From positions 157,688-221,687 of the forward strand of contig JAJEBV010000015.1 in the NCBI GenBank assembly GCA_022822365.1: a DNA stretch of 64,000 nt. The letters run 5' to 3'. Made by a program: the position numbers and the translations under genes. The notes below the pieces were generated by a model. It did not search any database, had not been told where the DNA came from, and was given only the letters and a program-made list of their open reading frames with translations. Positions 1 through 64,000 of this stretch are shown piece after piece. How positions within the stretch are numbered: position 1 is the stretch's first letter; every line of letters begins with the position of its first letter. The DNA is from Thermoanaerobaculia bacterium. GTDB taxonomy: Bacteria > Acidobacteriota > Thermoanaerobaculia > Multivoradales > Multivoraceae.

Positions 1-1663
1 CGTCGAGCCAGAGCTGGTTCGAGTCCGCGGTGCCCTGGGTCAGGTGGTGGCCCAGGCCCAGGGTGCGCACGACGACCTCCAGCAGGTAGTCCTCCCCCGG
101 CTCGAGCGCGGGGACCTCCGGCCGGAGCGGCGCGATCAGCTCGTCCTCGATCGTCCCGCCCGGCTTGACGCCGAAGATGTCGACGTCGACGACGCCCTCG
201 TTGAACTCGCGGTGCGCTTCGATCACCCAGTCCGGGAAGTCGAGCAGGTGGGGAATGCCCGTGTTGGCGGACGGGAACAGGTGGTCGTGGACCTGGGTGA
301 CGTCCGGCCGTTCGCTCTCCGGGTAGCGCTGCGAACCGAAGTCCTCCGACGGCAGCAGTTCCATGTGGCAGCCGTTGCAGTTCGGCTCCGCCTTCGGCGG
401 GTAGTAGAAGCTCGCCACCCCGTGGCCGGAAACGCCCGAGAGCAGGTGCGAGTCGTAGTGGTTCTGGCCGCGCAGGAACTTGTAGTGGTTGAGCTCCTCC
501 GGCAGGTGGACCTTGTGACAGGCGCCGCAGAACTCGGAGGTCTCGTGCAGGGGCTTGAGGAACGTCCGCTTGTGCAGCTCCGGCTTGGCCTTGACGAGCT
601 GATGGTTGACGAAGCGGAGCACTCCGGAGTCCGAGAAGGCGAACAGATAGTGCTGGGGCTCCTCGATCGTGTAGTCGGCGTTGCCGCGCGGGCTGTTGAT
701 GTGGGTGATCGCGTGGCAGGAGGTGCAGGTGATCCCGGCATGGGCGGACGGCTGGTCGACGTCGAACTCCGGATCGTCGAAGGCGCCCGAGAAGAAGACG
801 ACCGGGTCGTGGCAACCGGCGCAGAAGCGGGACGCCTGGACGTCGCCGGAGCGCTCGTACGCCTTGTCGCGGGTCTGCTGCACCGAGAAGCTGTACGCCG
901 GGTTGTTGAAGGAGCTGAAGCGGTGGGCGCTGTAGGCCCAGCGGCCGTGGATGTCCTCGTGACACTCTACGCAGTAGGCGTCGTTGCTCAGCGCGTGCTC
1001 CGGGATGAAGCCGCCGCTCGCGGTGCGCGCCAGCGACGGGAAGAAGTACTGCTCGCCCGACGCCGGACCCTCCACGTTCCAGGCCCGCGGATCCTGGAAC
1101 TGAAGCACCAGGGCGACGCCGACCAGCACCACGGCCGCCGCGGCCACCCGCCCGCCGATCCGCCAGTTGATCCGCTTGCCGGCCAGCCGGTGGAGGACGA
1201 ACAGCCAGACCGCGACCAGTGGCGCCAGCACGTGGAGCCAGTAGGCGACGCCGCGTACGGCGGGGTCGTTCACCGTGATCACGCCCTCGATCCGGGTCAG
1301 CACGATGCCGCTGAAGAGCAGAACGAGCGCTGTTCCGAACAGCGCGTAGCCGACCTTCACCGCGCGCCGATTGGGACGGTTCCGGGCGTTGCGCATGTGG
1401 GCCAGGCCGAACCAGATGACCGGCAGCACGAACAGGGCCCCCACCGCCAGGTGCAGCAGGAACATCGAGATGTAGAACCAGTTCTGGTAGGTCTCGCCGG
1501 ACGCCGCTTCGGCCATGCGGACCCCGGACAGGTAGAAGGAGTTCACCGCGAGCAGGGCGAAGAGCCCGAAGACCACCCACAGCAGCGGTTTCAGCCTCGG
1601 GCCGATGGCCGGCCGGTAGCGCCGGCGAGCGGGTCGTTTCCCGCCGCCCGCGTCCGTGGTCAC
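1..1663 (-). CDS. Membrane-anchored multiheme c-type cytochrome (3' end runs off the window)
   Basis: Not in the ORF track because there is no stop in the window. GTG at 1663 overlaps the TGA of the upstream gene. Reads MTTDAGGGKRPARRRYRPAIGPRLKPLLWVVFGLFALLAVNSFYL with several hydrophobic helices, then five in-frame CxxCH motifs: CVECH 959-973, CAGCH 809-823, CTSCH 713-727, CGACH 515-529, CNGCH 365-379. Confidence 0.85.
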   Translation of the reverse strand, partial: MTTDAGGGKRPARRRYRPAIGPRLKPLLWVVFGLFALLAVNSFYLSGVRMAEAASGETYQNWFYISMFLLHLAVGALFVLPVIWFGLAHMRNARNRPNRRAVKVGYALFGTALVLLFSGIVLTRIEGVITVNDPAVRGVAYWLHVLAPLVAVWLFVLHRLAGKRINWRIGGRVAAAAVVLVGVALVLQFQDPRAWNVEGPASGEQYFFPSLARTASGGFIPEHALSNDAYCVECHEDIHGRWAYSAHRFSSFNNPAYSFSVQQTRDKAYERSGDVQASRFCAGCHDPVVFFSGAFDDPEFDVDQPSAHAGITCTSCHAITHINSPRGNADYTIEEPQHYLFAFSDSGVLRFVNHQLVKAKPELHKRTFLKPLHETSEFCGACHKVHLPEELNHYKFLRGQNHYDSHLLSGVSGHGVASFYYPPKAEPNCNGCHMELLPSEDFGSQRYPESERPDVTQVHDHLFPSANTGIPHLLDFPDWVIEAHREFNEGVVDVDIFGVKPGGTIEDELIAPLRPEVPALEPGEDYLLEVVVRTLGLGHHLTQGTADSNQLWLD

Positions 1664-3405
1664 GGTCCCGCTCCGGTCGCTCCCGTAAGCCGCAGCGAAT
1701 CGCGAGCGGCGGCTTCGATCTCGTCGCCGACCAGACCGTCGAGCGCCCGCAGCAGGCGATTCGTCACCGCATAGCCCGCGCGCCGAACGCGAGACGAGGT
1801 CGGTTGCCCGGTGACTCGCACCGCGAAGGCGTAGCGGGGCGCCTGCCCGCCGCCCGCGGGGAAGAAGCCGACGTAGTTCACGTGGAACGGCTTGTCCGGA
1901 CCGCGCGCGGTGCCCGTCTTCATCGCCACCTGCAGCCGCCGCGGGGCGACCCGGTTCGCGGTGCCGCCCGGCGACACGACGGCGCGCATCGATTCGTGGA
2001 GCGCCGGCAACCAGGACGGATCCAGGACCGGGACGGCCTGCGGATCGTTGGCGACCGGTGTCCGCGGCGAGATGCCGAGCAGGCCGTCCGCCTGCAGGAC
2101 GAACCTGGGCTCGCGGCGCAACCCGTCAGAGAGCGTGGCGGCGAACACCGCGGCGCCGAGAGGCGTGATGGACGCCTCCTCGAGACCGATCGAGAGATCG
2201 CCGAGCCGCTTGCCCGGATGGCGGTACTCATGCACCACGCCGACGGCGTTCCTCGGCACGGCGGCGCCCTGAGGGCCGCCGATCACGAAGCCGTAGCGCT
2301 CGTACTCCTCCACCAGGGCCCGGTCGCCAACGTCCATCGCGAGCCGGGCGAACGAGACGTTGCAACTGCTCGCCATCGCGTCGGTGAGCCCCCTGAGCCG
2401 CCCGCGGATCGCGGCGCAGTAGAGACGCTCGCCGTCCATCAGCACCGAGCCCCGGCAGGTCATGTTGGCGATCTCCTCGTCCGGGTCGAGGCCGGCCCGC
2501 ATAGCGGCCGTCGTGGTGATCAGCTTGGCGATCGAGGCCGGTTCGCGCGGGTCGAGCACGCTGTCGCCGCGCGCCCGCCAGCGGCTTCTTCGGTTCCGGT
2601 TGCTGACCGCCGCCACCACCGCGCCCGACGGGAGCTCGAGGATCGTGATCGCTCCCTCCTCCCGTCCCAGCGCCCTGGCGGCCGCCTCGCTCCAGGCCCG
2701 GTCGATCGTCAGCCGCAGCGCCCTCGCGCCGGCCGTGGAGGCGGCCATCGCCCCCGGCCCCGCGGCGGCCAGGCCGGGCGGCTGAAGTGCGGGAGGAAGC
2801 AGGTCGGTCCCCAGTTCGGGCGGAACGAGTCCCGCCGGCAGATCCTCTTCCAGGGTCAATGAACGGTCATCGCCGATCGATCCCAACGGCCGGCCCCTAC
2901 GGTCGAACAGCAGTTGCTGGACGCCCGAGGCGTCGACCAGTTGCGCCCGGCGCAGCCGCTGCTCGAAGGCCGACGCGGGCGGTTCGACGACGGACTCCAC
3001 CGCAGCCTCGCCGGAACCGGCCTCCGCATCCGCGGCAACCGGACGGTTCAAGCCGAGTTCGACTTCGGCAGCCTCCAGCAGTGCCGGCGGCAGGTGCTCG
3101 GCGTACTCGCCGTAGAGATCCGCCACCTCCCGCCAGCGACTCTCTCCGGCCGCTTGCCGGGCGGCAAGGCCGAGCAGTTGCGGCGCCCTCTCGGCGAGCT
3201 CCGCGAAGTCCGCGCCCGCTATCGCCGCTTCCGCCATCCGCAGGTCGACACGCGCCTGGCGCACGTCCTGCCGGACCCGGAACGAAAGCACGGCCGCCAC
3301 CGCGAGGGCCAGCACCAGCACCGCCTGAACCCGCCGGCGCGGAGGCCAGAGGACGCGCCACGTCTCCGCGACGCCGCGCCCAGGGTTCTTCCGGTTACCG
3401 CTCAT
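1660..3405 (-). CDS. Penicillin-binding protein, transpeptidase domain (PbpA-like)
   Basis: SxxK (SIAK), SxN (SCN) and KTG (KTGT) motifs in order; N-terminal TM helix. Start moved to ATG 3405, which has an AGGAG SD. Confidence 0.85.
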   Translation of the reverse strand: MSGNRKNPGRGVAETWRVLWPPRRRVQAVLVLALAVAAVLSFRVRQDVRQARVDLRMAEAAIAGADFAELAERAPQLLGLAARQAAGESRWREVADLYGEYAEHLPPALLEAAEVELGLNRPVAADAEAGSGEAAVESVVEPPASAFEQRLRRAQLVDASGVQQLLFDRRGRPLGSIGDDRSLTLEEDLPAGLVPPELGTDLLPPALQPPGLAAAGPGAMAASTAGARALRLTIDRAWSEAAARALGREEGAITILELPSGAVVAAVSNRNRRSRWRARGDSVLDPREPASIAKLITTTAAMRAGLDPDEEIANMTCRGSVLMDGERLYCAAIRGRLRGLTDAMASSCNVSFARLAMDVGDRALVEEYERYGFVIGGPQGAAVPRNAVGVVHEYRHPGKRLGDLSIGLEEASITPLGAAVFAATLSDGLRREPRFVLQADGLLGISPRTPVANDPQAVPVLDPSWLPALHESMRAVVSPGGTANRVAPRRLQVAMKTGTARGPDKPFHVNYVGFFPAGGGQAPRYAFAVRVTGQPTSSRVRRAGYAVTNRLLRALDGLVGDEIEAAARDSLRLTGATGAGP

Positions 3406-3430
3406 CTCCTCGCCGCGCCTGGAAGGCGGC

Positions 3431-5026
3431 TCAGAATACCAACTGCACCCACTCTCCATCGATCTGGGTGATCGTCGAGCGCACGCCGGGCAGGATCTGC
3501 TCGTCGAGCAGCGTCCCGCGCCAGGAGTCCAGCTCGGCCTCCAGCCGCGCGACGACGTCCGGTTGCTCCGCCGCCAGGTTGTTCGCTTCGCCGACATCCG
3601 CGTCGAGGTCGTAGAGCAGGGTGAGCTGGCCGTGCGGCGAGTCCGTCGGCCAGCCGCCCTCCGGCGGCTGCAGGCGGCCGTCCCCGCGCAGGTTGTCGGG
3701 ACGGAAGTCCGTACGGTTCAGCTTGATCAGCTTGTACTGCGCATCCCGGATCGCGACGCTCGCGCCGGCCCGCCAGTACAGGTACTCGTGCGGTGCGCCT
3801 TCCGCTTCGCCCGTCATGTACGGCAGCAGGTTCACGCTGTCTTCGGTCTCCGCCTCTTCGCCCGCCGCCGCGGTGAACGTCGCCATGTAGTCGAGCGTGA
3901 TCACCGGATGACTGATCTCCTGCCCGCCATCGACGGCCGCCGGCCAGCTCATGATGAACGGGATCCGGACGCCGCCCTCGTGGTGGTAGCGCTTGAAACC
4001 GAACAGCGGAGCGTTCGAGCAGGCGTTGCCGATGTAGCCGGCGCAGCCGTTGTCGCTGGCGAAGGCGATCAGCGTGTTCTCGTACACGCCCTGAGCCTTC
4101 AGCGTCTCGACCACCCGCCGCACGCTCTCGTCGAGCGAAGCGACCATCGCCGCGTAGACCCGCGTCCGCTGATCCTCGATGTGGCGGTACCCCTCGAGGT
4201 ACTCGGCCGTCGCCTGCAGCGGCGTGTGCGGCGTGGTGTGGCTGAGGTAGAGAAAGAAGGGCTCGTCCCCGGCCGCGCCGCGCTCGATGAAGTCGACCGC
4301 CTCGTCGGTGAAGACGTCCGTGAGATAACGCTCGACCTTCTCCTCCTCGAATCCGCGCAGCACCTTGTTCCGGCGCTCCGTCGGCCCCTCTTCGCCGCGA
4401 CGCGAGCCGTACTCCACGCCCGGCAGGCTGGAGTCGATGAAGATGCTGCCGCCTTCCAGGACGCCGAAGTACTCGTCGAAGCCGCGGCTCATCGGGTGGT
4501 GCGCCTCCTGGTGGCCCAGGTGCCACTTGCCGACCATGCCGGTCCGGTAGCCCAGAGCCTTCAGGCGGTCGGCCAACGTCGCCTCGTCGAGGCTCATGCC
4601 GGCGTTCACGTCGCGGCCCGCCGGGTTGAACTCCCAGCCGTGGCGCTGCTGGTAGCGGCCGGTGACCAGCCCGGCCCGCGACGGGCTGCACACCGGGTGA
4701 CTGACGTAGCCGTCCGTGAACAGGACGCCGTTCGCCGCCAGCGCGTCGATGTGCGGCGTCGAGATGATCTCGCTGCCGTAGATGCCGATGTCGGCGTAGC
4801 CGAGATCGTCGGCGAGGATCAGCACGATGTTTGGCGGACCGGCGCCAGAGTCCGTGGCCGGCGCGTCGGCTTCGGGCACACCGCCACAGGAAGTCGAGAG
4901 CCCAGCGGCCGCCGCCAGAGCCGCAGCGACCGGCCACTGGGTGCGCCGGCGCCCTCGCCGGCTTCCTGGAGAATCGCGCCGCGAAGCGGCCACTACTCCG
5001 CCGCGCTCGGGGTCTCGCATCGTCAT
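3431..5026 (-). CDS. Arylsulfatase A-like sulfatase, probable lipoprotein
   Basis: PNIVLILADDLGY, CSPSRAGLVTG (CxPxR), GKWHLG, SDNG; lipobox-like LSTSC. Confidence 0.92.
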   Translation of the reverse strand: MTMRDPERGGVVAASRRDSPGSRRGRRRTQWPVAAALAAAAGLSTSCGGVPEADAPATDSGAGPPNIVLILADDLGYADIGIYGSEIISTPHIDALAANGVLFTDGYVSHPVCSPSRAGLVTGRYQQRHGWEFNPAGRDVNAGMSLDEATLADRLKALGYRTGMVGKWHLGHQEAHHPMSRGFDEYFGVLEGGSIFIDSSLPGVEYGSRRGEEGPTERRNKVLRGFEEEKVERYLTDVFTDEAVDFIERGAAGDEPFFLYLSHTTPHTPLQATAEYLEGYRHIEDQRTRVYAAMVASLDESVRRVVETLKAQGVYENTLIAFASDNGCAGYIGNACSNAPLFGFKRYHHEGGVRIPFIMSWPAAVDGGQEISHPVITLDYMATFTAAAGEEAETEDSVNLLPYMTGEAEGAPHEYLYWRAGASVAIRDAQYKLIKLNRTDFRPDNLRGDGRLQPPEGGWPTDSPHGQLTLLYDLDADVGEANNLAAEQPDVVARLEAELDSWRGTLLDEQILPGVRSTITQIDGEWVQLVF

Positions 5027-5116
5027 CCCGGCCTCCCTGGGTTCACTACGTGGTTCCGAAGAGCGTAGCGGACGCGGACCCGTGGGCCTGCTTCGTGGGC
5101 TACGCTCCGCGCTGCC

Positions 5117-6313
5117 ATGACCTCCGAAACCGCAGACCAGCCGGCGCCGGCCGAACTACCGTCCTCGGTGCAGCGCCTCGAACTCGACGAGCGCGAGGTC
5201 TTCCTCGTCGGTACCGCCCACGTCTCGCCCCAGAGCGTCCGCGACACGAAAGAGGCGATCGAAGCACTCGAACCGGACACCGTCTGCGTCGAACTGTGCC
5301 CGGCCCGCTACGAGAACCTGGAGAACCAGGATTCCTGGCGCAAGCTCGACATCTTCCAGGTCATACGCGAGGGCAAGGCCGCGCTTCTCCTCAGTTCGTT
5401 CCTCATGCACTCGTTCCAGCGGCGCCTCGCCCAGCGGTTCGGCATCGAGCCCGGCGCCGAAATGCGGGAAGCGATCGCCCGGGCCCGTGAACGCGGCGCC
5501 CGGCTCGAGCTGATCGATCGCGACATCCAGATCTCCCTGAAGCGCACCTGGGCGTCGCTCGGCTTCTGGCAGCGGACGAAGGTGATGGGCCAGTTGGCCG
5601 GCAGCGCGCTGGTCGGCGACGACCTGAAGGAAGAGGACATCGAGAAGCTCCGCGACAGCGGCAACCTCACCGACCTGATGTCGGCCCTCGCGGAGGCCCT
5701 GCCCGGCGTCAAGGGCACCTTGATCGACGAGCGCGACGCCTACATGGCCGAGAAGCTGCGCCAGTCGGCGGGGCCACGGACGGTCGCCGTCGTCGGCGCC
5801 GGGCACCTGCCCGGCATCACCGGCCTCGCCGACTCCTCCTGCAACCTCGAGGAACTCGAGCAGGTGCCGGACCCGCCGATCTGGCCGCGAATCGTCGCCT
5901 GGCTCGTGCCGATCCTGATCATCGCCCTCTTCGCCTACGGCCTCGTCTGGGGCGACAGGGAGCGCGCCGTCGAATCCGTGTACATCTGGGTCGCGCTGAA
6001 CGGCGGCCTCGCCGCTCTCGGCGCCGTCATCGCTCTGGCGCACCCGGTCACGATCCTCGCCGCCTTCGCCGCCGCGCCCCTGACCAGCCTGAATCCCCTG
6101 ATGGCGGCCGGCTGGGTCGCCGGCCTGGTCCAGGCCGTGCTGCGCAAGCCACTCGTCGCCGACATGGAGAACCTCGCCGACAGCCTGGGTTCCGTGCGCG
6201 GCTTCTGGAGCAACCGCCTCACCCGCATCCTCCTGGTCGTCGTCCTGTGCAACCTGGGCAGTGTGCTGGCGACGTTCATCGCGGGCGCGTGGATCGTCGG
6301 ACGCACGCTCTGA
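5117..6313 (+). CDS. TraB/GumN family protein (TraB/PrgY type with C-terminal TM helices)
   Basis: VGTAHVS, VCVELC, PGAEM, LIDERD, VVGAGH motifs plus hydrophobic C-terminus. Confidence 0.9.
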   Translation: MTSETADQPAPAELPSSVQRLELDEREVFLVGTAHVSPQSVRDTKEAIEALEPDTVCVELCPARYENLENQDSWRKLDIFQVIREGKAALLLSSFLMHSFQRRLAQRFGIEPGAEMREAIARARERGARLELIDRDIQISLKRTWASLGFWQRTKVMGQLAGSALVGDDLKEEDIEKLRDSGNLTDLMSALAEALPGVKGTLIDERDAYMAEKLRQSAGPRTVAVVGAGHLPGITGLADSSCNLEELEQVPDPPIWPRIVAWLVPILIIALFAYGLVWGDRERAVESVYIWVALNGGLAALGAVIALAHPVTILAAFAAAPLTSLNPLMAAGWVAGLVQAVLRKPLVADMENLADSLGSVRGFWSNRLTRILLVVVLCNLGSVLATFIAGAWIVGRTL

Positions 6314-6353
6314 AAACCCCCCGCTGACGGGAAGGGAACAACCTCCGCCTGTC

Positions 6354-6423
6354 GGTGCGCGGGTCTTCTGACCCGCTGCCGCCGTAGGCGGCAAAGAAAC
6401 GCGCCGGCCGTCAGGCCGGCTCC
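6354..6423 (+). repeat. Triple-hairpin REP-like element, copy 1
   Basis: 39-nt core GGTGCGCGGGTCTTCTGACCCGCTGCCGCCGTAGGCGGC (6354-6392) plus third hairpin GCCGGCC-GTCA-GGCCGGC; near-identical copies at 27237, 45034 (reverse) and 50789. Confidence 0.9.
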
Positions 6424-6445
6424 GCTCCAACCCACGCAACTTAAT

Positions 6446-6488
6446 CTTGCATCCAACGTTCCGCAAGAGCTATCCTCGCCATCCAACG
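6446..6488 (+). promoter_or_regulatory. Putative sigma70 promoter/operator of the XRE-IrrE gene
   Basis: TTGCAT(6447)-N18-TATCCT(6471); inverted repeat CTTGC-N12-GCAAG; direct repeat CATCCAACG at 6450 and 6480. Confidence 0.4.
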
Positions 6489-6514
6489 GCAACCGGCAGG
6501 AGGCAGCCGACACC

Positions 6515-7645
6515 ATGCCCACGTCACCGATCGGCGCACGCATCAAAGCACTGCGCGAGCAGCACAAACTCACCCAGCAGGATCTGGCCCGCGTCTTCGG
6601 CTTCAACGACCGCCAGACCGTCTCGGCCATCGAGAGCGGCACGCGCCGCCTGAAGGCTGAGGAACTGCTTCTGGTCGTGGAGAAGTTCCCCGTCTCGCTC
6701 GACTACTTCACCGATCCCTTCCTGCTCGTCGGCGAAGGGAAGTTCTCCTGGCGCCACTCGGGCGTAACTGACGAGGAACTCTGCGAGTACGAGCAGCGCG
6801 CCGGCCGCTGGATCGCCGCCTATCGTCACCTGGCGCCTCAAGTGGGCGTGGAATCTCCGCTCCTGCGCCGCTCGCTGCCGCTGCGACCGCGTTCGAGCTA
6901 CGAAGCCGCGATGGCGGCTGGAGAGCGCTTCCGTGCCGAGTTCGAGATCGGCCCGGTGCCCGCGGAGGGCCTCGCCCGGGTCATGGAAGAGGAACTCGGG
7001 ATCCTCGTCTTGATGGTGGATGCCGAACCGGGCATTTCCGGCGCAGCCTGCCGTCTCCCGGAACTCGACGCCGCGCTCATCGCCCGCGCGGAAGTCGCCG
7101 GCCGGCGCCACTTCGACCTGGCTCACGAACTCTTCCATCTCCTCACCTGGCCCGCCATGCCGCCGGAACACTCGGAACGGGCAACGACCACCGGAGGCAA
7201 TCGGGTAGAGCAACTGGCGAACAACTTCGCCGGCGCGCTGCTGATGCCGGCGGAGGTCATCAGGCGGCGCGGCCCCTGGTCCGGACTCGATGAGTCGAAC
7301 CTCGTTGCGCGTCTGAACCGCGTGGCGGATGAACTGCAGGTGACCTCGTCCGCGCTGAGCTGGCGCCTGGTTGCACTGAAGCAACTCAGCAAGAGCGCCG
7401 GCGCCTCGCTACCCGAGGCCGCGCTGAGAAACAACGGCCGTCCAAGCGTCGAGATGAAGAACGGGGGAATTCAGGCGGAAAAGCCGCCGCCCAGGTTCTC
7501 GAGACGCTTCGCCGAAGTCATGGCCCTCGCCGTCGACAAGGGCTTCATCTCGCTTCGCCGTACTGCGACTCTGCTCGAGTGTCCCGTCGAAGGTGTAGGC
7601 GACCTGTTCGCCGAACATGGTCTCAACCGTCCCGTCGAGCGGTGA
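6515..7645 (+). CDS. XRE-family HTH fused to ImmA/IrrE (peptidase M78) metallopeptidase
   Basis: N-terminal HTH (IKALREQHKLTQQDLA), RRHFDLAHELFH (HExxH), EQLANNFAGALLMP. Confidence 0.9.
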   Translation: MPTSPIGARIKALREQHKLTQQDLARVFGFNDRQTVSAIESGTRRLKAEELLLVVEKFPVSLDYFTDPFLLVGEGKFSWRHSGVTDEELCEYEQRAGRWIAAYRHLAPQVGVESPLLRRSLPLRPRSSYEAAMAAGERFRAEFEIGPVPAEGLARVMEEELGILVLMVDAEPGISGAACRLPELDAALIARAEVAGRRHFDLAHELFHLLTWPAMPPEHSERATTTGGNRVEQLANNFAGALLMPAEVIRRRGPWSGLDESNLVARLNRVADELQVTSSALSWRLVALKQLSKSAGASLPEAALRNNGRPSVEMKNGGIQAEKPPPRFSRRFAEVMALAVDKGFISLRRTATLLECPVEGVGDLFAEHGLNRPVER

Positions 7646-7755
7646 GCGAGCTGGTTCTTGATCTCGGACTGTAGAAGATCCGCCAGATCAAGGTGACAAA
7701 CTAGCGCCGCAATGACGAACGGGCCCGCGACAGGCGGCCTCAAAGGAGCCGATTC

Positions 7756-8433
7756 ATGACGGAACGGACGACATACGAACAGGTCGGCGACGTGGCCCTG
7801 ATCACGATGGACGACGGCAAGGCGAACGTCTTCGGACCGCCCATGATCGCCGCCGTGAACGCCCAGCTCGACCGTGCCGCGGACGAGGCCAAAGCCGTCG
7901 TCCTGACCGGCCGGCCAGGCCTGTTCTCCGGCGGGTTCGACCTGAACGTGTTTCGCGATGGAGGCCCGGAACAGGCCCGCGCGATGGGACTCGCCGGGGC
8001 CCGTCTGATGATGCGCCTGTACGGCTGGCCGCAACCCCTGGTCGTCGCGGCCAGCGGACACGCCATCGCGCTCGGCGCGCTCTGCGTGCTCACCGGCGAC
8101 CACCGCCTGGCGGCGGACGGCGACTTCCGGTTCGGGCTGAACGAGGTCGCGATCGGCAGGACGCTGCCGCCGTTCGCCTGGCTGCTGGCCAGGGAACGGC
8201 TCTCCAGGCGCGCCCTGACGCAAGCCGCCCTGACCGCGAGGATGTACGACGCCGAGGGCGCGCGCGATGCCGGTTTCGTCGACGCGCTCGCGCCGGCCGG
8301 CGAGCTGCGCGACGCCGCCCTAAAGCGGGCCGCGCAGTTGGCGGAACTCGACGCCAACGCGTTTTCCGCCATGAAGCAGGGCCTGAGGGGCGACGGCATC
8401 GACGCCGTGCTTGCCGGTCTCGAGGGAAGCTGA
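7756..8433 (+). CDS. Crotonase/enoyl-CoA hydratase family protein
   Basis: MDDGKAN, FSGGFDL, GHAIALG, GLNEVAIG motifs. Confidence 0.9.
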   Translation: MTERTTYEQVGDVALITMDDGKANVFGPPMIAAVNAQLDRAADEAKAVVLTGRPGLFSGGFDLNVFRDGGPEQARAMGLAGARLMMRLYGWPQPLVVAASGHAIALGALCVLTGDHRLAADGDFRFGLNEVAIGRTLPPFAWLLARERLSRRALTQAALTARMYDAEGARDAGFVDALAPAGELRDAALKRAAQLAELDANAFSAMKQGLRGDGIDAVLAGLEGS

Positions 8434-8440
8434 CAACGAA

Positions 8441-9172
8441 ATGGCTCTTGACATCTACTTCAGCGCCACGCCCAACGGCTGGAAGATCTCGATCATGCTC
8501 GAGGAGCTGCGCGAGGCGGGAGTCGAACTGCCCGAGACGCGCATCCACATGGTCGATCTCTCGGCCGGCGACCAGTTCACGCCCGAGTTCACCGCGATCA
8601 ACCCGAACCAGAAGATGCCGGCCCTGGTGGACGACGGTCGCGCCGTCATGGAGAGCTGCGCCATCCTGCAGTACCTCGGCGAGCAGTACCCGACATCGCT
8701 CTTCCCGACGGACGAGCGGCGCTGGGACGTGCTTCCCTGGCTCTACTGGCAGGCCGCCAATCTCGGCCCGGCCTTCGGCAACAAGCTGAGCTACACGCGC
8801 TACATCGACATTCCCGATGAACAGAAGGCCCATCCGCTGGAACGCTTCGGCAGGGAGTCCCTGCGGCTGGTGGCGATTCTCGGCCGCCGGTTCGAGAAGC
8901 ACCCCTACATCTGCGGGGACGACTTCACGGTTGCCGACATCTCCGTGTTCCCCTGGATCCGGGCGTACAAGTGGGCGAAGGTCGACATCACGACCCAACC
9001 CAGCGTGGTGGACTGGCTGAAGCGCGTTCGCGCCCGCCCGGGCGTGGACCGGGGAGTCGCCTACGGCGTGCCGAAGGACGAGGTCGACAGCTTCAGCAAG
9101 GAGCGCCGGGAACGCTACAAGGCGCGCGGCGCGAAGATCGCCGCCAACGAGAATCTCAAGACGTCGATCTGA
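8441..9172 (+). CDS. Glutathione S-transferase (YfcG/YghU-like)
   Basis: TPNGWK, INPNQKMP, MESCAILQYL, DFTVADI. Start moved to ATG 8441. Confidence 0.9.
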   Translation: MALDIYFSATPNGWKISIMLEELREAGVELPETRIHMVDLSAGDQFTPEFTAINPNQKMPALVDDGRAVMESCAILQYLGEQYPTSLFPTDERRWDVLPWLYWQAANLGPAFGNKLSYTRYIDIPDEQKAHPLERFGRESLRLVAILGRRFEKHPYICGDDFTVADISVFPWIRAYKWAKVDITTQPSVVDWLKRVRARPGVDRGVAYGVPKDEVDSFSKERRERYKARGAKIAANENLKTSI

Positions 9173-9248
9173 ACGCGGGGCCGAGCAGCCCGAAGCGCCC
9201 GCACGCCCTGCACGGCTACAATTCTCGAACTCGCGGATCGAACCGGCG

Positions 9249-9500
9249 ATGAACCAGGAAGCCACAGTCCAGCAGGTCCAGCTCATGGGCCACCGCATCC
9301 GGCGTCTGCGGCGCAAGAACAAGCTGACGCAGCCGGCACTGGCCGAGCGCGTCGGCATCCCGGCGTCCGACCTGTCCCGGATCGAGCGGGACGAACTCCG
9401 CGTCAGCCTGGACGTCCTGATCCGCATCGTCGCCGAGTTCAACGTCGGCCTCGACGAGCTGATGGGCAAGCCGGCCGAGGGGCGTGGCCGGCGCCGCTAG
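9249..9500 (+). CDS. XRE-family HTH transcriptional regulator
   Basis: GHRIRRLRRKNKLTQPALAERVGIPASDLSRIER, a typical HTH_3 pattern. Confidence 0.85.
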   Translation: MNQEATVQQVQLMGHRIRRLRRKNKLTQPALAERVGIPASDLSRIERDELRVSLDVLIRIVAEFNVGLDELMGKPAEGRGRRR

Positions 9501-9533
9501 CGCCGCCACCATGGGGTCGTCAGTTTGCTCGAC

Positions 9534-9923
9534 CTACGCGATCGACGCGAGATCCGTCAATGAGAAGTCCTCGCCCTTGCAGAGCAGCGGTTCGCCGAGT
9601 TGGCGAGAAAGCGCGTAGACAAAGCAGTCGCCGTAGTTGAGCCCAGCGGGGTGGCGACCCTTCCCGAAGTCCGCGAAGGCCTGACGTGCGATCCTGGCTT
9701 GAGCCAGATCGACCGGCACCACTTCGACGCCGGCCGACTCGATCAGCAGATCGAGCAACCGAACGCCTTCCGCTCCGTGACGCGACTCGAGGACCATCGA
9801 AGCCTCCACAAAGCTCGCCGCCGAGATCCGACACACGGCCGCCGCCCCGATCTTCTCCGCGAACGAGCCACGTTCCGGCTCATCCTGCAAGATCGCGAGC
9901 ATTGCCGACGTATCGATGACCAT
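9534..9923 (-). CDS. vapC: Type II TA toxin, VapC (PIN domain)
   Basis: MVIDTSA, FVE, LNYGDCFVYA, GEDF. ATG overlaps the antitoxin stop (TGATG). Confidence 0.92.
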   Translation of the reverse strand: MVIDTSAMLAILQDEPERGSFAEKIGAAAVCRISAASFVEASMVLESRHGAEGVRLLDLLIESAGVEVVPVDLAQARIARQAFADFGKGRHPAGLNYGDCFVYALSRQLGEPLLCKGEDFSLTDLASIA

Positions 9924-10177
9924 CAGCGGGGAAGGCCGTCCTCGTCGTACCCGAGAATCTCGTCCGCGGATCTCCCGTCGCGCACTGGCAGCCTGGCGCA
10001 CCGGCGTCCGATCTCGCTGAGTTCGCTGGCCAGGGTCCGGCCGGACTGTTCGCGCCGACACCGTTCCAGGTGGTTTCGCAACGCCTCGGTGACCGCTTCA
10101 GTCTTGGTCTGTCCGGTCAGTCGCGCCAGCTCGCCGGCCAGCTTCTCTGTTTCTGCGTTTCTGATGTTGAGCGCCAT
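9923..10177 (-). CDS. vapB: Type II TA antitoxin, VapB (RHH type)
   Basis: MALNIRNAETEKLAGELARLTGQTKTEAV, ending ILGYDEDGLP; directly upstream of vapC. Confidence 0.88.
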   Translation of the reverse strand: MALNIRNAETEKLAGELARLTGQTKTEAVTEALRNHLERCRREQSGRTLASELSEIGRRCARLPVRDGRSADEILGYDEDGLPR

Positions 10178-10193
10178 TGCTACATGTATAGCA
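10178..10193 (-). promoter_or_regulatory. Putative VapBC autoregulatory operator
   Basis: Inverted repeat TGCTA-N6-TAGCA abutting the vapB ATG; no SD visible. Confidence 0.45.
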
Positions 10194-10243
10194 CGAGAGC
10201 TACACGCATCGGGATGTTACGCGGCGAGCGGCAGCGCATGCTC

Positions 10244-11809
10244 CTAGCCCACAGCATCGACCAGACGGCGGAGGCCGGTTTCGATGTCACCGTCGATATG
10301 GACGGCGAGCACCCGCCGGCCGCGTTGGACCAACACCTCGTAGTCACCCCAGGCCTGGGCGAGTTGGACTTGGCCGAACGTCAGGTTTTCCCCGGGGACC
10401 GAGATATCCGAGGCCGGCGGATCGGCGGTGATCTGAAGAAACAGCCCCCGGTTGGGCCCGCCCTTGTGGGCCTGGCCCGTGGAGTGGAGGAAGCTCGGTC
10501 CGAAACCGAGAACGGACGCGCCGCCCGTCGCGACGGCGATGCGCCGGCGCAGCGTCTGGAGCAACTCGCGGTTGCGGGAGCCGCGGTCGAGGTAGGCCGA
10601 CACGACCGCGTAACCGCCCTCTGGAAAGGTCGCGAGGTGATTGCCCAGGAGCTGGGACAGACCGAGCGCGCTGACCTCGCGCAGCCGGACGACGCCGCAG
10701 GGCTCAGTCGTGTCGCCGGCCCTCATCCGTTCGACGTAGCGCCGCGTAACGACCTTGGACGATTCCACGTCCGGCTGGTCGAAGGGGTTGACACCCAGCA
10801 GTGCGCCGGCCACGGCCGTGGCGAACTCCCAGCGGAAGAACTCGCCGCCGAGGTCGGCGGGAACGAGTTCGATGTCGAGCCGGTCCGGCGCCGGCCCTGC
10901 CGGCAAGCCCGCCGCCGCGACCGGCAAGAGCAGCACGTCACCCTTGCCTAGCGACTCGGCGAGGAGCTGCTCGACCCAGCCGACCATCTCCGCGCAGCCG
11001 TCCGGGGCGTGGAGGTAGAGCTTGTCTCGGCCGCAGTCGTGCGCCGCGGCGAGCAGCAGGCCCAGTTCGACGCCGGGGTTCGTCTCGTCACCATCATCCG
11101 ACCGGCGGCACGCGTCGGCCATTCGCTGCGCGCTCAGAAGCAGCGGCTCGACATCGATCCCGGCAACCGCGGCCGGCGCAAGACCGAAGGCCGAGAGCAC
11201 GGAGAACCTGCCGCCGATGTCTGGGTGGCCGAAGGCGACCGTGGCTCCGGCGGCACGCGCTCGCGTTTCCAGTGCCGAGCCGGGGTCGGTGATCGCCAGC
11301 GCGGAAACCGAAGCCGCATCGCCCAGCCGGTCCAGCAGCAGTTCGAACGCCAGCTTCGTCTCGAGCGTTCCGCCCGACTTGGAGGCGGCGATGACCCGAA
11401 GGTTCACCGGGTCGACTCCGTCGAGCGCCCGGCCGATCTCGCGAGGATCCGTCGTGTCGAGGACGATGAACTCGGCGGCGACCTGGCGCGGAAGCGCCCG
11501 CCACAGGAGGTCCGCGCCGAGCGCCGAGCCGCCCATGCCGAGCAGCAGGCAGCGGTCGAATGGCGGGCCGGCGAGATGCTCGGCGAGCGCGGCGGCCTCC
11601 GTCTCGATGCGCTCGCCGTTGGCGCCAAGAAGCGTCAGGCGGCCCAGGCGTTCGACATCCAGCCAGCCGAGCCACTCCTCCTCGCCCGAATCGGTCCACA
11701 GCGAGCCGTCGCGGGCCCAGAGTCGAGCGGTGCCGTTGAGGTCGCGCCACTCGCGGCGGCGTTTCTCCACGGCTGCTGTGAGACCGGTGTCGGCGTTGTG
11801 GAAGCGCAT
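10244..11809 (-). CDS. pgi: Glucose-6-phosphate isomerase (stand-alone Pgi half of the Tal/Pgi type)
   Basis: GMGGSALG, ASKSGGTLET, DIGGRFSVLSAFGL, EQLLAESLGK, QPDVESSK. Start moved to ATG 11809. Confidence 0.82.
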   Translation of the reverse strand: MRFHNADTGLTAAVEKRRREWRDLNGTARLWARDGSLWTDSGEEEWLGWLDVERLGRLTLLGANGERIETEAAALAEHLAGPPFDRCLLLGMGGSALGADLLWRALPRQVAAEFIVLDTTDPREIGRALDGVDPVNLRVIAASKSGGTLETKLAFELLLDRLGDAASVSALAITDPGSALETRARAAGATVAFGHPDIGGRFSVLSAFGLAPAAVAGIDVEPLLLSAQRMADACRRSDDGDETNPGVELGLLLAAAHDCGRDKLYLHAPDGCAEMVGWVEQLLAESLGKGDVLLLPVAAAGLPAGPAPDRLDIELVPADLGGEFFRWEFATAVAGALLGVNPFDQPDVESSKVVTRRYVERMRAGDTTEPCGVVRLREVSALGLSQLLGNHLATFPEGGYAVVSAYLDRGSRNRELLQTLRRRIAVATGGASVLGFGPSFLHSTGQAHKGGPNRGLFLQITADPPASDISVPGENLTFGQVQLAQAWGDYEVLVQRGRRVLAVHIDGDIETGLRRLVDAVG

Positions 11810-11897
11810 CGGCGCGAATCGTAGCCTTGTGGTCGGAGAACAAGGACGCTGGCCTCCGGCCAGCGACCTTGGCCCCCACATCCCGACTTGGCGGCGA

Positions 11898-13001
11898 CTA
11901 CGGCTCGAACCGTTCGACGTAGTTCTCCGGACCCTCGGCACGGATGTCGCTGAGCCAATCCCCTTCGTAGGGCCATGCTTCGGGATGGTCCTCGCTCGGG
12001 CCCTGCCAGAAGCGGGCGAACGGACCCTCGGCGCCACCTTCGAGGGACCAGGCCTGGCGGCGGAAGGACCAACTGTCAGGGACGAGGCGGTGCGCCTCGC
12101 GGAAGTGGCGGATCGCCGCCCCGTGATGACCCTCGAGCTCCAGGTGCGACGCGAGCTCGAAGTGGGCGTGTCCGAGGGACACGTCGGCATCGCGCGGCCG
12201 CGATCGTTCGACGACTTCTACCGGCGAGAGCGCGAATCGGCTCGCCGCGCCCTTCTCGACCCAATCGCGCAACGCCAGGTGGTAGGCGTCCGTGTCGGCG
12301 GGGATCTTCGCCGCCTCTTGCAGCATCTCGCCAAAGCGTCCCGGAATCCCGGTACCCGAACCCAAACGGGGCATCCCCTCCGTGCGCGGCGCCGGCGCGG
12401 CCTCCGGCGGCCGGACGATCGTGCCCGTTTCGTCGATCCACACCGAGCTGGGGATGTTGACCACGCCGAAGAGCCTGGCCAGCAGATGGTGCGGGTCAAC
12501 CAGCGACGGGTGTTTCGGCCTGGCGGCCTCGATGAAGCGGCGGCAGCCCTCGGCCCCCAGCGTGTCGAGGCCGACCGTGACCAGTTCGAACCCCTGCGGA
12601 TGAAGCTCCTCGCGTAGCGCCTGCCACCCGGGCAGGTGGGCCGAGCAGCCTCAGTAGGGGGCCCAGGCGTAGACGAGGACCTTCTGCCCGCGCAGGCTCG
12701 AGAGCCGAAACAGCTTCCCGTCCAGATCGGGCAGCTCGAAGTCGGCGTCCCCGGCCGACACCAGCGCTCGCGAGCCGATCGATTCGGGACCGACGGCCCA
12801 GACGCCGTGGTCCTCGTCGTGAACGACCGGCAGGCCGATGGCCTCGGCAACGGCAACCGCGTCCAACTGACCCGACGACGCCGGGGCACGGTCGAAGAGG
12901 GGCACGCAGGCCGAGCCCTTGCAGGCGCCCTCCGGCTTGAGCTGCCAGCCCGTACCGGTCTCGAACTCCGTCCTGGACACTGTCTTCTCTGTGAGGATCA
13001 T
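11898..13001 (-). CDS. Selenoprotein: ResA-like WAxxUGC thioredoxin-fold protein (in-frame UGA at 12651-12653)
   Basis: ORFs 12651-13067 and 11898-12464 are in the same frame. Reading through the TGA gives VLVYAWAPY-U-GCSAHLPGWQALREELHPQGFELVTVGLD, a continuous TlpA/ResA fold. A hairpin follows the UGA. Confidence 0.88.
12620..12636 (-). promoter_or_regulatory. Putative bacterial SECIS element
   Basis: mRNA CCUGCC-CGGGU-GGCAGG, a 6-bp stem at +15 to +31 after the UGA with a G-rich loop. Confidence 0.7.
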
Positions 13002-13058
13002 GCGGCCAGTGTAGCCGGGGCGGAACAACTCCTGCCCGCCGCCTGTTAGTTTCAGCCC

Positions 13059-14195
13059 ATGTCCCACGCACCCTCTACTGGCCCCAGCGAACGGCCGCGG
13101 ATCGCCACCACGGCGGGCCTGCTAGTGCTCGCCGCGCTCGCCTTTCTCGTGGGCTCCCGCTGGCAGGGCAACGCGCTCCAGGCGGAAAGCCAGGGCGAGC
13201 CCCGGTCGGTTACGCCCAGTTCGGGGCTGCTCCCCGCGGAACGCGCAACGGTCAACCTGTTCCGCGAGACGCAGCCGTCGGTCGTCTACATCACGACCTT
13301 GAACCGCCAACGCCGGGTCGACTTTCTGGGACGTCGTTTCGACAGCGTCCAGGATGGCACGGGCAGCGGTTTCCTGTGGGACGACCGGGGCCACATCGTC
13401 ACGAACTTCCACGTCATCCGGAACGCCGACACCTACCAGGTCACCCTCCACGACCAGACGACGTGGCCCGCCACGTTCGTCGGACAGGACCCGGAGATGG
13501 ACCTCGCCGTGCTGCGGATCGACGCGCCCGCGGAGAAGCTGCGGCCGATCCCCGTCGGCTCGTCGAGCGACCTCCAGGTCGGCCAGTCCGTCCTCGCGAT
13601 CGGCAATCCCTTCGGCCTCGACTACACCCTGACGACCGGAGTGATCAGTGCCCTCGACCGGGAAGTCCAGTCGATCGGCGGACGCGAGCTCCAGGGCGTC
13701 ATCCAGACCGACGCAGCGATCAACCCCGGCAACTCCGGCGGCCCGCTTCTCGACTCGAGCGGCCGGCTGATCGGCGTGAACACGCAGATCGTGTCGTCCG
13801 GCGGCGCCTGGGCCGGCATCGGCTTCGCGATTCCGGTCGACACGGTGAACTGGGTCGTGCCGGAGCTGATCGCCCACGGCCGCGTCAACCGTCCGCAGCT
13901 CGGCGTCACCCTGGTGGACGGCGCCCGCTTGCGACCGCGAGTCGACGGCGTGTTGATTCTGGAAGTCGTCCGCAACTCCGGGGCCGACCGCGCCGGCTTG
14001 CGCGGCAGTCGGCGCACGCGCCAGGGCATCGTCCTCGGCGACGTGATCACCGCGATCGAGGGCCAACCCGTCCGCTCGGTCAGTGACATCCGGGCCCAGC
14101 TCGAGCGGCAACAGCCGGGCGACACGGTGACCGTGACCCTGCTCCGCGGCGAGGAGGAGACCGAGGCGAAAGTGCGCCTCTCCGCACCGCGCTAG
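13059..14195 (+). CDS. S1C serine protease with PDZ domain (DegP/HtrA family)
   Basis: VTNFHV (His), DLAVL (Asp), INPGNSGGPL (Ser), C-terminal PDZ, N-terminal TM helix. Confidence 0.93.
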   Translation: MSHAPSTGPSERPRIATTAGLLVLAALAFLVGSRWQGNALQAESQGEPRSVTPSSGLLPAERATVNLFRETQPSVVYITTLNRQRRVDFLGRRFDSVQDGTGSGFLWDDRGHIVTNFHVIRNADTYQVTLHDQTTWPATFVGQDPEMDLAVLRIDAPAEKLRPIPVGSSSDLQVGQSVLAIGNPFGLDYTLTTGVISALDREVQSIGGRELQGVIQTDAAINPGNSGGPLLDSSGRLIGVNTQIVSSGGAWAGIGFAIPVDTVNWVVPELIAHGRVNRPQLGVTLVDGARLRPRVDGVLILEVVRNSGADRAGLRGSRRTRQGIVLGDVITAIEGQPVRSVSDIRAQLERQQPGDTVTVTLLRGEEETEAKVRLSAPR

Positions 14196-14279
14196 GAGCC
14201 TGCGCCGTGCGGCCGCGGCGCACCGTGTGCGCCGACGCTTTCGCGATCGAGCGATGAGGATCCCGTGCGGAGAAAGGCC

Positions 14280-14307
14280 TTGACAAGAACTGCGAATCGA
14301 TTATCGT
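14280..14307 (+). promoter_or_regulatory. Sigma70-like promoter with possible Fur-box overlap upstream of the TonB receptor
   Basis: TTGACA(14280)-N16-TATCGT(14302); TGCGAATCGATTATC resembles a Fur box and overlaps the -10. Confidence 0.5.
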
Positions 14308-14428
14308 CTCTCCCTTCGCCGCCGCCTGATCGCTCCGCTGCCCTCCCCGGAGCGGTTGAAATCAACCCGACGCCGACCTGCGTCGGATCGCTGTCATAGC
14401 AGCACATCGAATCAGAGGAGAAGCCCTA

Positions 14429-16594
14429 GTGCAGCTACCACGTAACCCACTCGACCTGCTCCAGCTACTACCGGCGCTCTTGATCGCTACTCTGGCCACG
14501 ACAGCAGCGCTTAGCGCCCTCGATGACACTACGTCCGGCGAGGGAGCGAGCGAGGGTGGTCGCGCGGAGGCCGAGGACAGCGTGAGTGATGAGATCACTG
14601 TCTACGGCAAGCCACTCAACACTGCCAGCGAGACGGGCAGTCGGCTTGAACTGACCGTCCTGGAAACCCCGGCCACAGTGGACATCATTGACGGCGATGC
14701 GATCCGTGAACGCCTCGATACGACCGTGATGGAGGCCGTGACTCGCTCCGCCGGTTTCACGAATGACGGGCACCCGGGCAACGGTGGCCAGAACATGGCC
14801 GCCAGAGGATTCCGTGGCCAGGGGACGGTCACCAAGATGTTTGACGGCTCCAGCTACTACAACGCCTTCAACACGATCACCTTTCCCTTCGACACCTGGG
14901 GCATCGAGCGCATCGAGGTACTGAAGGGACCCGCCTCCGTACTGTACGGTGAAGGCGGCATCGGTGGCGCGTACAACGTCATCCCCAAACGACCGCAGCA
15001 GGAACACGCCGGAGAAATGCGTGCCACGGTCGGTGAGAACGACACCCGTTTCCTCGGCCTCGGCCTGACCGGCGGTCTCGCCGACAACCTCGCTTACCGG
15101 CTTGACTACAGCAACAACCAGTCTGACAACTGGGTGGACAGAGGCGACAGCGAAGCCGAGATGATCTCCGCCTCGTTGCTGTGGCAGGTCACGGACGATT
15201 TCTCACTGACAGGCCGATACGATCAGGGCGACCAGGAGCCCATGAGGTACTTCGGGATACCGCTGGTCGACGGAGCTGCGCCCACTGAACTCGTGACAAA
15301 AAACTACGACGTCAACGACGGGAGGATCCGTTACCAGGACGACTCTGCCCGGATCAAGGCCAACTGGAACATCAGCGAACGCCTGTCCATGCAATCCGAG
15401 CTGTACCGCCTGAACAGCGATCGTTTCTGGAAGACGCTCGACTACTACCAGTACGATCGGGCCGCCGCCACGGTCAGACGGGAATCGCCTCTGGTGATCG
15501 CTCATGACATAGAGCACGACGGATTCCGCACCAACTTCGTGTTCGATGCCGGCGATGACGACCGCAAGCTGAAGACCTCCGCGGGCTTCGAAACTAACGA
15601 TCTGACTTTCGCGAGGGCAACCAACTTCGGCGGCGCGAACCCCAATGGAGTCGATTGGGTCAATGACTTCGACGTCGTCGATGCCTTCAACTTCGACCCC
15701 GGTGTGTTCACCGATATCACCGCGGCGATGCACCGGACGGAGATCATCTCCGACGTTGCCCAGATGGCGGTGTTTGCCGAGAGCCAGATCGGCCTCACCA
15801 GAGCACTGACACTGGTGGCGGGCCTCCGCCACGAGGATGTTGAAACGGACTACAACGACGTCAGCAACCCGCCGACTTTTGATCAGAGCGTGGACGCGTT
15901 GACAGGCCGGGCAGGACTGACTCTTGACCTTCGCGACAACACCGTGCTCTACGGCCAGTACACGACCGGCGCGACCCATCCGAGCAACAGCATCGTGCAG
16001 ACCTCCCCTACAAACAGCGGGCTGGATTTCATCAGGAGTGAGCAGGTCGAGGTCGGCATCAAGCAGCGACTCCTGGATACGCGGCTGTCCTGGAGTGTGG
16101 CCTTGTTCGACATTGTCAAGAACAACCTGATTGAGGATGATCCGAATTCCCTCAACCCCGATGACCTGATCATCATTCCGGAGCAGACTTCCCAGGGCGT
16201 CGAGTTCAACCTCACGTATGGGCTGACCAATGCCCTCACGTTGATGGCCACCGGGACTGTTCTGGATGCGGAGACCGATACCGGTGAGACACCGAGGGAG
16301 GTGCCCGAGGAGACCTTCAACCTGGGTCTCGTGTGGGCTCCGGTGGGCAAGCTGCAGCTATCGGCCGATGGCCGGTATGTCGGCGGACGCGCTCATCCCG
16401 ACGGCCCGATTCCCTCGTACACGGTCGTTGATGCATCCGCACGCTGGCGCTTCAACCCCGACCTTTCGGTTGCCCTGCGCCTCGACAACGTCTTCGATGA
16501 ACTCTACGCCGTTTCCGCGTACTACTGGCCCAATACCTGGCTTCTCGGCAAGCCCCGCACTGTCAGCCTGACCCTGGACTATGACTTCTTCTAG
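14429..16594 (+). CDS. TonB-dependent receptor (siderophore/metal type)
   Basis: Plug motifs (ETPATVDII, ERIEVLKGPASVLYG), beta-barrel pattern, NVFDELY, C-terminal aromatic residue; GAGGAG SD. Confidence 0.93.
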   Translation: MQLPRNPLDLLQLLPALLIATLATTAALSALDDTTSGEGASEGGRAEAEDSVSDEITVYGKPLNTASETGSRLELTVLETPATVDIIDGDAIRERLDTTVMEAVTRSAGFTNDGHPGNGGQNMAARGFRGQGTVTKMFDGSSYYNAFNTITFPFDTWGIERIEVLKGPASVLYGEGGIGGAYNVIPKRPQQEHAGEMRATVGENDTRFLGLGLTGGLADNLAYRLDYSNNQSDNWVDRGDSEAEMISASLLWQVTDDFSLTGRYDQGDQEPMRYFGIPLVDGAAPTELVTKNYDVNDGRIRYQDDSARIKANWNISERLSMQSELYRLNSDRFWKTLDYYQYDRAAATVRRESPLVIAHDIEHDGFRTNFVFDAGDDDRKLKTSAGFETNDLTFARATNFGGANPNGVDWVNDFDVVDAFNFDPGVFTDITAAMHRTEIISDVAQMAVFAESQIGLTRALTLVAGLRHEDVETDYNDVSNPPTFDQSVDALTGRAGLTLDLRDNTVLYGQYTTGATHPSNSIVQTSPTNSGLDFIRSEQVEVGIKQRLLDTRLSWSVALFDIVKNNLIEDDPNSLNPDDLIIIPEQTSQGVEFNLTYGLTNALTLMATGTVLDAETDTGETPREVPEETFNLGLVWAPVGKLQLSADGRYVGGRAHPDGPIPSYTVVDASARWRFNPDLSVALRLDNVFDELYAVSAYYWPNTWLLGKPRTVSLTLDYDFF

Positions 16595-16625
16595 GCCGCA
16601 CTAGCGCGGTCCCATCAGGCCCGCG

Positions 16626-18125
16626 ATGAGCCCTAGAAGGCTGCTTTACGTCAGCCACCGGTGGCTGGGTATCGCCATGTGCGGTTTCCTCGCCATGTGG
16701 TGCGTCAGCGGCGTGGTGATGATGTACGTCGGTTTCCCTGAGCTGACCAGGGACGAGCACTACGCCGGGCTTGAACCACTCGTTCCCGGCCGCGTCAACG
16801 TTGCTCCTGAAGGGCCCCTCGCTCTCGCCGGTTCGGACGCCCGCATCGAGCAACTGCTACTGACCAGCAGCGCGGAACGGCCCGTCTATCTGCTGAAGGT
16901 GGAAGGCGCCTCGTGGAGGGGCATGTACGCCGATACCGGCGCGGCCATCGACCGGCTGCCTGCGGAGGCGGCCGTGGCGGCGGCAGTCGGCTTCTCCAGG
17001 GCGCAAGATTCCGAGCAGCATTCCGGGAAAGCCGTAGCGGGCAAGCATCTCGAGCAGCTGCACATGGACCAGTGGTCCGTGTCTGATGGTCTGCACCCCT
17101 ACCGGCCGCTGCACCGGGTGGCGATCGACGACGGCATGGGCACGGAGCTGTACGTGTCGTCGTTGACCGGCCAGGTCGTACGCGACACCCGGCGCGGCGA
17201 GCGCATCTGGAACTGGATGGGTTCGAATCTGCACTGGATCTACCCGGTGCAGTTGCGCGAGCACCGCGGCGTCTGGGAGCAGGTCATCATCGTCCTTTCC
17301 CTGGCCGGCCTGGTTTCGGTGATCACCGGCGCGATCATCGGTCTCACGCGCCTGCGGCTGAGGCCCAGGTATCGGGACGGCTCCTGTTCGCCCTATCAGG
17401 GCATGACGAAGTATCACCACATCCTGGGCTTGCTGGCCTCGGTGGTCCTGCTGACGTTCCTGCTTAGCGGCCTGATGTCGGTGGGGCCCTGGGACGTGTT
17501 CGAATCCAGCAGCAGTTTCTCTGAACAGAAACAGCGCTACCGGCAGCAGGAGGGCGCCTCGCGGTCAGCTCCCGCGTACTCCGACGCCCAGGAGGTTCGG
17601 CAACTGATCCGTCAGGGCGCGGATTTTCCGGTCAAGGAGATTGCATGGCACTGGATCGGCGGCACGTCCCATGTCTCTCTGCACGGCTCCAGACACGAAG
17701 TCCAGTACGTGCCCGCTCCGGGCGAGACAGAGTCGCTGGAGCGGAAAGTTCATGGCCGCATCGCCAAACTCATTCCCGGCAGCGGCATCCTGGACCGGCA
17801 GCGGTTGGACAGTTACGACCTCTACTACTACTCCCATCACGACCGGCACCGCCCACTGCCAGCGCTACGAGTCGAGTTCGCCGATCCTGAGTCCACCTGG
17901 TTTCATATTGACCTGTCCACCGGCGAGATTCTCGATCGCCTCACCGACAGGCGCCGGCTGGAACGGTGGATCTTCAACGGGCTGCACACGCTTGACTTCA
18001 CCTTGTTGATCAATAGTCGACCTTCCTGGGACCTGGTGATGATCTTCCTTTGCAGCGGTATCTTCCTTTTCTCGGTGACATCCGTGGTCATTGCCGTGCA
18101 GTACCTGCGACGGAGAACGCGCTGA
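16626..18125 (+). CDS. PepSY-associated TM helix protein (iron-uptake associated)
   Basis: HRWLG, SGVVMMYVGFP, NLHWIY, HHILG, FNGLHTLDF. Confidence 0.88.
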   Translation: MSPRRLLYVSHRWLGIAMCGFLAMWCVSGVVMMYVGFPELTRDEHYAGLEPLVPGRVNVAPEGPLALAGSDARIEQLLLTSSAERPVYLLKVEGASWRGMYADTGAAIDRLPAEAAVAAAVGFSRAQDSEQHSGKAVAGKHLEQLHMDQWSVSDGLHPYRPLHRVAIDDGMGTELYVSSLTGQVVRDTRRGERIWNWMGSNLHWIYPVQLREHRGVWEQVIIVLSLAGLVSVITGAIIGLTRLRLRPRYRDGSCSPYQGMTKYHHILGLLASVVLLTFLLSGLMSVGPWDVFESSSSFSEQKQRYRQQEGASRSAPAYSDAQEVRQLIRQGADFPVKEIAWHWIGGTSHVSLHGSRHEVQYVPAPGETESLERKVHGRIAKLIPGSGILDRQRLDSYDLYYYSHHDRHRPLPALRVEFADPESTWFHIDLSTGEILDRLTDRRRLERWIFNGLHTLDFTLLINSRPSWDLVMIFLCSGIFLFSVTSVVIAVQYLRRRTR

Positions 18126-18202
18126 ACCGCCGGCACCGGCCGGGCGGCGCACTCTCGGGTCGTCTCGCCCAAGGGGGTGTTCCGCGCTAGAGTCGCACCT
18201 TC

Positions 18203-19975
18203 GTGACTCAGCGAGACCTCTTCCCGCGGACGGCACTCCTCGCCGCCCTTCTCATGACCGTGCCCGGATCTCCCGGCGCCGAAGCCCAGCCGACGCAAGC
18301 GTCCGAACGCGGCAACTTCGTCCCCGTCACCGACGCCATGCTCCAGAGTCCGAGCGACGACGACTGGCTGATGTGGCGCCGCACGCTAGACGGCTGGGGC
18401 TACAGCCCGCTCGACCAGGTCACGGCCGAGAACGTGGGCGACCTGCGGCTCGTCTGGTCCCGCGGCATGAGCGAAGGCCGCCAGCAGGGAACGCCGCTCG
18501 TCTACGACGGCGTGATGTACATGCCGAACCCCATCGACGTCATCCAGGCCATCGACGCGGTGACCGGAGACCTCCTCTGGGAGTACCGGCGCGAGCACCC
18601 GGAGAACATCCTCCAGCAGGTCGGCGGCCTCGCCGCGAACAACCGGAACATCGCGATCTACGGCGATCTGATCATCGACACCAGCGTCGACGAGTTCGTT
18701 TTCGCCCTCGATGCTCTGACGGGCGAGTTGGCCTGGGAGACGATGATCCTCGACTACAAGACCCATCCGGCGATGCAGAGTTCCGGCCCGATCATCGCCG
18801 ACGGCAAGGTCATCTCGGGCCGAAGCTGCCTGCCCCGCGGCGGCCCGGACGCCTGCGTCATCGTCGCCCACGACGCGAAGACCGGGGCCGAACTCTGGCG
18901 GACCCGCACGATCCCGGCGCCCGGGGAACCGGGCGACGAGACCTGGGGCGACACGCCGTTCGAGGACCGCACCCACGTCGGCACCTGGATGGTGCCGAGC
19001 TACGACCCAGGGCTGGAACTGATCTACATCGGCACCTCGGTCACCTCCCCGGCGCCGAAGTTCCTGCTCGGGGGCAGGGAACTCCGGCACCTGTACCACA
19101 ACTCGACTCTCGCGCTCGACGCGAACAGCGGCGAGATCGCCTGGCACTACCAGCACCTGAACGACCACTGGGACCTCGACCATCCCTTCGAGCGCCTGCT
19201 GGTCGACACCGCCGTGGCGCCCGACGCCGACGAGGTCGACTGGATCAATCCGCGTATCAAGCCGGGCGAGGAACGCAAGGTGATCACCGGCGTTCCCGGC
19301 AAGACGGGCGTCGTCTACACCCTGGACCGCGAGACCGGCGAGTTCCTCTGGGCGCGGCCGACGATCCGGCAGAACGTGATCGCGACGATCGACGGCGCCA
19401 CCGGCGCGGTCACCGAGAACTCGGAAGTCGTGTTCCGTGAGCTGGGCCAGGAGGCCTACGTCTGCCCCACTTACATCGGCGGCAAGGACTGGCAGGCGGG
19501 CGCCTACAGCCCGGTGACCAACGCGATGTACGTGCCGATGCGCAACTCCTGCGCCCGGATGACGGCGACCCGCGCCGGCCGGCTGCCGATCTACGCCCTG
19601 GACGCCGAGCACCAGATCGCCCCCGGCACGGACCTGAGCGGATCCGTCCACGCCGTGTCCGCCGAGACCGGCAAGTCGCTGTGGACGTACGAGCAGCGCG
19701 CGGGCCTGATGTCGCTCTTCGTCACCGGCGGCGGCCTCGTCTTCGTCGGCGACGGCAACGGCCGGTTCCGCGCCCTGGACGACGAGACCGGCGAGAGCCT
19801 CTGGGAGATCAACCTCGGCTCGCCGGTCACCGGCTTCCCGGTCACCTACGCGGTCGACGGCCGCCAGTACGTCGCGGCCAGCACGGGGAACCGGTCCGCG
19901 GCCCTGCTGTCCGGCCTGACGCCGGAGCTGCGGCCCAGTTCGGGCAACAACCTGTTCGTCTTCGCTCTGCCTTGA
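18203..19975 (+). CDS. PQQ-dependent dehydrogenase / PQQ-binding beta-propeller protein
   Basis: DWLMWRRT..GWGYSPL.Q, TPLVYDGVMY, DHWDLD, GKTG, PVTYAVDGRQYVA. Confidence 0.88.
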   Translation: MTQRDLFPRTALLAALLMTVPGSPGAEAQPTQASERGNFVPVTDAMLQSPSDDDWLMWRRTLDGWGYSPLDQVTAENVGDLRLVWSRGMSEGRQQGTPLVYDGVMYMPNPIDVIQAIDAVTGDLLWEYRREHPENILQQVGGLAANNRNIAIYGDLIIDTSVDEFVFALDALTGELAWETMILDYKTHPAMQSSGPIIADGKVISGRSCLPRGGPDACVIVAHDAKTGAELWRTRTIPAPGEPGDETWGDTPFEDRTHVGTWMVPSYDPGLELIYIGTSVTSPAPKFLLGGRELRHLYHNSTLALDANSGEIAWHYQHLNDHWDLDHPFERLLVDTAVAPDADEVDWINPRIKPGEERKVITGVPGKTGVVYTLDRETGEFLWARPTIRQNVIATIDGATGAVTENSEVVFRELGQEAYVCPTYIGGKDWQAGAYSPVTNAMYVPMRNSCARMTATRAGRLPIYALDAEHQIAPGTDLSGSVHAVSAETGKSLWTYEQRAGLMSLFVTGGGLVFVGDGNGRFRALDDETGESLWEINLGSPVTGFPVTYAVDGRQYVAASTGNRSAALLSGLTPELRPSSGNNLFVFALP

Positions 19976-21370
19976 CCCCCGCCAGTCTTCTGCGTGCCGG
20001 CGTCCTGCTGGCCGGCTTGGCCTGGGGAGGGGCGCTCTCGGCCGAAGACTGGCCGCAGTGGCGCGGCGCCGACCGGCTCGGCATCTGGACCGAGACCGGA
20101 ATCCTCCGCGAGTTTCCCGACGAAGGACTCGTCGTCAAGTGGCGGGTACCGGTGGGCAGCGGCTTCGCCGGCCCCGCCGTGGCCGGCGGCCGCGTGTTCG
20201 TCCTCGACTACGTGGAGACCGAGCGGCGCACGATGCAGGGGAACGAACGCATCCAGGCCCTCGACGAAGACAGCGGCGAGGTGCTGTGGACGCACGAGTG
20301 GGCCACGGCCTACGGGGTCCTGATGGCCAGCTACGCGAGCGGCCCGCGTGCCACGCCGACCGTCGACGGCGACCGCGTCTACCTGCTCGGCGCGACGGGA
20401 CGCATCTTCTGCCTGGACGTCGCGACCGGCGACGTGGTCTGGGAGAAGGACACCGTGGCCGAGTACGACGTGCTCGTCCCGGTCTGGGGTACCTCGATCG
20501 CGCCCATCGTCGACGGCGACCGCGTCATCTACGTCGTCGGGGCCCAGCCGGACGCGTTCGTCATGGCCTTCGACAAGCACACCGGCGAGGAGCGCTGGCG
20601 GGCGCTCGAGCCTCGCAGCGAGCTGGGCTACAGCCAGCCGAACATCATCGAGGCGGGCGGCGTACGGCAGTTGATCGTCTGGCACCCGGCCGGCCTCTCC
20701 TCGCTCGACCCGGAAACCGGCGCGCTGTACTGGGAAGAGCTGTTCCCGGGCGGACAGGCGCCGATCGCCGACGCCGTACACAGCGGGTCGTACCTGCTGG
20801 TATCCGGGTTCTACACCGGCTCGCTGATGATGCAGCTCGCGAGCGAGCGACCGGCCGCGACGGTTCTCTGGAAGGACAGCGGCACCGACCGCATCCTGGA
20901 AGACGGCGTCGAGGTCGCCGAGACGGACGGACTGCACTCGAACATCACGACGCCGCTGATCCTGGGCGACACGATCTACGGCATCTGCAGTCACGGAGAG
21001 GTGCGCGGACTGCGGGCGGACACCGGGGAACGGATCTGGGAGGCCGAGGGCCTGACCAACCGGGAGCGCTGGGCCTCGGCCCACTTCGTGCGGCACGAGG
21101 ATCGCTACGTTCGTGTACAACGAGAAGGGCGAACTCCTCATCGCCCGGTTCACGCCGGAGGGCTACGTCGAACTCGACCGCACCCACCTCCTCGAGCCGA
21201 CCTCCCGCACCGGCTACGGCCGGTCGCGGCCCGGCACCCGGTCCCGAACGCGGCACGGCCAGAGCGACCGCCTGGTCGTCTGGTCCCATCCGGCTTTCGC
21301 CAACCGCCACGTCGTGCTGCGGAACGACGAGGAGATCATCCGCGTATCGCTGGACGAGGGCGACTACTAG
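19972..21370 (+). pseudogene. BamB-like PQQ beta-propeller protein with a +1 frameshift at about 21109
   Basis: DWPQWRG, ATPTVDG and WSHPAFAN motifs are split over two frames. Removing G21109 restores HEDRYFVYNEKGEL. Confidence 0.8.
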
Positions 21371-21383
21371 GGCAAGGCACACC

Positions 21384-22250
21384 ATGGAGGAAGGGCCGTT
21401 CCTGCGGAGAATCCAGGCGGAGTTCCCCGACCTGCGGTGGACATCGCACCGATACCTGCCCCACGGCTGGGACCACGCGGTCGTCATCCTCGACGAAGCC
21501 ATCGTCGTTCGGGCCCCGAGGGCGCAGGCGTACCGGGATGCACTCGCCGACGAGGTGCGGCTGCTGCGCTACCTCCAGCCGCGGGTCGACGTCGGCATCC
21601 CCGACTACACCTACCAGTCCGCCGACGGCTCGTTCGCCGGCTACCCGCTGCTCTCCGGCCGCGAGCTGGACGTCGACTCCTTCCGCGAACTCTCCGACAA
21701 CCAGCGGGGGCGGATCGCAGACCAGCTCGCCGCGTTCCTCTCCGCGGTCCACGAGATCCCGAGATCGATCGCGCGAAAGTTCGGTGTCTCCGAACCGGAC
21801 CCGCGGAAGGACCTAGACGATCTTCGCCGCGACACCGAGGCGCTCGTGCTCCCGCGCCTTGCGCCGCACGAAGTGCCCGTTGTCCAGGCGTTCCTGACCG
21901 AGATGGCCGCCGAGTCGAGAACCGTCCATCCCAAGACTCTCATTCACGGCGACCTCAGTGGCGAGCACATCCTCTGGGACGCCGAGACCCAGCAGGTCAA
22001 CATCATCGACTTCAGCGACCGCTCGATCGGCGACGTCGCGCTTGACTTCGCCTACCTCCATGCGTACGGGAGCGAGTTCATCGAACAGGTCCTGGAGCGG
22101 TACCGCGGACCGAAGGACGAAGGGACGCTGCGACGGGCGCGGCTGTACTTCAGACGGGGGGCACTGGAGACAATGGTCCATTCGCTCCAGGGCTATCCAT
22201 GCACCTTCGAGGAAGGCCACGCGGAGTTTCTCGCGCGGTTCGCACCGTGA
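21384..22250 (+). CDS. Aminoglycoside phosphotransferase / APH-like kinase family protein
   Basis: HGWDH, HGDLSGEH (Brenner motif), IIDFSD. Start at ATG 21384. Confidence 0.85.
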   Translation: MEEGPFLRRIQAEFPDLRWTSHRYLPHGWDHAVVILDEAIVVRAPRAQAYRDALADEVRLLRYLQPRVDVGIPDYTYQSADGSFAGYPLLSGRELDVDSFRELSDNQRGRIADQLAAFLSAVHEIPRSIARKFGVSEPDPRKDLDDLRRDTEALVLPRLAPHEVPVVQAFLTEMAAESRTVHPKTLIHGDLSGEHILWDAETQQVNIIDFSDRSIGDVALDFAYLHAYGSEFIEQVLERYRGPKDEGTLRRARLYFRRGALETMVHSLQGYPCTFEEGHAEFLARFAP

Positions 22251-22277
22251 GCGTCACCGCGGCACGGGCCGGCGAGA

Positions 22278-22351
22278 TGGCTGGGAGGCAGGGATTCGAA
22301 CCCCGATTCTACGGTCCAGAGCCGCATGTCCTACCGTTAGACGACCTCCCA
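22278..22351 (-). tRNA. tRNA-Gln(CUG)
   Basis: Acceptor stem TGGGAGG/CCTCCCA, anticodon loop CT-CTG-GA, GTTCGAATC T-arm, encoded CCA. Confidence 0.97.
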
Positions 22352-22386
22352 GCGGTAGCGGCAAGCCGGGCAGTTTAGCAGCGGCG

Positions 22387-23187
22387 CTACGCCTTGTGAC
22401 GCGTGCCCGGCGCCGGCGGCGTCTCCGGCCCGCCGGCGAAGCACTGGGCCATGCCCATCCACTCGGTGGCGATGGGCCCCGTGACCTCCAGCGAGGTGTC
22501 GGCGATGTTGCGGACCTGTGTCACCACCTGGGCGAACTCGACGGCCGAGCCGGAAACCCGGTTGTCGGTCTCTTCCGCGTTCCAGGTCCATACCTCGCCG
22601 GAAGGCGCGGTCAGTTCGAGCGCCGGCACGACGCCCGGCACCTCGAGCCCGCGCACCATGTACGTCCAGCCGAACGTGTTGAAGCCCAGGAAGACGATGT
22701 TCCGGATCCGGTCGGCCTCTTCGCGGTCGAGGCCGAGAACGTCGAAGACCTCCTGGCCGTGGGCCCAGGTCTCCATCTGCCGGGCGGTGACCGAACTCCG
22801 CACGCTCATCGGCGGTCCGAACCACTCGACGCGTTTCCGCGGATCGATCCCTTCGAGCCGGTCGCACATCCGCGGGTAGTACTCGCGCCAGATGTCGTAG
22901 ACGGCGCGGTTGCACTTGCCCTCGAACCACTCGTCCGTCAGCTCGCGGAGGTTGAGCCGTCCGCGGCGCTCGGCCATGAACTGCTTGAAGGCGTCGAAGG
23001 CGGACTGATCCTGGTACGAGGCGTCGGCGGCGTAGTTGAAGATGTGGAGATGCGCGACGACGTCGTGCAGCGTCCAGCCCTTGAACAGGGTGGCCCGCTC
23101 GAAGTCGGCGTCCGCGAGGGGGTCCAGGACCTCGGCGAGGGAGTCGCACTCGGCCCGGAAGTCGGCGATCTGGGAGAAGCTGCTCAC
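22387..23187 (-). CDS. TIGR03084-like metal-binding protein (DinB/maleylpyruvate isomerase superfamily)
   Basis: TLFKGWTLHDVVAHL, ARQMETWAHGQ, FAGGP. Start moved to GTG 23187. Confidence 0.78.
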   Translation of the reverse strand: MSSFSQIADFRAECDSLAEVLDPLADADFERATLFKGWTLHDVVAHLHIFNYAADASYQDQSAFDAFKQFMAERRGRLNLRELTDEWFEGKCNRAVYDIWREYYPRMCDRLEGIDPRKRVEWFGPPMSVRSSVTARQMETWAHGQEVFDVLGLDREEADRIRNIVFLGFNTFGWTYMVRGLEVPGVVPALELTAPSGEVWTWNAEETDNRVSGSAVEFAQVVTQVRNIADTSLEVTGPIATEWMGMAQCFAGGPETPPAPGTRHKA

Positions 23188-23209
23188 GTCGTGCGCGAGG
23201 CGGGGTCGT

Positions 23210-24340
23210 CTACCGGTTCCCGGCCGCGAGGGCTTCCTGCTCGAGTATCCGAGCACCGCGCATGATGCCGCCCATCGCGTAGTTCCCTTCGTGGCAGGCG
23301 TACTCGTAGAGCTTGCCGTTCATCGGCCGCCAGGGGTACTCGCCGCTCCAGGGCTCCGTCCACGTCGCCGGGTCCTCCACGGTGAACCCGTAGAGCAGCG
23401 TGTCGGGACCCAGCCGGGAGAAGCGCTCGGTGACCTTCCTTTGCGCCGAGATGTCCCGGTGCTCGCGGAAGTTCCTCGTCTCGACGACGAGCGTGTCGCC
23501 CTCCCAGTAGCCGACGGAGTCGCCCATCAGGAACGTCACGTCCGCGGGCGGATGCTCCGAGTTCAGGCGGACGATCCGGGCGTCGTGGATCTGCTCGGCC
23601 AGGACCATGAAGTAGTCGTCGGTCTGCACGACGCGCTTCGTGTTGTTGTAGAGCGACGGCATCATCGGCGGTCCCGAGCGGCTGCGGCTCAGGATGCAGC
23701 GCTCGGCGAGCGGCCGCAGCTCGATGTCGTCGTACGGGCCGACCTCCTGGCCCAGCCACCAGGCGGTTCCCGTGTTCGCGTGCCGGAAAGCCGCAATACG
23801 GGCGGCCGTCTTCTCGCGGCCATCCTCGGTCATCGAAGGCATGCGCCCGTTCTTCGGGTCGGTGATGATCGACGTCCGGAACTCGCCGTCGATCTCGAAG
23901 GCGCTGTCGCCCTGGTCGACCCAGAACCAGTTGTAGCCACCGACCCGGCCGGCGCCGAGGGCCTCGCCCGCTTCCGGATCGTCCTCGAAGCCGAACGCGC
24001 TCGCGCCGCCGACGGCGGGCGCTTCGCGCTCCGGATTGCTCCAGCGTTGCGCGTTCGCCGCGAACTCGGCTCGCTCGCGGGCGATCTCCGCGGCCTGTTC
24101 CTTCGTCAGCGAGAGCCGGTCACCGAGCTCCACCGGCCGCTGCAGCGGAGTGACCGTCGCCGTGTCGTAGGTGCCGGTGAAGTCCGGCCGTCCCGATGCC
24201 GTCCGCGGCTCGTCCTGCGAGGCGGCGGCACCCACCACGCACACGGCGAATCCGAAGACCAGAGCGACTGCGGCGGCGCGGGTGCGGCGGGGCGCGGAGC
24301 GTCTTTCGTTCCAGCTACTGCTCACGCTCGTCTCCTTCAT
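23210..24340 (-). CDS. Conserved exported hypothetical protein (C-terminal EYACHEGN motif)
   Basis: Signal-like segment, GRPDFTG, ERC, GDSVGYWEGDTLVVET, YEYACHEGNY; coding-like codon usage. Confidence 0.8.
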   Translation of the reverse strand: MKETSVSSSWNERRSAPRRTRAAAVALVFGFAVCVVGAAASQDEPRTASGRPDFTGTYDTATVTPLQRPVELGDRLSLTKEQAAEIARERAEFAANAQRWSNPEREAPAVGGASAFGFEDDPEAGEALGAGRVGGYNWFWVDQGDSAFEIDGEFRTSIITDPKNGRMPSMTEDGREKTAARIAAFRHANTGTAWWLGQEVGPYDDIELRPLAERCILSRSRSGPPMMPSLYNNTKRVVQTDDYFMVLAEQIHDARIVRLNSEHPPADVTFLMGDSVGYWEGDTLVVETRNFREHRDISAQRKVTERFSRLGPDTLLYGFTVEDPATWTEPWSGEYPWRPMNGKLYEYACHEGNYAMGGIMRGARILEQEALAAGNR

Positions 24341-24493
24341 GGAAGGTCCATGGACTGATGGTCGACTCAAAGGCTACAACGGCCGCGGCGCTACCCTGAC
24401 GCCGCGGGACCTGCGATACTGTCCGGTCAGCCAGCAAGTCGTCGCCCCGGAACGGCTGCCGGACCTTCCAGGACCTGAGAGGAGAACGAACTC

Positions 24494-25003
24494 ATGGCGA
24501 TCGCCTTCACCCTGAACGGCAAGTCGACGACGGTCGAGGCGCCGCCGGAGATGCCCCTGCTGTGGGTGCTCCGCGACGAACTCGACCTCAAGGGAACCAA
24601 GTTCGGCTGCGGCCGGTCCTTCTGCGGGGCCTGCACCGTGCACGTCAACGGCGAGCCGGAGCGCAGTTGCCGCATGCCCGTGTCGCGCGCCGAGGGGAAG
24701 GAGATCACGACGATCGAGGGGCTGTCCGAGGACGGCGCCCATCCCGTGCAGGTCGCCTGGCAGGAGATCGACGTTCCGCAGTGCGGCTACTGCCAGGCCG
24801 GCCAGATCATGTCGGCCTCGGCGCTGCTCGCGGGCAACCCGCAGCCGACGGACGGGGACATCGACGAGGCGATGAGCGGCAACATCTGCCGCTGCGCGAC
24901 CTACGGCCGCATCCGGGCGGCGATCCACCACGCCGCGAAGCTCGCGCAGGCGCCGCCGACCAGCCACGAGACGGCCACGGGAGCGGGAGGGAGTGAGGCA
25001 TGA
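24494..25003 (+). CDS. iorA: (2Fe-2S) subunit, isoquinoline 1-oxidoreductase alpha-like
   Basis: [32 protein letters not shown]. Confidence 0.92.
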
Positions 25004-27228
25004 ACGCGGTAGACAAGACAGGCAACCTCTCCCGCCGCGGCTTCCTTCACGTCACCGCCCTGGCGGGCGGCGGCATGCTGATCGGCGCCCGCTTCTCGCT
25101 GGACGGCGCGCGCGGCGCCGCCGCTGCCACCGCCGGCGCCGACGCGGCGCTCAACGCCTTCATCCGCCTGACGCCGGACGGCATCGCGACGATCATGGCC
25201 CAGAACCCCGAGATCGGTCAGGGCGTCAAGACGATGCTGCCGATGCTCATCGCCGAAGAGCTCGACATCCCCTGGAGCCAGGTCCGCGTCGAGCAGGCGG
25301 ATTTCGATTCAACGAAGTACCGCGGCCAGATGGCCGGCGGCAGCATGGCGACGCCGATGCACTACCAGTCGATGCGCCGCGTGGGCGCCGCCGCCCGCGC
25401 CATGCTCGTCGCGGCCGCGGCCAAGCAGTGGAAGACCGACCCCGAGAAGTGCACCACCGAGGCCGGCGTCGTCCACTTCAAGAAGAAGTCGCTGTCCTAC
25501 GGCGAGCTGGCGACCGCCGCGGCGGAGATCGAGCCGCCCAATCCCCGGACGGTCCCGCTCAAGGACCCCGCGGACTTCCGGATCATCGGCCAGGAGATTC
25601 CCGGCGTCGACAACCCGAAGATCGTCACCGGCGAGCCGCTCTTCGGCATCGACGTCACGGTACCCGGCATGAAGTACGCCGTGTTCGAGAAGTGCCGGGT
25701 CCACGGCGGCAAGGTGAAGACCGCCAATCTCGACGCGGTCAAGGCCTCGCCCGGCGTCACCGACGCCTTCGTCGTCGACGCGACCGCTCAAGCCGAAAGC
25801 GCCGCGGCCTCGTTCTCGATGTTCCAGGTCGCGCCGCCCAACGGCATCGCCATCGTCGGCGACTCCTGGTGGCTGGTCAACGAGGCGCGGAGCAAGCTCG
25901 AGGTCACCTGGGACGAGGGCCCGACCGCGTCCCAGAGCACCGCGGCCTTCGACCGGCAGGCCGAGGAACTGTCGATGCAGGCGCCGGAACGGGACCTCAG
26001 GAACGACGGCGACGCGGCCGGGGCCCTGGCCTCCGCAGCGAAGACGCTCGAGGCCGCCTACCAGTACCCCTTCCTCGCCCACGCGCCGCTCGAACCGCAG
26101 AACACGACCGCGCACTTCCACCACGGCGGGCTCGAGATGTGGGCGCCGATCCAGACTCCGCAGTTCGCGCGCGGCGACCTGGCCAAGACGCTGGGCATCC
26201 CGGAGGACCAGATCACGATCCACCTGACCCGGATGGGCGGAGGCTTCGGCAGGCGCCTGTACTGGGACTACATGCTCGAGGCGGCGCTGATCGCGCGGCA
26301 GGCGGGAGTTCCGGTCAAGCTGGTGTGGACGCGCGAAGACGACACGCGTTTCGACTTCTTCCGCCCCGGCGGCTACCACTATCTGAAGGGCGGTCTCGAC
26401 GACTCCGGAAACCTCGTGGCCTGGCGCGACCACTTCGTGTCGTTCGGCGAAGGCCCGCGCTTCGCCCCGAGCGCGGAGATGGCCCCGAACGAGTTCCCGC
26501 AGGCGTTCGTGCCGAACTTCGCTCTGCAGGCATCGAAGATGCCCCTCGGCATCCCGACTGGAGCGCTGCGTGCTCCGACCAGCAACGCGATCTCGTTCGT
26601 CGTCCAGTCGTTCATCGACGAACTCGCGGCCGAGGCCGGCAAGGACCCGCTGCAGTTCCGGCTCGACCTGCTCGACGCGGCGCCGGACGGCATGAGGCCG
26701 GCCTTCGACGCGAAGCGCATGAAGGCAGTGCTCGAACTCGTCCGCGACAAGTCCGGCTGGGGCACGGCGGACCTGCCCGAGGGCACCGGCCAGGGCGTGG
26801 CCTTCCACTTCAGCCACCGCGGCTACTTCGCCGAAGTCGTCCAGGCCACGGTCAGCAAGGAAGGCGAACTCGGCGTCGACCGGATCTGGGTCGCCGGCGA
26901 CGTCGGCAGGCAGCTCGTCAACCCGAGCAACGCCGTCAACCAGGTCCAGGGCGCGGCCCTCGACGGACTAGCCCAGGCGCTCGACCAGGAGATCACCTTC
27001 GAAGGCGGCCGCACGAAGGAGAGCAACTTCCACAACTTCAAGCTGCTCCGCATCGACCAGGCGCCGCCGGTGGAAGTCCACTGGGTCATGAGCGACAACC
27101 AGCCCACGGGGTTGGGCGAGCCGGCGCTGCCGCCGGTCCCGCCGGCGTTGTGCAACGCGATCTTCGCGGTGACCGGCAAGCGAATCCGGTCGCTGCCCAT
27201 CGCCAAGCACGACCTAAGCTGGACCTAG
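25000..27228 (+). CDS. iorB: Molybdopterin-binding subunit, isoquinoline 1-oxidoreductase beta-like, Tat-exported
   Basis: SRRGFL Tat motif, [21 protein letters not shown]; overlaps the iorA stop. Confidence 0.92.
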
Positions 27229-27302
27229 CTCTGCTGGGTGCGCGGGTCTTCTGACCCGCTGCCGCCGAAGGCGGCCGGAAAACCGCGCCGCGAAGCGGCG
27301 AC
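27229..27302 (+). repeat. Triple-hairpin REP-like element, copy 2
   Basis: Core at 27237-27275; third hairpin CGCCGC-GAA-GCGGCG; begins right after the iorB stop. Confidence 0.9.
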
Positions 27303-27303
27303 G

Positions 27304-27903
27304 ATGTTCCCCCGCAGCTACAATCGCTCAACCGTGCGCAACACGATCATCGCAACCGCCGTCCTAGCCCTGATCGCCGCCCTCGTCGCGGCCGCGCAGG
27401 ACGCCAAGCCATCCCTCGACGGCATGGCCACGCCCACCTACACCGCCAACGGCGACCTCATCCTCCCCGAGGACTACCGCACCTGGATCTTCGTCGGAGC
27501 CTCCCTAGGCCTCAGCTACAGCGAAGGCGCCGCCGAGCGCGAAGGCCCCGGCGCCTTCACCAACGTCTACATCCAGCCGCAGGCCTACCGCTACTTCATG
27601 GAGACCGGCGAGTTCCCCGAGGGAACCATGCTCCCCATGGACATCTACCGCCCCGGCTCCCGCGAGTCGATCAACCAAGCCGGCTACTTCGAGAAGGACT
27701 TCCTCGGCATGGAAGTGGCCGTCAAGGACAGCGAGCGGTACGAAGACGGCTGGGCCTACCTCAGCTTCCGCGACCGGTCCGGAGGCCTGAGGGCGTCGGC
27801 TTCAGCGTTCCCGAAGGACAGGTGCTACGACTGCCACGCGGAGCACGCTGCGACGGACAATGTGTTCACGCAGTTCTATCCGGTGTTGCAGCGGGGGGAG
27901 TAG
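27304..27903 (+). CDS. Cytochrome P460 / c'-beta family protein
   Basis: LILPEDYRTW, NVYIQP, TGEFPEGT, AVKD, CYDCH, VFTQFYPVL. Start is 27304 or GTG 27334. Confidence 0.88.
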   Translation: MFPRSYNRSTVRNTIIATAVLALIAALVAAAQDAKPSLDGMATPTYTANGDLILPEDYRTWIFVGASLGLSYSEGAAEREGPGAFTNVYIQPQAYRYFMETGEFPEGTMLPMDIYRPGSRESINQAGYFEKDFLGMEVAVKDSERYEDGWAYLSFRDRSGGLRASASAFPKDRCYDCHAEHAATDNVFTQFYPVLQRGE

Positions 27904-28153
27904 GCGAGCGCTACCCTAGCTCGCCCTCCCATCTGTGAAGGACACCGGCCGCTCTCAGCCAAGGGCCTCTAAGCGCCTTCTCCAGCGCTCAGTCGCGCGA
28001 CCGCGATCTGGGGCCAGTCTGGTCCGCTCTATGCTGTTGACATCCGGATGATCGAGACGCCCCGTCGCTACGGGAACGAGCTGACCCTGGACTTGTAACC
28101 TGTTCGCGGTACCGACCCCGTCCTTCTTCACCTGCGCCCCCCGGGAGACTCGT

Positions 28154-29719
28154 ATGCGCTTTCTCGTCCTGCCGGCCTCGATATGCCTTGCCCTTCCGGG
28201 ATTGACACTCGGCGCCGATTCCCCAGCGGACCGATGCGCCGGGCTCTACTCCCTTTCCGATGCGGACCATGCCGTGGAATCGGGCGTGCTGGTCTCCACC
28301 ACGGGCGACACGCCGGCACACTGCCGGGTCCGGGGCACGATAGACGGGACGATCCGCTTCGAGGTCCGCATGCCGGCCGAAGGCTGGACGGGGCGGTTCA
28401 TGTTCCACGCCCCGGGAGGCCTGGCCGGCGTGATCGGGGACACCAGCAGCCTGCTCGACGACGGCTTCGCCATGGCGACGACCGACACCGGCCATGACTC
28501 GGAGAACGACCCGTCCTTCTACCGGGACGATCACGCGAAGCTCAACTTCGCCTTCCGCGCGAATCACCTGAGCACGGTGCTGTCCAAGCGCATCATCCAG
28601 GAGTTCTACGGCCGGCCGGTGCAGCACGCGTACCTGTGGGGCTGCTCCAACGGCGGGCGTGCGGCGCTGGTGGAGGCGTTGCGCTATCCGGACGACTACG
28701 ACGGCATCATCGCCGGGGCTCCGGCAGTCGACTACGGGCATGGCCTGCTGGCATGGGCGCTGGAGGTGACCCGGCACCAGGGCCGCAACCCCCTTACCCC
28801 GGAGTCCGTGGTGCTGCTGGAGGCCAACACCAGGAGAGCCTGCGACCTGCTCGACGGCGTTGCCGACGGTCTGGTCGGGGATCCCCGCAAATGCACGGTC
28901 GAACTGCTCGAACTCGACGCTCTGGAGTGCCGGAACGGTCCCGCCGCCGATTGCCTCACGGCGGGCCAGATCGATACGGCCCGCTACGTGTACACCGGGA
29001 TCACCGACGAGTCGGGCGCCGTCGTGGTGCCGGGGGTCTATCCCGGCGGGGAACTGGGCGGCGACTTCGAGCTCTGGGTGACCGGTCCCGTGCCCTTCCT
29101 CGAGGGGACGGCGTCCGACACGACGGTCGAAGTGCTGGAGGCCGTGATGCACCGCAAACCGGGTTTCAGCATCGAGACCTTCGACCCGGTGAGGGACCTT
29201 GACGAGTTGAAGGACACGATGGTCTCGGTGGACATCCCGGCGCCCGACTTCAGCAGGTTCCAGGAGAGCGGCGGCAAGCTCATCATCTACAACGGCTGGC
29301 ATGACCAGCCCTGCCGCGCCAGGGCGCTCGAGGGCTTCCTGGCGGAGGCCGAGAAACTGAACGGGGAAGGGCTGGACGACTACCTGCGCGCGTTCCTGGC
29401 TCCGGGCATGGTCCACTGCATTGGCGGCCCGGGCGCCTGGGCCGCCGACTACGTGCAGGCCATCGTCGACTGGGTCGAGAACGACACGGCACCCGACCGG
29501 ATCATCGCGGAGCACCCCGGGAACTTCACGTTCATGGAGGGCCAGGTGGCCATTGGCGGCAGGACGGTCAGCTGGAGTGAAGCCATTCTCGAGGCCGGCG
29601 AAGCGCTGGAGGACAGGAAGCGCTTCTCGCGTCCGCTTTGCCCCTATCCCCAGTACGCGCGGTACAGGGGATCCGGGGACACGAACGACGCCGAGAACTA
29701 CGCCTGCGTCGAGGACTAA
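28154..29719 (+). CDS. Tannase/feruloyl esterase family alpha/beta hydrolase
   Basis: TDTGH, GCSNGGR, DGIIAGAP, GWHD, PGMVHC, RPLCPYP. Confidence 0.92.
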   Translation: MRFLVLPASICLALPGLTLGADSPADRCAGLYSLSDADHAVESGVLVSTTGDTPAHCRVRGTIDGTIRFEVRMPAEGWTGRFMFHAPGGLAGVIGDTSSLLDDGFAMATTDTGHDSENDPSFYRDDHAKLNFAFRANHLSTVLSKRIIQEFYGRPVQHAYLWGCSNGGRAALVEALRYPDDYDGIIAGAPAVDYGHGLLAWALEVTRHQGRNPLTPESVVLLEANTRRACDLLDGVADGLVGDPRKCTVELLELDALECRNGPAADCLTAGQIDTARYVYTGITDESGAVVVPGVYPGGELGGDFELWVTGPVPFLEGTASDTTVEVLEAVMHRKPGFSIETFDPVRDLDELKDTMVSVDIPAPDFSRFQESGGKLIIYNGWHDQPCRARALEGFLAEAEKLNGEGLDDYLRAFLAPGMVHCIGGPGAWAADYVQAIVDWVENDTAPDRIIAEHPGNFTFMEGQVAIGGRTVSWSEAILEAGEALEDRKRFSRPLCPYPQYARYRGSGDTNDAENYACVED

Positions 29720-30939
29720 CGGACGTCGACGCGGTCGCCGTCGGCGAGCGCCGGCGGACCCTCGACGACCACGCGCTCGCCGGCCGACAGGCCAGCCAGC
29801 ACTTCGACGACGCCACCGTCATCGAGACCGGTTGTAACGGCCCGCCGCTCGACCGTTTCGCCGCGCGCCACGAAGACGACCCGCCCGTCGCCCTCGCTTC
29901 GAAGCGCCTCGGACGGGATCCAGAGTCTGGGCTCGGCATCGGGGGCGGCCTCCTCCGGCGCCCCGGCCTCAAGGAACGCCACGTTGACTCCCATGTCCGG
30001 CAGGATGCGGGAGTCGCCCAGCTCGTCGAAGCCGATCCGCACCAGGACCGTCGCGCGTTGGCGGTCGGCGGCCGGAATCGTCGTGATGACGCGGGCCGGT
30101 ATCTCCCAGTCGGGGTAGGCGTTGAGAACTGCCACCACGCGCTGTCCGGACGAGACCCGGTCGATGTAGCTCTCGTTCACGTCGACCTCGATCTCGAGCG
30201 ATGACATGTCGACGATCGTGCAGACGCCGGTGCGCGTGAACCCGCCGCCGGCGCTGACCGGGGAGATGATCTCTCCCGGCTGAGCGTCCCTGGAGACGGC
30301 CACGCCGCTGAACGGCGCGCGGATGACGGTCTCCTCCAGGGCGGTTCGGCGCACGTCGAACTCGCGCTCGGCCACGACGACAAGCTCGCGCTGGTTGGCG
30401 ATCCGCGCCGCGAGCGAGTCCGCTTCGGCCCGCGCCGCGTCGAGAGCCGTCTGTGCGATCAGGCGCTCGTCCAGCAACCGGCGCTGGCGATCCAGGTCGA
30501 GGCGCGCCTCCTCGTGACGCACCTCGAGCTCGGCCAGGGCGCCCCGCACCGCAACGAGCTGAGCCTCGGCAAGTGCCAAGTACGAGCGCTCGGCGGCATC
30601 GTCGATCCTGGCGAGGACCTGGCCTTCGGTCACCGCCATCCCCTCCTCGACGAGCACGTCGACGATGCGCCCCGTGACCTTGGAGGAAACGGTCGTCTGC
30701 AGGCGCGCCGTCACGTAGCCGGAAGCGTCCAGCACCGTCGGCTGGCCGTCGGCCGGCAACGTCTGCCGCACCGCCGCGGTCCGCACGGCGGGGATCCGGG
30801 ACTCTTCCCACCAGCGCCAGCCCGCGACGCTCCCACCGCCCAGGACGGCAAGGACGAGAACGAGCCAGACGAACCGGGCGATCCGGGACCGGCCATTCCC
30901 CGACCGGTCGATCTTCAGTTCGTCGAGTGCCGCGGCCAT
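29716..30939 (-). CDS. Efflux periplasmic adaptor (MFP) subunit
   Basis: LDASGYVTAR, IRAPFSG, LEIEVDVNESYI, ILPDMG. Confidence 0.9.
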   Translation of the reverse strand: MAAALDELKIDRSGNGRSRIARFVWLVLVLAVLGGGSVAGWRWWEESRIPAVRTAAVRQTLPADGQPTVLDASGYVTARLQTTVSSKVTGRIVDVLVEEGMAVTEGQVLARIDDAAERSYLALAEAQLVAVRGALAELEVRHEEARLDLDRQRRLLDERLIAQTALDAARAEADSLAARIANQRELVVVAEREFDVRRTALEETVIRAPFSGVAVSRDAQPGEIISPVSAGGGFTRTGVCTIVDMSSLEIEVDVNESYIDRVSSGQRVVAVLNAYPDWEIPARVITTIPAADRQRATVLVRIGFDELGDSRILPDMGVNVAFLEAGAPEEAAPDAEPRLWIPSEALRSEGDGRVVFVARGETVERRAVTTGLDDGGVVEVLAGLSAGERVVVEGPPALADGDRVDVR

Positions 30940-30942
30940 GAT

Positions 30943-32106
30943 TCAGGTTCCCCGCAGAACGGTTGTGATGGGCAGACGCGCGGCGCGCAAGGCCGGCGCC
31001 AGACCGCCGATGACGCCGACCGCGACGGACCACCCGAGACCGAGACCGACCGATTCCGGCGTCACCCGGAACGCGAAGGCCAACTGGGACCCCGCGGCCG
31101 GGTTGAGCGTCGATGCCGTGTAGCCGTCAAGAACCGCGTACACGACGGCGGCGCCCAGGAGCCCTCCGGCAAGCGCGAGCACCGTCGCCTCGACCAGGAC
31201 CGAGACGACGACCGGCACAGGGTGGAAACCGAGTGCGCGGAGGGTCGCGATCTCGACCGAGCGCCGGCTGACGGCGGTGAACATCGTGGCCAGCGCGCCG
31301 AACACCGACCCGAGCGCCATGATGCCGGCGATCAGGTAGGCGAACGCGTCGATCAGCGCGGCGCGTGACGCCGACAGCGCGGCGAAGAACTCCTGCTCGG
31401 GAATCAGCGTGGTGGTCAGGCGCGGGTCGGCGGCCAGGCGCTGGTTCAGTGCCTCCACGTCGACGTCCGCAGGCAGCTTCACACGGACCACGCTGACCGC
31501 GGAGGCGCGGCGGAAGACGCTCTGCGCGATCGCGCGATCCATCCAGATCTCCGATTCGGCCGCGGCGCCGTCGGCGACGAAGTGACCGACCACTTCGAGC
31601 GTCGCGGTGCGCGCCTGCACCGTGTCGCCCACGCCGAGTCCGGCGTACTGCCGCGCGGCTGAAGCGCCGACGATGATCTCGTTTCGTCCCGGCGTGAGCG
31701 TGCGTCCGCTGATGATCCGCAACTCGGGGCGCAGCGCGAACGCCGCGGCAGTCACACCACGGCAGACGACGTCGACCGCGGTGCCGGCCCCACGCTTCGG
31801 CACGGTCAGCGTCGCGTAGATCTCCCCGCTCGTCACGTCGAAGCCCTCGTCCGACTCGAGGATCGCGAGCTCCTGAAGACCGATCCAGCCGTCCATCTCG
31901 TTGCCGCTGCCGTTCCTGAGGATCAGCCCGCGATCGGGCTTCGCCGTCTCGACGAGCGCCGAGCGGAAACCGGCGGACATGGCGAGCAGGCCGAGCAGCA
32001 CGGCGACCACGGCCGCCGAACCGACGACGACGGTCGCGCTCGATGCGGCGCGGGAGCCGAGGCTCTCCAGATTCATGCGGGTGACGGCTGTTGTCTGTTT
32101 CAACAT
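30943..32106 (-). CDS. ABC transporter permease (FtsX/MacB family)
   Basis: MacB periplasmic domain plus EIATLRALGF and GGLAPALRAAR. Confidence 0.9.
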   Translation of the reverse strand: MLKQTTAVTRMNLESLGSRAASSATVVVGSAAVVAVLLGLLAMSAGFRSALVETAKPDRGLILRNGSGNEMDGWIGLQELAILESDEGFDVTSGEIYATLTVPKRGAGTAVDVVCRGVTAAAFALRPELRIISGRTLTPGRNEIIVGASAARQYAGLGVGDTVQARTATLEVVGHFVADGAAAESEIWMDRAIAQSVFRRASAVSVVRVKLPADVDVEALNQRLAADPRLTTTLIPEQEFFAALSASRAALIDAFAYLIAGIMALGSVFGALATMFTAVSRRSVEIATLRALGFHPVPVVVSVLVEATVLALAGGLLGAAVVYAVLDGYTASTLNPAAGSQLAFAFRVTPESVGLGLGWSVAVGVIGGLAPALRAARLPITTVLRGT

Positions 32107-33003
32107 CTAACTGATCTCCCTCAAGGCGCGAACGATGGACAGGCGTCTCGCGGCAACCGCCGGCGGCAGGCCGATGGCCAGTCCCAGCGCTCCCGCGATC
32201 CCGACTGCGAGCCCGGCGTCAACCCAGCTCATCTGGAAGTGGCCGACGACACGCGCGAGCTGTGCATTGAGCGGCGCCTCGAGCGCGAGGCCGACCACGA
32301 CGCCGGCCACGCCGCCCATGAGGCAGAGGACCAGCGCCTCGGCGAACACCACGAGCGCGGCGGTGCCGTCCTTGAATCCAAGGGCCTTCATGACGGCCAG
32401 CTCCGGCACGCGCTCGCGAAACGCCAGCGCGGCGACGTTCGCCGTCAGCAGGAGCATCGTGAAGAAGACGGCGCCCAGGATCAGAGTCGCGATCAGGCCG
32501 ATGTCTCCAAGCTGGTTCGCGAACTGCCGGCTCCATTCATCTTCGGACAGCGAACGTGTCGGGTCGGACGAGTTCTCGAAGCGGCGGTCGATCGCGTCGA
32601 CGACCACCTTCGGATCCACGCCGTCCTCCAGGCGAGCCACGACCCAGCCGACCTCGTTCTTCGCCCAGTCCGCGACCGACTCGTTGAAGTAGTCGTAGCG
32701 GAGCAGGAACCAGGGCTGGAGAGCGCTGCCGGGAGGCACCTCGTAGGTCCCCGCGACCTCGAAGTCCCAGTCCCATGAACCGTCCGACTTCGGCCAGATG
32801 TCGCCGACGATCGAAACGAGGTCGCCGGCTCGCCAACCGTACTCCTGCGCCAGCTCGTCGGGAACGACCACGGCCCGGCGCGATGCCTGAAACCGGGTGA
32901 GAACGTCGTCCGCGATGACGAGTTCGGGGAAGATCCGGAAGTACCGCTCATGGTCGACCGGGGCCTTCGCGAAGGCGTGGGCCGGATCCTGGTAGTAGCC
33001 GCC
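32107..33003 (-). pseudogene. 5'-truncated FtsX/MacB-family ABC permease
   Basis: Recognisable permease sequence begins abruptly at GGYYQDP (33003) and includes ERVPELAVMKALGF. The upstream in-frame sequence is not permease-like and no ATPase gene follows upstream. Confidence 0.7.
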
Positions 33004-33139
33004 GGGCCTGCGGCTGCGCCAGCGCCAGCAGACGGATTGCGAGCACCAGCAGGAAGGCGATGTGGGCGCCGTCGATGACGGCGTAGAGCTATCTTCGACC
33101 GAGGCGCAACAATGCTGGGCACCGATCGCGACAGCACCG

Positions 33140-34879
33140 TCATCGTGCGAACGGCCGGTACTCAAGCAAGACGGACCGTCCGATGATGTCGGCGATCGTC
33201 ACCGAGAGTTCCCGGCCATGGGCGTCCGTCAGCCGAATCGGCTTGCCCGGCCGGAAGGGTACGGGCTGCTGGCGGCCCTCGTCGATGGCGATGTTGTCCG
33301 CGTAGAGGTATGTCCGGTCGGACGTGTCCCGGATCGGGTTCAGCCGTCCGCGAAGATCGGGAAGGTGTCCGGTGCCCTTGGAGAAGATGGCCGCGCCCCC
33401 GGACGCAAGCGGGTCGAGTTCCAGCAGGAGACCGCTCTGGCTCGGCCTCCACTCCCGTTCAAGTCCGGCGGTGTGGCCCGGCCCGGCGGCGTAGACGGTC
33501 ATCGGAAGGTGCGTCGTGTAGAGGTCCAGAGCCGCCTCGCCGGCCTCGTCGGTGGTTGCCCGCACCCAGGTCTTGTTCGGGAACAGCGCGAGAACCTCGA
33601 TGCCGGGCAGAGGCTCGCCACCGGAGTGCACCGTGACCGTGGCGTCCGCCGGAACAAGCTCCAGCTTGGCGGCGGGAATGCAGAGCACCAGACTGGACTC
33701 GTCGACGACCTCGTACTGCGGCACGATGCCGGTGGCTTCCCGGGTCTCCTCGCGGATGATCGTTACGCCGTCTCCTCGACGCTCCATCAGGTATCTGCGG
33801 TGGTCCGCTCCCGCCACGCTGCCAACGGGAATGCGTCCGAACACTGAAGCGATCACTTCGTTGCGAGTTGCCTGGCTGGCCTCCATGCCTTCGATGGTCA
33901 TGCCGTTCGGAAGCTGGCCCGGCGAATCGATCTCAAGGCGGTCCTTGAACAGGGACAGCCTGATCCGTCGGGAGGACATGGAGTAGTCGCGGTGTGCCAC
34001 GGCGTTGACCACCGCCTCGAAGACCGCGGCCTTGCTGTACTGGGGAACGTCCTCGCGCTCGGGTGTCTTGCGCGCCGCGACCCGCATGTTGCGAACGACG
34101 AACTTGACCGCGTCCGCGATCTGGACGGCTAGCGGACCGACGATCTCCTGGGCGTCCAACTGGCCCGACGCCCGATCGAGGCCGCGGTAGTGGGTCGCCA
34201 CGATGGCCGCTTGAGGAATGAAGTCCTGCGGTGAAGGAGCACAGAGAAGCACGCCGGCGACGGTCGCCCGATCCACGCCGGCTTCGTCCGGCGCCAGGAG
34301 GCGGAGGTTCATCAATCCACGGCGTGGATCGGTCGCCCCAGCCACACTGAGCAGCGGCTCCCATAGACGCTCGCTGAGCGTCTCGAAGCCCGTCTCGGGC
34401 ACGACCTGATTGTCGAAGCCGAGGTAGCGGCCATGCGCGCGCTGCTGCGCCAGCCTCAACCGTTCGTCGCCGCGCAGGCGGCGCTTCGTCCCGCCAACCC
34501 GGATGAAGGCTCGCCCATCACGCTCGTGCACGGCACGGCCCCGCGGCACCTCAACGAGCACTAAAGCTCGGCCGTCGAGTTCCCGGTGATGCACGTCGAT
34601 GCGCAGGGGCGGCTCGATGGCGTCGGTGCTCACCTCCACCAGCATGTGGTCGAGAGCCGCCATCTGTTCGCGCGACATGCCCTGGAGGGTTCCGTCGTCC
34701 TCGACCCCACAAAGCAACACGCCCCCACCCGCGTTGGCGAAAGCGCCGAGTTCGTCGGCGAAGTCGTCTCGCCGCGGGCTCGTCGGTGTGTTGCCGCTGA
34801 ACTCGACCCGCTTGAACTCCCAGCGACTGTCCTCGCCCAACGTCAGTTGTCGGCGAATGTCCTCGTCCCGAATCGTCAT
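33140..34879 (-). CDS. Schlafen/AlbA_2 + HATPase_c_4 (RecG C-terminal-like) protein with an extra C-terminal beta-sandwich domain
   Basis: GEDSRWEFK, AFANAGGG.LL.GVED (AlbA_2); EAVVNAVAHRDY, LEIDSPG, MERRGDG (HATPase_c_4); C-terminal TVTVH...TTDEAGEA (Ig/carboxypeptidase-regulatory-like). Confidence 0.88.
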   Translation of the reverse strand: MTIRDEDIRRQLTLGEDSRWEFKRVEFSGNTPTSPRRDDFADELGAFANAGGGVLLCGVEDDGTLQGMSREQMAALDHMLVEVSTDAIEPPLRIDVHHRELDGRALVLVEVPRGRAVHERDGRAFIRVGGTKRRLRGDERLRLAQQRAHGRYLGFDNQVVPETGFETLSERLWEPLLSVAGATDPRRGLMNLRLLAPDEAGVDRATVAGVLLCAPSPQDFIPQAAIVATHYRGLDRASGQLDAQEIVGPLAVQIADAVKFVVRNMRVAARKTPEREDVPQYSKAAVFEAVVNAVAHRDYSMSSRRIRLSLFKDRLEIDSPGQLPNGMTIEGMEASQATRNEVIASVFGRIPVGSVAGADHRRYLMERRGDGVTIIREETREATGIVPQYEVVDESSLVLCIPAAKLELVPADATVTVHSGGEPLPGIEVLALFPNKTWVRATTDEAGEAALDLYTTHLPMTVYAAGPGHTAGLEREWRPSQSGLLLELDPLASGGAAIFSKGTGHLPDLRGRLNPIRDTSDRTYLYADNIAIDEGRQQPVPFRPGKPIRLTDAHGRELSVTIADIIGRSVLLEYRPFAR

Positions 34880-34886
34880 CGGCTCC

Positions 34887-34978
<92 letters not shown>

Positions 34979-35122
34979 CGAGCGCGGGAGTCTAGCAGCG
35001 GGGCCGAGCGCGGCGTGGGGCGGCCGCACGCGCAGTGGCGGGCTTGCCTCTCGCTCCGCCCGGCATGGAATTCGCTACGACCTCAGGCCAGGCGGGAATG
35101 AACTCGCCGGCAGGAGGGAAGG

Positions 35123-35224
35123 ATGACTGACACTCGGGGCATCGAGCGGCAGCTGTATGAGATCGCCCGTCAACTGTCGGCGTTGCGGGCTGTGCTGGAG
35201 CGGATTGAGCGGAGGCTTCGGTAG
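35123..35224 (+). CDS. Small coiled-coil protein (33 aa), below the ORF-track cutoff
   Basis: SD GGAGG about 7 nt before the ATG; MTDTRGIERQLYEIARQLSALRAVLERIERRLR with I/L at 7,11,14,18,21,25,28,32. Confidence 0.55.
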   Translation: MTDTRGIERQLYEIARQLSALRAVLERIERRLR

Positions 35225-35232
35225 GTCGGCGC

Positions 35233-35637
35233 TCAGGCCCTCGCCGCGACGTCGACGCGGGCCTGCGCGGTATCCACGCGGTCCTTCAGCGCGCCCTGGT
35301 CCTCGAAGCTGGCGCGGTCGTACTCGGCGGCCAGCTCGTCGCGCTCGGTCCTGGCAGCCGCGGCGTCGATGTCTTCGGCCGGCTCCGCTGTCTCGGTCAG
35401 CACGGTCACCGTGTCGTCGGCCACCTCGCAGAAACCCGGGGCCACCGCGACGAACCGCCGCGCTCCGCCGTCGGACGGCTGGTAACTGAGCTCCCCCGGC
35501 CGCAACGTGCTGATCAGCGCCGCATGCCCGGGCAGGATGCCCATGTCGCCTTTGCGCCCGGGCAGGCCGACGTCCGAGCACTCGACTTCGAGCAGCTTCT
35601 CGGCGTGGGTCACCAGGATGAGATTCAAGCCGGCCAC
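35233..35637 (-). CDS. atpC: ATP synthase F1 epsilon
   Basis: LPGRKGDMGILPGHA, GFCEV, terminal gene of the atp operon. Confidence 0.95.
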   Translation of the reverse strand: MAGLNLILVTHAEKLLEVECSDVGLPGRKGDMGILPGHAALISTLRPGELSYQPSDGGARRFVAVAPGFCEVADDTVTVLTETAEPAEDIDAAAARTERDELAAEYDRASFEDQGALKDRVDTAQARVDVAARA

Positions 35638-35671
35638 GTTCGTTCGCTCCGCTGGTTCCGCCTCGGCGCCT

Positions 35672-38108
<2,437 letters not shown>

Positions 38109-38153
38109 CTCTGCGACCTACCTCGAAACCGTTCCCGTTCGTCCCGGTGCGCC

Positions 38154-39692
<1,539 letters not shown>

Positions 39693-39754
39693 GTTCTATC
39701 TACTCCTTAGGGTGCGCCCCGAGTTCGTGGAGCGTCTCGAAGTCCTGACTGTCT

Positions 39755-40303
39755 CTAGCTCGCTGACTCCGCCGTCAATCTGGATTCCAGCGCGGCCAAC
39801 TGGCCGCGAACGCTCGCGTCGTATCGGTAGCTCCCGAACTGGGCCACGAAACCGCCGATCAGGCCCGGATCGACCTGGCTCTCCAGCCGGACCTCCGCGC
39901 CGGAGAGGCGTTCGAGGGCTCCCTGGAGCCGCGCCTGCTGGTCGGCGTCAAGTTCCTCCGCCGCGGTCACCGTGGCGCTGACCACGCCGTGGGCGCGGTC
40001 GAGCAGCTCGTCGATCGCTTCGAGGATCGCCGGCAGGTGGACCAGGCGGTAGTTGTCGAGCAACAGCCGCAACAGCCGCCGCGTCAGGTCGCCAGCGCTC
40101 AGCATGCCGGCGATCTCGTCGACCACGGCCCGCTTCGTCGCCGGCGGCACGCCGGGATTCGAGGCCATGCGGCCCAACCGCGGCACAGCCCGCATCGCCT
40201 CGGCGAAGGCGGTGAGTTCGTCGCGGGTCGCCTGCGCCGCCTCGAGTGAGCCGGCGGCGCCCATCAGGGCCTGCGCGTAGGGCCTCGCGTAGCGGTAGAT
40301 CAT
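39755..40303 (-). CDS. atpH: ATP synthase F1 delta
   Basis: RYARPYAQAL, VDPGLIGG, YDASV. Confidence 0.95.
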   Translation of the reverse strand: MIYRYARPYAQALMGAAGSLEAAQATRDELTAFAEAMRAVPRLGRMASNPGVPPATKRAVVDEIAGMLSAGDLTRRLLRLLLDNYRLVHLPAILEAIDELLDRAHGVVSATVTAAEELDADQQARLQGALERLSGAEVRLESQVDPGLIGGFVAQFGSYRYDASVRGQLAALESRLTAESAS

Positions 40304-40917
40304 CGTGCGTCGGCTCCGGCCGAGGCGTCGTCCGCCCGGCTCTCCAGGCTGAGCAACCCGCGGTCGAGGATGCGCCGGCGGGCGGCGGCGTCAACTTCGC
40401 GCTCAAGCCGCTCCGCGGCGAGCGCCGTGGCCAGCCGGGCCGCGTGCTGCGCGAGCTCGACCCGGGCGCGCGCCGTGCGGTTCCGGATCTCGGCGCGGGC
40501 CTGCTCCAGCATCCGCTCGCGCTGCCGCTCGGCCAGGGCCGCGATCTCGCGCGCGTCGCGTTCGCCTTCCTGCCGGGCGCGCTCGGCGGCCTGCGCGACT
40601 TCCGTCTCAAGCGCCGCGAGCTGGCCATCGAGGCCTGCGTGCAGCTCTTCGGCGTCCGCGCGCTGGCGCCGGGCGGTCATCAGGCTGTCCCGGATCTGGT
40701 TCCGTCGCCCTTCCAGCGCGGCCACGGCCTTCGGCCCGACCAGGTAGGCGAGGCCGCCGAAGAAGACGAGCATGTTGAACCAGGAGAAGACCCAGCGCGG
40801 CAGTCCCAGGAAGTGAGTCGCCTCGCCGACTTCCGCGCCGAACGCGGCCCCGACGCCGGCGAACAGCGTCCAGAGCAGCGCCAGCGAGGCGGTCTTCAGA
40901 AGCGCGGAACGCCTCAC
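40300..40917 (-). CDS. atpF: ATP synthase F0 subunit b
   Basis: TM helix followed by a long Ala/Glu/Arg coiled coil; operon position. Confidence 0.88.
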   Translation of the reverse strand: MRRSALLKTASLALLWTLFAGVGAAFGAEVGEATHFLGLPRWVFSWFNMLVFFGGLAYLVGPKAVAALEGRRNQIRDSLMTARRQRADAEELHAGLDGQLAALETEVAQAAERARQEGERDAREIAALAERQRERMLEQARAEIRNRTARARVELAQHAARLATALAAERLEREVDAAARRRILDRGLLSLESRADDASAGADAR

Positions 40918-41336
40918 GAAGGGGCCCCCATCAGCTTCGCGGTCACGTCGGCCGCGAGCCGCTCGGCGCGCGCTTCGAGGGAGCGCCGCTGCTCGGCCGT
41001 CTCGGCGTCGAGCGCGGCGATCGCCTGCTGGAGTTCTGCATCCGCCTCCTGGCGGGCCTCGGCGACCAGAGTCTCCCGAGCCTGCTGGGCTTCCTTCCGC
41101 ATCCGGTCCCGGTGCGCGGAGGCCTCGGCGCGCGCTTCCTTCAGCTTCTCGCGCTGCGCCTCGATCCTCGCCTCGACCTCGGCCTGAGCCCGGTCGAACG
41201 TCTCCTGGGCGGTCACGATCTCGCTGTCGCGCTCCCTGAGCATGCGCATGATCGGCCGGACGAGGTAGAACCGGACCACCACATAGGTGGCCCAGAAGAT
41301 CGCCATGATGACCAGGAGGCTGGCGTCGAAGTCCAC
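40914..41336 (-). CDS. atpF2: ATP synthase F0 subunit b'
   Basis: Single TM helix plus coiled coil; first gene of the operon. Confidence 0.88.
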   Translation of the reverse strand: MDFDASLLVIMAIFWATYVVVRFYLVRPIMRMLRERDSEIVTAQETFDRAQAEVEARIEAQREKLKEARAEASAHRDRMRKEAQQARETLVAEARQEADAELQQAIAALDAETAEQRRSLEARAERLAADVTAKLMGAPS

Positions 41337-41596
41337 AGCTACTCGTCCCGCGGTCGTCCGGGTCTGTCTCTCTCGGGCCCTAGTGTTCCGGCGTTGATCC
41401 GGCCTTGTTGCTTCCGGTTTCTTCCGGGTTCCTGCCTCTCTCGCCCAAGGCCCGAAAGCGGCGGTAACGTAACACGGCTACCGGGGCCGGTCAACGGCGG
41501 CGACAGGCGGGGAGAACCGCCGATTCCAACGGCCGAAATCACCGCCCGAATCAGCGCGCGATCGCCGCCGCAAGTGCGCCGGATTTCTCGACTGCG

Positions 41597-42793
41597 GTGG
41601 AAACCGTCCGTGTACATTTTCACCGGCGGTCGAAAAATCTGGTAATCTCGTGCGTCGTGGCAACCACAACCAGGTACCTGGCGGACCAGGTCGAGCGAGA
41701 CCTCGAGCGGAAGATGGTCTTTGTCACCGGCCCCCGCCAGGTCGGAAAGACGACTCTCGCCCGCAGCTTGCCCGGCGCCGAGGCCGGCTACCTCAACTGG
41801 GACATCGCGGAGGACCGGGAACGCATCCTGAGGCGCCAGCTTCCTGCCGCCGGCTTGTGGGTGTTCGACGAGATCCACAAGTACCGGGACTGGAGGAACT
41901 ACCTGAAGGGCCTCTACGACGCGAGCGTTGCCCGGGAGCCCGCGCGGACCGGGCGACGCATCCTGGTGACCGGCAGCGCCAGACTCGACGCCTACCGCTT
42001 CGGCGGCGATTCGCTGCAGGGCCGCTTCCATCTCCTCCGCCTGCACCCCCTGTCCGCCGCGGAACTCGGGCTGCGGAAGACCGTCGAACTCCAGGACCTG
42101 CTGCAGCTCGGCGGCTTCCCCGAACCGTACCTCGGCGGCTCCGAAGTCGAGGCCCGCCGGTGGTCGCGGGAGCACCGCACCCTGCTGATCCGCGAAGAGG
42201 TCACCAGCCTCGAACGGATCCAGGACCTCGGCCGGCTCGAGCTCCTCATGCTCCGGCTCCCGGAGCTGGTCGGCTCGCCGCTCTCGATCAATGCCGTGCG
42301 CGAAGACCTGCAACTGAGCCACAAGACGGTCGCCGCCTGGCTGGCCGTCTTCGAACGCCTGTACGCCGTCTTCCGGCTGTCGCCTTTCGGCGCACCCACG
42401 ATCCGGGCCGTCAAGAAGCAGCAGAAGCACTACCACGTCGACTGGTCGGTCGTGCCCGAAGACCCGCCTCGTTTCGAGAACCTGGTCGCCAGCCACCTGC
42501 TCAAGTGGGTGCATCACCAGCAGGACACCCAGGGTCTCGACCTCGAACTACGCTACTTCCGGGACACGGACGGTCGCGAGGTCGACTTCATCGTCACCGA
42601 CGGGCGGCGGCCTGTGCTCTGCGTCGAATGCAAGTGGGCGGACGGGCGGCTCGACAAGAGCCTGCGCTACTTCAAGGTCCGCTTCCCGGAGTGCGAAGCG
42701 TGGCAGGTGTCGGCCACGGGGACGAAGGACTATGTGACGCCCGAGGGGATCCGGGTTGCGCCGGCGCTGGAGCTGTTGGGTCGACTCGTGTAA
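41597..42793 (+). CDS. AAA_14 + DUF4143 ATP-binding protein (start uncertain, possibly about 41656)
   Basis: GPRQVGKT, FDEIHK, LVTGSA, GGFPE, FENLV, YFRDTDGREVDF (PD-(D/E)xK-like tail). Confidence 0.9.
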   Translation: METVRVHFHRRSKNLVISCVVATTTRYLADQVERDLERKMVFVTGPRQVGKTTLARSLPGAEAGYLNWDIAEDRERILRRQLPAAGLWVFDEIHKYRDWRNYLKGLYDASVAREPARTGRRILVTGSARLDAYRFGGDSLQGRFHLLRLHPLSAAELGLRKTVELQDLLQLGGFPEPYLGGSEVEARRWSREHRTLLIREEVTSLERIQDLGRLELLMLRLPELVGSPLSINAVREDLQLSHKTVAAWLAVFERLYAVFRLSPFGAPTIRAVKKQQKHYHVDWSVVPEDPPRFENLVASHLLKWVHHQQDTQGLDLELRYFRDTDGREVDFIVTDGRRPVLCVECKWADGRLDKSLRYFKVRFPECEAWQVSATGTKDYVTPEGIRVAPALELLGRLV

Positions 42794-42825
42794 GCGGGTA
42801 ACCGCTGCCGAACGATAACGGGAAC

Positions 42826-43329
42826 TCAGGGCGCCAGTACGCGCGCGACCCGGAAGTTCTCGCCCTTGAAGTGGCGCATCTCGACCGGACGGCGAAAGGC
42901 GGAGCGCAGTTCCCTCGGGCCGTCCCGCCACGAACCGCCGCGGATCACATGGTACGAGCAGTCGCCTTCCAACCGGGCGCTGGCGTCGGAGGGAGCGCCT
43001 TCGTGAGTGTCGTTCCAGCAGTCCTCGACCCACTCCCAACCGTTGCCGACCGCGTCGTGGAGGCCCCACGCGTTCGGCGCGAACTGGCCGACCGGCGCCG
43101 AGAACTCGTACTCGCTGCAGCCTTCGGCCGAGAGGCACCCCATGCGGAACGTGCCAGCAGGGACTACGACCATCTCGGGGCCCGGATCGCCCGAGGTGAG
43201 CGCATCCGAGAACGTATCCCCGGGTTGCGGATCCGCGGGTTCCTGACTCGCAGGTTGGGCCTCGAAGGCGGCGGTCGGCACCGCCAGCAGAACTGCCAGG
43301 AACGCGGCATGCACGAACGTTCTCTTCAT
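42826..43329 (-). pseudogene. Formylglycine-generating enzyme (SUMF1/FGE-sulfatase) family protein with its central region missing
   Basis: PEMVVVPAGTFRMG joins almost directly to PVGQFAPNAWGLHDAVGNGWEW and RGGSW; only about 167 aa. Confidence 0.65.
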
Positions 43330-43371
43330 CGGGCGCATCCTCCCTTTCATCAGGATTGGGACCGAGTCAAT

Positions 43372-43761
43372 CTACCCCAGCGGACGCACGGGGATCCCCA
43401 TCGCTCTGGCTGCTTCCGCCATACGACGGTCGTACGTGGCCAACTCCACGCTTTGCCGCTGCTCTCGAAGGTAGTCAAGCGACGCCAGGTGCAGGGCGTC
43501 CAGGGTGCGAACCGGTACCGGAAAGGCGCTCAGGGCCCGGGTCAGGATGACCGGAGACAGCTCCAGCAGCGCGATCTGGCCGATCGCTTCCTCGGCCGCC
43601 TCGCCGTGGGTTTCCGCCCGCCCCCGGGCATGAAGACGGTTCCAGACTTCGTACTCGACCAATCGGCTCGCCACGAGGCTCTCAACCCAAAGGTGTTCAG
43701 GCGGTCGCCGAATCTCCGCAAGGAGGTGGGCCAACACGACCGAGGAGTCGATGTAGATCAC
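43372..43761 (-). CDS. PIN-domain toxin (VapC-like)
   Basis: IYIDSS, EYE, RTLDALHLAS, TYDRR. Confidence 0.9.
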   Translation of the reverse strand: MIYIDSSVVLAHLLAEIRRPPEHLWVESLVASRLVEYEVWNRLHARGRAETHGEAAEEAIGQIALLELSPVILTRALSAFPVPVRTLDALHLASLDYLREQRQSVELATYDRRMAEAARAMGIPVRPLG

Positions 43762-44051
43762 CGCTCCTGCCGATCCGCGTCCAGCTCCTGCAGAAGCTCA
43801 TCCAACGACATGATGGGCGGCGGCTTGACGGGAGGCCCCGCTCCCTTCATGGCCGGCGGTGTCAAGAGACCCTTGCGTACCGCATCGGCCAGTAACGCAT
43901 CGGCGATGAAGGGGCTACGCTCTTCCCGAGGCGGCACGATCTCGGCGACTACGCGGTCCCGATCCGTAACCAGGACCGTCTCGCCCGCTGCGGCCATTCG
44001 CACATACCGGCTGAGCTGGTTGTTCAGCGTCTTGAGCCCCACGGATCTCAT
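43758..44051 (-). CDS. Phd/YefM-family antitoxin
   Basis: MRSVGLKTLNNQLSRYVRMAAAGETVLVTDRDRVVAEI. Start at ATG 44051; overlaps the toxin start. Confidence 0.88.
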   Translation of the reverse strand: MRSVGLKTLNNQLSRYVRMAAAGETVLVTDRDRVVAEIVPPREERSPFIADALLADAVRKGLLTPPAMKGAGPPVKPPPIMSLDELLQELDADRQER

Positions 44052-44059
44052 GGCGCATG

Positions 44060-44089
44060 AATGTAGCTTCCGGTGGCCACCTTCGTCAA
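44060..44089 (-). promoter_or_regulatory. TA operon promoter with palindromic operator
   Basis: TTGACG-N18-TACATT; perfect palindrome GGTGGCCACC (44072-44081) in the spacer; ATG 8 nt after the -10. Confidence 0.6.
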
Positions 44090-44114
44090 GGTCAGGCCGC
44101 GTTAGCCTGATCGC

Positions 44115-44996
44115 ATGGTCCGCATGGAGTGCGTTCCGAACATCAGCGAGGGGCGGCGGCGGGACGTCATCGAGGCCTGCGTGGCGGCGGCTTCGATGCG
44201 CGGCGTACGCGTGCTGGACGTGTCTTCGGACCCGGACCACAACCGGACAGTGCTGACGCTGCTGGGCGCGGGCGATGATCTGGTGCGTGCCGTGACGGCG
44301 TTGGCGGCGGCGGCGATCGACCGCATCGATGTCGGCGCGCACTCGGGCGTACATCCGTTTCTTGGCGCGCTGGACGTGGCCCCGTTCGTACCCCTGGAGG
44401 CGGGGCAGATGCCGGCGGCCGTCGACGCCGCGCGCAAATGTGCGGACGCGCTCGCAGCGCTCGATCTGCCGGTACTCCTGTATGGCGAGGCCGCGTCGGA
44501 TCCAAGCCGGTCCGCCCTCGCCGACCATCGCCGCGGCGGTCTGTCGCGGCTCGCCGAACGAATGGCCAGCGGCCAATGGCCGCCGGATCGCGGCCCCAGC
44601 CGGCCGCATCCGACCGGCGGTGTCGTCTGCGTCGGCGCGCGGCCCTTCCTGGTCGCGTTCAACCTGCTGCTCGACACGAGGGAGGTCGCCGTTGCGAAGC
44701 GGATTGCGGCCTCGCTGCGCGAGTCCGGCGGCGGTCCGCCGGGCGTGCGGGCGCTCGGGTTATTCCTGGAGAGCCGCGGGCAGGCGCAGGTCAGCGTGAA
44801 CGTGACCGATTGCGACCGGACGTCGTTGCTCGATGTGGTCAACCGTGCGGACGAGCTGGCGGCTGTAGGCGGGGTGCGAGTCGTCGAGACGGAGTTGATC
44901 GGGCTAGCGCCACGCCGGGTTCTGCCGGCTGGAGGCGCCGCGGCGCTGAGACTGCCCGGATTGTCAAAGACGCAGATCCTGGAGACTCATCTGTAG
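44115..44996 (+). CDS. ftcD: Glutamate formimidoyltransferase
   Basis: ECVPNISEGRR, DPDHNRTV, GVHPFLGALDVAPFVP, AQVSVNV. Confidence 0.92.
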   Translation: MVRMECVPNISEGRRRDVIEACVAAASMRGVRVLDVSSDPDHNRTVLTLLGAGDDLVRAVTALAAAAIDRIDVGAHSGVHPFLGALDVAPFVPLEAGQMPAAVDAARKCADALAALDLPVLLYGEAASDPSRSALADHRRGGLSRLAERMASGQWPPDRGPSRPHPTGGVVCVGARPFLVAFNLLLDTREVAVAKRIAASLRESGGGPPGVRALGLFLESRGQAQVSVNVTDCDRTSLLDVVNRADELAAVGGVRVVETELIGLAPRRVLPAGGAAALRLPGLSKTQILETHL

Positions 44997-45007
44997 CGCG
45001 GAAAGCG

Positions 45008-45075
45008 GTCGCCGCTTCGCGGCGCGTTTCGAGGCCGCCTTCGGCGGCAGCGGGTCAGAGGACCCGCGCACCCAG
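45008..45075 (-). repeat. Triple-hairpin REP-like element, copy 3 (reverse)
   Basis: Reverse complement of the core at 45034-45072 with one loop change (CTCT); lies between convergent ftcD and mpl. Confidence 0.9.
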
Positions 45076-45086
45076 TGTGGGAACGT

Positions 45087-46517
45087 CTAGCCTGCCAGGC
45101 CGTCAGCCAGGCGCCGGGGCATGTTGTCGAAAGAGCCCGACGACATGGTGACCAGGACGTCGCCGGCCATGGCCTCGGCCAGAACCGTCTCGGCCAGCTC
45201 GTCGTTGGAAGTACAGGCGGTCGCATCCGCTCCCTGCTGCTCGATGTCGGCCGCCATCTCCTTCGGGTCGAAGCCGTCCTCTCCCAGGCGCTCGCGGTGG
45301 AACACCGGGGCCAGCAACACGCGGTCGGCCGATGCGAGCGCCGCAGCCAGGTCGGCGGCGAACTGACGTCGTCCCGCGCTGAGGCTGCGCGGCTCGAACA
45401 GGGCGACCAGCCGGCGGCCAGGGAAGCGCTGCCGGAGCGCCGCCAGCGAAGCCGAGACCTCCGACGCATGGTGGGCGAAGTCGTCGATCACGACGACTCC
45501 CGCTGCCTCGCCGACGACCTCGAGCCGGCGCTTGACGCCGCGGAAGGTGGCGAGCGCCTCGAGGACGGCGTCCCGCTCCAGCCCGTCGGCGCGAGCCGCC
45601 GCCCACACCGCCATCGCGTTCAACGCGTTGTGCTCGCCCCAGACGCCGAGGTCGATCCGCTGTCGCCCGCCAGCCTCTTCCAGCTCGAAGGAGACACCGT
45701 TCTCGCCGCTCTCGACCCGACCGGCGAGCCGGACATCAGCCGCCCCAGCGCCGCCGGACTCCGGGCCGCCGATCTCCGTCCCACCGGCCCCGACGCCGTA
45801 GGTCACGACCCGGCACGGGCTCGCCGGCAACAGCCGTTCGACCGTCGGATAGTCCACGCAGGCGATCAGCAGTCCGGTCGGCGGCAGCCGTTCGACGAGC
45901 CCGAGGAAGGCCCGTTCCAGCCCCTCGAAGTCGGGATAGAGATCGACGTGGTCGTGCTCCAGGCTGGTCAGGATCACGGTCTCCGGTCGGTAGTGCCAGA
46001 ACTTGGGGCCGCGATCGAAGTAGGAGGCGTTGTACTCGTCGCCCTCGATCGCGAAGCGCGGCCCGCCGCCGAGTGCGAACCCGGAGGCCAGGCCGACCGG
46101 CGCGCCGCCGATGAGATAGCCGGGATCGGCGCCGGCGCGGGAGTAGACCCAGGCCGCCATCGCGGTCGTCGTCGTCTTGCCGTGGCTGCCGGCGACGACC
46201 AGCGGCTTCCGATCCCGGAGCACGAAGCGGTCGAGCGCCTCCGGCATCGACAGCCGCGGCAGGCCGAGCTCCTCCGTTGCGACCGCCTCCGGGTTCGTCC
46301 GCGGCACCGCGTTGCCGACGATCACGAGGTCCGGCCGCGGCTCCAGGTGAGTCGGGTCGTAGCCGACCAGCGGTTCGATTCCCGCGCGGGCCAGCATGTC
46401 GCTGGTCGGCGGGTAGAGAGGTCCGTCCGACCCGCGCACGTCGTGGCCGAGATCGCGCAGCAGGCAGGCCAGCGGCGCCATGCCGGTGCCGCCGATCGCG
46501 ATCAGGTGGATGTTCAA
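45087..46517 (-). CDS. mpl: Murein peptide ligase (MurC/Mpl family)
   Basis: IAIGGTGMAPLA, GSHGKTTT, EGDEY, GVKRRLE, DDFAHH, SSGSF. TTG start at 46517. Confidence 0.88.
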   Translation of the reverse strand: MNIHLIAIGGTGMAPLACLLRDLGHDVRGSDGPLYPPTSDMLARAGIEPLVGYDPTHLEPRPDLVIVGNAVPRTNPEAVATEELGLPRLSMPEALDRFVLRDRKPLVVAGSHGKTTTTAMAAWVYSRAGADPGYLIGGAPVGLASGFALGGGPRFAIEGDEYNASYFDRGPKFWHYRPETVILTSLEHDHVDLYPDFEGLERAFLGLVERLPPTGLLIACVDYPTVERLLPASPCRVVTYGVGAGGTEIGGPESGGAGAADVRLAGRVESGENGVSFELEEAGGRQRIDLGVWGEHNALNAMAVWAAARADGLERDAVLEALATFRGVKRRLEVVGEAAGVVVIDDFAHHASEVSASLAALRQRFPGRRLVALFEPRSLSAGRRQFAADLAAALASADRVLLAPVFHRERLGEDGFDPKEMAADIEQQGADATACTSNDELAETVLAEAMAGDVLVTMSSGSFDNMPRRLADGLAG

Positions 46518-46528
46518 GGGAGCGGCTA

Positions 46529-47362
46529 CTAGCGCGATGGCCGCTTCCAGATGCTGGCCTCGTCCTTCGCCTTCGCCGGGCCGCTGCGGCGGCGCTCCAG
46601 CGCGTCCTCCATCTCCGCCAGCCTGGGGGCCAGGCAGCTCTGCTGCAGTTCGGTCAGCTCGGCGATCCCGGCCAGCGCCAGGTCGAGAAGGCCGTCGAAC
46701 TCGGGGCGCGTGAACACGCGGCCCTCGGCGGTGCCCTGGACCTCGATCAGGCTGCCCTCGCCGGTCGCCACCACGTTCAGGTCGACCTGGGCGTCCCGGT
46801 CCTCGACGTACTCCAGGTCGAGCAGCAACTCGTCCTGACAGATCCCGACCGAGACCGCGGCCACGGAATGAACGATGGGCCACCTCTTCAGGTCGCCCTC
46901 GAGCAGCATCCTGGAGAGCGCCGCGACGGTCGCCACGTAGGCGCCGGTGATCGAGGCGGTGCGGGTGCCGCCGTCGGCCTGGATGACGTCGCAGTCGACC
47001 GCGATCGTGACTTCCGGGAGTTTCTTCAGGTTGACCGCCGACCGGAGCGAACGGCCGATCAGCCGCTGGATCTCCGCCGTGCGCCCCGAGGGCCGTCCGC
47101 GGGACACCTCCCGCCTCGAACGGGTCAGGGTCGCCCGCGGCAGCATGGCGTACTCGGCGGTCAGCCAACCCTGGCCCTTGCCCACCAGGAAGGGCGGCAC
47201 GCGCCGTTCCACGCTGGCGGAGCAGAGCACCCGGGTGTCGCCGCACTCGATCAGCGCCGAACCCTCGGCGAACTTCATCGCGTCCAGCTCGATCGTCACC
47301 GGGCGCAGGGCGGAGAGCGACCTGCCGCCGCTGCGGTTGAAGCCGCCACCTCGATTCGTCAC
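46529..47362 (-). CDS. rph: Ribonuclease PH
   Basis: [51 protein letters not shown] start overlaps the murI stop. Confidence 0.96.
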
Positions 47363-48201
47363 GATGCCTCGACCTCCTCCCCTGCCCCCGAAGTTCCTGC
47401 CGACTCGTCCACGTCGATCCACTCGAGCGTCGCCGGCTCGCCGAGAATCCGCTCGGCAAGTCTGGCAAACCGCGGACCGGCGTCGGTGGCGAAGAGTCTC
47501 ACACTCGCCGATCCGGGACCAGCGCCGTCCGTCCATCCCCTGCCGCGAAGCTCCTGTTCCACCAGGGCGCCGGTCGACTCGGCCGAGTCGACGAGGGTGA
47601 CCTCCGGGCCGCAGACGCGCTCCAGCGCGCCGCGCAGCATCGGGTAGTGGGTGCAGCCGAGCAGCAGCGTGTCGATCCCCTCGGCCAGCAGCGGTTCGAG
47701 ATACCGCGCCACGATGCGCCCGGTGATCTCGTCCTCCTCCCAGCCCTCCTCGACGAGCGGGACGAGCAGCGGGCAGGCCCGCTGACTGACGCGGAGACGC
47801 GGGTCGAGGCGGCGGATCGCCTCTTCGTAGGCGCCCGACCGCACCGTCGACTCGGTGGCGATGACGCCGACGTGCCGACTCGCCGACGCCACGGCCGCCG
47901 AGGCGCCCGGCTCCAGCACGCCCCAGTGCGGCGCCCGCACGGCGAGGTCGTCGAGCGCCATGGCGGAGGCCGTGTTGCAGGCCACGACCAGGGCGTCGAC
48001 GTTGCGGCGCTCCAGGAAGTCCACGTTCGTCTGGGAGTAGCGGAGCACGGTCCGCCGCGACTTCGTGCCGTAGGGCAGGCGGGCGGTGTCGCCGAGGTAG
48101 AGAATGGAGGCGCCGGGCAGCCGGCGTCGAAGCGCGGCGACCACGGTCAGACCGCCGACGCCCGAGTCGAAGACGCCGATCAGGGGCTGCGCTCCGGGCA
48201 T
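47359..48201 (-). CDS. murI: Glutamate racemase
   Basis: [26 protein letters not shown]. Confidence 0.97.
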
Positions 48202-48204
48202 CGC

Positions 48205-48837
48205 TCAGAGGTCCGCGGAAGGCTCCGCGTTCCGGTCGAGATCGGGTAGCAGCGGCCGGCTCGTGTCGACATGGCCGGCGAAGGTCAGGCGCTGCTCCCC
48301 GTTCCACATCAGCACGACGCGCTCGATGCCCAGGTTGCTCGCGGTCAGACTGTTGACCAGGCTGTAGACGGCGAGCAGTTCCTCGCGCAAGCCCATCGCC
48401 GGCCGCTCGAAGCGCAGCGTGGAGCCGGTCCGCGCAACGGTCAGGTCGACGTAGGCGACGCCATTGACCAGGTCGAACGCCTGCAAGCCGACGTCGGGCG
48501 GCAGAACGGGGAACCTCTCCTCGTCCGCCTGCGGCGGGTCGTCGCCGGCGTGTGTCCGAGCGGTCGGACCGGGACCGTCGATCAGCGCCTGGACGATCAC
48601 CGCCGCCGTCTCCTCGACGCTGCCGGCGGCCGGGATCGCCCGCGGCTCGCAACGGAGCAGTCCGTCGGCGGTCGGGAAGCAGAGGGTCGCGAAGAAGTCC
48701 TCGCCCTCCGCGACGAGTTCCACTTCGCCGTCGACCGCGCCGTCGACGTCGCCGTCGCCGCATGCCCCAAGCACCACGAGCAGCGCGGGCAACAAGACGG
48801 CGGCGAGGGGCCAGAGGCTCGAACGCGGCCGGTTCAC
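48205..48837 (-). CDS. GerMN domain lipoprotein
   Basis: Lipobox [28 protein letters not shown]. Confidence 0.88.
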
Positions 48838-50588
48838 GATCGCGCGCCCTCGGCCGCCGTCTCCGCGGCGCCCGTCATGACGCCCCGGTAGAGCCGGATC
48901 GCCCGGCCGATCGCCTCGAACACCTCGCGGCCGCGCGGTCCGTCGAAGACCGGGGTCTTCTCGCCCTCGCCGTCCTCGACCTCCTCGTACCCGAACTCGA
49001 TCAGGACCGCCGGCATCGACGCCCCGGTCAACACCCGCAGGGGCGCGCGCCGGAAGCCCCGGTTCGGCAGGTCGAGGGCGTCGCCGACCTGGGTCTGGAT
49101 CAGCCGGGCGAGCAGTGCGCTGCGCTCGAGCTGGCCGTCCTGCACCCGGTCCCAGGGTTCGAGCGGCGGGATCACGACCGGCGGCTCTTCCTCCTCCGGT
49201 TCCGACTCCAGGTCGTCGAACACCTCGCCCTCAAGAGCGTCCGGTTCCGCCGCGTCCTCGGCGGCTTCGAGAGACGGGTCGGCCTCCGGGTCCACTTCCA
49301 GGTCCGCTGCCGATTCAGCCTCCTCCGGCACGAGCGTCGCCGGAGGCGGATCGAGAACCCACGTCTGGAACGCGCTTCCCGGCAGGAGCGCCGCGTCGCC
49401 GCTCACGTGCAGCGACACGAAGAGGTCGGCCTCGTACTGGTTGGCCAGGGAGGTGCGATTCTCGAGCGTGACCGTGCTGTCGCCGCTGCGGGTGAGCACC
49501 ACGCGCGCCCCCAGCTCGGACTCCAGGTGCGACCTGAGGGCCTCGGCGATCCTGAGTGCGAGGTTCTTCTCGCTCTGACCGAACGGCGCACGCACGCCGT
49601 TGTCCGTCCCGCCATGACCCGGATCGAGGACGATCCGGAACTCGCGCCGTTCCTCCTCCGGCCGCGATGTCGCGCGCGGCTGAAGTCCCGGCCGTCCCCG
49701 CGTGATGTCGAGGACGAGCTGGACCCGCGGCGGACGGCCCAGGAGGTACGGTTCGGACGCCTCGGCGCGAGGCGCCAGACCGATGTCGACCGAACGCTCC
49801 CGCACTTCGATCCAGCGCACGAGGGGATCGTTCAGCCGCACCCGGCGGCGGGGGTCCATGACCCCGCTCAGCAGCCGCAGCCGCACGCCGGCGCGGTAAC
49901 GATCGACCTGGAAGCGAGGCCGGCCGGAGAAGGTCACGACGAGCGTCGTGGCGCCGAGGTCGTGAACGCGGTCCACCTCCACGTCGAGACGGCGCTCGCC
50001 CGTCCTGTCCACACGGAGCAGGCCCCGCCGCCGGTCGAAGTCGAAGCGGTAACCGAGCGTCTCCGGATACGCCCGCGCCAGCGCGTCGACCGGCACGAAC
50101 AGCTTGCGCGGCTCGATGGGCTCGGGGGGCAGCTCGGGCTCTTCCTCTTCGCCATCGTCCTCCGACTCCGCCGCTTCCCCGTCTTCCTCCTCCTCTTCGT
50201 CGGGGTACACGGGTTCCGGCTCGATCCACGGCCTGATCGACAGGTCGTGGACCTCGCCGTCGACCATGACGGTCCTGCTCAGGGGTCCGAGAACGACCTC
50301 CCGCCCCGCTACGCGTACCGTGTGAGCCTCGCCGAGCGGACCGATCTCGAGGTCCCCTCCCAGCACCTCGACGACGGAACCCAGCGCGACGAGCGGCCCG
50401 GAGGAAGAGCGGGCCCAGGGCAGGGGCTCGGAATCACGGCCGACGACGATCGTCCCCGCCTCGTGGGAGAGAATGACCGTCTCCGGCTCGTCGTCCCTCT
50501 GCGCCGACGCCGGCGCGAGCAGCGAAAGCCCCAGGGCCGCTGCCAGCAGTCCGGAGGCACACCAGATGATGCCGCGTCGGAGAGACAC
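48834..50588 (-). CDS. N-acetylmuramoyl-L-alanine amidase (Amidase_3)
   Basis: [23 protein letters not shown]; acidic linkers. Confidence 0.9.
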
Positions 50589-50689
50589 TACGGCAACCTA
50601 ACACCCCGGCAGGACTGCGTGATTCCGGACCTGTAGGCCCCGCCGGTACCAACACGACTGTGCTAAATTGCGCGGCCCTGCGCACGCGT

Positions 50690-50765
50690 GGCCCGTTCGT
50701 CTAGGGGTCTAGGACGCTGGCCTCTCACGCCAGTAACACGGGTTCGAATCCCGTACGGGCTACCA
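50690..50765 (+). tRNA. tRNA-Glu(CUC)
   Basis: GGCCCGT/ACGGGCT acceptor stem, CT-CTC-AC loop, GTTCGAATC, encoded CCA. Confidence 0.97.
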
Positions 50766-50780
50766 CGCACATCAACGTGG

Positions 50781-50858
50781 CTCTGCTGGGTGCGCGGGTC
50801 TTCTGACCCGCTGCCGCCGAAGGCGGCCAGAGAACCGCGCCGGCCGATGGCCGGCTCC
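50781..50858 (+). repeat. Triple-hairpin REP-like element, copy 4
   Basis: Core at 50789-50827; shares GCTCTGCTGG flank with copy 2 and the GCCGGCC hairpin type with copy 1. Confidence 0.9.
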
Positions 50859-50874
50859 ACTCCCAAGCCCGCAG

Positions 50875-51738
50875 TCAGGGCACCGACGAAGCACTGTTGA
50901 CGTCGACGTGCGTGTTTGGATTCAGGTCCTGATTCGGGTCGACCAGATGCCCGCCCGGGAAGCTGACCGAGACCGCCGGGGCGGACGTATCGAGGCACAG
51001 AAGGTGGTTGTTGTCCCGGTCCCCCAGATCCGCGAGAGCCGCCGGAGCGATCTCGTCACTCGAGCCGTCCGGCCGCCCCACCGTCACGCGATAGAGGGCG
51101 CGCTCGGCGTCGCCAAGTTCGTCGCCACTCGGCAGTCGTACCCCTCCGGCCCAGGTCGCCCGGACCACCTGCTGGATGCCCTCCGGGCAGGCGGTCCCCC
51201 GGCTCTCCGTTGACAATCGGTCCTCGGGCACCACCTCCGCCAGCACGAGAGAGGGCCCGGCATCGAGCGGCGTGACATCAGTCTCCGTGCCGCGAAAGTT
51301 CACCGGCTCGCCAGCTACTCCATCCGAGAGCAGGTCGCCGACAACGAGCACCTTCACCGGCGGGTCGTCGTCCGCGTTGCCGAACTCGCCGATGAGGAGC
51401 ACGGTCCTGAGTTCGCCTGGATCGCCGGCCGGCCTGAGGGTCGTGCAGAGGGGAGTGCGTTCAGACCCCGACTCCGTGACGATCCGGAAGTCCCCGGGCT
51501 GCAAGGTCTCCGCGTCCACGGTATGGGACAGCACGACCGGCATGCCGTCCTGCCCGGCCGCGCCCTGGCAGAGGAGATTCACCCCGGCCGGCAGGGCGTT
51601 GTCCAACCCGAAGAAGGCCGACAGCGGGCGCGCCGTTTCGCCGTTCGCGGCCTGCGCCGCGGCACCGCCTCCGGCGGCGGCCGCGGCAGCGAGCACTCCC
51701 GCGGCCATCGCGGCAATCAACGAAGATCGATCATTCAC
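50875..51738 (-). CDS. Exported hypothetical protein
   Basis: Signal peptide, SAFFGLDNALP, GQDGMPVV, several Cys; coding-like codon usage. Confidence 0.75.
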   Translation of the reverse strand: MNDRSSLIAAMAAGVLAAAAAAGGGAAAQAANGETARPLSAFFGLDNALPAGVNLLCQGAAGQDGMPVVLSHTVDAETLQPGDFRIVTESGSERTPLCTTLRPAGDPGELRTVLLIGEFGNADDDPPVKVLVVGDLLSDGVAGEPVNFRGTETDVTPLDAGPSLVLAEVVPEDRLSTESRGTACPEGIQQVVRATWAGGVRLPSGDELGDAERALYRVTVGRPDGSSDEIAPAALADLGDRDNNHLLCLDTSAPAVSVSFPGGHLVDPNQDLNPNTHVDVNSASSVP

Positions 51739-51777
51739 TTCGGCTTCTCCTTAGGATCTTCGGGCGAAGCGTGGTTC

Positions 51778-53307
51778 TCACTCCGCGAGCCGCCACCTCG
51801 GCGGCGCCACGAAACCGTCACGGCCTTCCCAGAAGATCGGCACATGCTCCTCCGGCTGCAGCGCCCGGAAGGCGAGCGCCTTCTCCGTCAGACGCTCGGC
51901 GATCTCCGGGTGCCCTGCTGACAGGTCGTTCTGCTCGCCGGGATCGTCTCCGAGGTGAAAGAGCATGGTCTGCGCTTCGGCGAGCGCCGCGCGGTCGAGC
52001 GGTTCGGGGCCGATGACGATCAGCTTCCAGTCCCCTTCCATCGCCATGAGCTGCTCGCGCTCGTTGCTCAATTGGGCGCACCAGGAGTAGAAGTCGCGGT
52101 CGCCGGCGACGTCGCCGCCCCGAAGCGCCGGCAGGGCATCGCGGCCGTCCAGTTCGAGATCGGGACGGTCGGAGACGGCCGCGGCCTCCATCAGCGTGGG
52201 CAACACGTCGAGGTAGTTGAGCGGCGCGCCGATCGAGCCGCCGCCGCTCACCCCGCCGGCAGGCCAGCGCGCCGCCGCCGCGACCCGGATGCCGCCTTCG
52301 AAGACGTTGCCCTTGGAACCCCGGAACGGCCGGTTGTCGCCGATGCCCGTGTCGCCGCCGTTGTCCGAGAAGAACCACACCAGTGTGTCGTCCGCCACGC
52401 CGGCCTCGTCGAGGGCATCGAGGATGCGGCCGATGCCGGCGTCCATCGCGTGCACCATCGCGCCGGTGATCCTGCGGTTCCGGAGACGGCCTTCCACGTC
52501 CTCGAGGCGCGCCCGGCTCATCGCGTGACCGCCGAACCACTCGTACTTCTCGGGCGGTACCCCCGCGCCGACGACCGCCTCGATCGGCACCGGCTCGAGG
52601 TCGGCATACCGCGGCAGATCCTCTTCCTTCGCCTGGAACGGCGAGTGCGGCGCGTTGTAGGGCACGAACAGGAAGAAGGGCGCGTCACCGTCGGCGTGCT
52701 CGCGAACGAAGCGCACCGCGTGCTCGGAGATCAGATCCGTGCTGTAGCCCGGCTCGTCGACCGACTCCTCGTCGTGGAACCAGTCGACCTCGCCGTAGCG
52801 CTCGTGCGTGAAGTAGTCGAAGCCCCAGCCGAGGTGGCCGACGAAACGCGTGAAGCCGCGCTCGAGGGGGTGGTACTCGCTGCGCGACAGACCCAGATGC
52901 CACTTGCCGACGAGGCCGCGCTGCTCGTAGCCGGCATCGGCGAGCACCTCCGGGATGAGAGTCGCCTCGGGATCGAGACCGTAGTCGTGGTACCCCATGA
53001 CGACGCCGCGCATCATCCCGTAACGGATCGGATGCCGGCCGGTCATCAGGCCGGCGCGAGTCGGCGAGCAGATCGGCGCCACGTAGAAGCGATCGAGCCT
53101 GACGCCCTCCGCGGCGATGCGGTCGATGTGGGGGGTGGCGATGTCGCCGCCGTTGAAGCTGACGTCGCGCCAGCCGAGGTCGTCGGCGACGATGAGCACG
53201 ACGTTGGGCGGCCGTTGCGCTCCCGCTTCCCCGGCCTCCTCGGCCGGCGTACAGCCGAGCAGGAGGATGACCGTCGCGAGCACGATCCCGTGTTCCGTCC
53301 TCATCAC
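51778..53307 (-). CDS. Arylsulfatase, lipoprotein
   Basis: LLGC lipobox, ADDLGW, CSPTRAGLMTG, GKWHLG, SDNGG. Confidence 0.93.
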   Translation of the reverse strand: MMRTEHGIVLATVILLLGCTPAEEAGEAGAQRPPNVVLIVADDLGWRDVSFNGGDIATPHIDRIAAEGVRLDRFYVAPICSPTRAGLMTGRHPIRYGMMRGVVMGYHDYGLDPEATLIPEVLADAGYEQRGLVGKWHLGLSRSEYHPLERGFTRFVGHLGWGFDYFTHERYGEVDWFHDEESVDEPGYSTDLISEHAVRFVREHADGDAPFFLFVPYNAPHSPFQAKEEDLPRYADLEPVPIEAVVGAGVPPEKYEWFGGHAMSRARLEDVEGRLRNRRITGAMVHAMDAGIGRILDALDEAGVADDTLVWFFSDNGGDTGIGDNRPFRGSKGNVFEGGIRVAAAARWPAGGVSGGGSIGAPLNYLDVLPTLMEAAAVSDRPDLELDGRDALPALRGGDVAGDRDFYSWCAQLSNEREQLMAMEGDWKLIVIGPEPLDRAALAEAQTMLFHLGDDPGEQNDLSAGHPEIAERLTEKALAFRALQPEEHVPIFWEGRDGFVAPPRWRLAE

Positions 53308-53393
53308 CTAAGTCCGTTCCCTCCTGCTTTCGCTTGCGAAGACGCACCCACGCTACAAGAATGCAGAATCCCCTTCCACAAGGAGAGCCGACG

Positions 53394-54368
53394 ATGAGCA
53401 CAGCCGCCCTCGCCTACCTCGGTGTCCGCTCGGACAAGCTGGAAGACTGGAACGACTTCGCCTGCAACCTGCTCGGCATGCAGCAGGTCGACCGCGGGGG
53501 CAAGTCCCTCTCCTACCGGATGGACAACTTCGAGCAGCGCCTGCTGGTCTCCGACGAACCGGGCGACACGCTCTCCTTCATGGGCTGGGAGGTTGCCGGC
53601 GAGGACGATCTCGAGGGCTTCGCCACGAAGCTGGACGCGGCCGGCGTCGAGGTGGACTGGGGAAGCTCCGAACTCGCCGACCGGCGCTTCGTCGAGCGTC
53701 TTCTCGTCTGCCACGACCCCGACGGGAACCGCGTCGAGCTGGTGTGGAAGCCGATGCGCACCAGCGACCCGTTCGTGCCGGGCAGGACGATTTCGGGCTT
53801 CAAGACGGGCCCGCTCGGCATGGGGCACGCGGTCCTGCACGTCACCGACATCGAGAAGCAACTGGCCTTCTACCGCGACCTCCTGGGCTTCGAGCTCACC
53901 GACTTCGGCAACATGCCGCTCGTCCCCATCCACTTCCTGCACGTCAACGGCCGTCACCACAGCCTGGCGATGATCGCCTCCGGGCAGAAGGGCTTCCACC
54001 ACTTCATGGTCGAGTTCCAGTCCCTCGACGACGTCGGCCAAGGCTACGACCTGGCCGGGGCGACGGAAGACCGGGTGGGCTTCACCCTCGGCCGGCACAC
54101 CAACGACTTCATGACGTCCTTCTACGCCCGGACGCCCTCCGGCTTCTTCGTCGAGAACGGCTGGGGCGGCCGGATCATCGACCCGGAGACCTGGCAGCCC
54201 GTCGAACTGTTCGACGGCCCGAGCCTCTGGGGCCACGACTGGGTCGACCTGCCGGACGAAGCCAGGACGATGGCGCGCAACTTCCGGATCGATCTCGCCT
54301 CGCGCGGCGTCCAGTCTCCGCCTTTCATCGATTGCCCGTGGCTGTTCGAGCAGGTGGCGAAGACGTAG
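53394..54368 (+). CDS. Extradiol ring-cleavage dioxygenase (BphC/HsaC-like, VOC family)
   Basis: MGHAVL, RHHSLA, HHFMVE, LGRHTND, SFY, ENGWG. Start at ATG 53394. Confidence 0.92.
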   Translation: MSTAALAYLGVRSDKLEDWNDFACNLLGMQQVDRGGKSLSYRMDNFEQRLLVSDEPGDTLSFMGWEVAGEDDLEGFATKLDAAGVEVDWGSSELADRRFVERLLVCHDPDGNRVELVWKPMRTSDPFVPGRTISGFKTGPLGMGHAVLHVTDIEKQLAFYRDLLGFELTDFGNMPLVPIHFLHVNGRHHSLAMIASGQKGFHHFMVEFQSLDDVGQGYDLAGATEDRVGFTLGRHTNDFMTSFYARTPSGFFVENGWGGRIIDPETWQPVELFDGPSLWGHDWVDLPDEARTMARNFRIDLASRGVQSPPFIDCPWLFEQVAKT

Positions 54369-54380
54369 CCCGTCAGCCCG

Positions 54381-55727
54381 TCACCCGCCGTCGCCCGGGT
54401 CGAAGCGCTTCTCGAGTCCGGTCCAGCAGTCCGTGTAGTCGTCCTGTAGCGGCGCCTCCCGGGCCGCGAACTCGGTCAGGTGCTGCGGGAAGCGGGTCTC
54501 GAACATGAAGCTCATCGTGTTCTCCAGCTTCTTCGGAGCCAGTTCAGCGGAGGTCGCGGCCTCGAAGGCGTCGGCGTCCGGGCCGTGGGGCAGCATCATG
54601 TTGTGCAGCGACAGACCCCCCGGCGCGAAGCCCTCGGGCTTGGCGTCGTAGATGCCGTGGATGTTGCCCATCAGCTCGGACATGATGTTCTTGTGGTACC
54701 ACGGCGGCCGGAATGTGTGCTCGGCGACGCTCCAGCGATCGCGAAAGAGCACGAAGTCGATGTTGGCGGTACCCGGCACGCCCGACGGCGCGGTCAGGAC
54801 CGTGAAGATCGAAGGGTCGGGGTGGTCGAAGAGAACGGCGCCGACCGGCGCGAACGCCTCCAGGTCGTACTTCGAGGGCGCGTAGTTGCCGTGCCAGGCG
54901 ACGATGTCGAGCGGAGACTGGTCGATGTCCGTCGCGTGGAAGCGGCCGCACCACTTCACCACCAGCCGTGACGGGACCTCGCGGTCCTCGAACGCCGCTA
55001 CTGGGGTCTTGAAGTCGCGCGGGTTGGCGAGGCAGTTGGCGCCGATCGGCCCGCGGTTGGGAAGGCCGAACTTCGCGCCGTAGTTCTCGCACACGAAGCC
55101 CCGGGCCGGGCCCTCGGTGACCTCGACGCGAAAGACCATGCCGCGCGGCAGGATCGCGACCTCCCGCGGCTCGAGGTCGATCCGCCCGAGTTCCGTCCAG
55201 AACACGAGCCGGCCGTCCTGGGGCACGACCAGCAGTTCCGAGTCCGCCGAGTAGAAGTACTCGTCGACCATGCTCTCGGTGGCGAGGTAGACGTGCGCGG
55301 CCATCCCCACCTGGGTGTTGACGTCGCCGGCGGTCGTCATCGTGCGCATGCCGGTAAGGAACGTCAGCGCCTCGGTCGGGTGAGGCACCGGGTCCCAGCG
55401 GTACTGACCGAGCGAGATGACGTCGTCGACGATGTGCGGGGCCGTCCGCCAGTAGGGCAGGTCGACGCTCCGGAAGCGCGACGTGTGCCTGACCGACGGA
55501 CGGATGCGGTAGCACCAGGTGCGCTCGTTCTCACCCTGCGGCGCGGTGAAGGGTGTGCCCGAGAGCTGTTCCGCATACAGGCCATAGGCGCAGCGCTGCG
55601 GACTGTTCTGGCCCTGCGGCAACGCCCCCGGCAGCGCCTCCGTCTCGAAGTCGTTGCCGAACCCGGGCATGTACCCGGGCATCGTCCCGCAGGGGGTTTC
55701 GGCCTGGACGATCCGGCGTCCCGTCAT
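54381..55727 (-). CDS. hmgA: Homogentisate 1,2-dioxygenase
   Basis: [65 protein letters not shown]. Confidence 0.98.
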
Positions 55728-55745
55728 GGGTCGAACGCTCCCTCT
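55724..55745 (-). repeat. 22-nt direct repeat copy A (leader and start of hmgA)
   Basis: AGAGGGAGCGTTCGACCCATGA, identical to 57684-57705. Confidence 0.9.
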
Positions 55746-55780
55746 AGCCGTGCTTCGGCTAAGGGGATTCTAGTCGCCGA

Positions 55781-56470
55781 TCAAGCCGCCGTCAGATCGA
55801 TGGGCTCCTGCTTCACGATCTTCCGGCAGATCGTGAGGCACGGCTGAAAGCTGTCCCGCCCTGTCAAGCGCTCAACGAGGCCGGCCACTCCGGGCCACCG
55901 CGACGCGTCGAGCGGACCGGCGACGAACTCGAACTGCGCGATCTGACACGCGAGCGAGATATCCGCGATCGTCAGCGCGTCTCCCACCAGGAACGGCTCG
56001 TCGCCGACTTCGCCCTCGAGATAGTCGAGACGCCGTGGAAGCCGCTCCTCGTACGTCTTCCTGGCCGTGTCGACGTCGGGCTCCTTGCCCATGAAGCGGT
56101 TGAACTGGATCGGGCGGAAGATCCCGAGGCCGATCGCCATCGCCAGCTCGGTGTCGCAGTACTCCTCCAGCCAGACCGCGCGACCGCGTTCGTAGGGGTC
56201 CGCCGGATAGAACGCGGGCTCCGGGAACTTCTGCTCGACGTAGGCGCAGATCGCCGACGAATCGGGGATCGTGCCAGGCGGACCTTCCTCGCCGACGTCC
56301 GTGTCGCGCAACACCGGAATCCGACGGGCCGGACTGATCTCCTTGAACCAGTCGGGCATCGGCATGATGTTCACGCTCTCCAGCTCGAAGGGCGCGCCCT
56401 TCTCGCGCAGCAGGACATCCGCCTTTCGAACGAAAGGAGAGAGGGGGGCTCCGTAGAGGATGAGGCCCAT
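55781..56470 (-). CDS. Glutathione S-transferase family protein
   Basis: SPFVRK, SPARRIPVL, DSSAICAY, LTIADI. Confidence 0.9.
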   Translation of the reverse strand: MGLILYGAPLSPFVRKADVLLREKGAPFELESVNIMPMPDWFKEISPARRIPVLRDTDVGEEGPPGTIPDSSAICAYVEQKFPEPAFYPADPYERGRAVWLEEYCDTELAMAIGLGIFRPIQFNRFMGKEPDVDTARKTYEERLPRRLDYLEGEVGDEPFLVGDALTIADISLACQIAQFEFVAGPLDASRWPGVAGLVERLTGRDSFQPCLTICRKIVKQEPIDLTAA

Positions 56471-56481
56471 CCTGGCGGCGC

Positions 56482-57687
56482 CTAGCGCCCCGGCATCACC
56501 AGCGGTTCGATCGGCACTTCGATCGTGACGGTCTCTTCCTTCGGCACGTAGCAGACCGTCTCGCTGCAGGCCTGGTAGACGACGTCGACCGGAATCTCGA
56601 TCGAGGTCGGCTTGTCCTGAATCGGCCAGTTGAGAATCTCGGCGTTCAGCGCGATCGGGATGGCGATGTCGGTCACGCCTTCCTCGTAGACGTTGAGCGT
56701 CACGTCGAGCTGGGGGAACTCACGCTTACGGGTCGCCGGGTAGACCGGCTCGCCCAGCCGCACGCCCTTGGTCGGCACGACGGTCGCCGTCGATGCGATG
56801 AAACCGTCGGGCAGGGGGTCGGCGTAGATGTGGTAGCCGTCGGCGACGTCGAAGCGCACATGGAGGGTGCTCGAGTACTCGAACTTGAGCGCCTCGTCGG
56901 CGAGGAAGACGGACACCTCGACGTGCTCGTCGCCCAGTTCGGCGGTCGGCGCCTCGTGCTTGGCGAGGATGCGGCCGATCGCGCTGTCGCGAATCGTCCC
57001 GGCCGACGTGCGCGTCGCGTAGTGGCGGTGGAAGAACTTCTCCGTCACGCGGCCCTCACCGTCGGTGACGTAGACGCCAGGGAAGGGAATGCCGTAGAAG
57101 CCCCGCTCGGTGGCGCGGTTGAACACATCCGAGTCGGGGTCGATCGTCGTGTTCAGGATGCCGAAGCGCTTGATGACTTCCGAGTCGTAGTCGGAGAGCA
57201 GGTCATAAGAGATGTCCTTGCTGTCGGCGAAGGCCTTCAGATGCTGCTCCGAGTCGTAGCTGACGCCATAAACCTTGATGCCCTCGGCGTCGAAGAGCGA
57301 GATGTTCTCTTGCAGCTCGACCAGCTGCGTGCGGCAGTACGGTCACCAGACGGCGGAGCGGTAGAAGACCACGATGGCCTTCGAGTCGCCCCGGTCCGCG
57401 TGGAAGTCGACGAGTTCGCCGTTCTGGTTCGGCAGCTCGAACTCGGGCAGGCGCTCGCCGATCGCGGGACCGGTCGGGAACTCGTGGTCCGCCGGATAGC
57501 GCCGTCCCGGGTGGCTCGTCGGAATGGGCACCGTGATGCCGAGGTCGTCCTGCCGTGCCTCCGGCGACTGGTTCTCGTGAGCGCCCTTCACTCTCTCATT
57601 CTCGTTCCCGGCGCCGTCCTGGGCGAAGGCCGGAACGGCGAAGAGCAGCGGGACAAGGGCGAGCAAGGCGAATCGGCCTGTCTTCAT
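56482..57687 (-). CDS. Exported selenoprotein: AhpC/TSA-type UxxC domain fused to a DsbD N-terminal-like domain (in-frame UGA at 57343-57345)
   Basis: ORFs 57343-57687 and 56482-57126 are in the same frame. Read-through gives FYRSAVW-U-PYCRTQLVELQE...VYGVSYD...LLSD...FG, then HIYADP...YQACSETVCYVP. Confidence 0.88.
57312..57328 (-). promoter_or_regulatory. Putative bacterial SECIS element
   Basis: mRNA GCAGCU-GGUCG-AGCUGC, a 6-bp stem at +15 to +31 after the UGA. Confidence 0.7.
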
Positions 57688-57705
57688 GGGTCGAACGCTC
57701 CCTCT
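57684..57705 (-). repeat. 22-nt direct repeat copy B (leader and start of the selenoprotein gene)
   Basis: Identical to 55724-55745. Confidence 0.9.
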
Positions 57706-57830
57706 GACGGTGGTTGCGCTGTACGGGTTCGGGGTCAGCGACGGTACCAGCCATGCCGTGGAGGCTCAACCGGCAACCTGCTGCAACGCGTAGGATACGC
57801 CCTTCAATCCACCGGAAGGATAAAGAGATC

Positions 57831-59495
57831 ATGAGACGACGCTCCGGAGTGACTCGACGCGGTCTGGTCGGCCTCGGTCTCGCGATTGTCCTCGCGGGAG
57901 GCGCCGCGGGCGCGGCTGCCTACCGGCAGGGCACGACCCAACTCGCGCAGCAGCAGCCCGCCATCGGTCCGACCCAGACGATCGACTGGCAGTCGGGCGC
58001 CGACCCCATGGGCCGACCCGCCGCGGAGAGGCCGCCCAACATCGTCGTCATCCTCGCCGACGACCTGGGCTGGAACGACCTGAGCTGGCTCGGCGGCGGA
58101 GTCGCTGGCGGCACGGTGCCGACCCCGAACATCGACTCGCTGGCCCGCGATGGCGTCCACTTCGCCAACGGCTACTCGGCCAACGGCACCTGCGCTCCGT
58201 CGCGGGCCGCCCTGATGACGGGCCGCTACGGCACCCGCTTCGGTTTCGAGTTCACGCCGACGCCGGACGGATTCGCCACGATGGTGCCCCGGCTCTCGAA
58301 CCGGGAAGGCCGGCTCCGGCAGACGAGCGCCAACGAGGAAGCGTCTTCGGTTCCGTTCGCGGACAAGGGGATGCCGCCCTCCGAGATCACGCTCGCCGAG
58401 CTGCTCAAGCCGGCCGGCTACCACACCGTGCACATCGGCAAGTGGCACCTCGGCGGGGCCGACGGCATGCGAGCCCACGAGCAGGGCTTCGACGAGAGCC
58501 TGCTCATGAGGAGCGGCCTGTACCTGCCCGAGGACGACCCGAACGTCGTCAACTCGAAGCAGGAGTTCGACGGCATCGACCGCTTCCTGTGGCGCTTCTC
58601 GCGCTTCGAGGCTTCGTTCAACGACAGCCCAGCCTTCGAACCCGGCGGGTACCTGACCGACTACTACACCGACCAGGCGGTTCAGGTGATCGAGGCGAAC
58701 AAGGACCGGCCCTTCCTTCTCTACCTGGCGCACTGGGCGGTGCATACGCCGCTCCAGGCGCTGCGCGCCGACTACGAGGCGCTGTACCACATCGAGGAGC
58801 ATCGCCTGCGGGTCTACGCCGCGATGGTCCGCTCGCTCGACCGCAGCGTCGGCCGGGTGCTCGAGGCGCTGCGCGAGAACGGCCTCGAAGAGAACACGCT
58901 CGTCTTCTTCACCTCCGACAACGGGGCGCCGGCCTACATCGGCCTGCCGCGCGTCAACGAGCCGTTCCGGGGCTGGAAGATCAGCTTCTTCGAGGGAGGC
59001 ATCCACGTGCCCTACCTCCTGAAGTGGCCGGCCCGTCTCAGCGGAGGTCAGGTCTACGAAGCTCCCGTGCACGGCTTCGACATCTTCTCGACCGCGGCGG
59101 CCGCGGCGGGCGTCGACCTGCCCGGCGACCGGAAGATGGACGGAGTCGACCTGGTGCCGCACGTCCTGGGCAAGGCCGAGGGCCCGCCGCACGACCGTCT
59201 CTTCTGGCGCACCGGCGGCTATCAGGTCGTCCTCGCCGACGGCTGGAAACTCCAGATCAGCGATCCGCCCGGGAGAGCATGGCTCTTCAACATGGAGAAG
59301 GATCCCACCGAGCAGCACAACCTCGCCGACACCGAGCCGGAGCGGGTCGCGGCCCTGAAGAAGCTCCTCGCCGAGCACAACAAAGAGCAGGCGACGCCGA
59401 TCTGGCCGTGGGCCACCCGAAGCCCGATCAACATCGACAAGACGCTGCTCGATCCGGACGCGCCGGACGACGAGTACATCTACTGGTACAACTGA
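57831..59495 (+). CDS. Sulfatase with Tat-like leader
   Basis: TRRGL, ADDLGW, CAPSRAALMTG, GKWHLG, SDNG. Start moved to ATG 57831. Confidence 0.92.
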   Translation: MRRRSGVTRRGLVGLGLAIVLAGGAAGAAAYRQGTTQLAQQQPAIGPTQTIDWQSGADPMGRPAAERPPNIVVILADDLGWNDLSWLGGGVAGGTVPTPNIDSLARDGVHFANGYSANGTCAPSRAALMTGRYGTRFGFEFTPTPDGFATMVPRLSNREGRLRQTSANEEASSVPFADKGMPPSEITLAELLKPAGYHTVHIGKWHLGGADGMRAHEQGFDESLLMRSGLYLPEDDPNVVNSKQEFDGIDRFLWRFSRFEASFNDSPAFEPGGYLTDYYTDQAVQVIEANKDRPFLLYLAHWAVHTPLQALRADYEALYHIEEHRLRVYAAMVRSLDRSVGRVLEALRENGLEENTLVFFTSDNGAPAYIGLPRVNEPFRGWKISFFEGGIHVPYLLKWPARLSGGQVYEAPVHGFDIFSTAAAAAGVDLPGDRKMDGVDLVPHVLGKAEGPPHDRLFWRTGGYQVVLADGWKLQISDPPGRAWLFNMEKDPTEQHNLADTEPERVAALKKLLAEHNKEQATPIWPWATRSPINIDKTLLDPDAPDDEYIYWYN

Positions 59496-59555
59496 GCGGG
59501 GCTGAGAGCGCCCCTACCCTTGAGCGGGCAGGTTCTCCGTTAGGGCTTCGGTGGG

Positions 59556-60587
59556 CTAATCGTCGCCGTCACCAGCCTTCAGCACGTGGACGAGGAAGTC
59601 GACCGCCTGCTGGTTGTAGATGGACGGAGTCGCCGTCGGGAGCTTGCCACTCGCCTTGTACTCGTCCGCCTGCTTCTTGTTCCGGAAGTTGTAGGCAGAG
59701 TAGTCCCGGTTGCTCTTGAGATCGTTTTCCCGGATAGCAGCCCAGATCTGGTTCTGCTTCGCTCCTGACGCCTCCTGCACGGCCTGAGCGAGCTCCATCG
59801 CCGAGAGAGGATACTCACGGATGAGGTTCTCTCGGACCCGCTTCACGATCTCGACCTTGTCGATCGGGCGCACGTCGCCGACGAGCTTGAGTGTCGGTGC
59901 ACCGAAGCGTTCCTCAAAATCTCCCTCTTTGATGAAACGCAGCTTGCTCGCCAACTGGTCCTCAACTACGAGGACCTGGGCATCATGCTTCCGTATCAAA
60001 GCCCGCTCGGTATCGAGCACGGCCGCGTTACCTGGACCCGCGGCTCCGATCTTCTGGACCAAGTCGAGCCACTCCTGGTTGTTCCGCTCGATCCGCCGAT
60101 CGATGATCCTCTCGAGTTCCCCGTACTGAACTCGCTGCGTTCGGCCGCCGTAGCGATAGTAGATCTCGCCGTTCTTGATCTCCGGCCCCTTACCTGCGTC
60201 CTTCTTCGCAACCACGGGCTTCTGTCCCGCAGGGCTCACCCGGAAGACACCGAACACCCTCCCTTCTATCTCGAAGCTGGCCTGTTCCCAGTCAACCGAG
60301 GGGGAGAAGTAGTCCAGCAGGTACCCGCTGATCCTCTCCGGATCGATCTTCTCGAACTGGTCTCGCGCGGAGTCCGACAACCCGGCTGGGATTCTTGGCG
60401 AGTCCGTAACGCCAAACACGAGATAGCCGCCGCGGTTGTTGGCAAAGCCCGCGAAGTCACGAAAGTACTCGGCGAGGCCAGCAAGATTGAACTGCTCCTT
60501 GAACTCCAGCTCTTGGCTTTCTCGGTGAAAGAGCCGGCCGTCGGGCTTCACTCGGAGCACTTCACGGATGTGGTCAGGGTCGATCAA
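59556..60587 (-). CDS. Schlafen/AlbA_2 domain protein with an uncharacterised C-terminal region
   Basis: RESQELEFKE, AGFANNRGGYLVFGVTD, YYRYGG. Confidence 0.85.
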   Translation of the reverse strand: MIDPDHIREVLRVKPDGRLFHRESQELEFKEQFNLAGLAEYFRDFAGFANNRGGYLVFGVTDSPRIPAGLSDSARDQFEKIDPERISGYLLDYFSPSVDWEQASFEIEGRVFGVFRVSPAGQKPVVAKKDAGKGPEIKNGEIYYRYGGRTQRVQYGELERIIDRRIERNNQEWLDLVQKIGAAGPGNAAVLDTERALIRKHDAQVLVVEDQLASKLRFIKEGDFEERFGAPTLKLVGDVRPIDKVEIVKRVRENLIREYPLSAMELAQAVQEASGAKQNQIWAAIRENDLKSNRDYSAYNFRNKKQADEYKASGKLPTATPSIYNQQAVDFLVHVLKAGDGDD

Positions 60588-60661
60588 GGACTAGCGAGAG
60601 GTCGAGGAGTTGTTGAAGTGAATCACGCGGCGAACCCTCTTGGGTGCTCAACGTGAACCGT

Positions 60662-61618
60662 TCACCGTGGACCGCCCCCGATCTTCCGCATTCCCATCAG
60701 TTCAACCGGCGTTCCAACGAGGTCGAAATCACTCGGAGGCTCCTGGGCGTACTGCTTCCACCGATGTCTGTACTGCTGTTCCGACAGCAGGGTGATGTCG
60801 TCGGTTGCACCGGCATCGCCGGTGTCGAGGCCAGCTCCGAACTGAATGCCGCAGAGTTCGGTCAGCACATACCGGTTGTGCATTTGGTCGCGGCCGTTCT
60901 TACGCTCGAGCCGCCGGACAACGACCCTTAGGCCCTCCGGGACGCGTCGGGGGAGCTTCTCCTTGCATGCGTCACGAAAGTACTCGTGGGTGCCCCGATT
61001 ACGGGAAAAGTCGGTGAGGATGGTGAGTTGCTCTGGTGGAAGACCCGGTCTGCTGCGCGACATGCGCTCGCAGAAGCTCTCGAGCACTTCCAGGTTCTCG
61101 GATCGCTTCGGTCGGAAATAGGGGTCCACGAGGACAATGCGCTTGCTCAGTCGGAGTGTCGAAGCGATGGCGTCAGCCATTGCTTCCGCCCGCCTGTCGA
61201 CGACGACGCCCCGCGTCACCTGCCAAAGCGGGTCGTCGTCGATGTCGTCGTGGAGCAGAACGGCCGCGTGCCCTCCCGGATTCGAGCCAGCGACGATCGC
61301 GCGAAAGGGACAGCGTTCGTGTTCTCGTAGCGCGCTGGCTAGCCAATCGACGTTCGTGCCCGGCTTCCGCTCGGCGTCCGACCGATCGATCATCCGGCGC
61401 TTGAGCTTGCGAAGGAGCAGCTTCAACTGAGTCCTACGTCGCGTGCTCCCTGCGTACTCAGATTCGTTGAAGGCGTCCAGTACGTCGTTGCGCCATTGGG
61501 CCGGCCAGCGGGACACGACCCGTCCACCGTCCATCGAGAACTGGCTCCTGTAGTAGCGAGCCTGGTCTTCGGTCCATGTGCCAACCAGGCGGGGCTCCAA
61601 CGCAAACTCCCGGATCAT
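60662..61618 (-). CDS. Hypothetical protein with a PLD-like C-terminal domain (nuclease candidate)
   Basis: IVLVDPYF and HNRYVLT...GAGLD resemble DPY / H(D/N)R / GLD motifs of divergent PLD-fold domains; 2 nt from the ATPase stop. Confidence 0.7.
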   Translation of the reverse strand: MIREFALEPRLVGTWTEDQARYYRSQFSMDGGRVVSRWPAQWRNDVLDAFNESEYAGSTRRRTQLKLLLRKLKRRMIDRSDAERKPGTNVDWLASALREHERCPFRAIVAGSNPGGHAAVLLHDDIDDDPLWQVTRGVVVDRRAEAMADAIASTLRLSKRIVLVDPYFRPKRSENLEVLESFCERMSRSRPGLPPEQLTILTDFSRNRGTHEYFRDACKEKLPRRVPEGLRVVVRRLERKNGRDQMHNRYVLTELCGIQFGAGLDTGDAGATDDITLLSEQQYRHRWKQYAQEPPSDFDLVGTPVELMGMRKIGGGPR

Positions 61619-61620
61619 CC

Positions 61621-63420
61621 TCAGAACAGTTCCTCTTCGCGCTCGTCAAAGAACCCATCCGGCCAAGGGTGTTCGAAGTCGCCGTCCGGCGTGGTGGGCA
61701 GGTGGACGATCTCGGCCCCGTCAGGGCCCGGCTGGATGTACAAAACGGCGACATCCTCCGGGCAAACCGCCGGCTTGCCGTCCAGTTCGCCGTCTGTCGT
61801 CTCCCGGATGCGACGCAGGATGCGGAGAATCAGATGCTCGCTATGCGTCTCGATAAGGAATCGGTTGCCGGACTCGCCTAGTGCCGACTCAAGAAACACG
61901 TCCCCAAGTTCCGCCTGAAGGGCCGGATGCAGGTGGATTTCGGGCTGCTCGATGGCGATCAGTTTGGCAGAAGATGCGTACGCCGACACCAGCACTGGAA
62001 GCACCTGACTCACGCCGAATCCCACGTCGCGGTGGCTGACAGGAGTGGTGGAGCGCTTGGCTATCAGCACCAAGTCTTGATGGGCCTCGCCGCGCGACAC
62101 GACTTCCGCAACGATCTCACGGACCCATTCGTCCGCGACGACGTCGGCGTCGACAATGGCGTCCACGACTTCTCCGACAGCCAGCAACGTCTCGTCGAGA
62201 GCCCCGCTCTCGACGTCTGGCCCCAAGTCCGCGTGCTGGCGGATCAGATCCAGCACCGAAGCAAGCTCGGCCGACAGCGGGCCGTCGCGCTCCGTTTGTT
62301 CGAGCACAGATAGCGCGAGTTCGTAGAGCTTGGGACCGAGCCTCTTCGCCAAGGGAGCGTCAAGGACGTCGGCGGGGAGCAGATCTCGAAGCCGGAGTTC
62401 GTAAGGCGTCTTGAGATCTCCCAGCCATCGGTTCACTCGATCCCTGATGTCGCTCCGACTTCGGACGACGTCCCACGCCCAGCCGCCTCCGGCAATCCAG
62501 TTCGGGTCGTGGTGTTGGGGGGACATCAGACTCCGGGGTGGATACGACCGGAGGGGCCCCAGGTAGAGCAGCCTGCGGATCTCCTCTTCCAGCACCTCGG
62601 AGAGGCCGCCCAGCAGCTCGCGCAACACATCCGGCAGCAAGTGCCGCGCTGCCTGGGCCAGGTTCTCCTGCCTGTAGCCGCGGCCGATCGGCCGGAAGGT
62701 GCTCTCGGTTGCAACCTGCTCGGTACGCAGAAACATGCCGCCACTCCGTCTAACGGCGATCTGCGGCACGAGTTGATCCACGACTTCGGCGAAAGTGGCC
62801 AGATCCTCATCCTGGAGGTCTTGAGCGGTGGTTGAGAACTCCAAGACCCCTCGAAACGCCTCGCGGAAGACCGGGTGTGAATGGTCGGCGCGGTCCAACT
62901 GGAGGCCCGCGCCCCGACGGACGCTCAGAGCGAGCAGCTCCCGACCGTCGGCACCAACCGCGAAACGCTGGGCTCCGACCTGGCCGTCCCGGTAGGCGCC
63001 TTCCATGCCGACGCCAACCTCAACCTCCACCCTTTGCGCCGAGCCCAGAATCTCCGCCAATCTCCCTGAGAGCTTGGCCGGATCCAGCGCGAAAGTCAGG
63101 GTCACCTCCTCGTCCACCCGCCGACGATGCACGTACTGCCCGAAACCTCCCAAGTCGATGGAGTCTCCTCCTAGGCGTGTCCGGTGGACGTCCAAGTCGC
63201 CGGTCTCGACCGCGTGGTGGGCGAGAGCCAAGGCATGAAGGACGCTCGACTTGCCGGCGCTGTTGGCGCCGAAGAGGAGCGTCAGGGGCCGCAGCGGCAC
63301 GCGCTGCGATTGCCCGAACGCCTTGAAGTTGGCGACGCGAAGGGAGTTGAAGGCGCTCAAGATTCCGTACCTGAGGTCGCCCACGGGGGCCGGAAGTCGC
63401 GACTCCATGCCAGGAGGCAA
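61621..63420 (-). CDS. ABC/SMC-type AAA_21 ATPase with C-terminal DUF3696
   Basis: NFKAF, GANSAGKS (Walker A), DVGFGVSQVLP, IEQPEIHLHP, IETHSEH, WPDGFFDE. Start uncertain. Confidence 0.9.
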   Translation of the reverse strand: MPPGMESRLPAPVGDLRYGILSAFNSLRVANFKAFGQSQRVPLRPLTLLFGANSAGKSSVLHALALAHHAVETGDLDVHRTRLGGDSIDLGGFGQYVHRRRVDEEVTLTFALDPAKLSGRLAEILGSAQRVEVEVGVGMEGAYRDGQVGAQRFAVGADGRELLALSVRRGAGLQLDRADHSHPVFREAFRGVLEFSTTAQDLQDEDLATFAEVVDQLVPQIAVRRSGGMFLRTEQVATESTFRPIGRGYRQENLAQAARHLLPDVLRELLGGLSEVLEEEIRRLLYLGPLRSYPPRSLMSPQHHDPNWIAGGGWAWDVVRSRSDIRDRVNRWLGDLKTPYELRLRDLLPADVLDAPLAKRLGPKLYELALSVLEQTERDGPLSAELASVLDLIRQHADLGPDVESGALDETLLAVGEVVDAIVDADVVADEWVREIVAEVVSRGEAHQDLVLIAKRSTTPVSHRDVGFGVSQVLPVLVSAYASSAKLIAIEQPEIHLHPALQAELGDVFLESALGESGNRFLIETHSEHLILRILRRIRETTDGELDGKPAVCPEDVAVLYIQPGPDGAEIVHLPTTPDGDFEHPWPDGFFDEREEELF

Positions 63421-63441
63421 CGAGCAACCAGTGAACGGTGG

Positions 63442-64000
63442 TCACGACTCATCGAGACCCCCATCGCCGACCCGTTCGTGGGCAGCCAGCAAGTACTGGA
63501 TGTAGGTCCGGATGAGGTCGCAGAAGAGTCGAGCCTCGTGCTCCTCAATGTCCGCAGGGTCGGCGATGTCCGTTCCGTGGCGAATGCCGCCACCTGTTGG
63601 CGACGAGAGGTAACCGTAAAGTCCCATGGCCCATCCGAGAACCTGCTCGAGGGCGCCCCCCTTGTGGATCCTGCGAAGGTCATGCACGATCTGGCTGAAG
63701 TACTTGCCTTCGACGGAACCGGAGGACGTGGCCATTCCCTTGAAGGCCGTCGCTACGGTCTCCATCAGCCAGAGAACCTCCTGAACGGCCTGCCGGTAAC
63801 TCCCGTCGTTCAAGAGCCTCTCTGAGTTCTGGAGGGAGCGTTGGATCAGCGCGTTCGTTCTCTCGCTGGCCGTTGGGGCCGAGACGGCGACGGGCTCGAC
63901 ACCAACCGTCGCTCGGATGATCTTGGGCGGATCAACTTGGAATCCCGTCCCGTGCTGACGCAGCACGCGATTGACATCCGGCACACTGGCCACTGGGGCA
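63442..64000 (-). CDS. AbiJ-like / HEPN-type C-terminal domain protein (5' end off the window)
   Basis: The frame stays open to the window edge; LYGYLSSPTGGGIRHG...EARLF...YIQYL resembles AbiJ C-terminal domains. Confidence 0.6.
   Translation of the reverse strand, partial: APVASVPDVNRVLRQHGTGFQVDPPKIIRATVGVEPVAVSAPTASERTNALIQRSLQNSERLLNDGSYRQAVQEVLWLMETVATAFKGMATSSGSVEGKYFSQIVHDLRRIHKGGALEQVLGWAMGLYGYLSSPTGGGIRHGTDIADPADIEEHEARLFCDLIRTYIQYLLAAHERVGDGGLDES

Follow-up and report, generated by a model that had tools for sequence, protein, structure and literature searches.

The consensus model for bacterial SECIS elements, bSECISearch, reportedly goes back to Zhang and Gladyshev in 2005. The Fig. 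2 legend of PMC13188914 restates the consensus as an apical loop of 3–9 nt on a stem of 4–16 bp, a G at loop position 1 or 2 that is usually followed by G or U, a distance of 16–37 nt from UGA to apical loop and a free energy of at most -7.5 kcal/mol. In the Escherichia coli genes fdhF, fdnG and fdoG, the element is a minimal 17-nt upper stem-loop placed 11 nt downstream of the UGA and containing U17, G23 and U24 (PMC8659212).

Two genes on the minus strand of the 64-kb stretch of DNA analysed here (the window) share one arrangement, in which 14 nt separate the UGA from a perfect stem of 6 bp that closes a loop of 5 nt with G at +22. In gene A, the in-frame UGA (12651..12653, read 12653..12651; codon 117 of the 367-aa form) is followed by the spacer GGCUGCUCGGCCCA (+1 to +14; 12637..12650) and the 17-nt hairpin CCUGCC-CGGGU-GGCAGG (12620..12636), which consists of a 5' arm at 12636..12631, the loop CGGGU at 12630..12626 (G+22 at 12629) and a 3' arm at 12625..12620. 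In gene B, the UGA (57343..57345, read 57345..57343; codon 115), kept in orthologues, is followed by the spacer CCGUACUGCCGCAC (+1 to +14; 57329..57342) and the 17-nt hairpin GCAGCU-GGUCG-AGCUGC (57312..57328), with a 5' arm at 57328..57323, the loop GGUCG at 57322..57318 (G+22 at 57321, U+23 at 57320) and a 3' arm at 57317..57312. This geometry, described in an initial annotation, was confirmed at both sites. The GU that the annotation saw in both loops is present in each, but in a different register (+24/+25 in gene A, +22/+23 in gene B), and the position of the G is the only loop feature strictly common to the two genes of the window.

With the loop 20 nt from the UGA, a stem of 6 bp, a loop of 5 nt and free energies of -9.3 kcal/mol (gene A) and -8.9 kcal/mol (gene B) for the 17-nt elements, both hairpins agree with every sequence property of the consensus as given in PMC13188914; they occupy one precise point of its wide range and nothing outside it. 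Genes A and B also share with the model an in-frame UGA within the coding region and Cys homologues at the Sec position (TGC in full-length family A homologues, TGT in P0016 of family B; the Cys-form homologues read were P0016, P0122 and P0236). The likeness to the E. coli elements lies in the 17-nt hairpin with G-U in its apical loop, and the SelB-dependent mechanism is presumed to be the same. The loop starts C-G-G in gene A (family consensus C-G-U) and G-G-U in gene B, the latter's GGUC being as in fdhF. Unlike the E. coli elements, with their 11-nt spacer and G/U at +20/+21, families A and B have a 14-nt spacer and G/U at +22/+23, a loop of 5 rather than 3–4 nt, and uninterrupted stems without the bulged U (U17); RNAalifold alignments of the two families revealed no conserved lower stem. 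Single-sequence folding of 42-nt stretches from both genes gave no significant z-score, the minimum-energy fold of gene B favoured another small hairpin over the SECIS, and Rfam covariance models gave no match at gathering score, with only chance-level matches at E up to 10.

Translation through the TGA joins the flanking ORFs of gene A in frame into a protein of 367 aa from the ATG at 13001 (11898..13001, minus strand), or of 389 aa from an upstream GTG at 13067; the full-length Cys homologues P0121–P0123 and P0236 begin at the same Met as the shorter form. The protein has a thioredoxin-fold domain (AhpC-TSA, PF00578, 1.8e-14) with the redox motif W-A-P-Y-U-G-C, followed by a TPR-like C-terminal part. 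It belongs to the ResA-like WAxxUGC selenoproteins of NCBIfam NF041054, with 494.4 bits against a cut-off of 300, residues 1–366 of 367 covered and the motif present. No difference from that family was found apart from the loop of the window copy, which reads CGGGU where CGUGU is usual; codon +8 is thereby Gly and no longer Val, and a G stands at +23 where the family otherwise has an invariant U.

The ORFs flanking the TGA of gene B likewise join in frame, giving a 401-aa protein (56482..57687, minus strand; translation, Pfam, orthologues) with a signal-peptide-like N-terminal segment, the redox motif W-U-P-Y-C and Pfam matches to AhpC-TSA (PF00578, 1.2e-27; 96.7 bits against a gathering score of 26, with UxxC at the redox site) and DsbD_N (PF11412, 1.2e-12). 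PF00578 and U-P-Y-C are shared with the Prx-like UxxC thiol:disulfide oxidoreductase selenoproteins (‘Prx-like 1’ in PMC2398784; table in PMC13188914), from which gene B differs by the additional C-terminal DsbD_N domain and the signal-peptide-like N terminus. No dedicated NCBIfam model matches gene B, and no description of this PF00578–DsbD_N fusion was found in the literature searched.

We consider it likely, with a probability of roughly 0.85, that these are canonical bacterial SECIS elements within the coding sequence of two distantly related AhpC/TSA-type thioredoxin-fold selenoprotein genes of a Candidatus Multivorans-like acidobacterium, and that they have the same geometry through selection on how far the loop G lies from the UGA, as a property of the families and not of the lineage. 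By analogy with the E. coli and Moorella systems, a ribosome at the UGA would have the 17-nt hairpin positioned at its mRNA entrance. The apical loop (G+22, usually U+23) would be bound by SelB, carrying GTP and Sec-tRNASec, through its C-terminal winged-helix domain, and the Sec-tRNASec would then be brought to the A site, competing with RF2; the geometry common to A and B would reflect selection on the spacing between UGA and loop G. As the initial annotation proposed, both hairpins are very probably SECIS elements, judging from their conservation and from the rarity of the pattern after ordinary stops (both below). The window contains no tRNA-Sec and no selA/B/D, so Sec decoding in this organism, like Sec insertion and SelB binding at both genes, is inferred. 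The hairpins reveal neither a new recoding mechanism nor a clade-specific code.

The two genes had been called unrelated, which does not hold: both proteins are of the AhpC/TSA (PF00578) thioredoxin-fold type and they align to one another, with E 2e-5 in BLASTP and a probability of 93.5% and E 2.3e-7 in hhalign. Genes A and B are thus two distantly related selenoprotein genes of known kinds, ResA-like WAxxUGC and Prx-like UxxC. Their homology lends itself to another explanation, possible though rather doubtful, in which a single ancestral Sec thioredoxin-fold gene already had the hairpin, and its position was kept while its sequence drifted. Alignment to solved TlpA/ResA-like structures is consistent with this, assigning both Sec residues to the first Cys of WCxxC, and both hairpins encode the same helix. 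However, the direct pairwise alignments (BLASTP, hhalign) set the two Sec residues three positions apart, the hairpins of A and B have no sequence in common, and Cys forms exist in both families, so that Sec may have separate origins. Moreover, the helix after the redox motif is shifted by one codon between the families (L6/Q10 of A match L7/Q11 of B), yet both hairpins begin at +15, and G+22/U+23 come from a Val codon at +8 in both families although V8 of A aligns with E9 of B. What is kept between families A and B is the distance from UGA to hairpin rather than the place in the protein. This is a modest addition to what is known: within each family, the UGA-to-loop distance is exact to the nucleotide over phylum-scale divergence, and it is also equal between the families despite the one-codon offset of the helix.

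The initial annotation suggested a lineage-specific SECIS rule. On this reading the rule would be set by the SelB of the clade, and every selenoprotein gene of the clade would be expected to have UGA-N14-stem6-loop5. Both selenoprotein genes of the window do obey the pattern exactly, most of the members fetched are from Acidobacteriota, and the elements of both families are 2 nt more distant from the UGA than those of proteobacterial FdnG and FdhF (we measured the FdnG register, G+20/U+21, in E. coli, Plesiomonas, Burkholderia, Sinorhizobium, Roseomonas and Shinella). The geometry is nevertheless found beyond several classes of Acidobacteriota, with G+22/U+23 for family A in a Pseudomonadales-labelled metagenome-assembled genome (MAG) and for family B in a Hydrogenedentota MAG (both labels are MAG annotations, for which binning errors are possible), as well as in ‘bacterium AH-315-P07’ and in metagenomic loci whose GC runs from 0.46 to 0.74. 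It also lies inside the general consensus (PMC13188914), and a lineage rule would rest on just two families that are themselves related. We therefore regard such a rule as unlikely: because the register is conserved within each family across phyla, it goes with the gene family and a general SelB/ribosome constraint, and not with lineage. More speculatively, the elements might make up a discrete class of minimal SECIS, 17 nt long and without a bulge, in a ‘+22 register’ (UGA-N14, 6 bp, loop N-G-U-N-N, 6 bp; G-U from the Val codon at +8), used by at least two thioredoxin-fold families across phyla alongside the ‘+20 register’ of formate dehydrogenases in the same phyla. If so, two discrete registers, linked to hairpin architecture, would be acceptable to SelB and the ribosome, the UGA distance would be re-selected after indels, and the definition could sharpen SECIS predictors well past the 16–37 nt consensus.

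Comparison of orthologues supported the view, also in the initial annotation, that structure and position rather than sequence are conserved, as do the differing stems of A and B. TGA and hairpin were retained in 80/80 metagenomic orthologous loci of family A and in all 82 family B loci covering the site (79 of 80 genome loci plus L161–L163), and G+22 was invariant in the 69 and 51 distinct sequences of the two families. The covariation that the annotation proposed to look for is present in family A only. Among its 69 distinct orthologues, 97.6% of stem cells are paired and 3/6 pairs have compensatory changes (C-G to U-A at +16/+30 and +15/+31; G-C to C-G at +18/+28), while third codon positions in the spacer vary freely. 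The observed paired fraction and covariation score were reached by 0/500 shuffles and the compensated-pair count by 1/500, all slid controls were lower on paired fraction and covariation score, and RNAalifold predicted the same helix from the alignment. Family B has no compensatory changes, only invariance and frozen synonymous sites: its hairpin is near-invariant in nucleotides across 80 sequences with protein identity down to 59%, and RNAalifold found the SECIS hairpin as the only consensus helix. Normalised synonymous entropy was 0.109 in the hairpin against 0.523 in the rest of the gene (p 3.5e-5). In 73 distinct Acidobacteriota sequences, the hairpin codons ACG, CAG and GAG were each present in 73/73 and CTG in 72/73, whereas the same amino acids use variable codons elsewhere in the gene, and the spacer shows synonymous variants (CCG/CCA/CCC, TAC/TAT, TGC/TGT, CGC/CGA/CGT/CGG).

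Such conservation could in principle be a by-product of conserved amino acids and GC-rich codon bias, with no function at the RNA level. CAG-CUG and GAG-CUG pair automatically, as do CUG-CC and GG-CAG; the gene B stem is in part an automatic consequence of the CAGCUG and GAGCUG that encode Gln-Leu and Glu-Leu, and with the commonest codons 5/6 pairs of each stem follow from QL..EL (B) and LP.WQ (A). The Cys-form control is not clean: the family B Cys homologue has the full hairpin and one family A Cys homologue has 5/6 pairs, most of the stem being kept in the Cys forms L167/L168 and L169. Even so, we judge this explanation very unlikely, because family A shows synonymous–synonymous compensation (a Leu codon goes from CUG to UUG as a Gln codon goes from CAG to CAA), the family B hairpin has the lowest synonymous entropy among 118 7-codon windows of the gene and retains a rare CAA codon in 66/73 sequences, the Val codon provides G-U at +22/+23 in both families at non-homologous protein positions, and the stem is gone from L170, the most distant Cys form and the only one to have lost it.

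That the TGAs are true stops, with split genes, pseudogenes or sequencing errors leaving the downstream ORFs separate or dead, is extremely unlikely: although nearly every member stands as a truncated ORF in public gene calls, TGA lies at the exact redox-Cys codon in 162/162 independent orthologous loci of the two families from many assemblies, with coding-type GC3 on both sides of it and conserved protein sequence downstream.

The exact pattern (TGA-N14, six Watson–Crick pairs, 5-nt loop) occurs after 3/1,306 TGA trinucleotides on both strands of the window, that is, at 1/1,304 beyond the two Sec sites, and after 0/574 TAA or TAG. The additional match (9489..9522, minus strand; TGA at 9522..9520, then CGGCGC-UAGCG-GCGCCG at 9505..9489) was rejected as a third SECIS and is attributed to chance, its TGA being out of frame in an intergenic stretch beyond the TAG that ends a vapC-like ORF, and its loop having A instead of G at +22. 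Of the window's 46 coding-like ORF ends, the two Sec sites alone fit with 0 mismatches, the other 44 having 1–6; equal frequency after true stops, named in the initial annotation as grounds for refutation, was thus not seen (0/44 ordinary gene ends). When G-U pairs were allowed and G at +22 was required, the pattern recovered 152/164 Sec sites of families A and B against 15 of about 19,100 other TGAs in 1.6 Mb (window plus fetched loci), equivalent to a sensitivity of about 93% for these families and about 0.08% false matches per TGA. As a means of finding further selenoproteins, the pattern is therefore specific, but families A and B were all it recovered in 1.6 Mb. Public protein sets almost all mis-call both genes: for each, about 116 of the best 120 database relatives are fragments that begin after the UGA, and the simple pattern would aid the re-annotation of acidobacterial and marine MAGs.

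Gene A, which encodes a ResA-like WAxxUGC selenoprotein, occupies 13001 (or 13067) to 11898 on the minus strand and has its in-frame TGA at 12653..12651; gene B, which encodes a Prx-like UxxC selenoprotein, occupies 57687 to 56482 on the same strand, its in-frame TGA lying at 57345..57343. Fourteen nucleotides past each TGA lies a minus-strand hairpin, CCUGCC-CGGGU-GGCAGG in gene A (12636..12620) and GCAGCU-GGUCG-AGCUGC in gene B (57328..57312). Both have a perfect 6-bp Watson–Crick stem and a 5-nt loop with G at +22 (counted 3′ of the Sec UGA), exactly the geometry claimed in the initial annotation; the GU dinucleotide lies at +24/+25 in the gene A loop versus +22/+23 in that of gene B. Sequence comparison with their orthologues (families A and B) indicates that both hairpins are very probably real, conserved and canonical bacterial SECIS elements.

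The exact pattern, TGA-N14-stem6-loop5, was found at 3 of the window's 1,306 TGA trinucleotides (both strands), two of the three being the in-frame TGAs of genes A and B. It followed none of the 574 TAA or TAG trinucleotides (window, both strands), and ordinary stops in the window carried 1–6 stem-position mismatches in 44 of 44 cases (46 coding-like ORF ends examined). When G–U pairs were allowed and G was required at +22, a scan of 1.6 Mb on both strands (window plus fetched loci) detected the pattern at 152 of the 164 Sec sites of families A and B but at only 15 of ~19,100 other TGAs, all out-of-frame or non-coding by translation. The pattern is therefore rare elsewhere, and not equally frequent after true stops. 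GC3-based scanning revealed no in-frame TGAs in the window beyond those of genes A and B, and no convincing additional selenoprotein candidate in ~720 kb of fetched flanks.

The third exact match in the window, CGGCGC-UAGCG-GCGCCG (9489-9522, minus strand), has A at +22 and is intergenic behind a vapC-like gene; as it lies between convergent genes, it could equally be a terminator-like hairpin. From ORF translations, window positions 9534-10177 (minus strand) hold a likely type II toxin–antitoxin pair, in which a PIN/VapC-like ORF (9534..10061) overlaps a short antitoxin-like ORF (9923..10177, minus strand), and a small HTH/XRE-like ORF (9249..9500, plus strand) is convergent with this pair.

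The two genes had been described as unrelated, which is wrong. Both proteins match Pfam AhpC-TSA (PF00578; 1.8e-14 for A and 1.2e-27 for B, which also has a DsbD_N domain), they align by BLASTP at 24% identity over ~100 residues (E 2e-5) and their family profiles are matched by hhalign with a probability of 93.5% (E 2.3e-7); judged by these similarities, genes A and B are distant paralogues. Both are also known kinds of selenoprotein, since gene A belongs over its full length to NCBIfam NF041054 (‘ResA-like WAxxUGC motif-containing protein’), scoring 494 bits where the cut-off is 300, and gene B was assigned to the Prx-like UxxC kind already listed in the literature (PMC2398784, PMC13188914). 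The two families are thus related to each other and already catalogued. The window DNA is 94–98% identical to metagenome-assembled genomes (MAGs) named Candidatus Multivorans sp. or Thermoanaerobaculia bacterium; Candidatus Multivorans is placed in Acidobacteriota, class Thermoanaerobaculia. Gene callers end the ORF at the UGA and start afresh beyond it, so that ~116 of the best 120 database relatives per gene are fragments spanning just 53–70% of the query. In MAGs this mis-annotation is systematic for both families, and the practical value of the hairpin finding lies in the repair of such truncated annotations. Searching plasmids by tblastn gave only a partial C-terminal match for the gene A protein (Rhodococcus) and none for the gene B protein.

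Each gene has a head-to-head neighbour, judged by eye from its translation: for gene A a trypsin-like/PDZ (HtrA-type) protease-like ORF (378 aa, 13059-14195, plus strand), and for gene B a sulfatase-like ORF (593 aa, 57714-59495, plus strand). By DNA alignment, the closest Ca. Multivorans loci also have the sulfatase neighbour.

A metagenome scan yielded 80 family A loci (GC 0.46 to 0.74), with TGA at the same codon in 80/80. The helix was paired in 97.6% of cells and three of its six pairs showed compensatory changes, one of them purely synonymous (Leu CUG to UUG with Gln CAG to CAA). None of 500 shuffles equalled the real alignment in paired fraction or covariation score, and one in 500 equalled its number of compensated pairs; the slid controls were all lower on the first two measures, and RNAalifold recovered the same helix. 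The usual family A loop is CGUGU, with CGGGU in gene A of the window and in two others (Val to Gly at codon +8, the eighth after the UGA). Thus gene A has G at +23 (window 12628), a position that is U in 66 of 69 distinct family members (GUG Val to GGG Gly); only the fetched loci L158 and L159 share this G. In both families G+22 is invariant and U+23 nearly invariant, and gene A of the window is a natural test case for the importance of U+23.

For family B, scanning a single genome from each species yielded 80 loci, every one from Acidobacteriota (labelled Thermoanaerobaculia, Vicinamibacterales, Bryobacterales and Holophagales), and the TGA was kept in all 79 that span the Sec site. The sequence ACGCAGCUGGUCGAGCUGCA was almost invariant in nucleotides, with proteins down to 59% identity and with variable third codon positions in the spacer. 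Normalised synonymous entropy was 0.109 in the hairpin codons versus 0.523 in 176 other conserved codons (p 3.5e-5), and the lowest values among 118 windows along gene B were in those spanning codons +4 to +11. RNAalifold returned the 6-bp helix as the sole consensus structure, with zero compensatory changes in its alignment. Covariation in orthologues, raised in the initial annotation, was seen for family A but not for the nearly invariant family B helix. The hairpin was also present in three more family B members (a Hydrogenedentota-labelled MAG, ‘bacterium AH-315-P07’ and one further assembly), with loops CGUUG or GGUCG.

The stems are largely dictated by conserved peptides with common codons (QL..EL in B, LP.WQ in A). 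Among forms with Cys in place of Sec, a family B homologue retains the whole hairpin, a close family A homologue keeps 5/6 pairs and only a distant one has lost it; the SECIS-position hairpin is mostly or fully kept in L167 (1001-2188), L168 (217-1404) and L169 (290-1393), Cys homologues that between them represent both families, reading TGT … GCAGCU-CGUCG-AGCUGC or TGC … UCUGCC-GGUGU-GGCAGU. Such retention points to recent Sec/Cys switches or else to a stem driven by the protein. The argument for selection on RNA is carried by the synonymous compensation in family A and, in family B, by synonymous variation reaching its gene-wide minimum at the hairpin. Single-sequence folding supported the gene A hairpin over 54 nt (z −2.3), and 42-nt folds of genes A and B were no better than shuffles. 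Neither hairpin matched Rfam at gathering or permissive thresholds, and no Sec machinery was found within the 64-kb window. For gene B, the minimum-energy fold chose a different, 4-bp hairpin, which conservation does not support because its spacer positions vary. An fdhF-like conserved lower stem including the UGA was rejected, as alignment folding pairs nothing outside the 6-bp helix.

The bacterial SECIS model specifies a loop of 3–9 nt, an upper stem of 4–16 bp, a UGA-to-loop distance of 16–37 nt, G at loop position 1 or 2 with G or U usually next, and an energy of −7.5 kcal/mol or lower (PMC13188914). Both hairpins agree with each item (20 nt from UGA to loop, a 6-bp stem and a 5-nt loop), with energies of −9.3 (gene A) and −8.9 kcal/mol (gene B). 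The E. coli minimal SECIS is a 17-nt hairpin 11 nt past the UGA, with a bulged U and G23/U24 (PMC8659212); the hairpins of genes A and B are likewise 17 nt. We measured G+20/U+21 in E. coli fdhF, fdnG and fdoG, and fdnG of Plesiomonas, Burkholderia, Sinorhizobium, Roseomonas and Shinella also has G+20/U+21, with covarying stems. Compared with these E. coli-type elements, families A and B lie 2 nt farther from the UGA and are without the bulge. The remaining interest is this precise +22 register, common to two families and distinct from the +20 of formate dehydrogenases. Among plasmid-borne fdnG homologues (L173/L175 pair), that of Azospirillum brasilense has Cys at the Sec position, and in that of Paracoccus marcusii Arg-Arg replaces Val-Sec (…QARRRHGPTV), which may be genuine or may stem from the assembly or annotation of the record.

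The shared geometry had been taken as a lineage-specific rule, a reading that is unsupported and partly contradicted. A family A gene on contigs of two assemblies, with a protein record annotated Pseudomonadales (GC ~0.52), carries TGA-N14-CUUGUC-CGUGU-GGCGAG in the +22 register, so that a gammaproteobacterial bin shows +22 in family A while gammaproteobacterial fdnG uses +20. Together with the Hydrogenedentota-labelled family B member, this indicates that the register goes with gene family rather than lineage, a reading limited by labels that derive from MAG annotation.

Common descent of the hairpin geometry in these paralogues was weighed against selection on its distance to the UGA. In alignments to solved TlpA/ResA-like structures, Sec falls on the first Cys of WCxxC in both families, and the two redox positions lie one residue closer together in family A. 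Direct BLASTP and hhalign instead set WAPYU over WUPYC, with the Sec residues 3 apart; we prefer the structure-based alignment, with Sec on the first redox Cys in both. By both kinds of alignment the helix after the redox motif is offset by one codon (L6/Q10 of A matching L7/Q11 of B), and despite this offset the hairpin starts at +15 in both families. A Val codon gives the G-U at +22/+23 in both, and those residues are non-homologous. The kept start and the non-homologous Val codon speak for selection on how far the hairpin lies from the UGA more than for simple inheritance, and common descent of the geometry is the less likely reading.

Immediately beneath the 6-bp stem, positions +14 and +32 are A·C in 61/69 family A sequences (12637/12619 in the window) and C·A in 51/51 family B sequences (57329/57311). 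An A·C mismatch may thus close the stem, or protein constraint alone could account for the pattern, as both are second codon positions. At +33, A predominates in both families, via the non-preferred codons GCA and CAA.

What the first reader, a model, noticed from the sequence alone, without database searches (positions are those of the whole stretch)
56482..57687. Exported selenoprotein fusing a UxxC thioredoxin-fold domain to a DsbD-alpha-like domain
Seen: signal peptide, W-U-P-Y-C active site created by an in-frame UGA, uninterrupted coding downstream, and C-terminal YQACSETVCY. Established: DsbD N-terminal domains use a YQxC-x4-5-CY disulfide to pass electrons to periplasmic thioredoxin-like proteins. 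Inference: a single-chain periplasmic Sec-to-Cys redox relay that pipelines would split into two genes.
Basis: partly seen in the sequence, partly recalled or inferred. Interest (0 to 1): 0.72.

Follow-up and report, generated by a model that had tools for sequence, protein, structure and literature searches.

The report
Exported Prx-like/DsbD-alpha fusion selenoprotein gene
This is a real gene for an exported two-domain redox protein that uses selenocysteine, which gene callers cut in two at its UGA codon. This type of fusion was already reported from ocean metagenomes in 2021, so it is a well-supported new member of a known kind.

Summary
It lies on the minus strand, at 57687..56482.

**What the gene is**
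- One 401-codon reading frame encodes a signal peptide, an AhpC/TSA (Prx/TlpA-like) thioredoxin-fold domain with W-U-P-Y-C, and a C-terminal DsbD-alpha-type domain (PF11412) with YQACSETVCY.
- The in-frame UGA is at 57345..57343.

**Evidence that the UGA encodes selenocysteine**
- TGA sits at this codon in 79 of 79 related Acidobacteriota genomes.
- Full-length relatives carry Cys at the same position.
- A 6-bp stem with a 5-nt loop (GGUCG) starts 14 nt after the UGA. Its synonymous sites are frozen and it shows two compensatory pair changes.
- Both halves are under purifying selection.
- TGA is otherwise a normal stop in this window.
- The window holds a second, curated selenoprotein gene (WAxxUGC, NF041054) whose hairpin has the same geometry.

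Gene callers do split the gene, into a 114-aa and a 214-aa product.

**Novelty and mechanism**
- The fusion "Prx-like U/CxxC + Pfam11412" was already reported from GOS metagenomes (PMC9402790, 2021).
- UxxC Prx-like selenoproteins have been known since 2004.
- The proposed Sec-to-Cys relay is plausible, by analogy with ScsB/DsbD alpha domains reducing TlpA and Prx-like proteins. Its direction, electron donor and substrate are untested, and no partner gene is linked.

The parts
56482..57687 (-). Complete coding sequence of the selenoprotein: 401 codons including UGA-115, ending in a TAG stop at 56482-56484.
   Evidence: Translation. Pfam domains span the UGA. tblastn matches to query residues 1-401 in relatives. 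dN/dS is 0.09-0.13 before the UGA and 0.16-0.38 after it.
57698..57704 (-). Shine-Dalgarno-like GAGGGAG, 10 nt upstream of the ATG.
   Evidence: Sequence read. No such motif precedes the pipeline-called internal GTG start at 57126.
57622..57687 (-). Sec-type signal peptide, residues 1-22 (MKTGRFALLALVPLLFAVPAFA|QD). There is no lipobox Cys and no twin-arginine motif.
   Evidence: Read from the sequence. A comparable hydrophobic h-region is found in 68 of 79 pre-UGA ORFs of relatives. No signal-peptide predictor was available.
57040..57462 (-). AhpC/TSA (Prx/TlpA-like) thioredoxin-fold domain, residues 76-216.
   Evidence: Pfam PF00578 E 1.2e-27 and PF08534 E 3.1e-14. Best PDB sequence hits are BCP/PrxQ/AhpE/ResA. 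Foldseek of the Cys-homologue model gives BCP, AhpE, PrxQ and ResA with TMt 0.75-0.80.
57343..57345 (-). UGA codon 115, read as selenocysteine: the first residue of the U-P-Y-C redox motif.
   Evidence: TGA in 79/79 loci and in L087 and L088. Cys is at this position in P0016, P0129, P0140, P0142, P0200, P0206, P0228, P0264 and P0268.
57334..57336 (-). Cys118, the resolving partner in UxxC. It aligns with the peroxidatic Cys of BCP-type peroxiredoxins.
   Evidence: HMMER alignment to 2cx3. Invariant in all loci.
57312..57328 (-). Bacterial SECIS-type hairpin GCAGCU-GGUCG-AGCUGC: a 6-bp stem and 5-nt loop, starting 14 nt after the UGA.
   Evidence: Third-position entropy is about 0.16 bit over codons +5..+11, against about 1.1 bit over codons -10..-2. 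All cells are paired in 34 distinct sequences, and 2 pairs have changes on both sides; 1 of 500 shuffles reaches this. Hairpin dG is -10.4 kcal/mol. The WAxxUGC gene in this window has the same geometry.
56974..57042 (-). Strongly conserved segment EKFFHRHYATRTSAGTIRDSAIG (residues 216-238) between the two domains. Its role is unknown.
   Evidence: Invariant K217, F219, R221, Y223, R226 and G238. Low model confidence in the homologue model.
56485..56970 (-). C-terminal Ig-like DsbD-alpha/ScsB-alpha-type domain (residues 240-401; Pfam match residues 270-389).
   Evidence: PF11412 scores 48.3 bits against a cutoff of 25. AlphaFold2 pLDDT 93, pTM 0.87. The top 11 Foldseek PDB hits are ScsB-alpha 6c29 and nDsbD structures.
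56551..56568 (-). C374-S-E-T-V-C379 (C-x4-C), the second redox centre, within YQACSETVCY.
   Evidence: Both Cys are invariant across the family. A domain-only profile aligns them to the YQGC-ADAGF-CY catalytic pair of E. coli nDsbD.

Best explanation
The region holds one gene, not two. It encodes an exported (periplasmic) two-domain selenol/thiol-disulfide oxidoreductase of a sponge-associated Acidobacteriota bacterium (Thermoanaerobaculia, 'Ca. Multivorans').

**Shown**
- UGA-115 is recoded as selenocysteine with the help of a SECIS hairpin that lies inside the coding sequence, 14 nt downstream.
- The N-terminal domain is a Prx/TlpA-like thioredoxin fold with a U115-P-Y-C118 centre. Sec occupies the attacking N-terminal position of a CxxC-type motif, where true peroxiredoxins have Thr/Ser.
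- The C-terminal domain is an Ig-like DsbD-alpha/ScsB-alpha-type domain. Its C374-x4-C379 pair corresponds to the catalytic pair of nDsbD.

**Inferred**
- The two centres exchange reducing equivalents through a transient Sec115-Cys selenosulfide, within one chain or between chains. This mirrors how DsbD/ScsB alpha domains do it with TlpA, CcmG, DsbC and Prx-like proteins.
- The most likely polarity is: cytoplasmic thioredoxin, then a DsbD/ScsB/CcdA-type membrane transporter encoded elsewhere, then the alpha-like domain, then the UxxC domain, then a periplasmic oxidised substrate (a disulfide, sulfenate or peroxide).
- On this reading Sec is at the 'business end', giving fast exchange and resistance to over-oxidation.
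For: **Single gene, Sec recoding**
- Pfam domains span the UGA.
- TGA is conserved in 79/79 loci, and also in L087 and L088.
- Cys homologues exist.
- About 90% of the 150 best 50%-identity representatives are truncated just after the Sec site.
- The hairpin has suppressed synonymous variation and two compensatory changes.
- dN/dS is well below 1 on both sides of the UGA.
- TGA is the genuine stop of 24 of 49 ORFs in the window.
- The same window holds a curated selenoprotein gene, NF041054 (494 bits against a cutoff of 300), with a hairpin of the same spacing and size.
- Acidobacteria are known selenoprotein users (PMC1794560).
- A Shine-Dalgarno motif precedes the true ATG only.
- A metatranscriptome contig spans the whole gene.

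**Domains**
- for the N-terminal domain; for the C-terminal domain.

**Relay and polarity (by analogy)**
- The ScsB alpha domain keeps TlpA (which in turn reduces PprX) and the non-peroxidase Prx-like protein PrxL reduced in the Caulobacter envelope (PMC3322552).
- The best structural match of the C-terminal domain is ScsB-alpha.
Against: - No experiment exists for any member of this family.
- The Sec machinery genes (selA, selB, selC, selD) could not be looked for in the source genome. None are in the window or in the 1.1 Mb of fetched loci.
- No DsbD/CcdA/ScsB gene, or any other partner, is conserved next to the gene in any lineage.
- The full-length model does not place the two domains confidently (pTM 0.46), so contact between the two centres is not shown.
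- An alpha-type domain normally needs a gamma-type thioredoxin donor, which this protein lacks. That leaves room for the opposite polarity.
- The Cys loop is one residue shorter than in nDsbD, and TM-scores to nDsbD are only 0.4-0.6.
Confidence: 0.62

Rival explanations
1. Same protein, opposite polarity: a soluble 'gamma-alpha' module of a split DsbD. A CcdA-type membrane protein reduces the ResA/TlpA-like UxxC domain directly, as CcdA does with ResA. That domain then reduces the fused alpha-like domain, which acts as the output hub for several periplasmic thioredoxin-fold clients.
For: - The N-terminal domain belongs to the same Pfam families as the CcdA clients ResA and TlpA, and matches ResA structures.
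- In DsbD itself a thioredoxin-fold domain (gamma) reduces alpha; 1vrs is among the structural matches.
- The protein has no gamma donor of its own, and no substrate-specific features are evident.
Against: - Sec is usually found at the substrate-facing centre.
- Overall, the domain is closer in sequence to BCP/PrxQ than to ResA or DsbD-gamma.
- Known flow between alpha domains and Prx-like/TlpA-like proteins is alpha to Trx-fold (PMC3322552).
- No ccdA gene is linked.
Confidence: 0.25
2. The two domains do not form a relay. The UxxC domain works alone, for example as a GPx-like Sec peroxidase or a disulfide reductase or isomerase. The PF11412 domain is a structural, substrate-binding or independently acting 'isomerase-like' module. 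This is how PMC9402790 read it: 'DsbC' domain, cysteines 'without clear function'.
For: - The literature reading.
- Some relatives have SxxC or WxxC instead of U/CxxC yet keep the C-x4-C pair (P0147, P0261, P0205). So the C-terminal centre can persist without a dithiol or selenothiol partner.
Against: - In solved structures, PF11412 domains match only the electron-transfer alpha domains of DsbD/ScsB.
- The Cys pair is invariant and aligns with the catalytic pair.
- Fusion of two redox centres that are known to interact in trans elsewhere is most simply explained by interaction.
- The canonical Prx motif is not conserved: Ser in place of Pro, and Sec in place of Thr.
Confidence: 0.1
3. The UGA is not selenocysteine. 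Either it is a true stop (two genes or a pseudogene), or it is read by another route, such as the nonsense-suppressing allo-tRNAs described in Acidobacteria, or Trp/Cys near-cognate read-through.
For: - Sec machinery was not found in the sequence held.
- Allo-tRNAs with possible suppressor function exist in Acidobacteria (PMC5389517).
- One relative has TGG (Trp) at the site (P0205).
- Folding the 81-nt stretch as a whole is no better than shuffles (z-score +0.39).
Against: - TGA is conserved in 79/79 loci, with strong purifying selection on both sides.
- The Pfam domain is only complete across the UGA.
- The hairpin is at SECIS distance, with frozen synonymous sites and compensatory changes.
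- In the Cys form the 5-nt loop is lost.
- A curated selenoprotein family member with the same hairpin geometry is in the same window.
- TGA is the commonest ordinary stop here.
Confidence: 0.03

Closest known systems
Prx-like protein (U/CxxC) fused with Pfam11412 ('DsbC' domain), predicted from GOS marine metagenomes (Xu et al. 2021, PMC9402790, Fig. 2D)
   Same: Same two Pfam domains in the same order, the same U/CxxC motif, and extra conserved cysteines in the PF11412 part. Both are computational predictions only.
   Different: That report is one sentence and a figure panel. It reads the domain as a disulfide isomerase and gives no SECIS, taxonomy or mechanism. Here the member comes from a sponge-associated Acidobacteriota genome. 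The SECIS is defined, and the domain is shown to be DsbD/ScsB-alpha-like with aligned catalytic cysteines.
Prx-like thiol:disulfide oxidoreductase selenoproteins (PF00578, UxxC; Kryukov & Gladyshev 2004; Geobacter, Syntrophus, Desulfotalea; PMC1088965, PMC1794560, PMC13188914 Table 1)
   Same: AhpC/TSA scaffold with a thioredoxin-like UxxC in place of the peroxiredoxin TxxC/TxxU. Function is uncharacterised.
   Different: The present family carries a C-terminal DsbD-alpha-type domain and a signal peptide. I could not check whether the classic deltaproteobacterial representatives have that domain, because their sequences cannot be fetched here.
DsbD / ScsB alpha domains and their periplasmic clients (TlpA to PprX, PrxL, ScsC, CcmG, DsbC; PMC3322552)
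   Same: Ig-like alpha domain with a YQxC...C catalytic pair that exchanges electrons with thioredoxin-fold and Prx-like proteins in the cell envelope.
   Different: In those systems the alpha domain is the N-terminus of a three-domain membrane protein and the client is a separate polypeptide with Cys. Here alpha is C-terminal and soluble. It is fused to the client-like domain, which uses Sec, and there is no beta (membrane) or gamma domain.
ResA-like WAxxUGC motif selenoprotein (NCBIfam NF041054), present in this same window at 11898-13001 (-)
   Same: An AhpC/TSA-fold protein with Sec in the active-site motif. Its SECIS hairpin has the same spacing (14 nt) and size (6-bp stem, 5-nt loop).
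   Different: Its motif is U-G-C (one intervening residue). It has a different C-terminal extension (weak TPR-like matches) and no PF11412 domain. It has a curated model, whereas the target family has none above cutoff.

Membership tests
Bacterial selenoprotein gene (SelB/SECIS-dependent UGA recoding) | In-frame UGA conserved among orthologues, with coding conservation on both sides | tested here: met
   TGA in 79/79 loci, plus L087 and L088. dN/dS is 0.09-0.38 on both sides.
Bacterial selenoprotein gene (SelB/SECIS-dependent UGA recoding) | Homologues with Cys at the aligned position | tested here: met
   WCSYC or WCP[YF]C in P0016, P0129, P0140, P0142, P0200, P0206, P0228, P0264 and P0268.
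Bacterial selenoprotein gene (SelB/SECIS-dependent UGA recoding) | Stem-loop shortly downstream of the UGA with G/U in the apical loop, under selection at the RNA level | tested here: met
   UGA + 14 nt + a 6-bp stem with a GGUCG loop. All cells paired, 2 compensatory pairs, 1/500 shuffles. Synonymous-site entropy drops over the hairpin. The loop resembles the GGUC loop of E. coli fdhF (from memory, not tested). No Rfam family matched.
Bacterial selenoprotein gene (SelB/SECIS-dependent UGA recoding) | selA, selB, selC (tRNA-Sec) and selD present in the genome | not testable with these tools
Indirect support: a curated selenoprotein (NF041054) in the same window.
Bacterial selenoprotein gene (SelB/SECIS-dependent UGA recoding) | Selenium actually incorporated (75Se labelling or MS) | not testable with these tools
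   An experiment is needed.
Prx-like U/CxxC + PF11412 fusion selenoprotein (PMC9402790) | AhpC/TSA-type Prx-like domain with a U/CxxC motif | tested here: met
   PF00578 E 1.2e-27; motif W-U-P-Y-C.
Prx-like U/CxxC + PF11412 fusion selenoprotein (PMC9402790) | PF11412 domain fused C-terminally, with additional conserved cysteines | tested here: met
   PF11412 scores 48.3 bits against a cutoff of 25. C374 and C379 are invariant.
DsbD/ScsB alpha domain | Ig-like beta-sandwich fold resembling nDsbD/ScsB-alpha | tested here: met
   Model pLDDT 93. The top 11 Foldseek hits are 6c29, 1l6p, 1vrs, 1jpe, 1z5y, 1jzd, 3pfu and 5nhi, with E 8.5e-6 to 2.9e-4 and TM 0.40-0.60.
DsbD/ScsB alpha domain | Catalytic Cys pair in the YQxC...CY motif | tested here: met
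   The profile alignment places C374 and C379 on the YQGC-ADAGF-CY pair of E. coli nDsbD. The loop is one residue shorter.
DsbD / ScsB protein (full electron transporter) | Three-domain alpha-beta-gamma architecture with a transmembrane beta domain | tested here: not met
   No DsbD transmembrane or gamma-domain Pfam hit. The protein is soluble beyond its signal peptide, and the alpha-type domain is C-terminal. It is therefore not a DsbD; it only carries an alpha-type domain.
Catalytic peroxiredoxin (BCP/PrxQ type) | PxxxT/SxxC active-site motif with a peroxidatic Cys | tested here: not met
   Alignment to BCP 2cx3 puts S112 on the conserved Pro and U115 on the conserved Thr/Ser. Only C118 matches the peroxidatic Cys. 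All NCBIfam peroxiredoxin models score far below cutoff.

The most novel reading that the evidence does not exclude
The protein is a self-contained soluble 'gamma-alpha' hub of a split DsbD system. A Sec-containing ResA/Prx-like domain takes electrons directly from a CcdA-type membrane protein and passes them to its own fused alpha domain, which then serves several periplasmic clients. That would be a new architecture for delivering reducing power to the cell envelope, with selenium in the carrier rather than in the end enzyme.
Probability: 0.2. Interest if true: 0.6.

Novelty: new member of a known kind. Interest (0 to 1): 0.3.

Why it matters
**Annotation.** The family is mis-annotated almost everywhere. 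About 90% of its representatives in public protein sets are C-terminal fragments, paired with an orphan upstream 'hypothetical' ORF, and no NCBIfam model covers it. The SECIS and motif defined here (SAVW-U-PYCRTQLVELQ; UGA + 14 nt + GCAGCU-GGUCG-AGCUGC) would let pipelines repair several hundred genes in Acidobacteriota and some other phyla.

**Biology.** It is a natural covalent fusion of an alpha-type electron-transfer domain with a Sec-containing client-like domain. That offers a convenient one-chain model for studying selenosulfide/disulfide exchange in the oxidising cell envelope. It also hints at selenium-dependent envelope redox defence in sponge and marine-sediment Acidobacteriota.

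**Limits.** It does not open a new category. Both the UxxC Prx-like selenoproteins and this particular fusion have been reported.

Tried and rejected
- **Rfam on the whole window:** only three tRNAs, no SECIS family and no tRNA-Sec. Bacterial SECIS elements are poorly covered there, so this carries little weight.
- **Folding 81 nt around the UGA as one piece:** energy no better than shuffles (z +0.39). The hairpin only emerged from the comparative analysis.
- **Sec machinery:** ARAGORN on the window and 80 loci found no tRNA-Sec. tblastn with E. coli SelD and SelA, written from memory as probes, found nothing in about 1.1 Mb.
- **Conserved gene neighbours:** clustering ORFs of 81 loci found only the two halves of the gene itself shared across lineages. 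Frequent neighbours are lineage-specific: ABC permease, amidase, an FdhE-like protein, PQQ dehydrogenase. Contexts of the distant members P0016, P0085 and P0071 showed no CcdA/DsbD. None appeared in the annotated parts of the window either.
- **Tool restrictions:** I used the Cys homologue P0016 and the window's own C-terminal domain instead.
- **Full-length P0016 model:** two good domains but an unreliable relative placement (pLDDT 68, pTM 0.46), so it says nothing about contact between the two redox centres.
- **Rejected readings:** genome-wide TGA reassignment, because TGA ends 24 of 49 ORFs; and a canonical peroxiredoxin, because the motif is not met.
Full report
**Observation.** The feature lies on the minus strand. 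Translating 57687..56482 gives 401 codons:
- a typical Sec-type signal peptide, MKTGRFALLALVPLLFAVPAFA|QD;
- a variable spacer;
- ...KAIVVFYRSAVW-*-PYCRTQLVELQ..., with a single in-frame TGA at codon 115 (57345..57343);
- 286 further sense codons;
- ...VDVVYQACSETVCYVPKE... near the C-terminus, and a TAG stop.

With Cys in place of the stop, Pfam finds AhpC/TSA (PF00578, E 1.2e-27, residues 76-216, i.e. across the TGA), Redoxin, and DsbD_N (PF11412, E 1.2e-12, 48 bits against a cutoff of 25, residues 270-389). No NCBIfam model reaches its cutoff.

**Is the UGA decoded?**

*Truncated homologues.* A search of 5.8 billion proteins returned 327 homologues. Nearly all are 230-285-residue C-terminal fragments, many starting at 'MTQLVELQ', directly after the UxxC motif. 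P0016 (395 aa) is full length and has WCSYC.

*Conservation of the TGA.* A scan of 185,579 species genomes gave 160 relatives. The best 80 are all Acidobacteriota MAGs (Thermoanaerobaculia/'Ca. Multivorans', Vicinamibacterales, Bryobacterales, Holophagales), and tblastn alignments run through the stop. In all 79 loci that cover the site the codon is TGA, within VVF[YF]RSxVW-U-PYCRTQLVEL. The same holds in two more distant lineages, L087 and L088.

*Sec versus Cys forms.* An exhaustive profile search of 1.84 billion cluster representatives found 173 relatives at E<=1e-30. Among the best 150, roughly nine in ten begin within about 16 residues after the Sec site. About a dozen are full length. 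Those I read carry Cys (eight), Ser (two) or Trp (one) at the position.

*Selection and stop usage.* Nei-Gojobori estimates against seven relatives give dN/dS of 0.09-0.13 for the 55 codons before the UGA (six of the seven; synonymous sites are saturated in L077) and 0.16-0.38 after it. Neither half is decaying. TGA ends 24 of 49 ORFs in the window, so it is not reassigned genome-wide.

**SECIS.** Fourteen nucleotides after the UGA lies GCAGCU-GGUCG-AGCUGC, a 6-bp stem with a 5-nt loop (57328..57312; dG -10.4 kcal/mol).
- Third-codon-position entropy is about 1.1 bit over codons -10..-2 but about 0.16 bit over codons +5..+11, exactly over the hairpin.
- In 34 distinct sequences every cell of the six pairs is a standard pair.
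- Two pairs change on both sides: G-C to A-U in L078, and G-C to U-A in L088. The L088 change comes with an extra C-G pair and costs a Gln-to-Ser substitution. Only 1 of 500 shuffles reaches this, and slid registers give at most 37% pairing.
- Bryobacterales change the loop to AGUUG and keep the GU.
- The Cys form (L085/L086) retains a stem but has closed the loop to 3 nt, a vestigial element.
- The loop resembles the GGUC loop of the E. coli fdhF SECIS. That comparison is from my own knowledge and was not tested.

**Does this genome use Sec?**
- No tRNA-Sec, selA or selD is in the window or in the roughly 1.1 Mb of fetched loci. The rest of the genome could not be reached.
- I scanned the window for in-frame TGAs flanked by coding-like composition and found three: the target; a trivial case of two adjacent genes in the same frame (48205-48207); and 12651-12653 (-), in ...VLVYAWAPY-U-GCSAHLP....
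- Read through, that third ORF matches the curated selenoprotein family NF041054, 'ResA-like WAxxUGC motif-containing protein'. The match is end to end (E 2e-148, 494 bits against a cutoff of 300).
- Its UGA is followed, after the same 14 nt, by a 6-bp stem with a 5-nt loop, CCUGCC-CGGGU-GGCAGG. Two selenoprotein genes with the same SECIS geometry in one 64-kb window is good indirect evidence for the trait.
- Acidobacteria are listed among Sec-using phyla (PMC1794560).

**Gene model and expression.**
- In four independent assemblies the gene is called as a 114-aa product with no Pfam hit plus a 214-aa 'DsbD_N' product, with a 216-nt gap between them. Distant Sec forms show the same orphan upstream ORF.
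- A Shine-Dalgarno-like GAGGGAG precedes the true ATG. Nothing comparable precedes the internal GTG.
- The sequence occurs in sponge and marine metagenomes.
- A 1,525-nt contig from a marine metatranscriptome, about 95% identical, covers 56300-57679. It spans the UGA, the 'gap' and the start of the downstream GST gene, which begins 11 nt after the stop. DNA carry-over cannot be excluded.

**Domains.**

*N-terminal domain.*
- Its best PDB sequence matches are BCP/PrxQ, AhpE, ResA and CcmG.
- The model of the Cys homologue matches BCP, AhpE, PrxQ and ResA with TMt 0.75-0.80.
- In the alignment to BCP, C118 falls on the peroxidatic Cys, U115 on the conserved Thr/Ser, and S112 on the conserved Pro of PxxxT/SxxC.
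- This is therefore a CxxC-type (thioredoxin/TlpA-like) centre in a Prx scaffold, not a canonical peroxiredoxin.

*C-terminal domain.*
- The window's own sequence with a 49-sequence alignment folds with pLDDT 93 and pTM 0.87 into a beta-sandwich.
- Its eleven best PDB matches are the ScsB alpha domain (6c29, E 8.5e-6, TMq 0.58) and E. coli nDsbD structures, including its complexes with DsbC, CcmG and cDsbD.
- A domain-only profile hits nothing in the PDB except DsbD alpha. It aligns C374 and C379 with the YQGC-ADAGF-CY catalytic pair, with a loop one residue shorter. Both cysteines are invariant.

*Linker.* The segment EKFFHRHYATRxSAGTIRDSAxG between the domains is strikingly conserved, and its role is unexplained.

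**Mechanism.**

*Shown.* This is an exported protein with two redox centres of types known to exchange electrons with each other in trans.

*Inferred.* The two centres form an intramolecular or intermolecular relay through a Sec-Cys selenosulfide.

*Precedent.* In Caulobacter, the alpha domain of ScsB keeps three kinds of protein reduced: TlpA (which reduces the peroxiredoxin PprX), the non-peroxidase Prx-like protein PrxL, and ScsC (PMC3322552).

*Preferred polarity (about 0.6).* Membrane transporter, then the alpha-like domain, then the UxxC domain, then substrate.

*Reverse polarity (about 0.25).* CcdA, then the UxxC domain, then the alpha-like domain, then clients: a soluble gamma-alpha module of a split DsbD.

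*Gaps.* The donor and the substrate are unknown. No partner gene is conserved nearby. ORF clustering over 81 loci found only the two halves of the gene shared across lineages.

**Comparison with what is known.**
- UxxC 'Prx-like' selenoproteins have been known since 2004-2005 (PMC1088965; PMC1794560; Table 1 of PMC13188914).
[quoted passage not shown] 2D). PF11412 is the domain now named DsbD_N.
- The architecture is therefore not new.
- What this analysis adds: the taxonomic centre of the family (Acidobacteriota), the near-universal use of Sec in it, a defined SECIS, the identification of the C-terminal domain as an electron-transfer alpha domain rather than an isomerase, and the extent of mis-annotation.

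**Verdict.** Novelty is that of a new member of a known kind, and interest is modest (0.30).

Noticed in passing
window 11898-13001 (-), TGA at 12651-12653: A second selenoprotein gene, ...VLVYAWAPY-U-GCSAHLP.... Read through, it matches NCBIfam NF041054 'ResA-like WAxxUGC motif-containing protein' end to end (494 bits, cutoff 300). Its SECIS-like hairpin CCUGCC-CGGGU-GGCAGG also starts 14 nt after the UGA. A plain ORF list splits it into a 138-aa ORF plus a downstream fragment.
   Followed up: yes
L085/L086 (Cys-form P0016), around locus position 1751 / 537: The Cys (TGT) form keeps the amino acids TQLVELQ and a stem (GCAGCUC-GUC-GAGCUGC) but has lost the 5-nt loop. This looks like a fossil SECIS and suggests a Sec-to-Cys conversion.
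   Followed up: partly
P0205, P0147, P0261, P0161 (family representatives): A few full-length relatives have Trp (SWWPFC), Ser (SxxC) or CxxS at the active-site motif while keeping the C-terminal C-x4-C pair. The Trp case could be a TGA-to-TGG change.
   Followed up: no
L025 and L027 (same MAG IP29b_bin.170); L047 and L065 (same MAG CB27_Tmax.120); P0138: Some genomes carry two paralogues, both with TGA. One 616-aa representative (P0138) is a tandem duplication of the two-domain unit. Its first copy is truncated at the Sec site, and its second copy has SxxC.
   Followed up: no
16 Vicinamibacterales loci, e.g. L066 7250-8143 (+): An FdhE-like protein with four CxxC motifs lies directly downstream of the selenoprotein gene in this order only. 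FdhE normally accompanies formate dehydrogenase, which is often a selenoenzyme.
   Followed up: no
window 55781-56470 (-): A glutathione S-transferase gene starts 11 nt after the selenoprotein's stop codon and is covered by the same metatranscriptome contig, so the two are probably co-transcribed. The linkage is limited to the 'Ca. Multivorans'-like genomes (16 loci).
   Followed up: partly
window 59556-63993 (-) and beyond (L081 1-7571): Probable defence island: a Schlafen/AlbA_2 protein, two proteins with no family match, and an AAA_15/AAA_21 ATPase matching PADLOC NsnB/PDC-M55A/AriA/OLD-like models. A type I restriction-modification system (HsdM, HsdS) follows just outside the window.
   Followed up: partly
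window 51778-53307 (-), 57831-59495 (+): Two sulfatase genes flank the region, next to homogentisate 1,2-dioxygenase and a glyoxalase/dioxygenase-family gene. This fits the sponge-symbiont origin of the sequence (sponge metagenome runs hold it at 100%).
   Followed up: partly
window 13059-14195 (+): A DegP/MucD-like trypsin-PDZ protease is divergently placed next to the WAxxUGC selenoprotein gene. MucD-PDZ proteins with CxxC/U are another selenoprotein fusion listed in PMC9402790. This copy is an uninterrupted ORF, and I did not check it for the motif.
   Followed up: no
window 56974-57042 (-), residues 216-238: The segment EKFFHRHYATRTSAGTIRDSAIG between the two domains is among the most conserved parts of the protein (K217, F219, R221, Y223, R226 and G238 invariant) but is modelled with low confidence. 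Its role is unexplained.
   Followed up: no

Follow-up and report, generated by a model that had tools for sequence, protein, structure and literature searches.

Three kinds of described systems come closest to the present locus: Menshen, HEC-03 and the CoCoNuT superoperons headed by RtcR homologues. Menshen (Millman 2022; Li et al. NAR 2025, PMC12065111) consists of NsnA, NsnB and NsnC, and its PB-PLD1/MIT_C class of effectors is marked by an acidic residue and an H-D-R motif (PMC12065111). HEC-03 is composed of an ABC ATPase and a PIN protein, both genes being required, and protects E. coli (Payne et al. 2024, bioRxiv 10.1101/2024.01.29.577857). Defence superoperons headed by an RtcR homologue and ending in CoCoNuT were described by Bell, Makarova, Wolf and Koonin (eLife 2024, PMC11090510), and the RtcR-like family has been linked to restriction-modification (R-M) systems (Makarova 2014, PMC4012209). 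Until now, the idea that RtcR-like proteins control defence arrays had gene order as its only basis.

The window, i.e. the whole stretch of 64,000 nt of DNA that was analysed, ends in four genes which a first-pass annotation had proposed as one candidate anti-phage module. A probability of roughly 0.6 is given here to a different reading: these four genes are the last ones of a ~12-kb co-directional defence array, in which a regulator, its promoter, an ATPase gene and the gene of a PLD-like protein form the conserved unit and the rest is cargo. We infer both the defence function of the array and its inducing signal. The locus was assigned to defence because of its domain content and the comparative data, and not because of co-orientation or spacing, four co-oriented and close-set genes being unremarkable by chance alone.

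Gene order within the window and beyond its end

Four co-oriented genes on the minus strand, with gaps of 74, 2 and 21 nt (g1/g2, g2/g3 and g3/g4, respectively), were confirmed by the ORF list. At the 3′ end of the array, g1 (59556..60587, minus strand, 343 aa) codes for a Schlafen/AlbA_2 protein; upstream of it, g2 (60662..61618, minus strand, 318 aa) codes for a two-domain PLD-fold protein and g3 (61621..63420, minus strand) for an ABC-type ATPase (AAA_15/AAA_21) in which a DUF3696 helix forms the C-terminus. The 318-aa start of g2 is considered correct because the family N-terminus is conserved as MIxE[FY]ALEP. The product of g3 has 599 aa from the TTG at 63420, or 595 aa from the ATG at 63408, which is the start of public gene calls; with the ATG start, the gap to g4 is 33 nt. 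The fourth gene, g4 (63442..64000, minus strand), exists as annotated on this strand but is not complete: only its 3′ 559 nt are contained, and its ORF (63442-63993+) is without an upstream stop and is truncated by the window end.

Contig L001 is 100% identical to window positions 52000-64000 over 12 kb and continues the locus beyond the window. There, g4 is present in full length (9116-9967, 283 aa), between hsdS and the ATPase gene, with an 8-nt overlap with the hsdS stop. Extension of the contig to the right, as suggested in the first-pass annotation, was achieved via L001 and showed that the unit extends past the window edge: another ~7.5 kb of the array follow, through hsdRMS to a sigma-54 promoter and the gene of an RtcR-like activator. 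The order on the transcribed strand is RtcR-like activator, sigma-54 promoter, hsdR-hsdM-hsdS, g4, g3, g2, g1, and the informative part of the locus had been lost at the window edge. The three hsd genes (L001 3439-9123, same strand as g1-g4, outside the window) code for proteins with the Pfam domains ResIII/EcoEI_R_C, N6_Mtase/HsdM_N and Methylase_S, and were assigned with PADLOC as well to Type I R-M (REase_I 1.5e-77, MTase_I 1.7e-136, Specificity_I 1.6e-54). This Type I R-M operon is complete and lies immediately upstream of g4, in the same orientation, which supports the notion of a defence island.

The lower GC content noted before is real but modest, with 0.61-0.66 at 59-64 kb versus about 0.67-0.72 over most of the window. 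No Rfam families, flanking direct repeats or nearby tRNA marking an integration site were found at the locus, and neither an integrase nor flanking repeats were seen in L001. A second low-GC region at 15-18 kb was considered as a further island and rejected, as its genes are ordinary ones, for a TonB-dependent receptor and a PepSY_TM protein.

Related loci, regulator and promoter

The locus scan was based on alignment A1, a diverse alignment (A2) being too variable. It covered 83 loci from many phyla including this one, which are nearest relatives (≥30% identity) and phylogenetically non-independent. Of 78 assessable loci, 76 had the ATPase gene directly upstream of the g2 homologue, and the gene directly upstream of this pair was usually hsdS or that of the regulator. 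An RtcR-like activator was encoded upstream in 40/58 loci, 19 of these 40 with hsdRMS in between; in 21 loci, regulator and promoter directly preceded the ATPase-PLD pair, with no R-M, and in 10/58 neither regulator nor R-M occurred within 10 kb. The slot between promoter and pair is elsewhere occupied by NACHT-like, SIR2, Gabija, kinase or ThiF-JAB genes, and the pair is followed in other loci by Thoeris, TIR-SLOG or GmrSD. Tandem duplication and high divergence were observed in the ATPase-PLD family. As judged from these comparisons, the conserved unit comprises the RtcR-like regulator, the sigma-54 promoter, g3 and g2.

Homologues of g4 were found in 0/82 of the other loci and a Schlafen gene in 1/82, and of the close relatives L018 is without g4 and L017 without g1. 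These counts bear on the module as first annotated, a single system in which one ABC ATPase would sense the infection and direct three nuclease effectors (g4, the PLD-like protein and the Schlafen protein). Such a system would be in line with the co-orientation, the tight spacing (21, 2, 74 nt) and the defence-like features of all four genes; yet only ATPase and PLD-like protein co-occur in the 82 other loci, and elsewhere, in unrelated surroundings, abundant homologues of both g4 and g1 stand alone. The single-system reading is largely refuted by these co-occurrence data and is held to be highly improbable. The further remark that no DUF262 partner is in view held true, as no DUF262/GmrSD_N was found among the called genes of L001. 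Elsewhere DUF262 was detected in L049 and L057 (phmmer with a GmrSD single-sequence query, of limited sensitivity) and in L047 (Pfam), always downstream.

The regulator matched the NCBIfam model RtcR with 2.4e-109 over residues 3-491, at 367 bits (equivalog cutoff 650). Pfam matches were Sigma54_activat (3e-68) and HTH_8, with the RtcR N-domain at 22.3 bits, just under the cutoff of 23.1. It is predicted to be an RtcR-like sigma-54 enhancer-binding protein with a CARF-type N-domain (just below the Pfam threshold), an AAA+ and an HTH domain. An assignment as canonical RtcR was rejected, given 367 bits against a cutoff of 650 and no RtcB/RtcA domains among the called neighbours.

A perfect sigma-54 site (TGGCAC-N5-TTGC; TGGCACGCCGCTTGC) is located at L001 3390-3404 and starts 1 nt after the TGA stop of the regulator gene. 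Perfect sites directly after the regulator stop were found in 22/42 loci with a co-oriented regulator, and only 37 perfect sites, including those at regulator stops, occur in the 2.78 Mb scanned. Scores of ≥8/10 at this position were obtained in 33/43 loci, the background being 0.11 per 500 nt. In loci with a divergent (L068, L077) or non-adjacent (L061, L066) regulator gene, a perfect site lies 62-63 nt upstream of the ATPase gene, and the second ATPase gene of tandem pairs has a site 18-30 nt upstream (perfect in L028; 9/10 in L035, L039 and L062). The regulator gene itself had no sigma-54 motif in front of it (3 weak matches in 38 loci), and none was found inside the window at 59.5-64 kb. 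Sigma-70 and terminator scans were uninformative, promoter scans being unreliable in Acidobacteriota.

Based on orientation, short gaps and no recognisable internal sigma-54/sigma-70 motifs, a transcript started at the sigma-54 promoter would extend over 10 kb and reach g1. There are probably constitutive promoters inside the array as well, because a restriction system expressed on induction only would leave the host DNA unmethylated. Alternatively, the four genes could be independent neighbouring defence genes with promoters of their own that escaped recognition, the sigma-54 promoter serving only hsdR. The uninformative consensus promoter scans in this phylum, the 74-nt gap before g1, which could hold a promoter, and the constitutive expression normally needed by R-M systems would fit this explanation, which is nevertheless judged improbable, as regulator and promoter directly precede the pair in the 21 loci without R-M, and neighbouring genes of the array are separated by very short gaps or overlap only slightly. 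From its position in these 21 loci, the pair is regarded as the primary sigma-54 target, and the R-M genes look inserted into the regulator-pair unit.

Predicted properties of the four proteins

The call of g3 as an AAA_21-DUF3696 ATPase was corroborated by Pfam (AAA_15 6e-20; AAA_21 2e-17; DUF3696 23.2 bits, cutoff 22) and PADLOC, in which NsnB (1.3e-46), PDC-M55A (5e-40) and HEC-03B (2.4e-33) were matched ahead of the weaker AriA (1e-20) and GajA (1e-10). The motifs comprise Walker A GANSAGKS, a signature-like GFGVSQ, Walker B IAIEQPE and an H-loop THSEH. Among the partner ATPases of related loci, Walker A was present in 66/69 and the E-Q dyad in at least 62/69.

For g2, an N-terminal alpha/beta domain (about residues 1-135) and a C-terminal PLD-fold domain were delineated. 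The sequence gave no match in Pfam, PADLOC, NCBIfam or PDB sequences, and its profile gave none in PDB sequences; in particular, the PADLOC NsnC models and the Pfam MIT_C profile were without match at E ≤ 0.1. The family itself is large: an exhaustive profile search yielded 2915 cluster representatives at E ≤ 1e-3, of which 1098 reached ≤ 1e-30. The PLD-like call was supported by the fold: the AF2 model (pLDDT 75) was matched by Foldseek with probability 1.0 and E of 2e-5 to 1e-3 to a Streptomyces PLD (2e-5), SauUSI, PLD3, MITD1 (2ymb) and NgoAVII, with a TM score, normalised by query, of only ~0.3, as only half of g2 aligns. D165, H247 and R249 are invariant among 38 diverse family members. 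In the AF2 model, D165 is placed just after strand 160-164 and H247-N248-R249 leads into strand 249-253, which corresponds to the MIT_C-like/PB-PLD1 pattern, where strand 2 is followed by an acidic residue and strand 5 is preceded by a motif of the H-D-R type; paralogues of g2 carry H-D-R. The canonical HxK(x)4D motif is not present, the sequence being H247-N-R249-Y-V-L-T-E254 with R replacing K. The PLD folds of MITD1 and TrmBL2 are not known to be enzymatically active. Judged from the model, g2 is predicted to be a PLD-type phosphodiesterase effector of the ATPase, with a non-canonical motif. Its N-domain has a PIN-like order of secondary-structure elements in the AF2 model, which is the sole basis of the PIN likeness, and profiles of Pfam/PADLOC PIN or HEC-03 partner proteins did not match g2.

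As NsnB is the best PADLOC match of the ATPase (1e-46), and g2 has an NsnC-like two-domain layout with an effector class (PLD) known in Menshen, the pair might be taken as a non-functional remnant of Menshen, i.e. NsnB and NsnC left after loss of NsnA (DUF262). Such decay is very unlikely. The pair is conserved without DUF262 across many phyla; reading frames are intact, with Walker A kept in 66/69 ATPases and D/H/R of g2 invariant; and pairs with their own sigma-54 promoters and tandem duplicates occur. Besides, hsdS or the regulator gene usually lies directly upstream, leaving no room for nsnA, and the two-gene HEC-03 works without NsnA.

A stress-induced module for nucleic-acid repair or processing, like RtcR-RtcBA, was weighed as well, in which regulator, ATPase and PLD-like protein act together and defence genes merely gather nearby. 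The regulator is most similar to RtcR, a controller of RNA repair, and some members of the PLD superfamily are repair phosphodiesterases, among them Tdp1, which PMC12065111 names among the structural neighbours of PB-PLD1. No relatives of g2 were found on viral contigs, and L001 is without the repeats or integrase mentioned above, which would likewise suit a repair role. On balance such a role appears rather unlikely: the ATPase falls within the NsnB/HEC-03/PDC-M55 group of defence ATPases, defence cargo lies within the transcription unit itself, in the stretch from promoter to pair, the tandem copies and high divergence of the family are typical of conflict systems, and the GC content is lower than in the surroundings.

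Under the preferred reading as a defence array, g1 and g4 are cargo. The Schlafen/AlbA_2 call for g1 was supported by Pfam (SLFN_AlbA_2, 2.3e-17, residues 23-153) and by alignment to the N-domain of rat Slfn13 (structure 5yd0). The catalytic triad of Slfn13 is E205/E210/D248 (PMC5862951), to which E23, E28 and D62 of g1 are the counterparts, conserved in 120/120, 120/120 and 118/120 homologues, respectively. At least 1247 homologues at about 60-88% identity were found in many phyla, where they occur as solitary genes; with g1 absent from the closest relative, L017, and found in only one of the 82 other loci, it is regarded on sequence grounds as a stand-alone candidate RNase at the 3′ end of the array.

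The 'AbiJ/HEPN-like' call for g4 was not upheld. Full-length g4 had no Pfam match at E ≤ 1 and no NCBIfam or AbiJ/HEPN profile match, and only a weak PADLOC match (PDC-S32, 2.7e-6). An Rx4-6H motif was not found, R and H being adjacent in the conserved GGGIRHG. The structure was predicted from P0014 (97% identical); the best HEPN structure, 2hsb, was matched non-significantly (E 2.2, probability 0.57) on the C-domain, which has a pLDDT <50, and searches of PDB sequences, profiles and folds gave no significant match. By hhalign, no relation to the DUF4145 protein of L033 was found (probability 0.6%). At least 577 homologues of ~281 aa with an invariant SSPTGGGIRHG motif were collected, which elsewhere are solitary, beside PIN toxin-antitoxin pairs or GmrSD. 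As an insertion between hsdS and the ATPase gene, g4 is regarded as a stand-alone candidate defence gene.

Proposed mode of action and comparison with described systems

The RtcR-like protein would sense an infection- or damage-derived signal, which by analogy with RtcR may be RNA ends with 2′,3′-cyclic phosphate or the binding of the regulated proteins themselves. Once activated, it would turn on sigma-54 transcription of the entire array. The ATPase oligomer may hold the N-terminal domain of g2 via the DUF3696 helix, as modelled for Menshen NsnB-NsnC, and would release or activate the PLD-type phosphodiesterase upon sensing phage material. In this scheme g4 and the Schlafen-type RNase g1 would be independent single-gene defences sharing the transcription of the array, and Type I R-M, g4 and g1 interchangeable cargo, inserted between promoter and pair or after the pair. 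A broader proposal, put forward tentatively, is that of a widespread unnamed module, in which transcriptional control takes the place of the DNA-binding sensor NsnA of Menshen: an RtcR-like CARF/sigma-54 activator would sense infection-linked RNA damage or a nucleotide signal and, from a promoter adjoining the stop codon of its own gene, induce an ATPase of the NsnB-like kind together with a PLD effector of the MIT_C type. By repeated capture of Type I R-M, Gabija, NACHT, SIR2 and single-gene defences between promoter and pair, entire defence islands, restriction enzyme included, may have become a damage-inducible regulon.

If the reading as a sigma-54-driven array is correct, the large unannotated g2 family (~2,900 clusters at 50% identity, no Pfam model) would gain a context and a testable role, and Menshen-type ATPase-effector pairs would exist sensor-less and under sigma-54 control. 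The fixed consensus -24/-12 promoter would then be sequence-level evidence that RtcR-like regulators switch on multi-system defence arrays, and it would have to be asked how a host with an inducible Type I restriction enzyme keeps its own DNA safe. A lesson for annotation is that co-oriented defence genes need not be a single system.

With Menshen, the locus shares an NsnB-type ATPase with C-terminal DUF3696 helix, in which the Walker B D-E dyad is replaced by E-Q in g3 and by E-N in NsnB (PMC12065111), and GxG replaces SGG in both. A putatively NsnC-like layout of g2 (N-terminal alpha/beta and C-terminal nuclease-type domain), the PB-PLD1/MIT_C signature of an acidic residue and H-[DN]-R in its PLD domain and the frequent position beside Type I R-M are further common features. 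Unlike in Menshen, NsnA (ParB-DUF262 + ParBDB) is missing here and in nearly all of the 82 related loci, none of the NsnC models of PADLOC matches g2, g3 is ~250 aa longer than the NsnB profile, and the pair is tied to an RtcR-like activator and a sigma-54 promoter, a linkage that descriptions of Menshen do not mention.

HEC-03 likewise consists of two genes, for an ABC ATPase and a small effector, embedded in another defence system, and its ATPase profile matches g3 with 2.4e-33. Its effector is a VapC-like PIN protein, whereas for g2 a PLD fold and no match to PIN profiles were found, and HEC-03 was discovered inside Hma systems, whereas the present pair lies behind Type I R-M or the RtcR-like regulator. 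The logic of an AAA_15/21 ATPase with a separate nuclease-type effector, frequently near hsd genes, is shared with PARIS AriAB, Gabija, AbiL and RloA/RloB, which differ in their TOPRIM/OLD-type effectors and distinct ATPase subfamilies. With the tRNA/rRNA endoribonuclease SLFN13 (PMC5862951), g1 has the AlbA_2/Schlafen core and three catalytic acidic residues in common; unlike SLFN13, it is a bacterial single-domain-plus-tail protein (343 aa) whose C-terminal half is uncharacterised, and its gene is not specifically linked to the ATPase-PLD pair.

The RtcR-headed superoperons share with this locus a 5′ gene for an RtcR-like CARF-AAA+-HTH protein, optional co-directional Type I R-M or other defence genes and a terminal anchor system. 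The anchor of the CoCoNuT superoperons is of the McrBC type, whereas here it is the ABC ATPase and PLD-like pair, and here a consensus sigma-54 promoter is also present, at a fixed position directly after the regulator stop.

Gene order and continuation of the locus

The four co-oriented minus-strand ORFs, which the first-pass annotation had read as one candidate anti-phage module of an ATPase and three potential effectors, were borne out by ORF listing of the window, with gaps of 74, 2 and 21 nt. They comprise a Schlafen/AlbA_2 gene (g1, 59556-60587, 343 aa), a PLD-like gene (g2, 60662-61618, 318 aa), an ABC-type ATPase gene (g3, 61621-63420, 599 aa from TTG; 595 aa from the ATG at 63408, the start in public gene calls) and g4 (63442 onward), which has no upstream stop within the window and is thus cut off by its edge. 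The group is also lower in GC, as described before, with 0.61-0.66 over 59-64 kb versus roughly 0.67-0.72 elsewhere in the window. A scan of the gene region detected no sigma-70-like promoter and no convincing terminator, such scans meaning little in this phylum. A second low-GC stretch (14429-18125, GC 0.60-0.63) was ruled out as another defence island; it holds ordinary genes, encoding a TonB-dependent receptor and PepSY_TM.

An exact-protein look-up with g3 returned several public contigs. Contig L001 (ENA ERZ23491617, scaffold_876) was used as a valid continuation, since it is 100% identical to window positions 52000-64000; coordinates were converted as window position = 73409 - L001 position. 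On the transcribed strand of L001, the array starts with a gene for a sigma-54 activator (1878-3389), followed by hsdR (3439-6180, i.e. window 67229-69970, past the window end), hsdM (6200-7849), hsdS (7846-9123) and the full-length g4 (9116-9967, 283 aa), which overlaps hsdS by 8 nt; g3, g2 and g1 follow in that order, with a convergent sulfatase gene beyond g1. The Type I restriction-modification (R-M) system was found to be complete using Pfam and PADLOC. The genome records nearest to the locus are Thermoanaerobaculia / 'Ca. Multivorans' MAGs (Acidobacteriota).

Two further features of L001 were recorded. HsdR carries an added N-terminal region with a weak match to Peptidase_S24 (LexA/UmuD-like; residues 95-202, 5.5e-6, 26.5 bits vs cutoff 23.3) ahead of the standard HSDR_N/ResIII/EcoEI_R_C domains, a fusion uncommon for a restriction subunit. 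Divergent from the activator gene and head-to-head with it, a 384-aa protein without Pfam match is encoded at 491-1645 on the minus strand.

Conserved pair, variable cargo and promoter motif

For the co-occurrence survey, the g2 alignment was scanned against one genome per species, giving 80 loci from Acidobacteriota, Latescibacterota, Gemmatimonadota, Desulfobacterota, Binatia, Betaproteobacteria and others, whose six-frame ORFs were searched with the proteins of the window and L001 (counts take in L001, L013 and L015). Of the 78 loci for which enough sequence was available, 76 have a g3-like ATPase gene immediately upstream of the g2 homologue. The g4 gene was present in none of the other surveyed loci and g1 in L018 only; the nearest relatives differ at exactly these two genes, with g4 missing from L018 and g1 from L017. 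The slot between hsdS and the ATPase gene is occupied, depending on the locus, by a NACHT-like 1506-aa protein, a SIR2 fusion, Gabija GajA and GajB, a Ser/Thr kinase set, ThiF-JAB or a PcfJ-like protein, and downstream of the pair Thoeris, TIR-SLOG, GmrSD or ordinary genes were found. DUF262 proteins occur in just three loci, each time downstream. Because the pair is kept, g4 and g1 are not, and the slot content varies, the supposed four-gene module is a conserved ATPase-PLD pair with g4 and g1 as independent cargo. The earlier interpretation is supported in part: the reading as a defence island stands, given the complete Type I R-M system directly upstream; the single four-gene unit does not.

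A full-length match of the activator to NCBIfam RtcR (2.4e-109, 367 bits) stays under the equivalog cutoff of 650; the protein also contains Sigma54_activat, AAA_lid_14 and HTH_8 domains, with an RtcR/CARF N-domain near threshold; neither rtcB nor rtcA was found near it. Orthologues (phmmer E mostly 1e-160 to 0, in a few loci weaker at about 1e-75 to 1e-108) are located upstream in 40 of the 58 loci for which 9 kb or more of upstream sequence was available. The ATPase gene follows directly in 21 of these 40 and hsdRMS intervenes in 19, while in 8 further loci hsdRMS runs to the edge of the fetched sequence.

In most loci, scanning for the sigma-54 consensus TGGCAC-N5-TTGC revealed a perfect site beginning 1-4 nt past the regulator stop codon. 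In L001, TGGCACGCCGCTTGCTCT (3390-3404) comes immediately after the TGA stop, and the ribosome-binding site GAGGAAG then precedes hsdR, whose ATG is at 3439. Sites scoring at least 8/10 follow the regulator in 33 of 43 loci, versus a background of 0.11 per 500 nt, and perfect sites lie within -40 to +250 of its stop in 22 of 42, with just 37 perfect sites in the entire 2.78 Mb scanned. Loci with a divergent (L068, L077) or non-adjacent (L061, L066) regulator have perfect sites 62-63 nt upstream of the ATPase gene. Motifs of this type are absent upstream of the regulator gene and inside window 59.5-64 kb. The simplest reading is that regulator, sigma-54 promoter, ATPase and PLD genes formed the ancestral unit, and that R-M and other defence genes were inserted downstream of the promoter.

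Two ATPase-PLD pairs in tandem behind one RtcR-like gene were seen in L028, L035, L039, L041, L043, L044, L062, L069 and L083 (mostly Vicinamibacterales), the PLD protein of the first pair being highly divergent, with H-D-R rather than H-N-R. The second ATPase gene of such tandems is preceded at 18-30 nt by a perfect (L028) or 9/10 (L035, L039, L062) site. Separately, a 9/10 sigma-54-like motif, TGGCACCGGGGCTGC, is located inside hsdR (L001 3847-3861) and recurs at a fixed +458 nt from the regulator stop in L018, L026, L030, L033 and L034; this may reflect either a secondary promoter or just conservation of the coding sequence.

Domain and fold assignments

The AAA_21-DUF3696 call for g3 was confirmed by Pfam matches to AAA_15, AAA_21 and DUF3696. 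Its best PADLOC matches were NsnB (1.3e-46), PDC-M55A (5e-40) and HEC-03B (2.4e-33), AriA and GajA being much more distant. Walker A, a signature-like GxGxSQ, the H-loop and a Walker B with E-Q replacing D-E were identified, and at least 62 of the 69 related partner ATPases (window g3 and loci L013-L096) have the E-Q dyad (IEQPE). In classical ABC ATPases, an E-to-Q change traps the ATP-bound state; its natural occurrence here suggests, by analogy, that ATP hydrolysis in the g3 family may be slow or regulated. Deviations of like kind, E-N and GxG, were described for NsnB in the Menshen study (PMC12065111).

No match to g2 was obtained in Pfam, PADLOC, NCBIfam or PDB sequences. The PLD-like call is upheld by its AF2 model (pLDDT 75), which combines an alpha/beta N-terminal domain with a separate C-terminal domain, the latter matching Streptomyces PLD (2e-5), SauUSI, PLD3, MITD1 and NgoAVII in Foldseek (probability about 1.0). 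D165, H247 and R249 are retained by all of 38 diverse family members; the motif is H-N-R-Y-V-L-T-E and does not match canonical HxK(x)4D, and divergent paralogues have H-D-R in place of H-N-R. An acidic residue with H-D-R is the signature that Li et al. (PMC12065111) describe for MIT_C and for PB-PLD1, an effector class of Menshen NsnC; g2 carries the acidic residue with H-N-R. An apparent rarity of the family (13 matches, indexed search) was overturned by an exhaustive profile search, yielding 2915 cluster representatives with E<=1e-3, of which 1098 reach <=1e-30. In public gene calls (L001, L002) the g2 start is 84 nt too late (290 aa); given the family N-terminus MIxE[FY]ALEP, the 318-aa ORF 2 nt past the ATPase stop (L001 11791-12747) is correct.

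The Schlafen/AlbA_2 assignment of g1 was reproduced with Pfam (2.3e-17). Upon alignment to structure 5yd0, E23, E28 and D62 correspond to E205, E210 and D248 of rat Slfn13, the catalytic residues of SLFN13 (PMC5862951), and are kept in 120/120, 120/120 and 118/120 homologues, respectively. No domain could be assigned to the C-terminal half (about 160-343). Homologues elsewhere (60-88% identity across phyla) are solitary genes, found for instance within a Geomonas integrase/TrwC element or amid housekeeping genes. Identity of 60-70% among Acidobacteriota, Geomonas, Cyanobium, Pirellulaceae and Krumholzibacteria is unusually high, which points to strong constraint and horizontal spread.

The AbiJ/HEPN label of g4 is unsupported, as no AbiJ or HEPN profile matched and no fold match was significant: Pfam returned nothing even at E<=1, and the sole HEPN structure was 2hsb (E 2.2, probability 0.57). 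PADLOC gave a weak match only, to the candidate system PDC-S32 (2.7e-6). The family holds 577+ proteins of ~281 aa with an invariant SSPTGGGIRHG; in the AF2 model the helical N-domain is confident and the C-domain poorly modelled. Homologues elsewhere are solitary, adjoining PIN toxin-antitoxin pairs or ahead of GmrSD. A 281-aa protein of similar length with a C-terminal DUF4145, encoded in a 'Ca. Multivorans' genome downstream of the ATPase-PLD pair (L033 11164-12009), showed no relationship to g4 detectable by hhalign.

Proposed mechanism and known systems

Beyond the observed gene order, domain and fold assignments, ATPase-PLD pairing, promoter motif and variable cargo, we infer the functions of the array genes as follows. 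Upon a signal, the RtcR-like protein would activate sigma-54 transcription of the whole array. An ATPase oligomer would hold the g2 N-domain via DUF3696, as modelled for NsnB-NsnC, and control the putative PLD-type phosphodiesterase, with g4 and the Schlafen-type candidate RNase g1 presumably working independently. Restriction without constitutive methylation is a danger to the host, so that internal promoters for hsdM/S are likely. For RtcR itself, RtcA/B are known to bind the CARF domain (PMC9650030). A large unannotated family, that of g2, gains genomic context, and RtcR-like/sigma-54 control of the array becomes a specific, directly testable regulatory hypothesis.

Makarova et al. 2014 (PMC4012209) described a family of RtcR-like proteins linked to R-M systems, and Bell et al. 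2024 (PMC11090510) described RtcR-headed superoperons with CoCoNuT at the end. In a literature search of incomplete coverage, and as absence of evidence only, no report was found of the promoter or of a tie between an RtcR-like regulator and a DUF3696 ATPase-PLD pair. While g3 and g2 resemble NsnB and NsnC, the locus lacks NsnA, the DUF262 sensor that defines Menshen, and therefore does not count as a Menshen system. The validated two-gene system HEC-03 is a relative with a PIN effector, where g2 has a PLD fold. The locus is best described as a variant combining a Menshen/HEC-03-type ATPase-effector pair with an RtcR-headed defence array.

Follow-up and report, generated by a model that had tools for sequence, protein, structure and literature searches.

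An NsnB-like ABC ATPase and a PIN-like/PLD-fold partner form an obligately linked gene pair with the architecture of the Menshen B-C half

Analysis of a 64,000-nucleotide stretch of a Thermoanaerobaculia bacterium genome (GenBank GCA_022822365.1, contig JAJEBV010000015.1, positions 157,688 to 221,687; the window) allowed us to identify two obligately linked genes that look like a widespread candidate anti-phage module. The first gene (61621..63420) encodes an NsnB-like ABC ATPase, an open reading frame of 599 amino acids starting at TTG, and the second (60662..61618) a putative effector partner of 318 amino acids with a PIN-like N-terminal domain and an MIT_C-type PLD-fold C-terminal domain; these and all further gene features of the window given below lie on the minus strand. 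By architecture, the pair is the B-C half of the Menshen system without its ParB/DUF262 sensor, NsnA. We consider it probable that both genes make up a conserved, translationally coupled cassette of the defence type, in which the ATPase controls an effector composed of a PIN-like domain and a single-motif PLD-fold domain.

Inspection of the sequence confirmed a preliminary description of this DNA, according to which only 2 nt separate the ATPase stop codon from the ATG of the 318-amino-acid protein. The junction (61616..61623) consists of the TGA of the ATPase (61621-63), a GG spacer (61619-20) and the partner ATG (61616-18), with a GAGGA run located inside the 3′ end of the ATPase gene, 13-17 nt 5′ of that ATG. 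In 80 of 81 full-length homologous loci from several phyla, the distance from the ATPase stop to the partner start ranged from −11 to +7 nt (+2 in 27 loci, −1 in 27, −4 in 12 and +3 in 8) and, therefore, the coupling of ATPase and partner is not due to chance. The proposed two-gene core and its linkage to DUF3696 ATPases also held, since the partner was linked to a DUF3696-tailed ATPase in essentially every related locus, and the core was constant while the flanking genes changed. Public annotation predicts an ATPase of 595 amino acids (ATG at 63408), compared to 599 for the frame starting at TTG, and a partner of 290 amino acids starting at M29. Because partner residues 1-28 are kept throughout the family, the start that yields 318 amino acids is the right one.

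Pfam searches matched the ATPase to AAA_15 (6e-20) and AAA_21 (2.2e-17), and to DUF3696 (PF12476) with a marginal score that was yet above threshold (23.2 bits versus a cutoff of 22). PADLOC matches comprised NsnB (1.3e-46), PDC-M55A (5e-40) and HEC-03B (2.4e-33), while AriA models matched at 9e-21 over generic AAA_15/21 regions only. Walker A, Walker B, signature and H-loop are all intact. The Walker A motif GANSAGKS, read from the sequence, spans residues 51-58 (63247..63270), and FGxNSxGKS was kept in more than 85% of 80 ATPase homologs. It is followed by the ABC signature-like DVGFGVSQ (residues 465-472; 62005..62028; DxGxGxSQ conserved), the Walker B and D-loop region LIAIEQPEIHLHP (residues 487-499; 61924..61962; EQPExHxHP conserved), and the H-loop ETHSEH (residues 524-529; 61834..61851; ETHSEHLxLRxxRR conserved). 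The DUF3696 C-terminal tail covers residues 554-599 (61624..61761; PF12476 over 554-598) and contains a conserved WPxGFFxER. Ahead of the signature, residues 345-450 (62071..62388; alignment occupancy 0.3-0.5) form the acidic helical insert noticed earlier, with 24 D/E versus 8 K/R. The length of this region varied between 6 and 277 amino acids among the 80 homologs; such variability fits a specificity element without proving one, and the role of 'sensor arm' suggested for the insert is speculation.

The partner, described previously as a protein of no obvious family, indeed had no match in Pfam, NCBIfam or PADLOC v2; a weak match to DUF6725 (E 0.068) was dismissed. Pfam analysis of 63 diverse relatives gave nothing consistent, and, against PDB sequences, neither phmmer nor two profile searches rose above chance-level matches. 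The family, named 'hypothetical protein' in RefSeq, comprises 2,928 representatives at 50% identity according to an exhaustive HMM search, and a word search retrieved 13 homologs. A search of 50,697 phage records retrieved no homolog, and a direct link to phages is therefore lacking.

Structural modelling with AF2 yielded a moderate model for the full-length partner (pLDDT 75.8), in which residues 113-135 are disordered. The N-terminal domain (residues 1-112; 61283..61618; domain model pLDDT 89, pTM 0.81) is PIN-like, with the PIN protein PAE2754 (1V8O/1V8P) as its best Foldseek match (TM 0.57-0.59, probability up to 0.84, at a weak E value of 0.17) and VapC PINs next in the list. The only acidic residues conserved in at least 90% of sequences were E4 and E99, without an obvious D-E-D-D quartet, and this N-terminal third is probably an ATPase-docking adaptor. 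Regarding the C-terminal domain (residues 136-310; 60689..61213), the top 22 Foldseek PDB matches were all PLD-fold proteins (probability up to 1.0), in line with the PLD-like C-terminal half proposed from sequence. The best match was a Streptomyces PLD (E 2.5e-5), and FAM83 (4URJ, TMt 0.50), SauUSI, TrmBL2 and MITD1 (2YMB_C; E 1.3e-3, probability 0.97, TMt 0.36) were also retrieved.

Both motifs quoted in the preliminary description for the C-terminal half, VDPYF (residues 164-168) and HNRYVLTELCGIQFGAGLD (residues 247-265), are present as quoted. We counted conservation in the 63 relatives, which share about 30-40% identity with the window partner. In the DPYF motif (residues 165-168; 61115..61126), D165, P166 and F168 were each kept in 62 of 63 sequences; in the H-N-R motif (residues 247-249; 60872..60880), H247 was kept in 62 and R249 in all 63, residue 248 being N in 54 and D in 6; and in the GLD motif (residues 263-265; 60824..60832), G263 was kept in 59, L264 in 56 and D265 in 56. 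A tandem paralog of the partner carries HDR. In the AF2 model, D165 comes after strand 160-164, and H247-N248-R249 before strand 249-253. The near-invariant D...H(N/D)R supports the assignment of MIT_C-type motifs made earlier, and the partner H-N-R is the counterpart of the HxK of PLD proteins and the HDR of MIT_C. The partner lacks the catalytic HxK(x)4D(x)6GSxN of HKD enzymes, reading H-N-R-Y-V-L-T...G-L-D with no lysine and no GSxN; PLDc and PLDc_2 profiles matched none of the 63 members at E≤1, and the Pfam profile of MIT_C (PF16565) matched neither the partner nor its 63 relatives. HKD enzymes bring two motifs together in one active site, by domain duplication or in a homodimer; since each partner chain carries a single PLD-type motif, two chains would have to join, as they do in Nuc and BfiI. 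The PLD fold is common to the partner, the MIT_C domain of MITD1 (2YMB) and PLD nucleases (Nuc/NucT, BfiI, SauUSI, Zucchini); the H-D/N-R signature of the partner resembles that of MIT_C, whereas PLD enzymes have a catalytic lysine in place of the arginine. We know of no demonstration of catalysis for the MIT_C branch.

The preliminary description had compared the pair to Septu or PARIS, but the closest known counterpart is NsnB-NsnC with PB-PLD1 of the Menshen system (NsnA-NsnB-NsnC; Li et al., NAR 2025, PMC12065111). NsnC effectors with PB-PLD1 carry a D/E after beta2 and HDR before beta5, in an MIT_C-like manner; the best PDB entry for their inPIN domain is 1V8O, and in predicted NsnB4-NsnC2 complexes the DUF3696 tails clamp the inPIN domain (PMC12065111). 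Likewise, the present locus has a DUF3696-tailed ABC ATPase with NsnB as its best PADLOC model, an adjoining downstream two-domain putative effector whose PIN-like N-domain has the same best PDB match, and, in many related loci, an adjacent type I restriction-modification (R-M) system. The PLD domain of this effector resembles MIT_C as well, with D165 and H-(D/N)-R at positions that may correspond to those after beta2 and before beta5 in PB-PLD1. An NsnB-like, DUF3696-tailed ATPase together with a PIN-like/PLD partner thus reproduces the Menshen NsnB plus NsnC architecture, probably of the type with inPIN plus PB-PLD1. In contrast to Menshen, NsnA (ParB-DUF262 plus ParBDB) was absent from the present locus and from all of about 82 related ones; DUF262 was not found in ten other upstream proteins, the upstream gene otherwise being HsdS or the activator. 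Furthermore, the ATPase is about 250 amino acids longer than the NsnB model, which matches only its ends (an N-terminal head and, towards the C-terminus, residues 428-598), most family members read HNR where PB-PLD1 has HDR, and an RtcR-like sigma-54 activator leads the operon. PADLOC NsnC models did not match the partner.

A second relative is HEC-03 (Hma-embedded candidate 03), an ABC ATPase plus a VapC-like PIN protein that protects E. coli and requires both genes (Payne et al., bioRxiv 10.1101/2024.01.29.577857). Both HEC-03 and our pair are two-gene units of ABC ATPase and PIN or PIN-like partner embedded in other defence systems; the HEC-03 partner, however, lacks the PLD-fold domain that is the likely effector part of ours, and the HEC-03 models match the ATPase (HEC-03B) and not the PIN-like-fold partner. 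PARIS (AriA-AriB) and Septu (PtuA-PtuB) share the AAA_15/AAA_21 ATPase class, and in them a nuclease is bound to an oligomer of the ABC ATPase, which frees or activates it on a trigger. Their effectors are TOPRIM/DUF4435 (AriB) and HNH (PtuB) proteins, unlike the PIN plus PLD partner described here, and they lack a DUF3696 tail; the likeness is limited to the generic ATPase head. Membership in PARIS was rejected in the absence of an AriB TOPRIM/DUF4435 partner, and membership in Septu in the absence of an HNH protein, with NCBIfam PtuA scoring 17 bits versus a cutoff of 500.

The pair is located near the tail of a longer operon that is cut by the window end. The full locus consists of an RtcR-like CARF sigma-54 activator, a sigma-54 promoter, hsdR-hsdM-hsdS, a 283-amino-acid gene, the ATPase, the partner and a Schlafen-like gene. 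The 3′ part of the 283-amino-acid gene, between hsdS and the ATPase, lies at 63442..64000 (full gene, L086:7242-8093) and has weak matches to PDC-S32 (2.7e-6) and Abi_C (0.18). An ABC-3C system (ABC ATPase, middle component and effector), prompted by this 183/283-amino-acid gene with its weak Abi_C match, was rejected because the gene is outside the conserved core, being absent from the close relative L007 and from the other loci. The last gene of the island (59556..60587) encodes a Schlafen/AlbA_2-domain protein (Pfam SLFN_AlbA_2, 2.3e-17), is common to L007 only and represents a local addition. From 59500 onward the GC content drops from about 68% to about 61%.

The activator is a CARF-AAA-HTH protein (PADLOC RtcR_PspF2, 2e-198; Pfam Sigma54_activat, 2.9e-68, HTH_8, and RtcR N-domain, 9.8e-5). 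A predicted perfect sigma-54 promoter, TGGCACGCCGCTTGCT (TGGCAC-N5-TTGCT), is located outside the window at L088:3390, 49 nt before hsdR, and begins 1 nt past the activator stop codon. Of 24 activator genes, 20 had behind them a sigma-54 match with 10 or more of the 11 positions correct, the background rate being 3e-5 per nt. Another match found in several loci, TGGCACCGGGGCTGCA, was not counted as a promoter because it lies inside the hsdR coding sequence. No second sigma-54 promoter was found in the part of the operon inside the window, and 59300-64000 contained neither sigma-70-like promoters nor terminators that scored better than chance. RtcR-led defence superoperons and R-M-linked RtcR-like activators have been described (Makarova 2014, PMC4012209; Bell et al. 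2024, CoCoNuTs, PMC11090510). As in those, a CARF-AAA+-HTH sigma-54 activator is found here 5′ of a co-directional defence operon with type I R-M and, as with PrrC, hsd genes are followed by a putative effector that would form a second line; the terminal module, in contrast, is an ATPase-PLD pair and not a CoCoNuT/McrBC or PrrC anticodon nuclease. We found no earlier mention in the literature consulted of a sigma-54 promoter abutting the activator stop codon.

Across related loci, the pair comes after hsdRMS or straight after the activator. Overlapping or abutting hsdR-hsdM-hsdS-ATPase-partner genes were present in about 30 of roughly 82 loci, and in about 20 the pair stood directly behind the activator without R-M. 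In L001 it lies between type I R-M and Thoeris, and elsewhere it adjoins NACHT/STAND, OLD-TOPRIM, KAP or UvrD-PD-(D/E)xK genes. On a Methylocella plasmid it is located behind hsdRMS, with SIR2 downstream. The pair of Methylocella tundrae is WP_134493232/WP_134493230.

By analogy with these systems, we infer nuclease activity of the PLD domain and its gating by the ATPase. An ATPase oligomer would hold the effector by its PIN-like domain, with which the DUF3696 tail would make contact (an interface assumed from the Menshen predictions), and would keep the single-motif PLD domains apart or inactive. The ATPase would sense a phage-derived trigger, probably via its variable inserts, and ATP binding or hydrolysis would then free or activate the effector. 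Pairing of PLD domains could create a two-histidine active site that cuts nucleic acid and halts infection, possibly at the cost of the cell. The RtcR-like activator might raise expression on sensing an infection or damage signal, and behind hsdRMS the cassette would probably act as a second line after restriction.

The frequent hsd-linked order, seen in Methylocella too, raises the alternative that the cassette guards type I restriction as PrrC and PARIS do, staying silent as long as the Hsd complex or its DNA is intact and responding to phage anti-restriction proteins of the Ocr/Stp type, with the acidic insert reading the R-M state. In descriptive terms, the median net acidity of the insert was higher in copies next to hsdS (+10) than in those next to the activator (+2). 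However, R-M is not obligatory, because of the loci in which the pair directly follows the activator and of others in which it stands beside unrelated defence genes, and we regard this guard function as rather unlikely. More doubtful is a reading that joins activator, sigma-54 promoter and cassette, whether hsdRMS is present or not, into a single inducible and layered immune operon, with restriction acting first and a self-contained, NsnA-less sensor-effector second; here the insert would read anti-restriction proteins or the Hsd state and license dimerisation of an MIT_C-type PLD nuclease.

Two further alternatives concern the PLD-fold domain, and to each we give little probability. Within the same cassette it could cleave or bind membrane phospholipids, so that the damaged membrane kills the cell or stops its growth; precedents that can be named are the CBASS patatin and PLD-type toxins. 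The strongest Foldseek matches are true phospholipases D from Streptomyces, and MITD1, the prototype of the H-D-R variant, binds membranes according to Hadders 2012 as cited in PMC12065111; its C-domain, a membrane binder, is the nearest solved relative. Against this, the nuclease SauUSI and the DNA-binding TrmBL2 are also among the top matches, other Menshen effectors are nucleases (PMC12065111), the PIN-like N-domain suggests contact with nucleic acid, and no membrane-targeting segment was found in the 318 amino acids of the partner. Alternatively, the domain could be a catalytically dead phosphate- or nucleic-acid-binding sensor or adaptor, the killing or restriction activity residing in the neighbouring type I R-M enzyme, the Schlafen-like protein or the ATPase. 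HxR in place of HxK, the single motif per chain, the incomplete acidic set of the PIN-like domain and the lack of known catalysis by MITD1 are consistent with it, whereas D165, H247 and R249 are near-invariant at about 30% identity, which is typical of an active site. Moreover, in roughly half of the loci the operon encodes neither R-M nor another nuclease, some consisting of just activator, ATPase and partner, and there a pair with a dead domain would have no effector. Finally, it is very improbable that the pair serves addiction, stabilising island or plasmid in the manner of a toxin-antitoxin module without a role in phage defence, despite the Pfam wording for AAA_21 ('putative AbiEii toxin, Type IV TA system') and some copies on plasmids, given that most copies are chromosomal, within defence islands or R-M operons, and that sigma-54 activator control and a large ABC ATPase are unlike classical TA pairs.

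The partner is now overlooked by annotation and defence-system finders because its family goes by 'hypothetical protein' in RefSeq and is missed by Pfam, NCBIfam and PADLOC v2. Our results indicate that NsnA, the sensor used to define and survey Menshen, is not needed for the Menshen B-C module to exist and spread, which widens this family and poses the question of what senses infection. They also describe a recurrent arrangement in which an RtcR-like CARF activator and a sigma-54 promoter precede a defence cassette and, in many genomes, an entire type I R-M operon with it, so that transcriptional induction of restriction-type immunity is directly testable at such loci; homologs in cultured Methylocella and Deinococcus make experiments practical. 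Catalysis by the PLD domain with H-(N/D)-R, if it occurs, would inform the function of the MIT_C domain in eukaryotic MITD1 and in BrxL, and, in the reading as a layered immune operon, the licensed PLD nuclease would supply the first catalytic function for the MIT_C branch that MITD1 and BrxL have in common.

Every gene of the locus is read from the minus strand. Translation of the ATPase ORF (61621-63420) from a TTG codon gives 599 aa; public gene calls begin at the ATG at 63408, which leaves 595 aa. Between its TGA stop codon (61621-61623) and the ATG start codon (61616-61618) of the 318-aa partner ORF, which ends at 60662, there are only the two bases GG. The junction thus reads TGA-GG-ATG, with the 2-nt gap reported in the preliminary description, whose observation of a coupled gene pair was confirmed. 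The public gene call of the partner comprises 290 aa from M29, which conceals the 2-nt coupling and leaves the PIN-like domain with a truncated first strand. Since residues 1-28 include the family-invariant positions M1, E4, A6 and P9, the 318-aa start and the 2-nt junction are correct and, judged by this conservation, the true start lies 28 codons upstream of the public call.

The partner, previously described as having no obvious family, indeed matched no Pfam, NCBIfam or PADLOC model, and its homologs are labelled "hypothetical protein" in RefSeq. A word-index search returned just 13 relatives; an exhaustive profile search yielded 2,928 representatives at 50% identity (E ≤ 0.001), with 1,091 at E ≤ 1e-30 and nearly all about 300 aa long. 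Scanning of species-representative genomes provided 80 loci, found in Acidobacteriota (Thermoanaerobaculia, Vicinamibacterales, Ca. Multivorans), Latescibacterota, Binatia, delta- and beta-proteobacteria, Planctomycetota and others. Of 81 full-length copies, 80 had a homologous ATPase gene whose end lay between −11 and +7 nt relative to the start of the partner (+2 in 27 loci, −1 in 27, −4 in 12 and +3 in 8), the sole exception being a 1.2-kb contig. Therefore, the proposed two-gene core, with its conserved linkage to the ATPase, is real and obligate. Homologs from cultured organisms, located on Methylocella tundrae plasmid 3 (NZ_LR536452.1, locus L090) and on Deinococcus sp. AJ005 p96k (locus L091), are handy starting material for experiments; the order in Methylocella is hsdR-hsdM-hsdS, an "AAA family ATPase" (WP_134493232), a "hypothetical protein" (WP_134493230), a SIR2 family protein and a DUF87 protein.

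In the AlphaFold2 model of the full-length partner (12 sequences, pLDDT 75.8), a disordered linker comprises residues 113-135. The PLD-like fold suggested earlier for the C-terminal half was borne out by Foldseek against PDB, where the top 22 matches were all PLD-fold proteins, including Streptomyces PLD (E 2.5e-5), FAM83 (4URJ, TM 0.50 on target), SauUSI, TrmBL2 and MITD1 (2YMB, 1.3e-3). Profile searches matched neither PLDc nor MIT_C. VDPYF and HNRYVLTELCGIQFGAGLD occur in the protein as quoted in the preliminary description. Among 63 relatives with about 30-40% identity to the window protein, D165, P166 and H247 were conserved in 62 each, R249 in all 63 and D265 in 56; position 248 was asparagine in 54 and aspartate in 6. 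By these residues, the signature is of the MIT_C type, D...H-(D/N)-R, and not the canonical HxK...D...GSxN. A separate model of the N-terminal domain (residues 1-118, 28 sequences, pLDDT 89) best matched the PIN protein PAE2754 (1V8O/1V8P; TM 0.57-0.59, probability up to 0.84, E 0.17), and VapC toxins came next; E-values were weak and the matches consistent.

The ATPase matched AAA_15, AAA_21 and DUF3696 in Pfam (the last with 23.2 bits vs. a cutoff of 22), and NsnB (1.3e-46), PDC-M55A (5e-40) and HEC-03B (2.4e-33) in PADLOC. Across 80 homologs we found conserved the Walker A motif FGxNSxGKS (residues 50-58), YxGPxR (286-291), the signature DxGxGxSQ (465-472), Walker B EQPExHxHP (491-499), ETHSEHLxLRxxRR (524-537) and the tail WPxGFFxER (586-594). 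The acidic insert noticed earlier is present at residues ~345-450 (window 62071-62388, minus strand; 24 D/E vs. 8 K/R), and this region is the most variable of the homologs (occupancy 0.3-0.5, length 6-277 aa), properties that would fit a specificity element. Its median net charge was about −10 in copies following hsdS vs. about −2 in copies directly after the activator gene, a tendency that hints at a link between insert and restriction-modification (R-M) context.

The preliminary description compared the pair to Septu and PARIS. Its nearest relative is instead Menshen. NsnB was the best PADLOC model for the ATPase, and resemblance to the AriA, GajA, Old and PtuA models was limited to the generic head. 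Menshen was split into three parts by Li et al. (2025; PMC12065111), with NsnA consisting of ParB-DUF262 and ParBDB, and NsnB of an ABC ATPase with DUF3696; one NsnC effector, PB-PLD1, resembles MIT_C and has D/E following beta2 and HDR preceding beta5, and AF3 models predict an NsnB4-NsnC2 complex in which the inPIN domain is clamped by DUF3696 tails (PMC12065111). Feature for feature, the window pair mirrors NsnB and NsnC, its effector domain being a probable PB-PLD1 type; NsnA is missing, and no DUF262/NsnA gene was seen among the window locus and related loci. Because the Menshen survey was seeded on NsnA, such pairs were out of its reach (PMC12065111). HEC-03, which is experimentally active, is a two-gene relative composed of an ABC ATPase and a PIN protein.

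The operon is interrupted by the window end, and its order was read from longer contigs with identical proteins (L086-L089): RtcR-like activator (503 aa), HsdR (913 aa), HsdM, HsdS, a 283-aa protein, ATPase, partner and a Schlafen/AlbA_2 protein, beyond which lies a convergent sulfatase gene. The gene of the 283-aa protein (L086:7242-8093; window 63442-64000, minus strand, where its 3' portion appears as a 183-aa ORF) overlaps the end of hsdS, and the close relative L007, a Ca. Multivorans locus, does not have this gene; its product had no Pfam match and weakly matched PADLOC PDC-S32 (2.7e-6) and Abi_C (0.18). The Schlafen/AlbA_2-domain gene (59556-60587, minus strand; 343 aa), 74 nt after the partner, closes the low-GC island; it is common only to the window locus and L007, and could encode another defence protein or a regulator. 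Up to the exact point where the island starts, beside the sulfatase gene, GC content is about 68-70%; from there on (window ~59500-64000) it is about 61-64%, which suggests horizontal acquisition. The long HsdR (L086:1565-4306) carries a weak precomputed Peptidase_S24 (LexA-like) match N-terminal to HSDR_N. At the island edge, a 384-aa gene divergent from the activator (L088:491-1645, minus strand) had no Pfam or PADLOC match.

The activator gene (L088:1878-3405), on the strand of the ATPase and about 6.6 kb upstream of it, outside the window, encodes a protein matching PADLOC RtcR_PspF2 (CARF-AAA-HTH, 2e-198) and Pfam Sigma54_activat (2.9e-68), HTH_8 and the RtcR N-domain. A perfect sigma-54 −24/−12 element, TGGCACGCCGCTTGCT (TGGCAC-N5-TTGCT), is situated 0-1 nt after its stop codon and 49 nt before hsdR. 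In 20 of 24 loci the activator gene was followed by a site agreeing with this element at 10 or more of its 11 positions, 14 of these sites starting 1-4 nt from the stop codon, against a background rate of 3e-5 per nt; the perfect matches numbered 24 in 2.3 Mb, all on the operon strand. Within 59300-64000, no sigma-70-like promoter, convincing terminator or sigma-54 site was found, consistent with a single long transcript.

Two architectures recurred. In about 30 loci the order was hsdR-hsdM-hsdS-ATPase-partner; their 7-kb flank mostly stops before any activator would show, and the activator was present in both loci with longer DNA (L001 and L086). In about 20 loci the order was activator-ATPase-partner, some in tandem with a single activator (L017, L024, L030, L032, L033, L051 and L076; e.g., L033:1667-7942): activator, ATPase, a divergent HDR-motif partner paralog (FHDRYLISN), a second sigma-54-like site, ATPase and HNR partner. 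Other neighbours were defence genes (NACHT/STAND, OLD-TOPRIM, KAP, UvrD-PD-(D/E)xK, ThiF-JAB, Thoeris and SIR2). In the metagenomic locus L001 (L001:214-11209), the pair is flanked by complete type I R-M and Thoeris (ThsB TIR and ThsA SIR2-STALD) genes, with an RtcR-like activator ahead of this array and YjiT/YjiV-like genes after it.

Upon the established coupling, predicted folds, motifs, linkage and regulatory elements of the pair, a mechanism may be proposed by analogy. The effector would be sequestered by an ATPase oligomer through contact of the DUF3696 tail with the PIN-like domain, and the variable inserts would sense a trigger that, together with ATP, releases or activates it. Single-motif PLD domains pair into one active site in Nuc and BfiI; those of the partner would likewise have to pair before cutting nucleic acid, the rival readings of this domain being a lipid-directed PLD and a non-catalytic PLD-like sensor. 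Expression would be boosted by the RtcR-like activator on an infection or damage signal, and behind hsdRMS the module would probably act as a second line of defence; alternatively, it could be an obligate guard of the R-M system or an addiction module. The earlier interpretation, an ATPase-gated nuclease, is thus partly supported: fold and linkage hold, by the Foldseek matches and the 80 of 81 coupled loci, and nuclease activity and gating are proposals by analogy.

RtcR-like activators linked to R-M were already noted in 2014 (PMC4012209), and type I R-M inside RtcR-led superoperons was described in 2024 for CoCoNuTs (PMC11090510). With the activator, the R-M link and the B and C parts described before, the elements are therefore known individually; their combination, and the large partner family, appear undescribed as far as the literature was compared. 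The value of the pair lies in this large unannotated family, in a sensor-less Menshen architecture and in the putative, recurrently conserved control by sigma-54 and RtcR of an operon that joins restriction to an effector.
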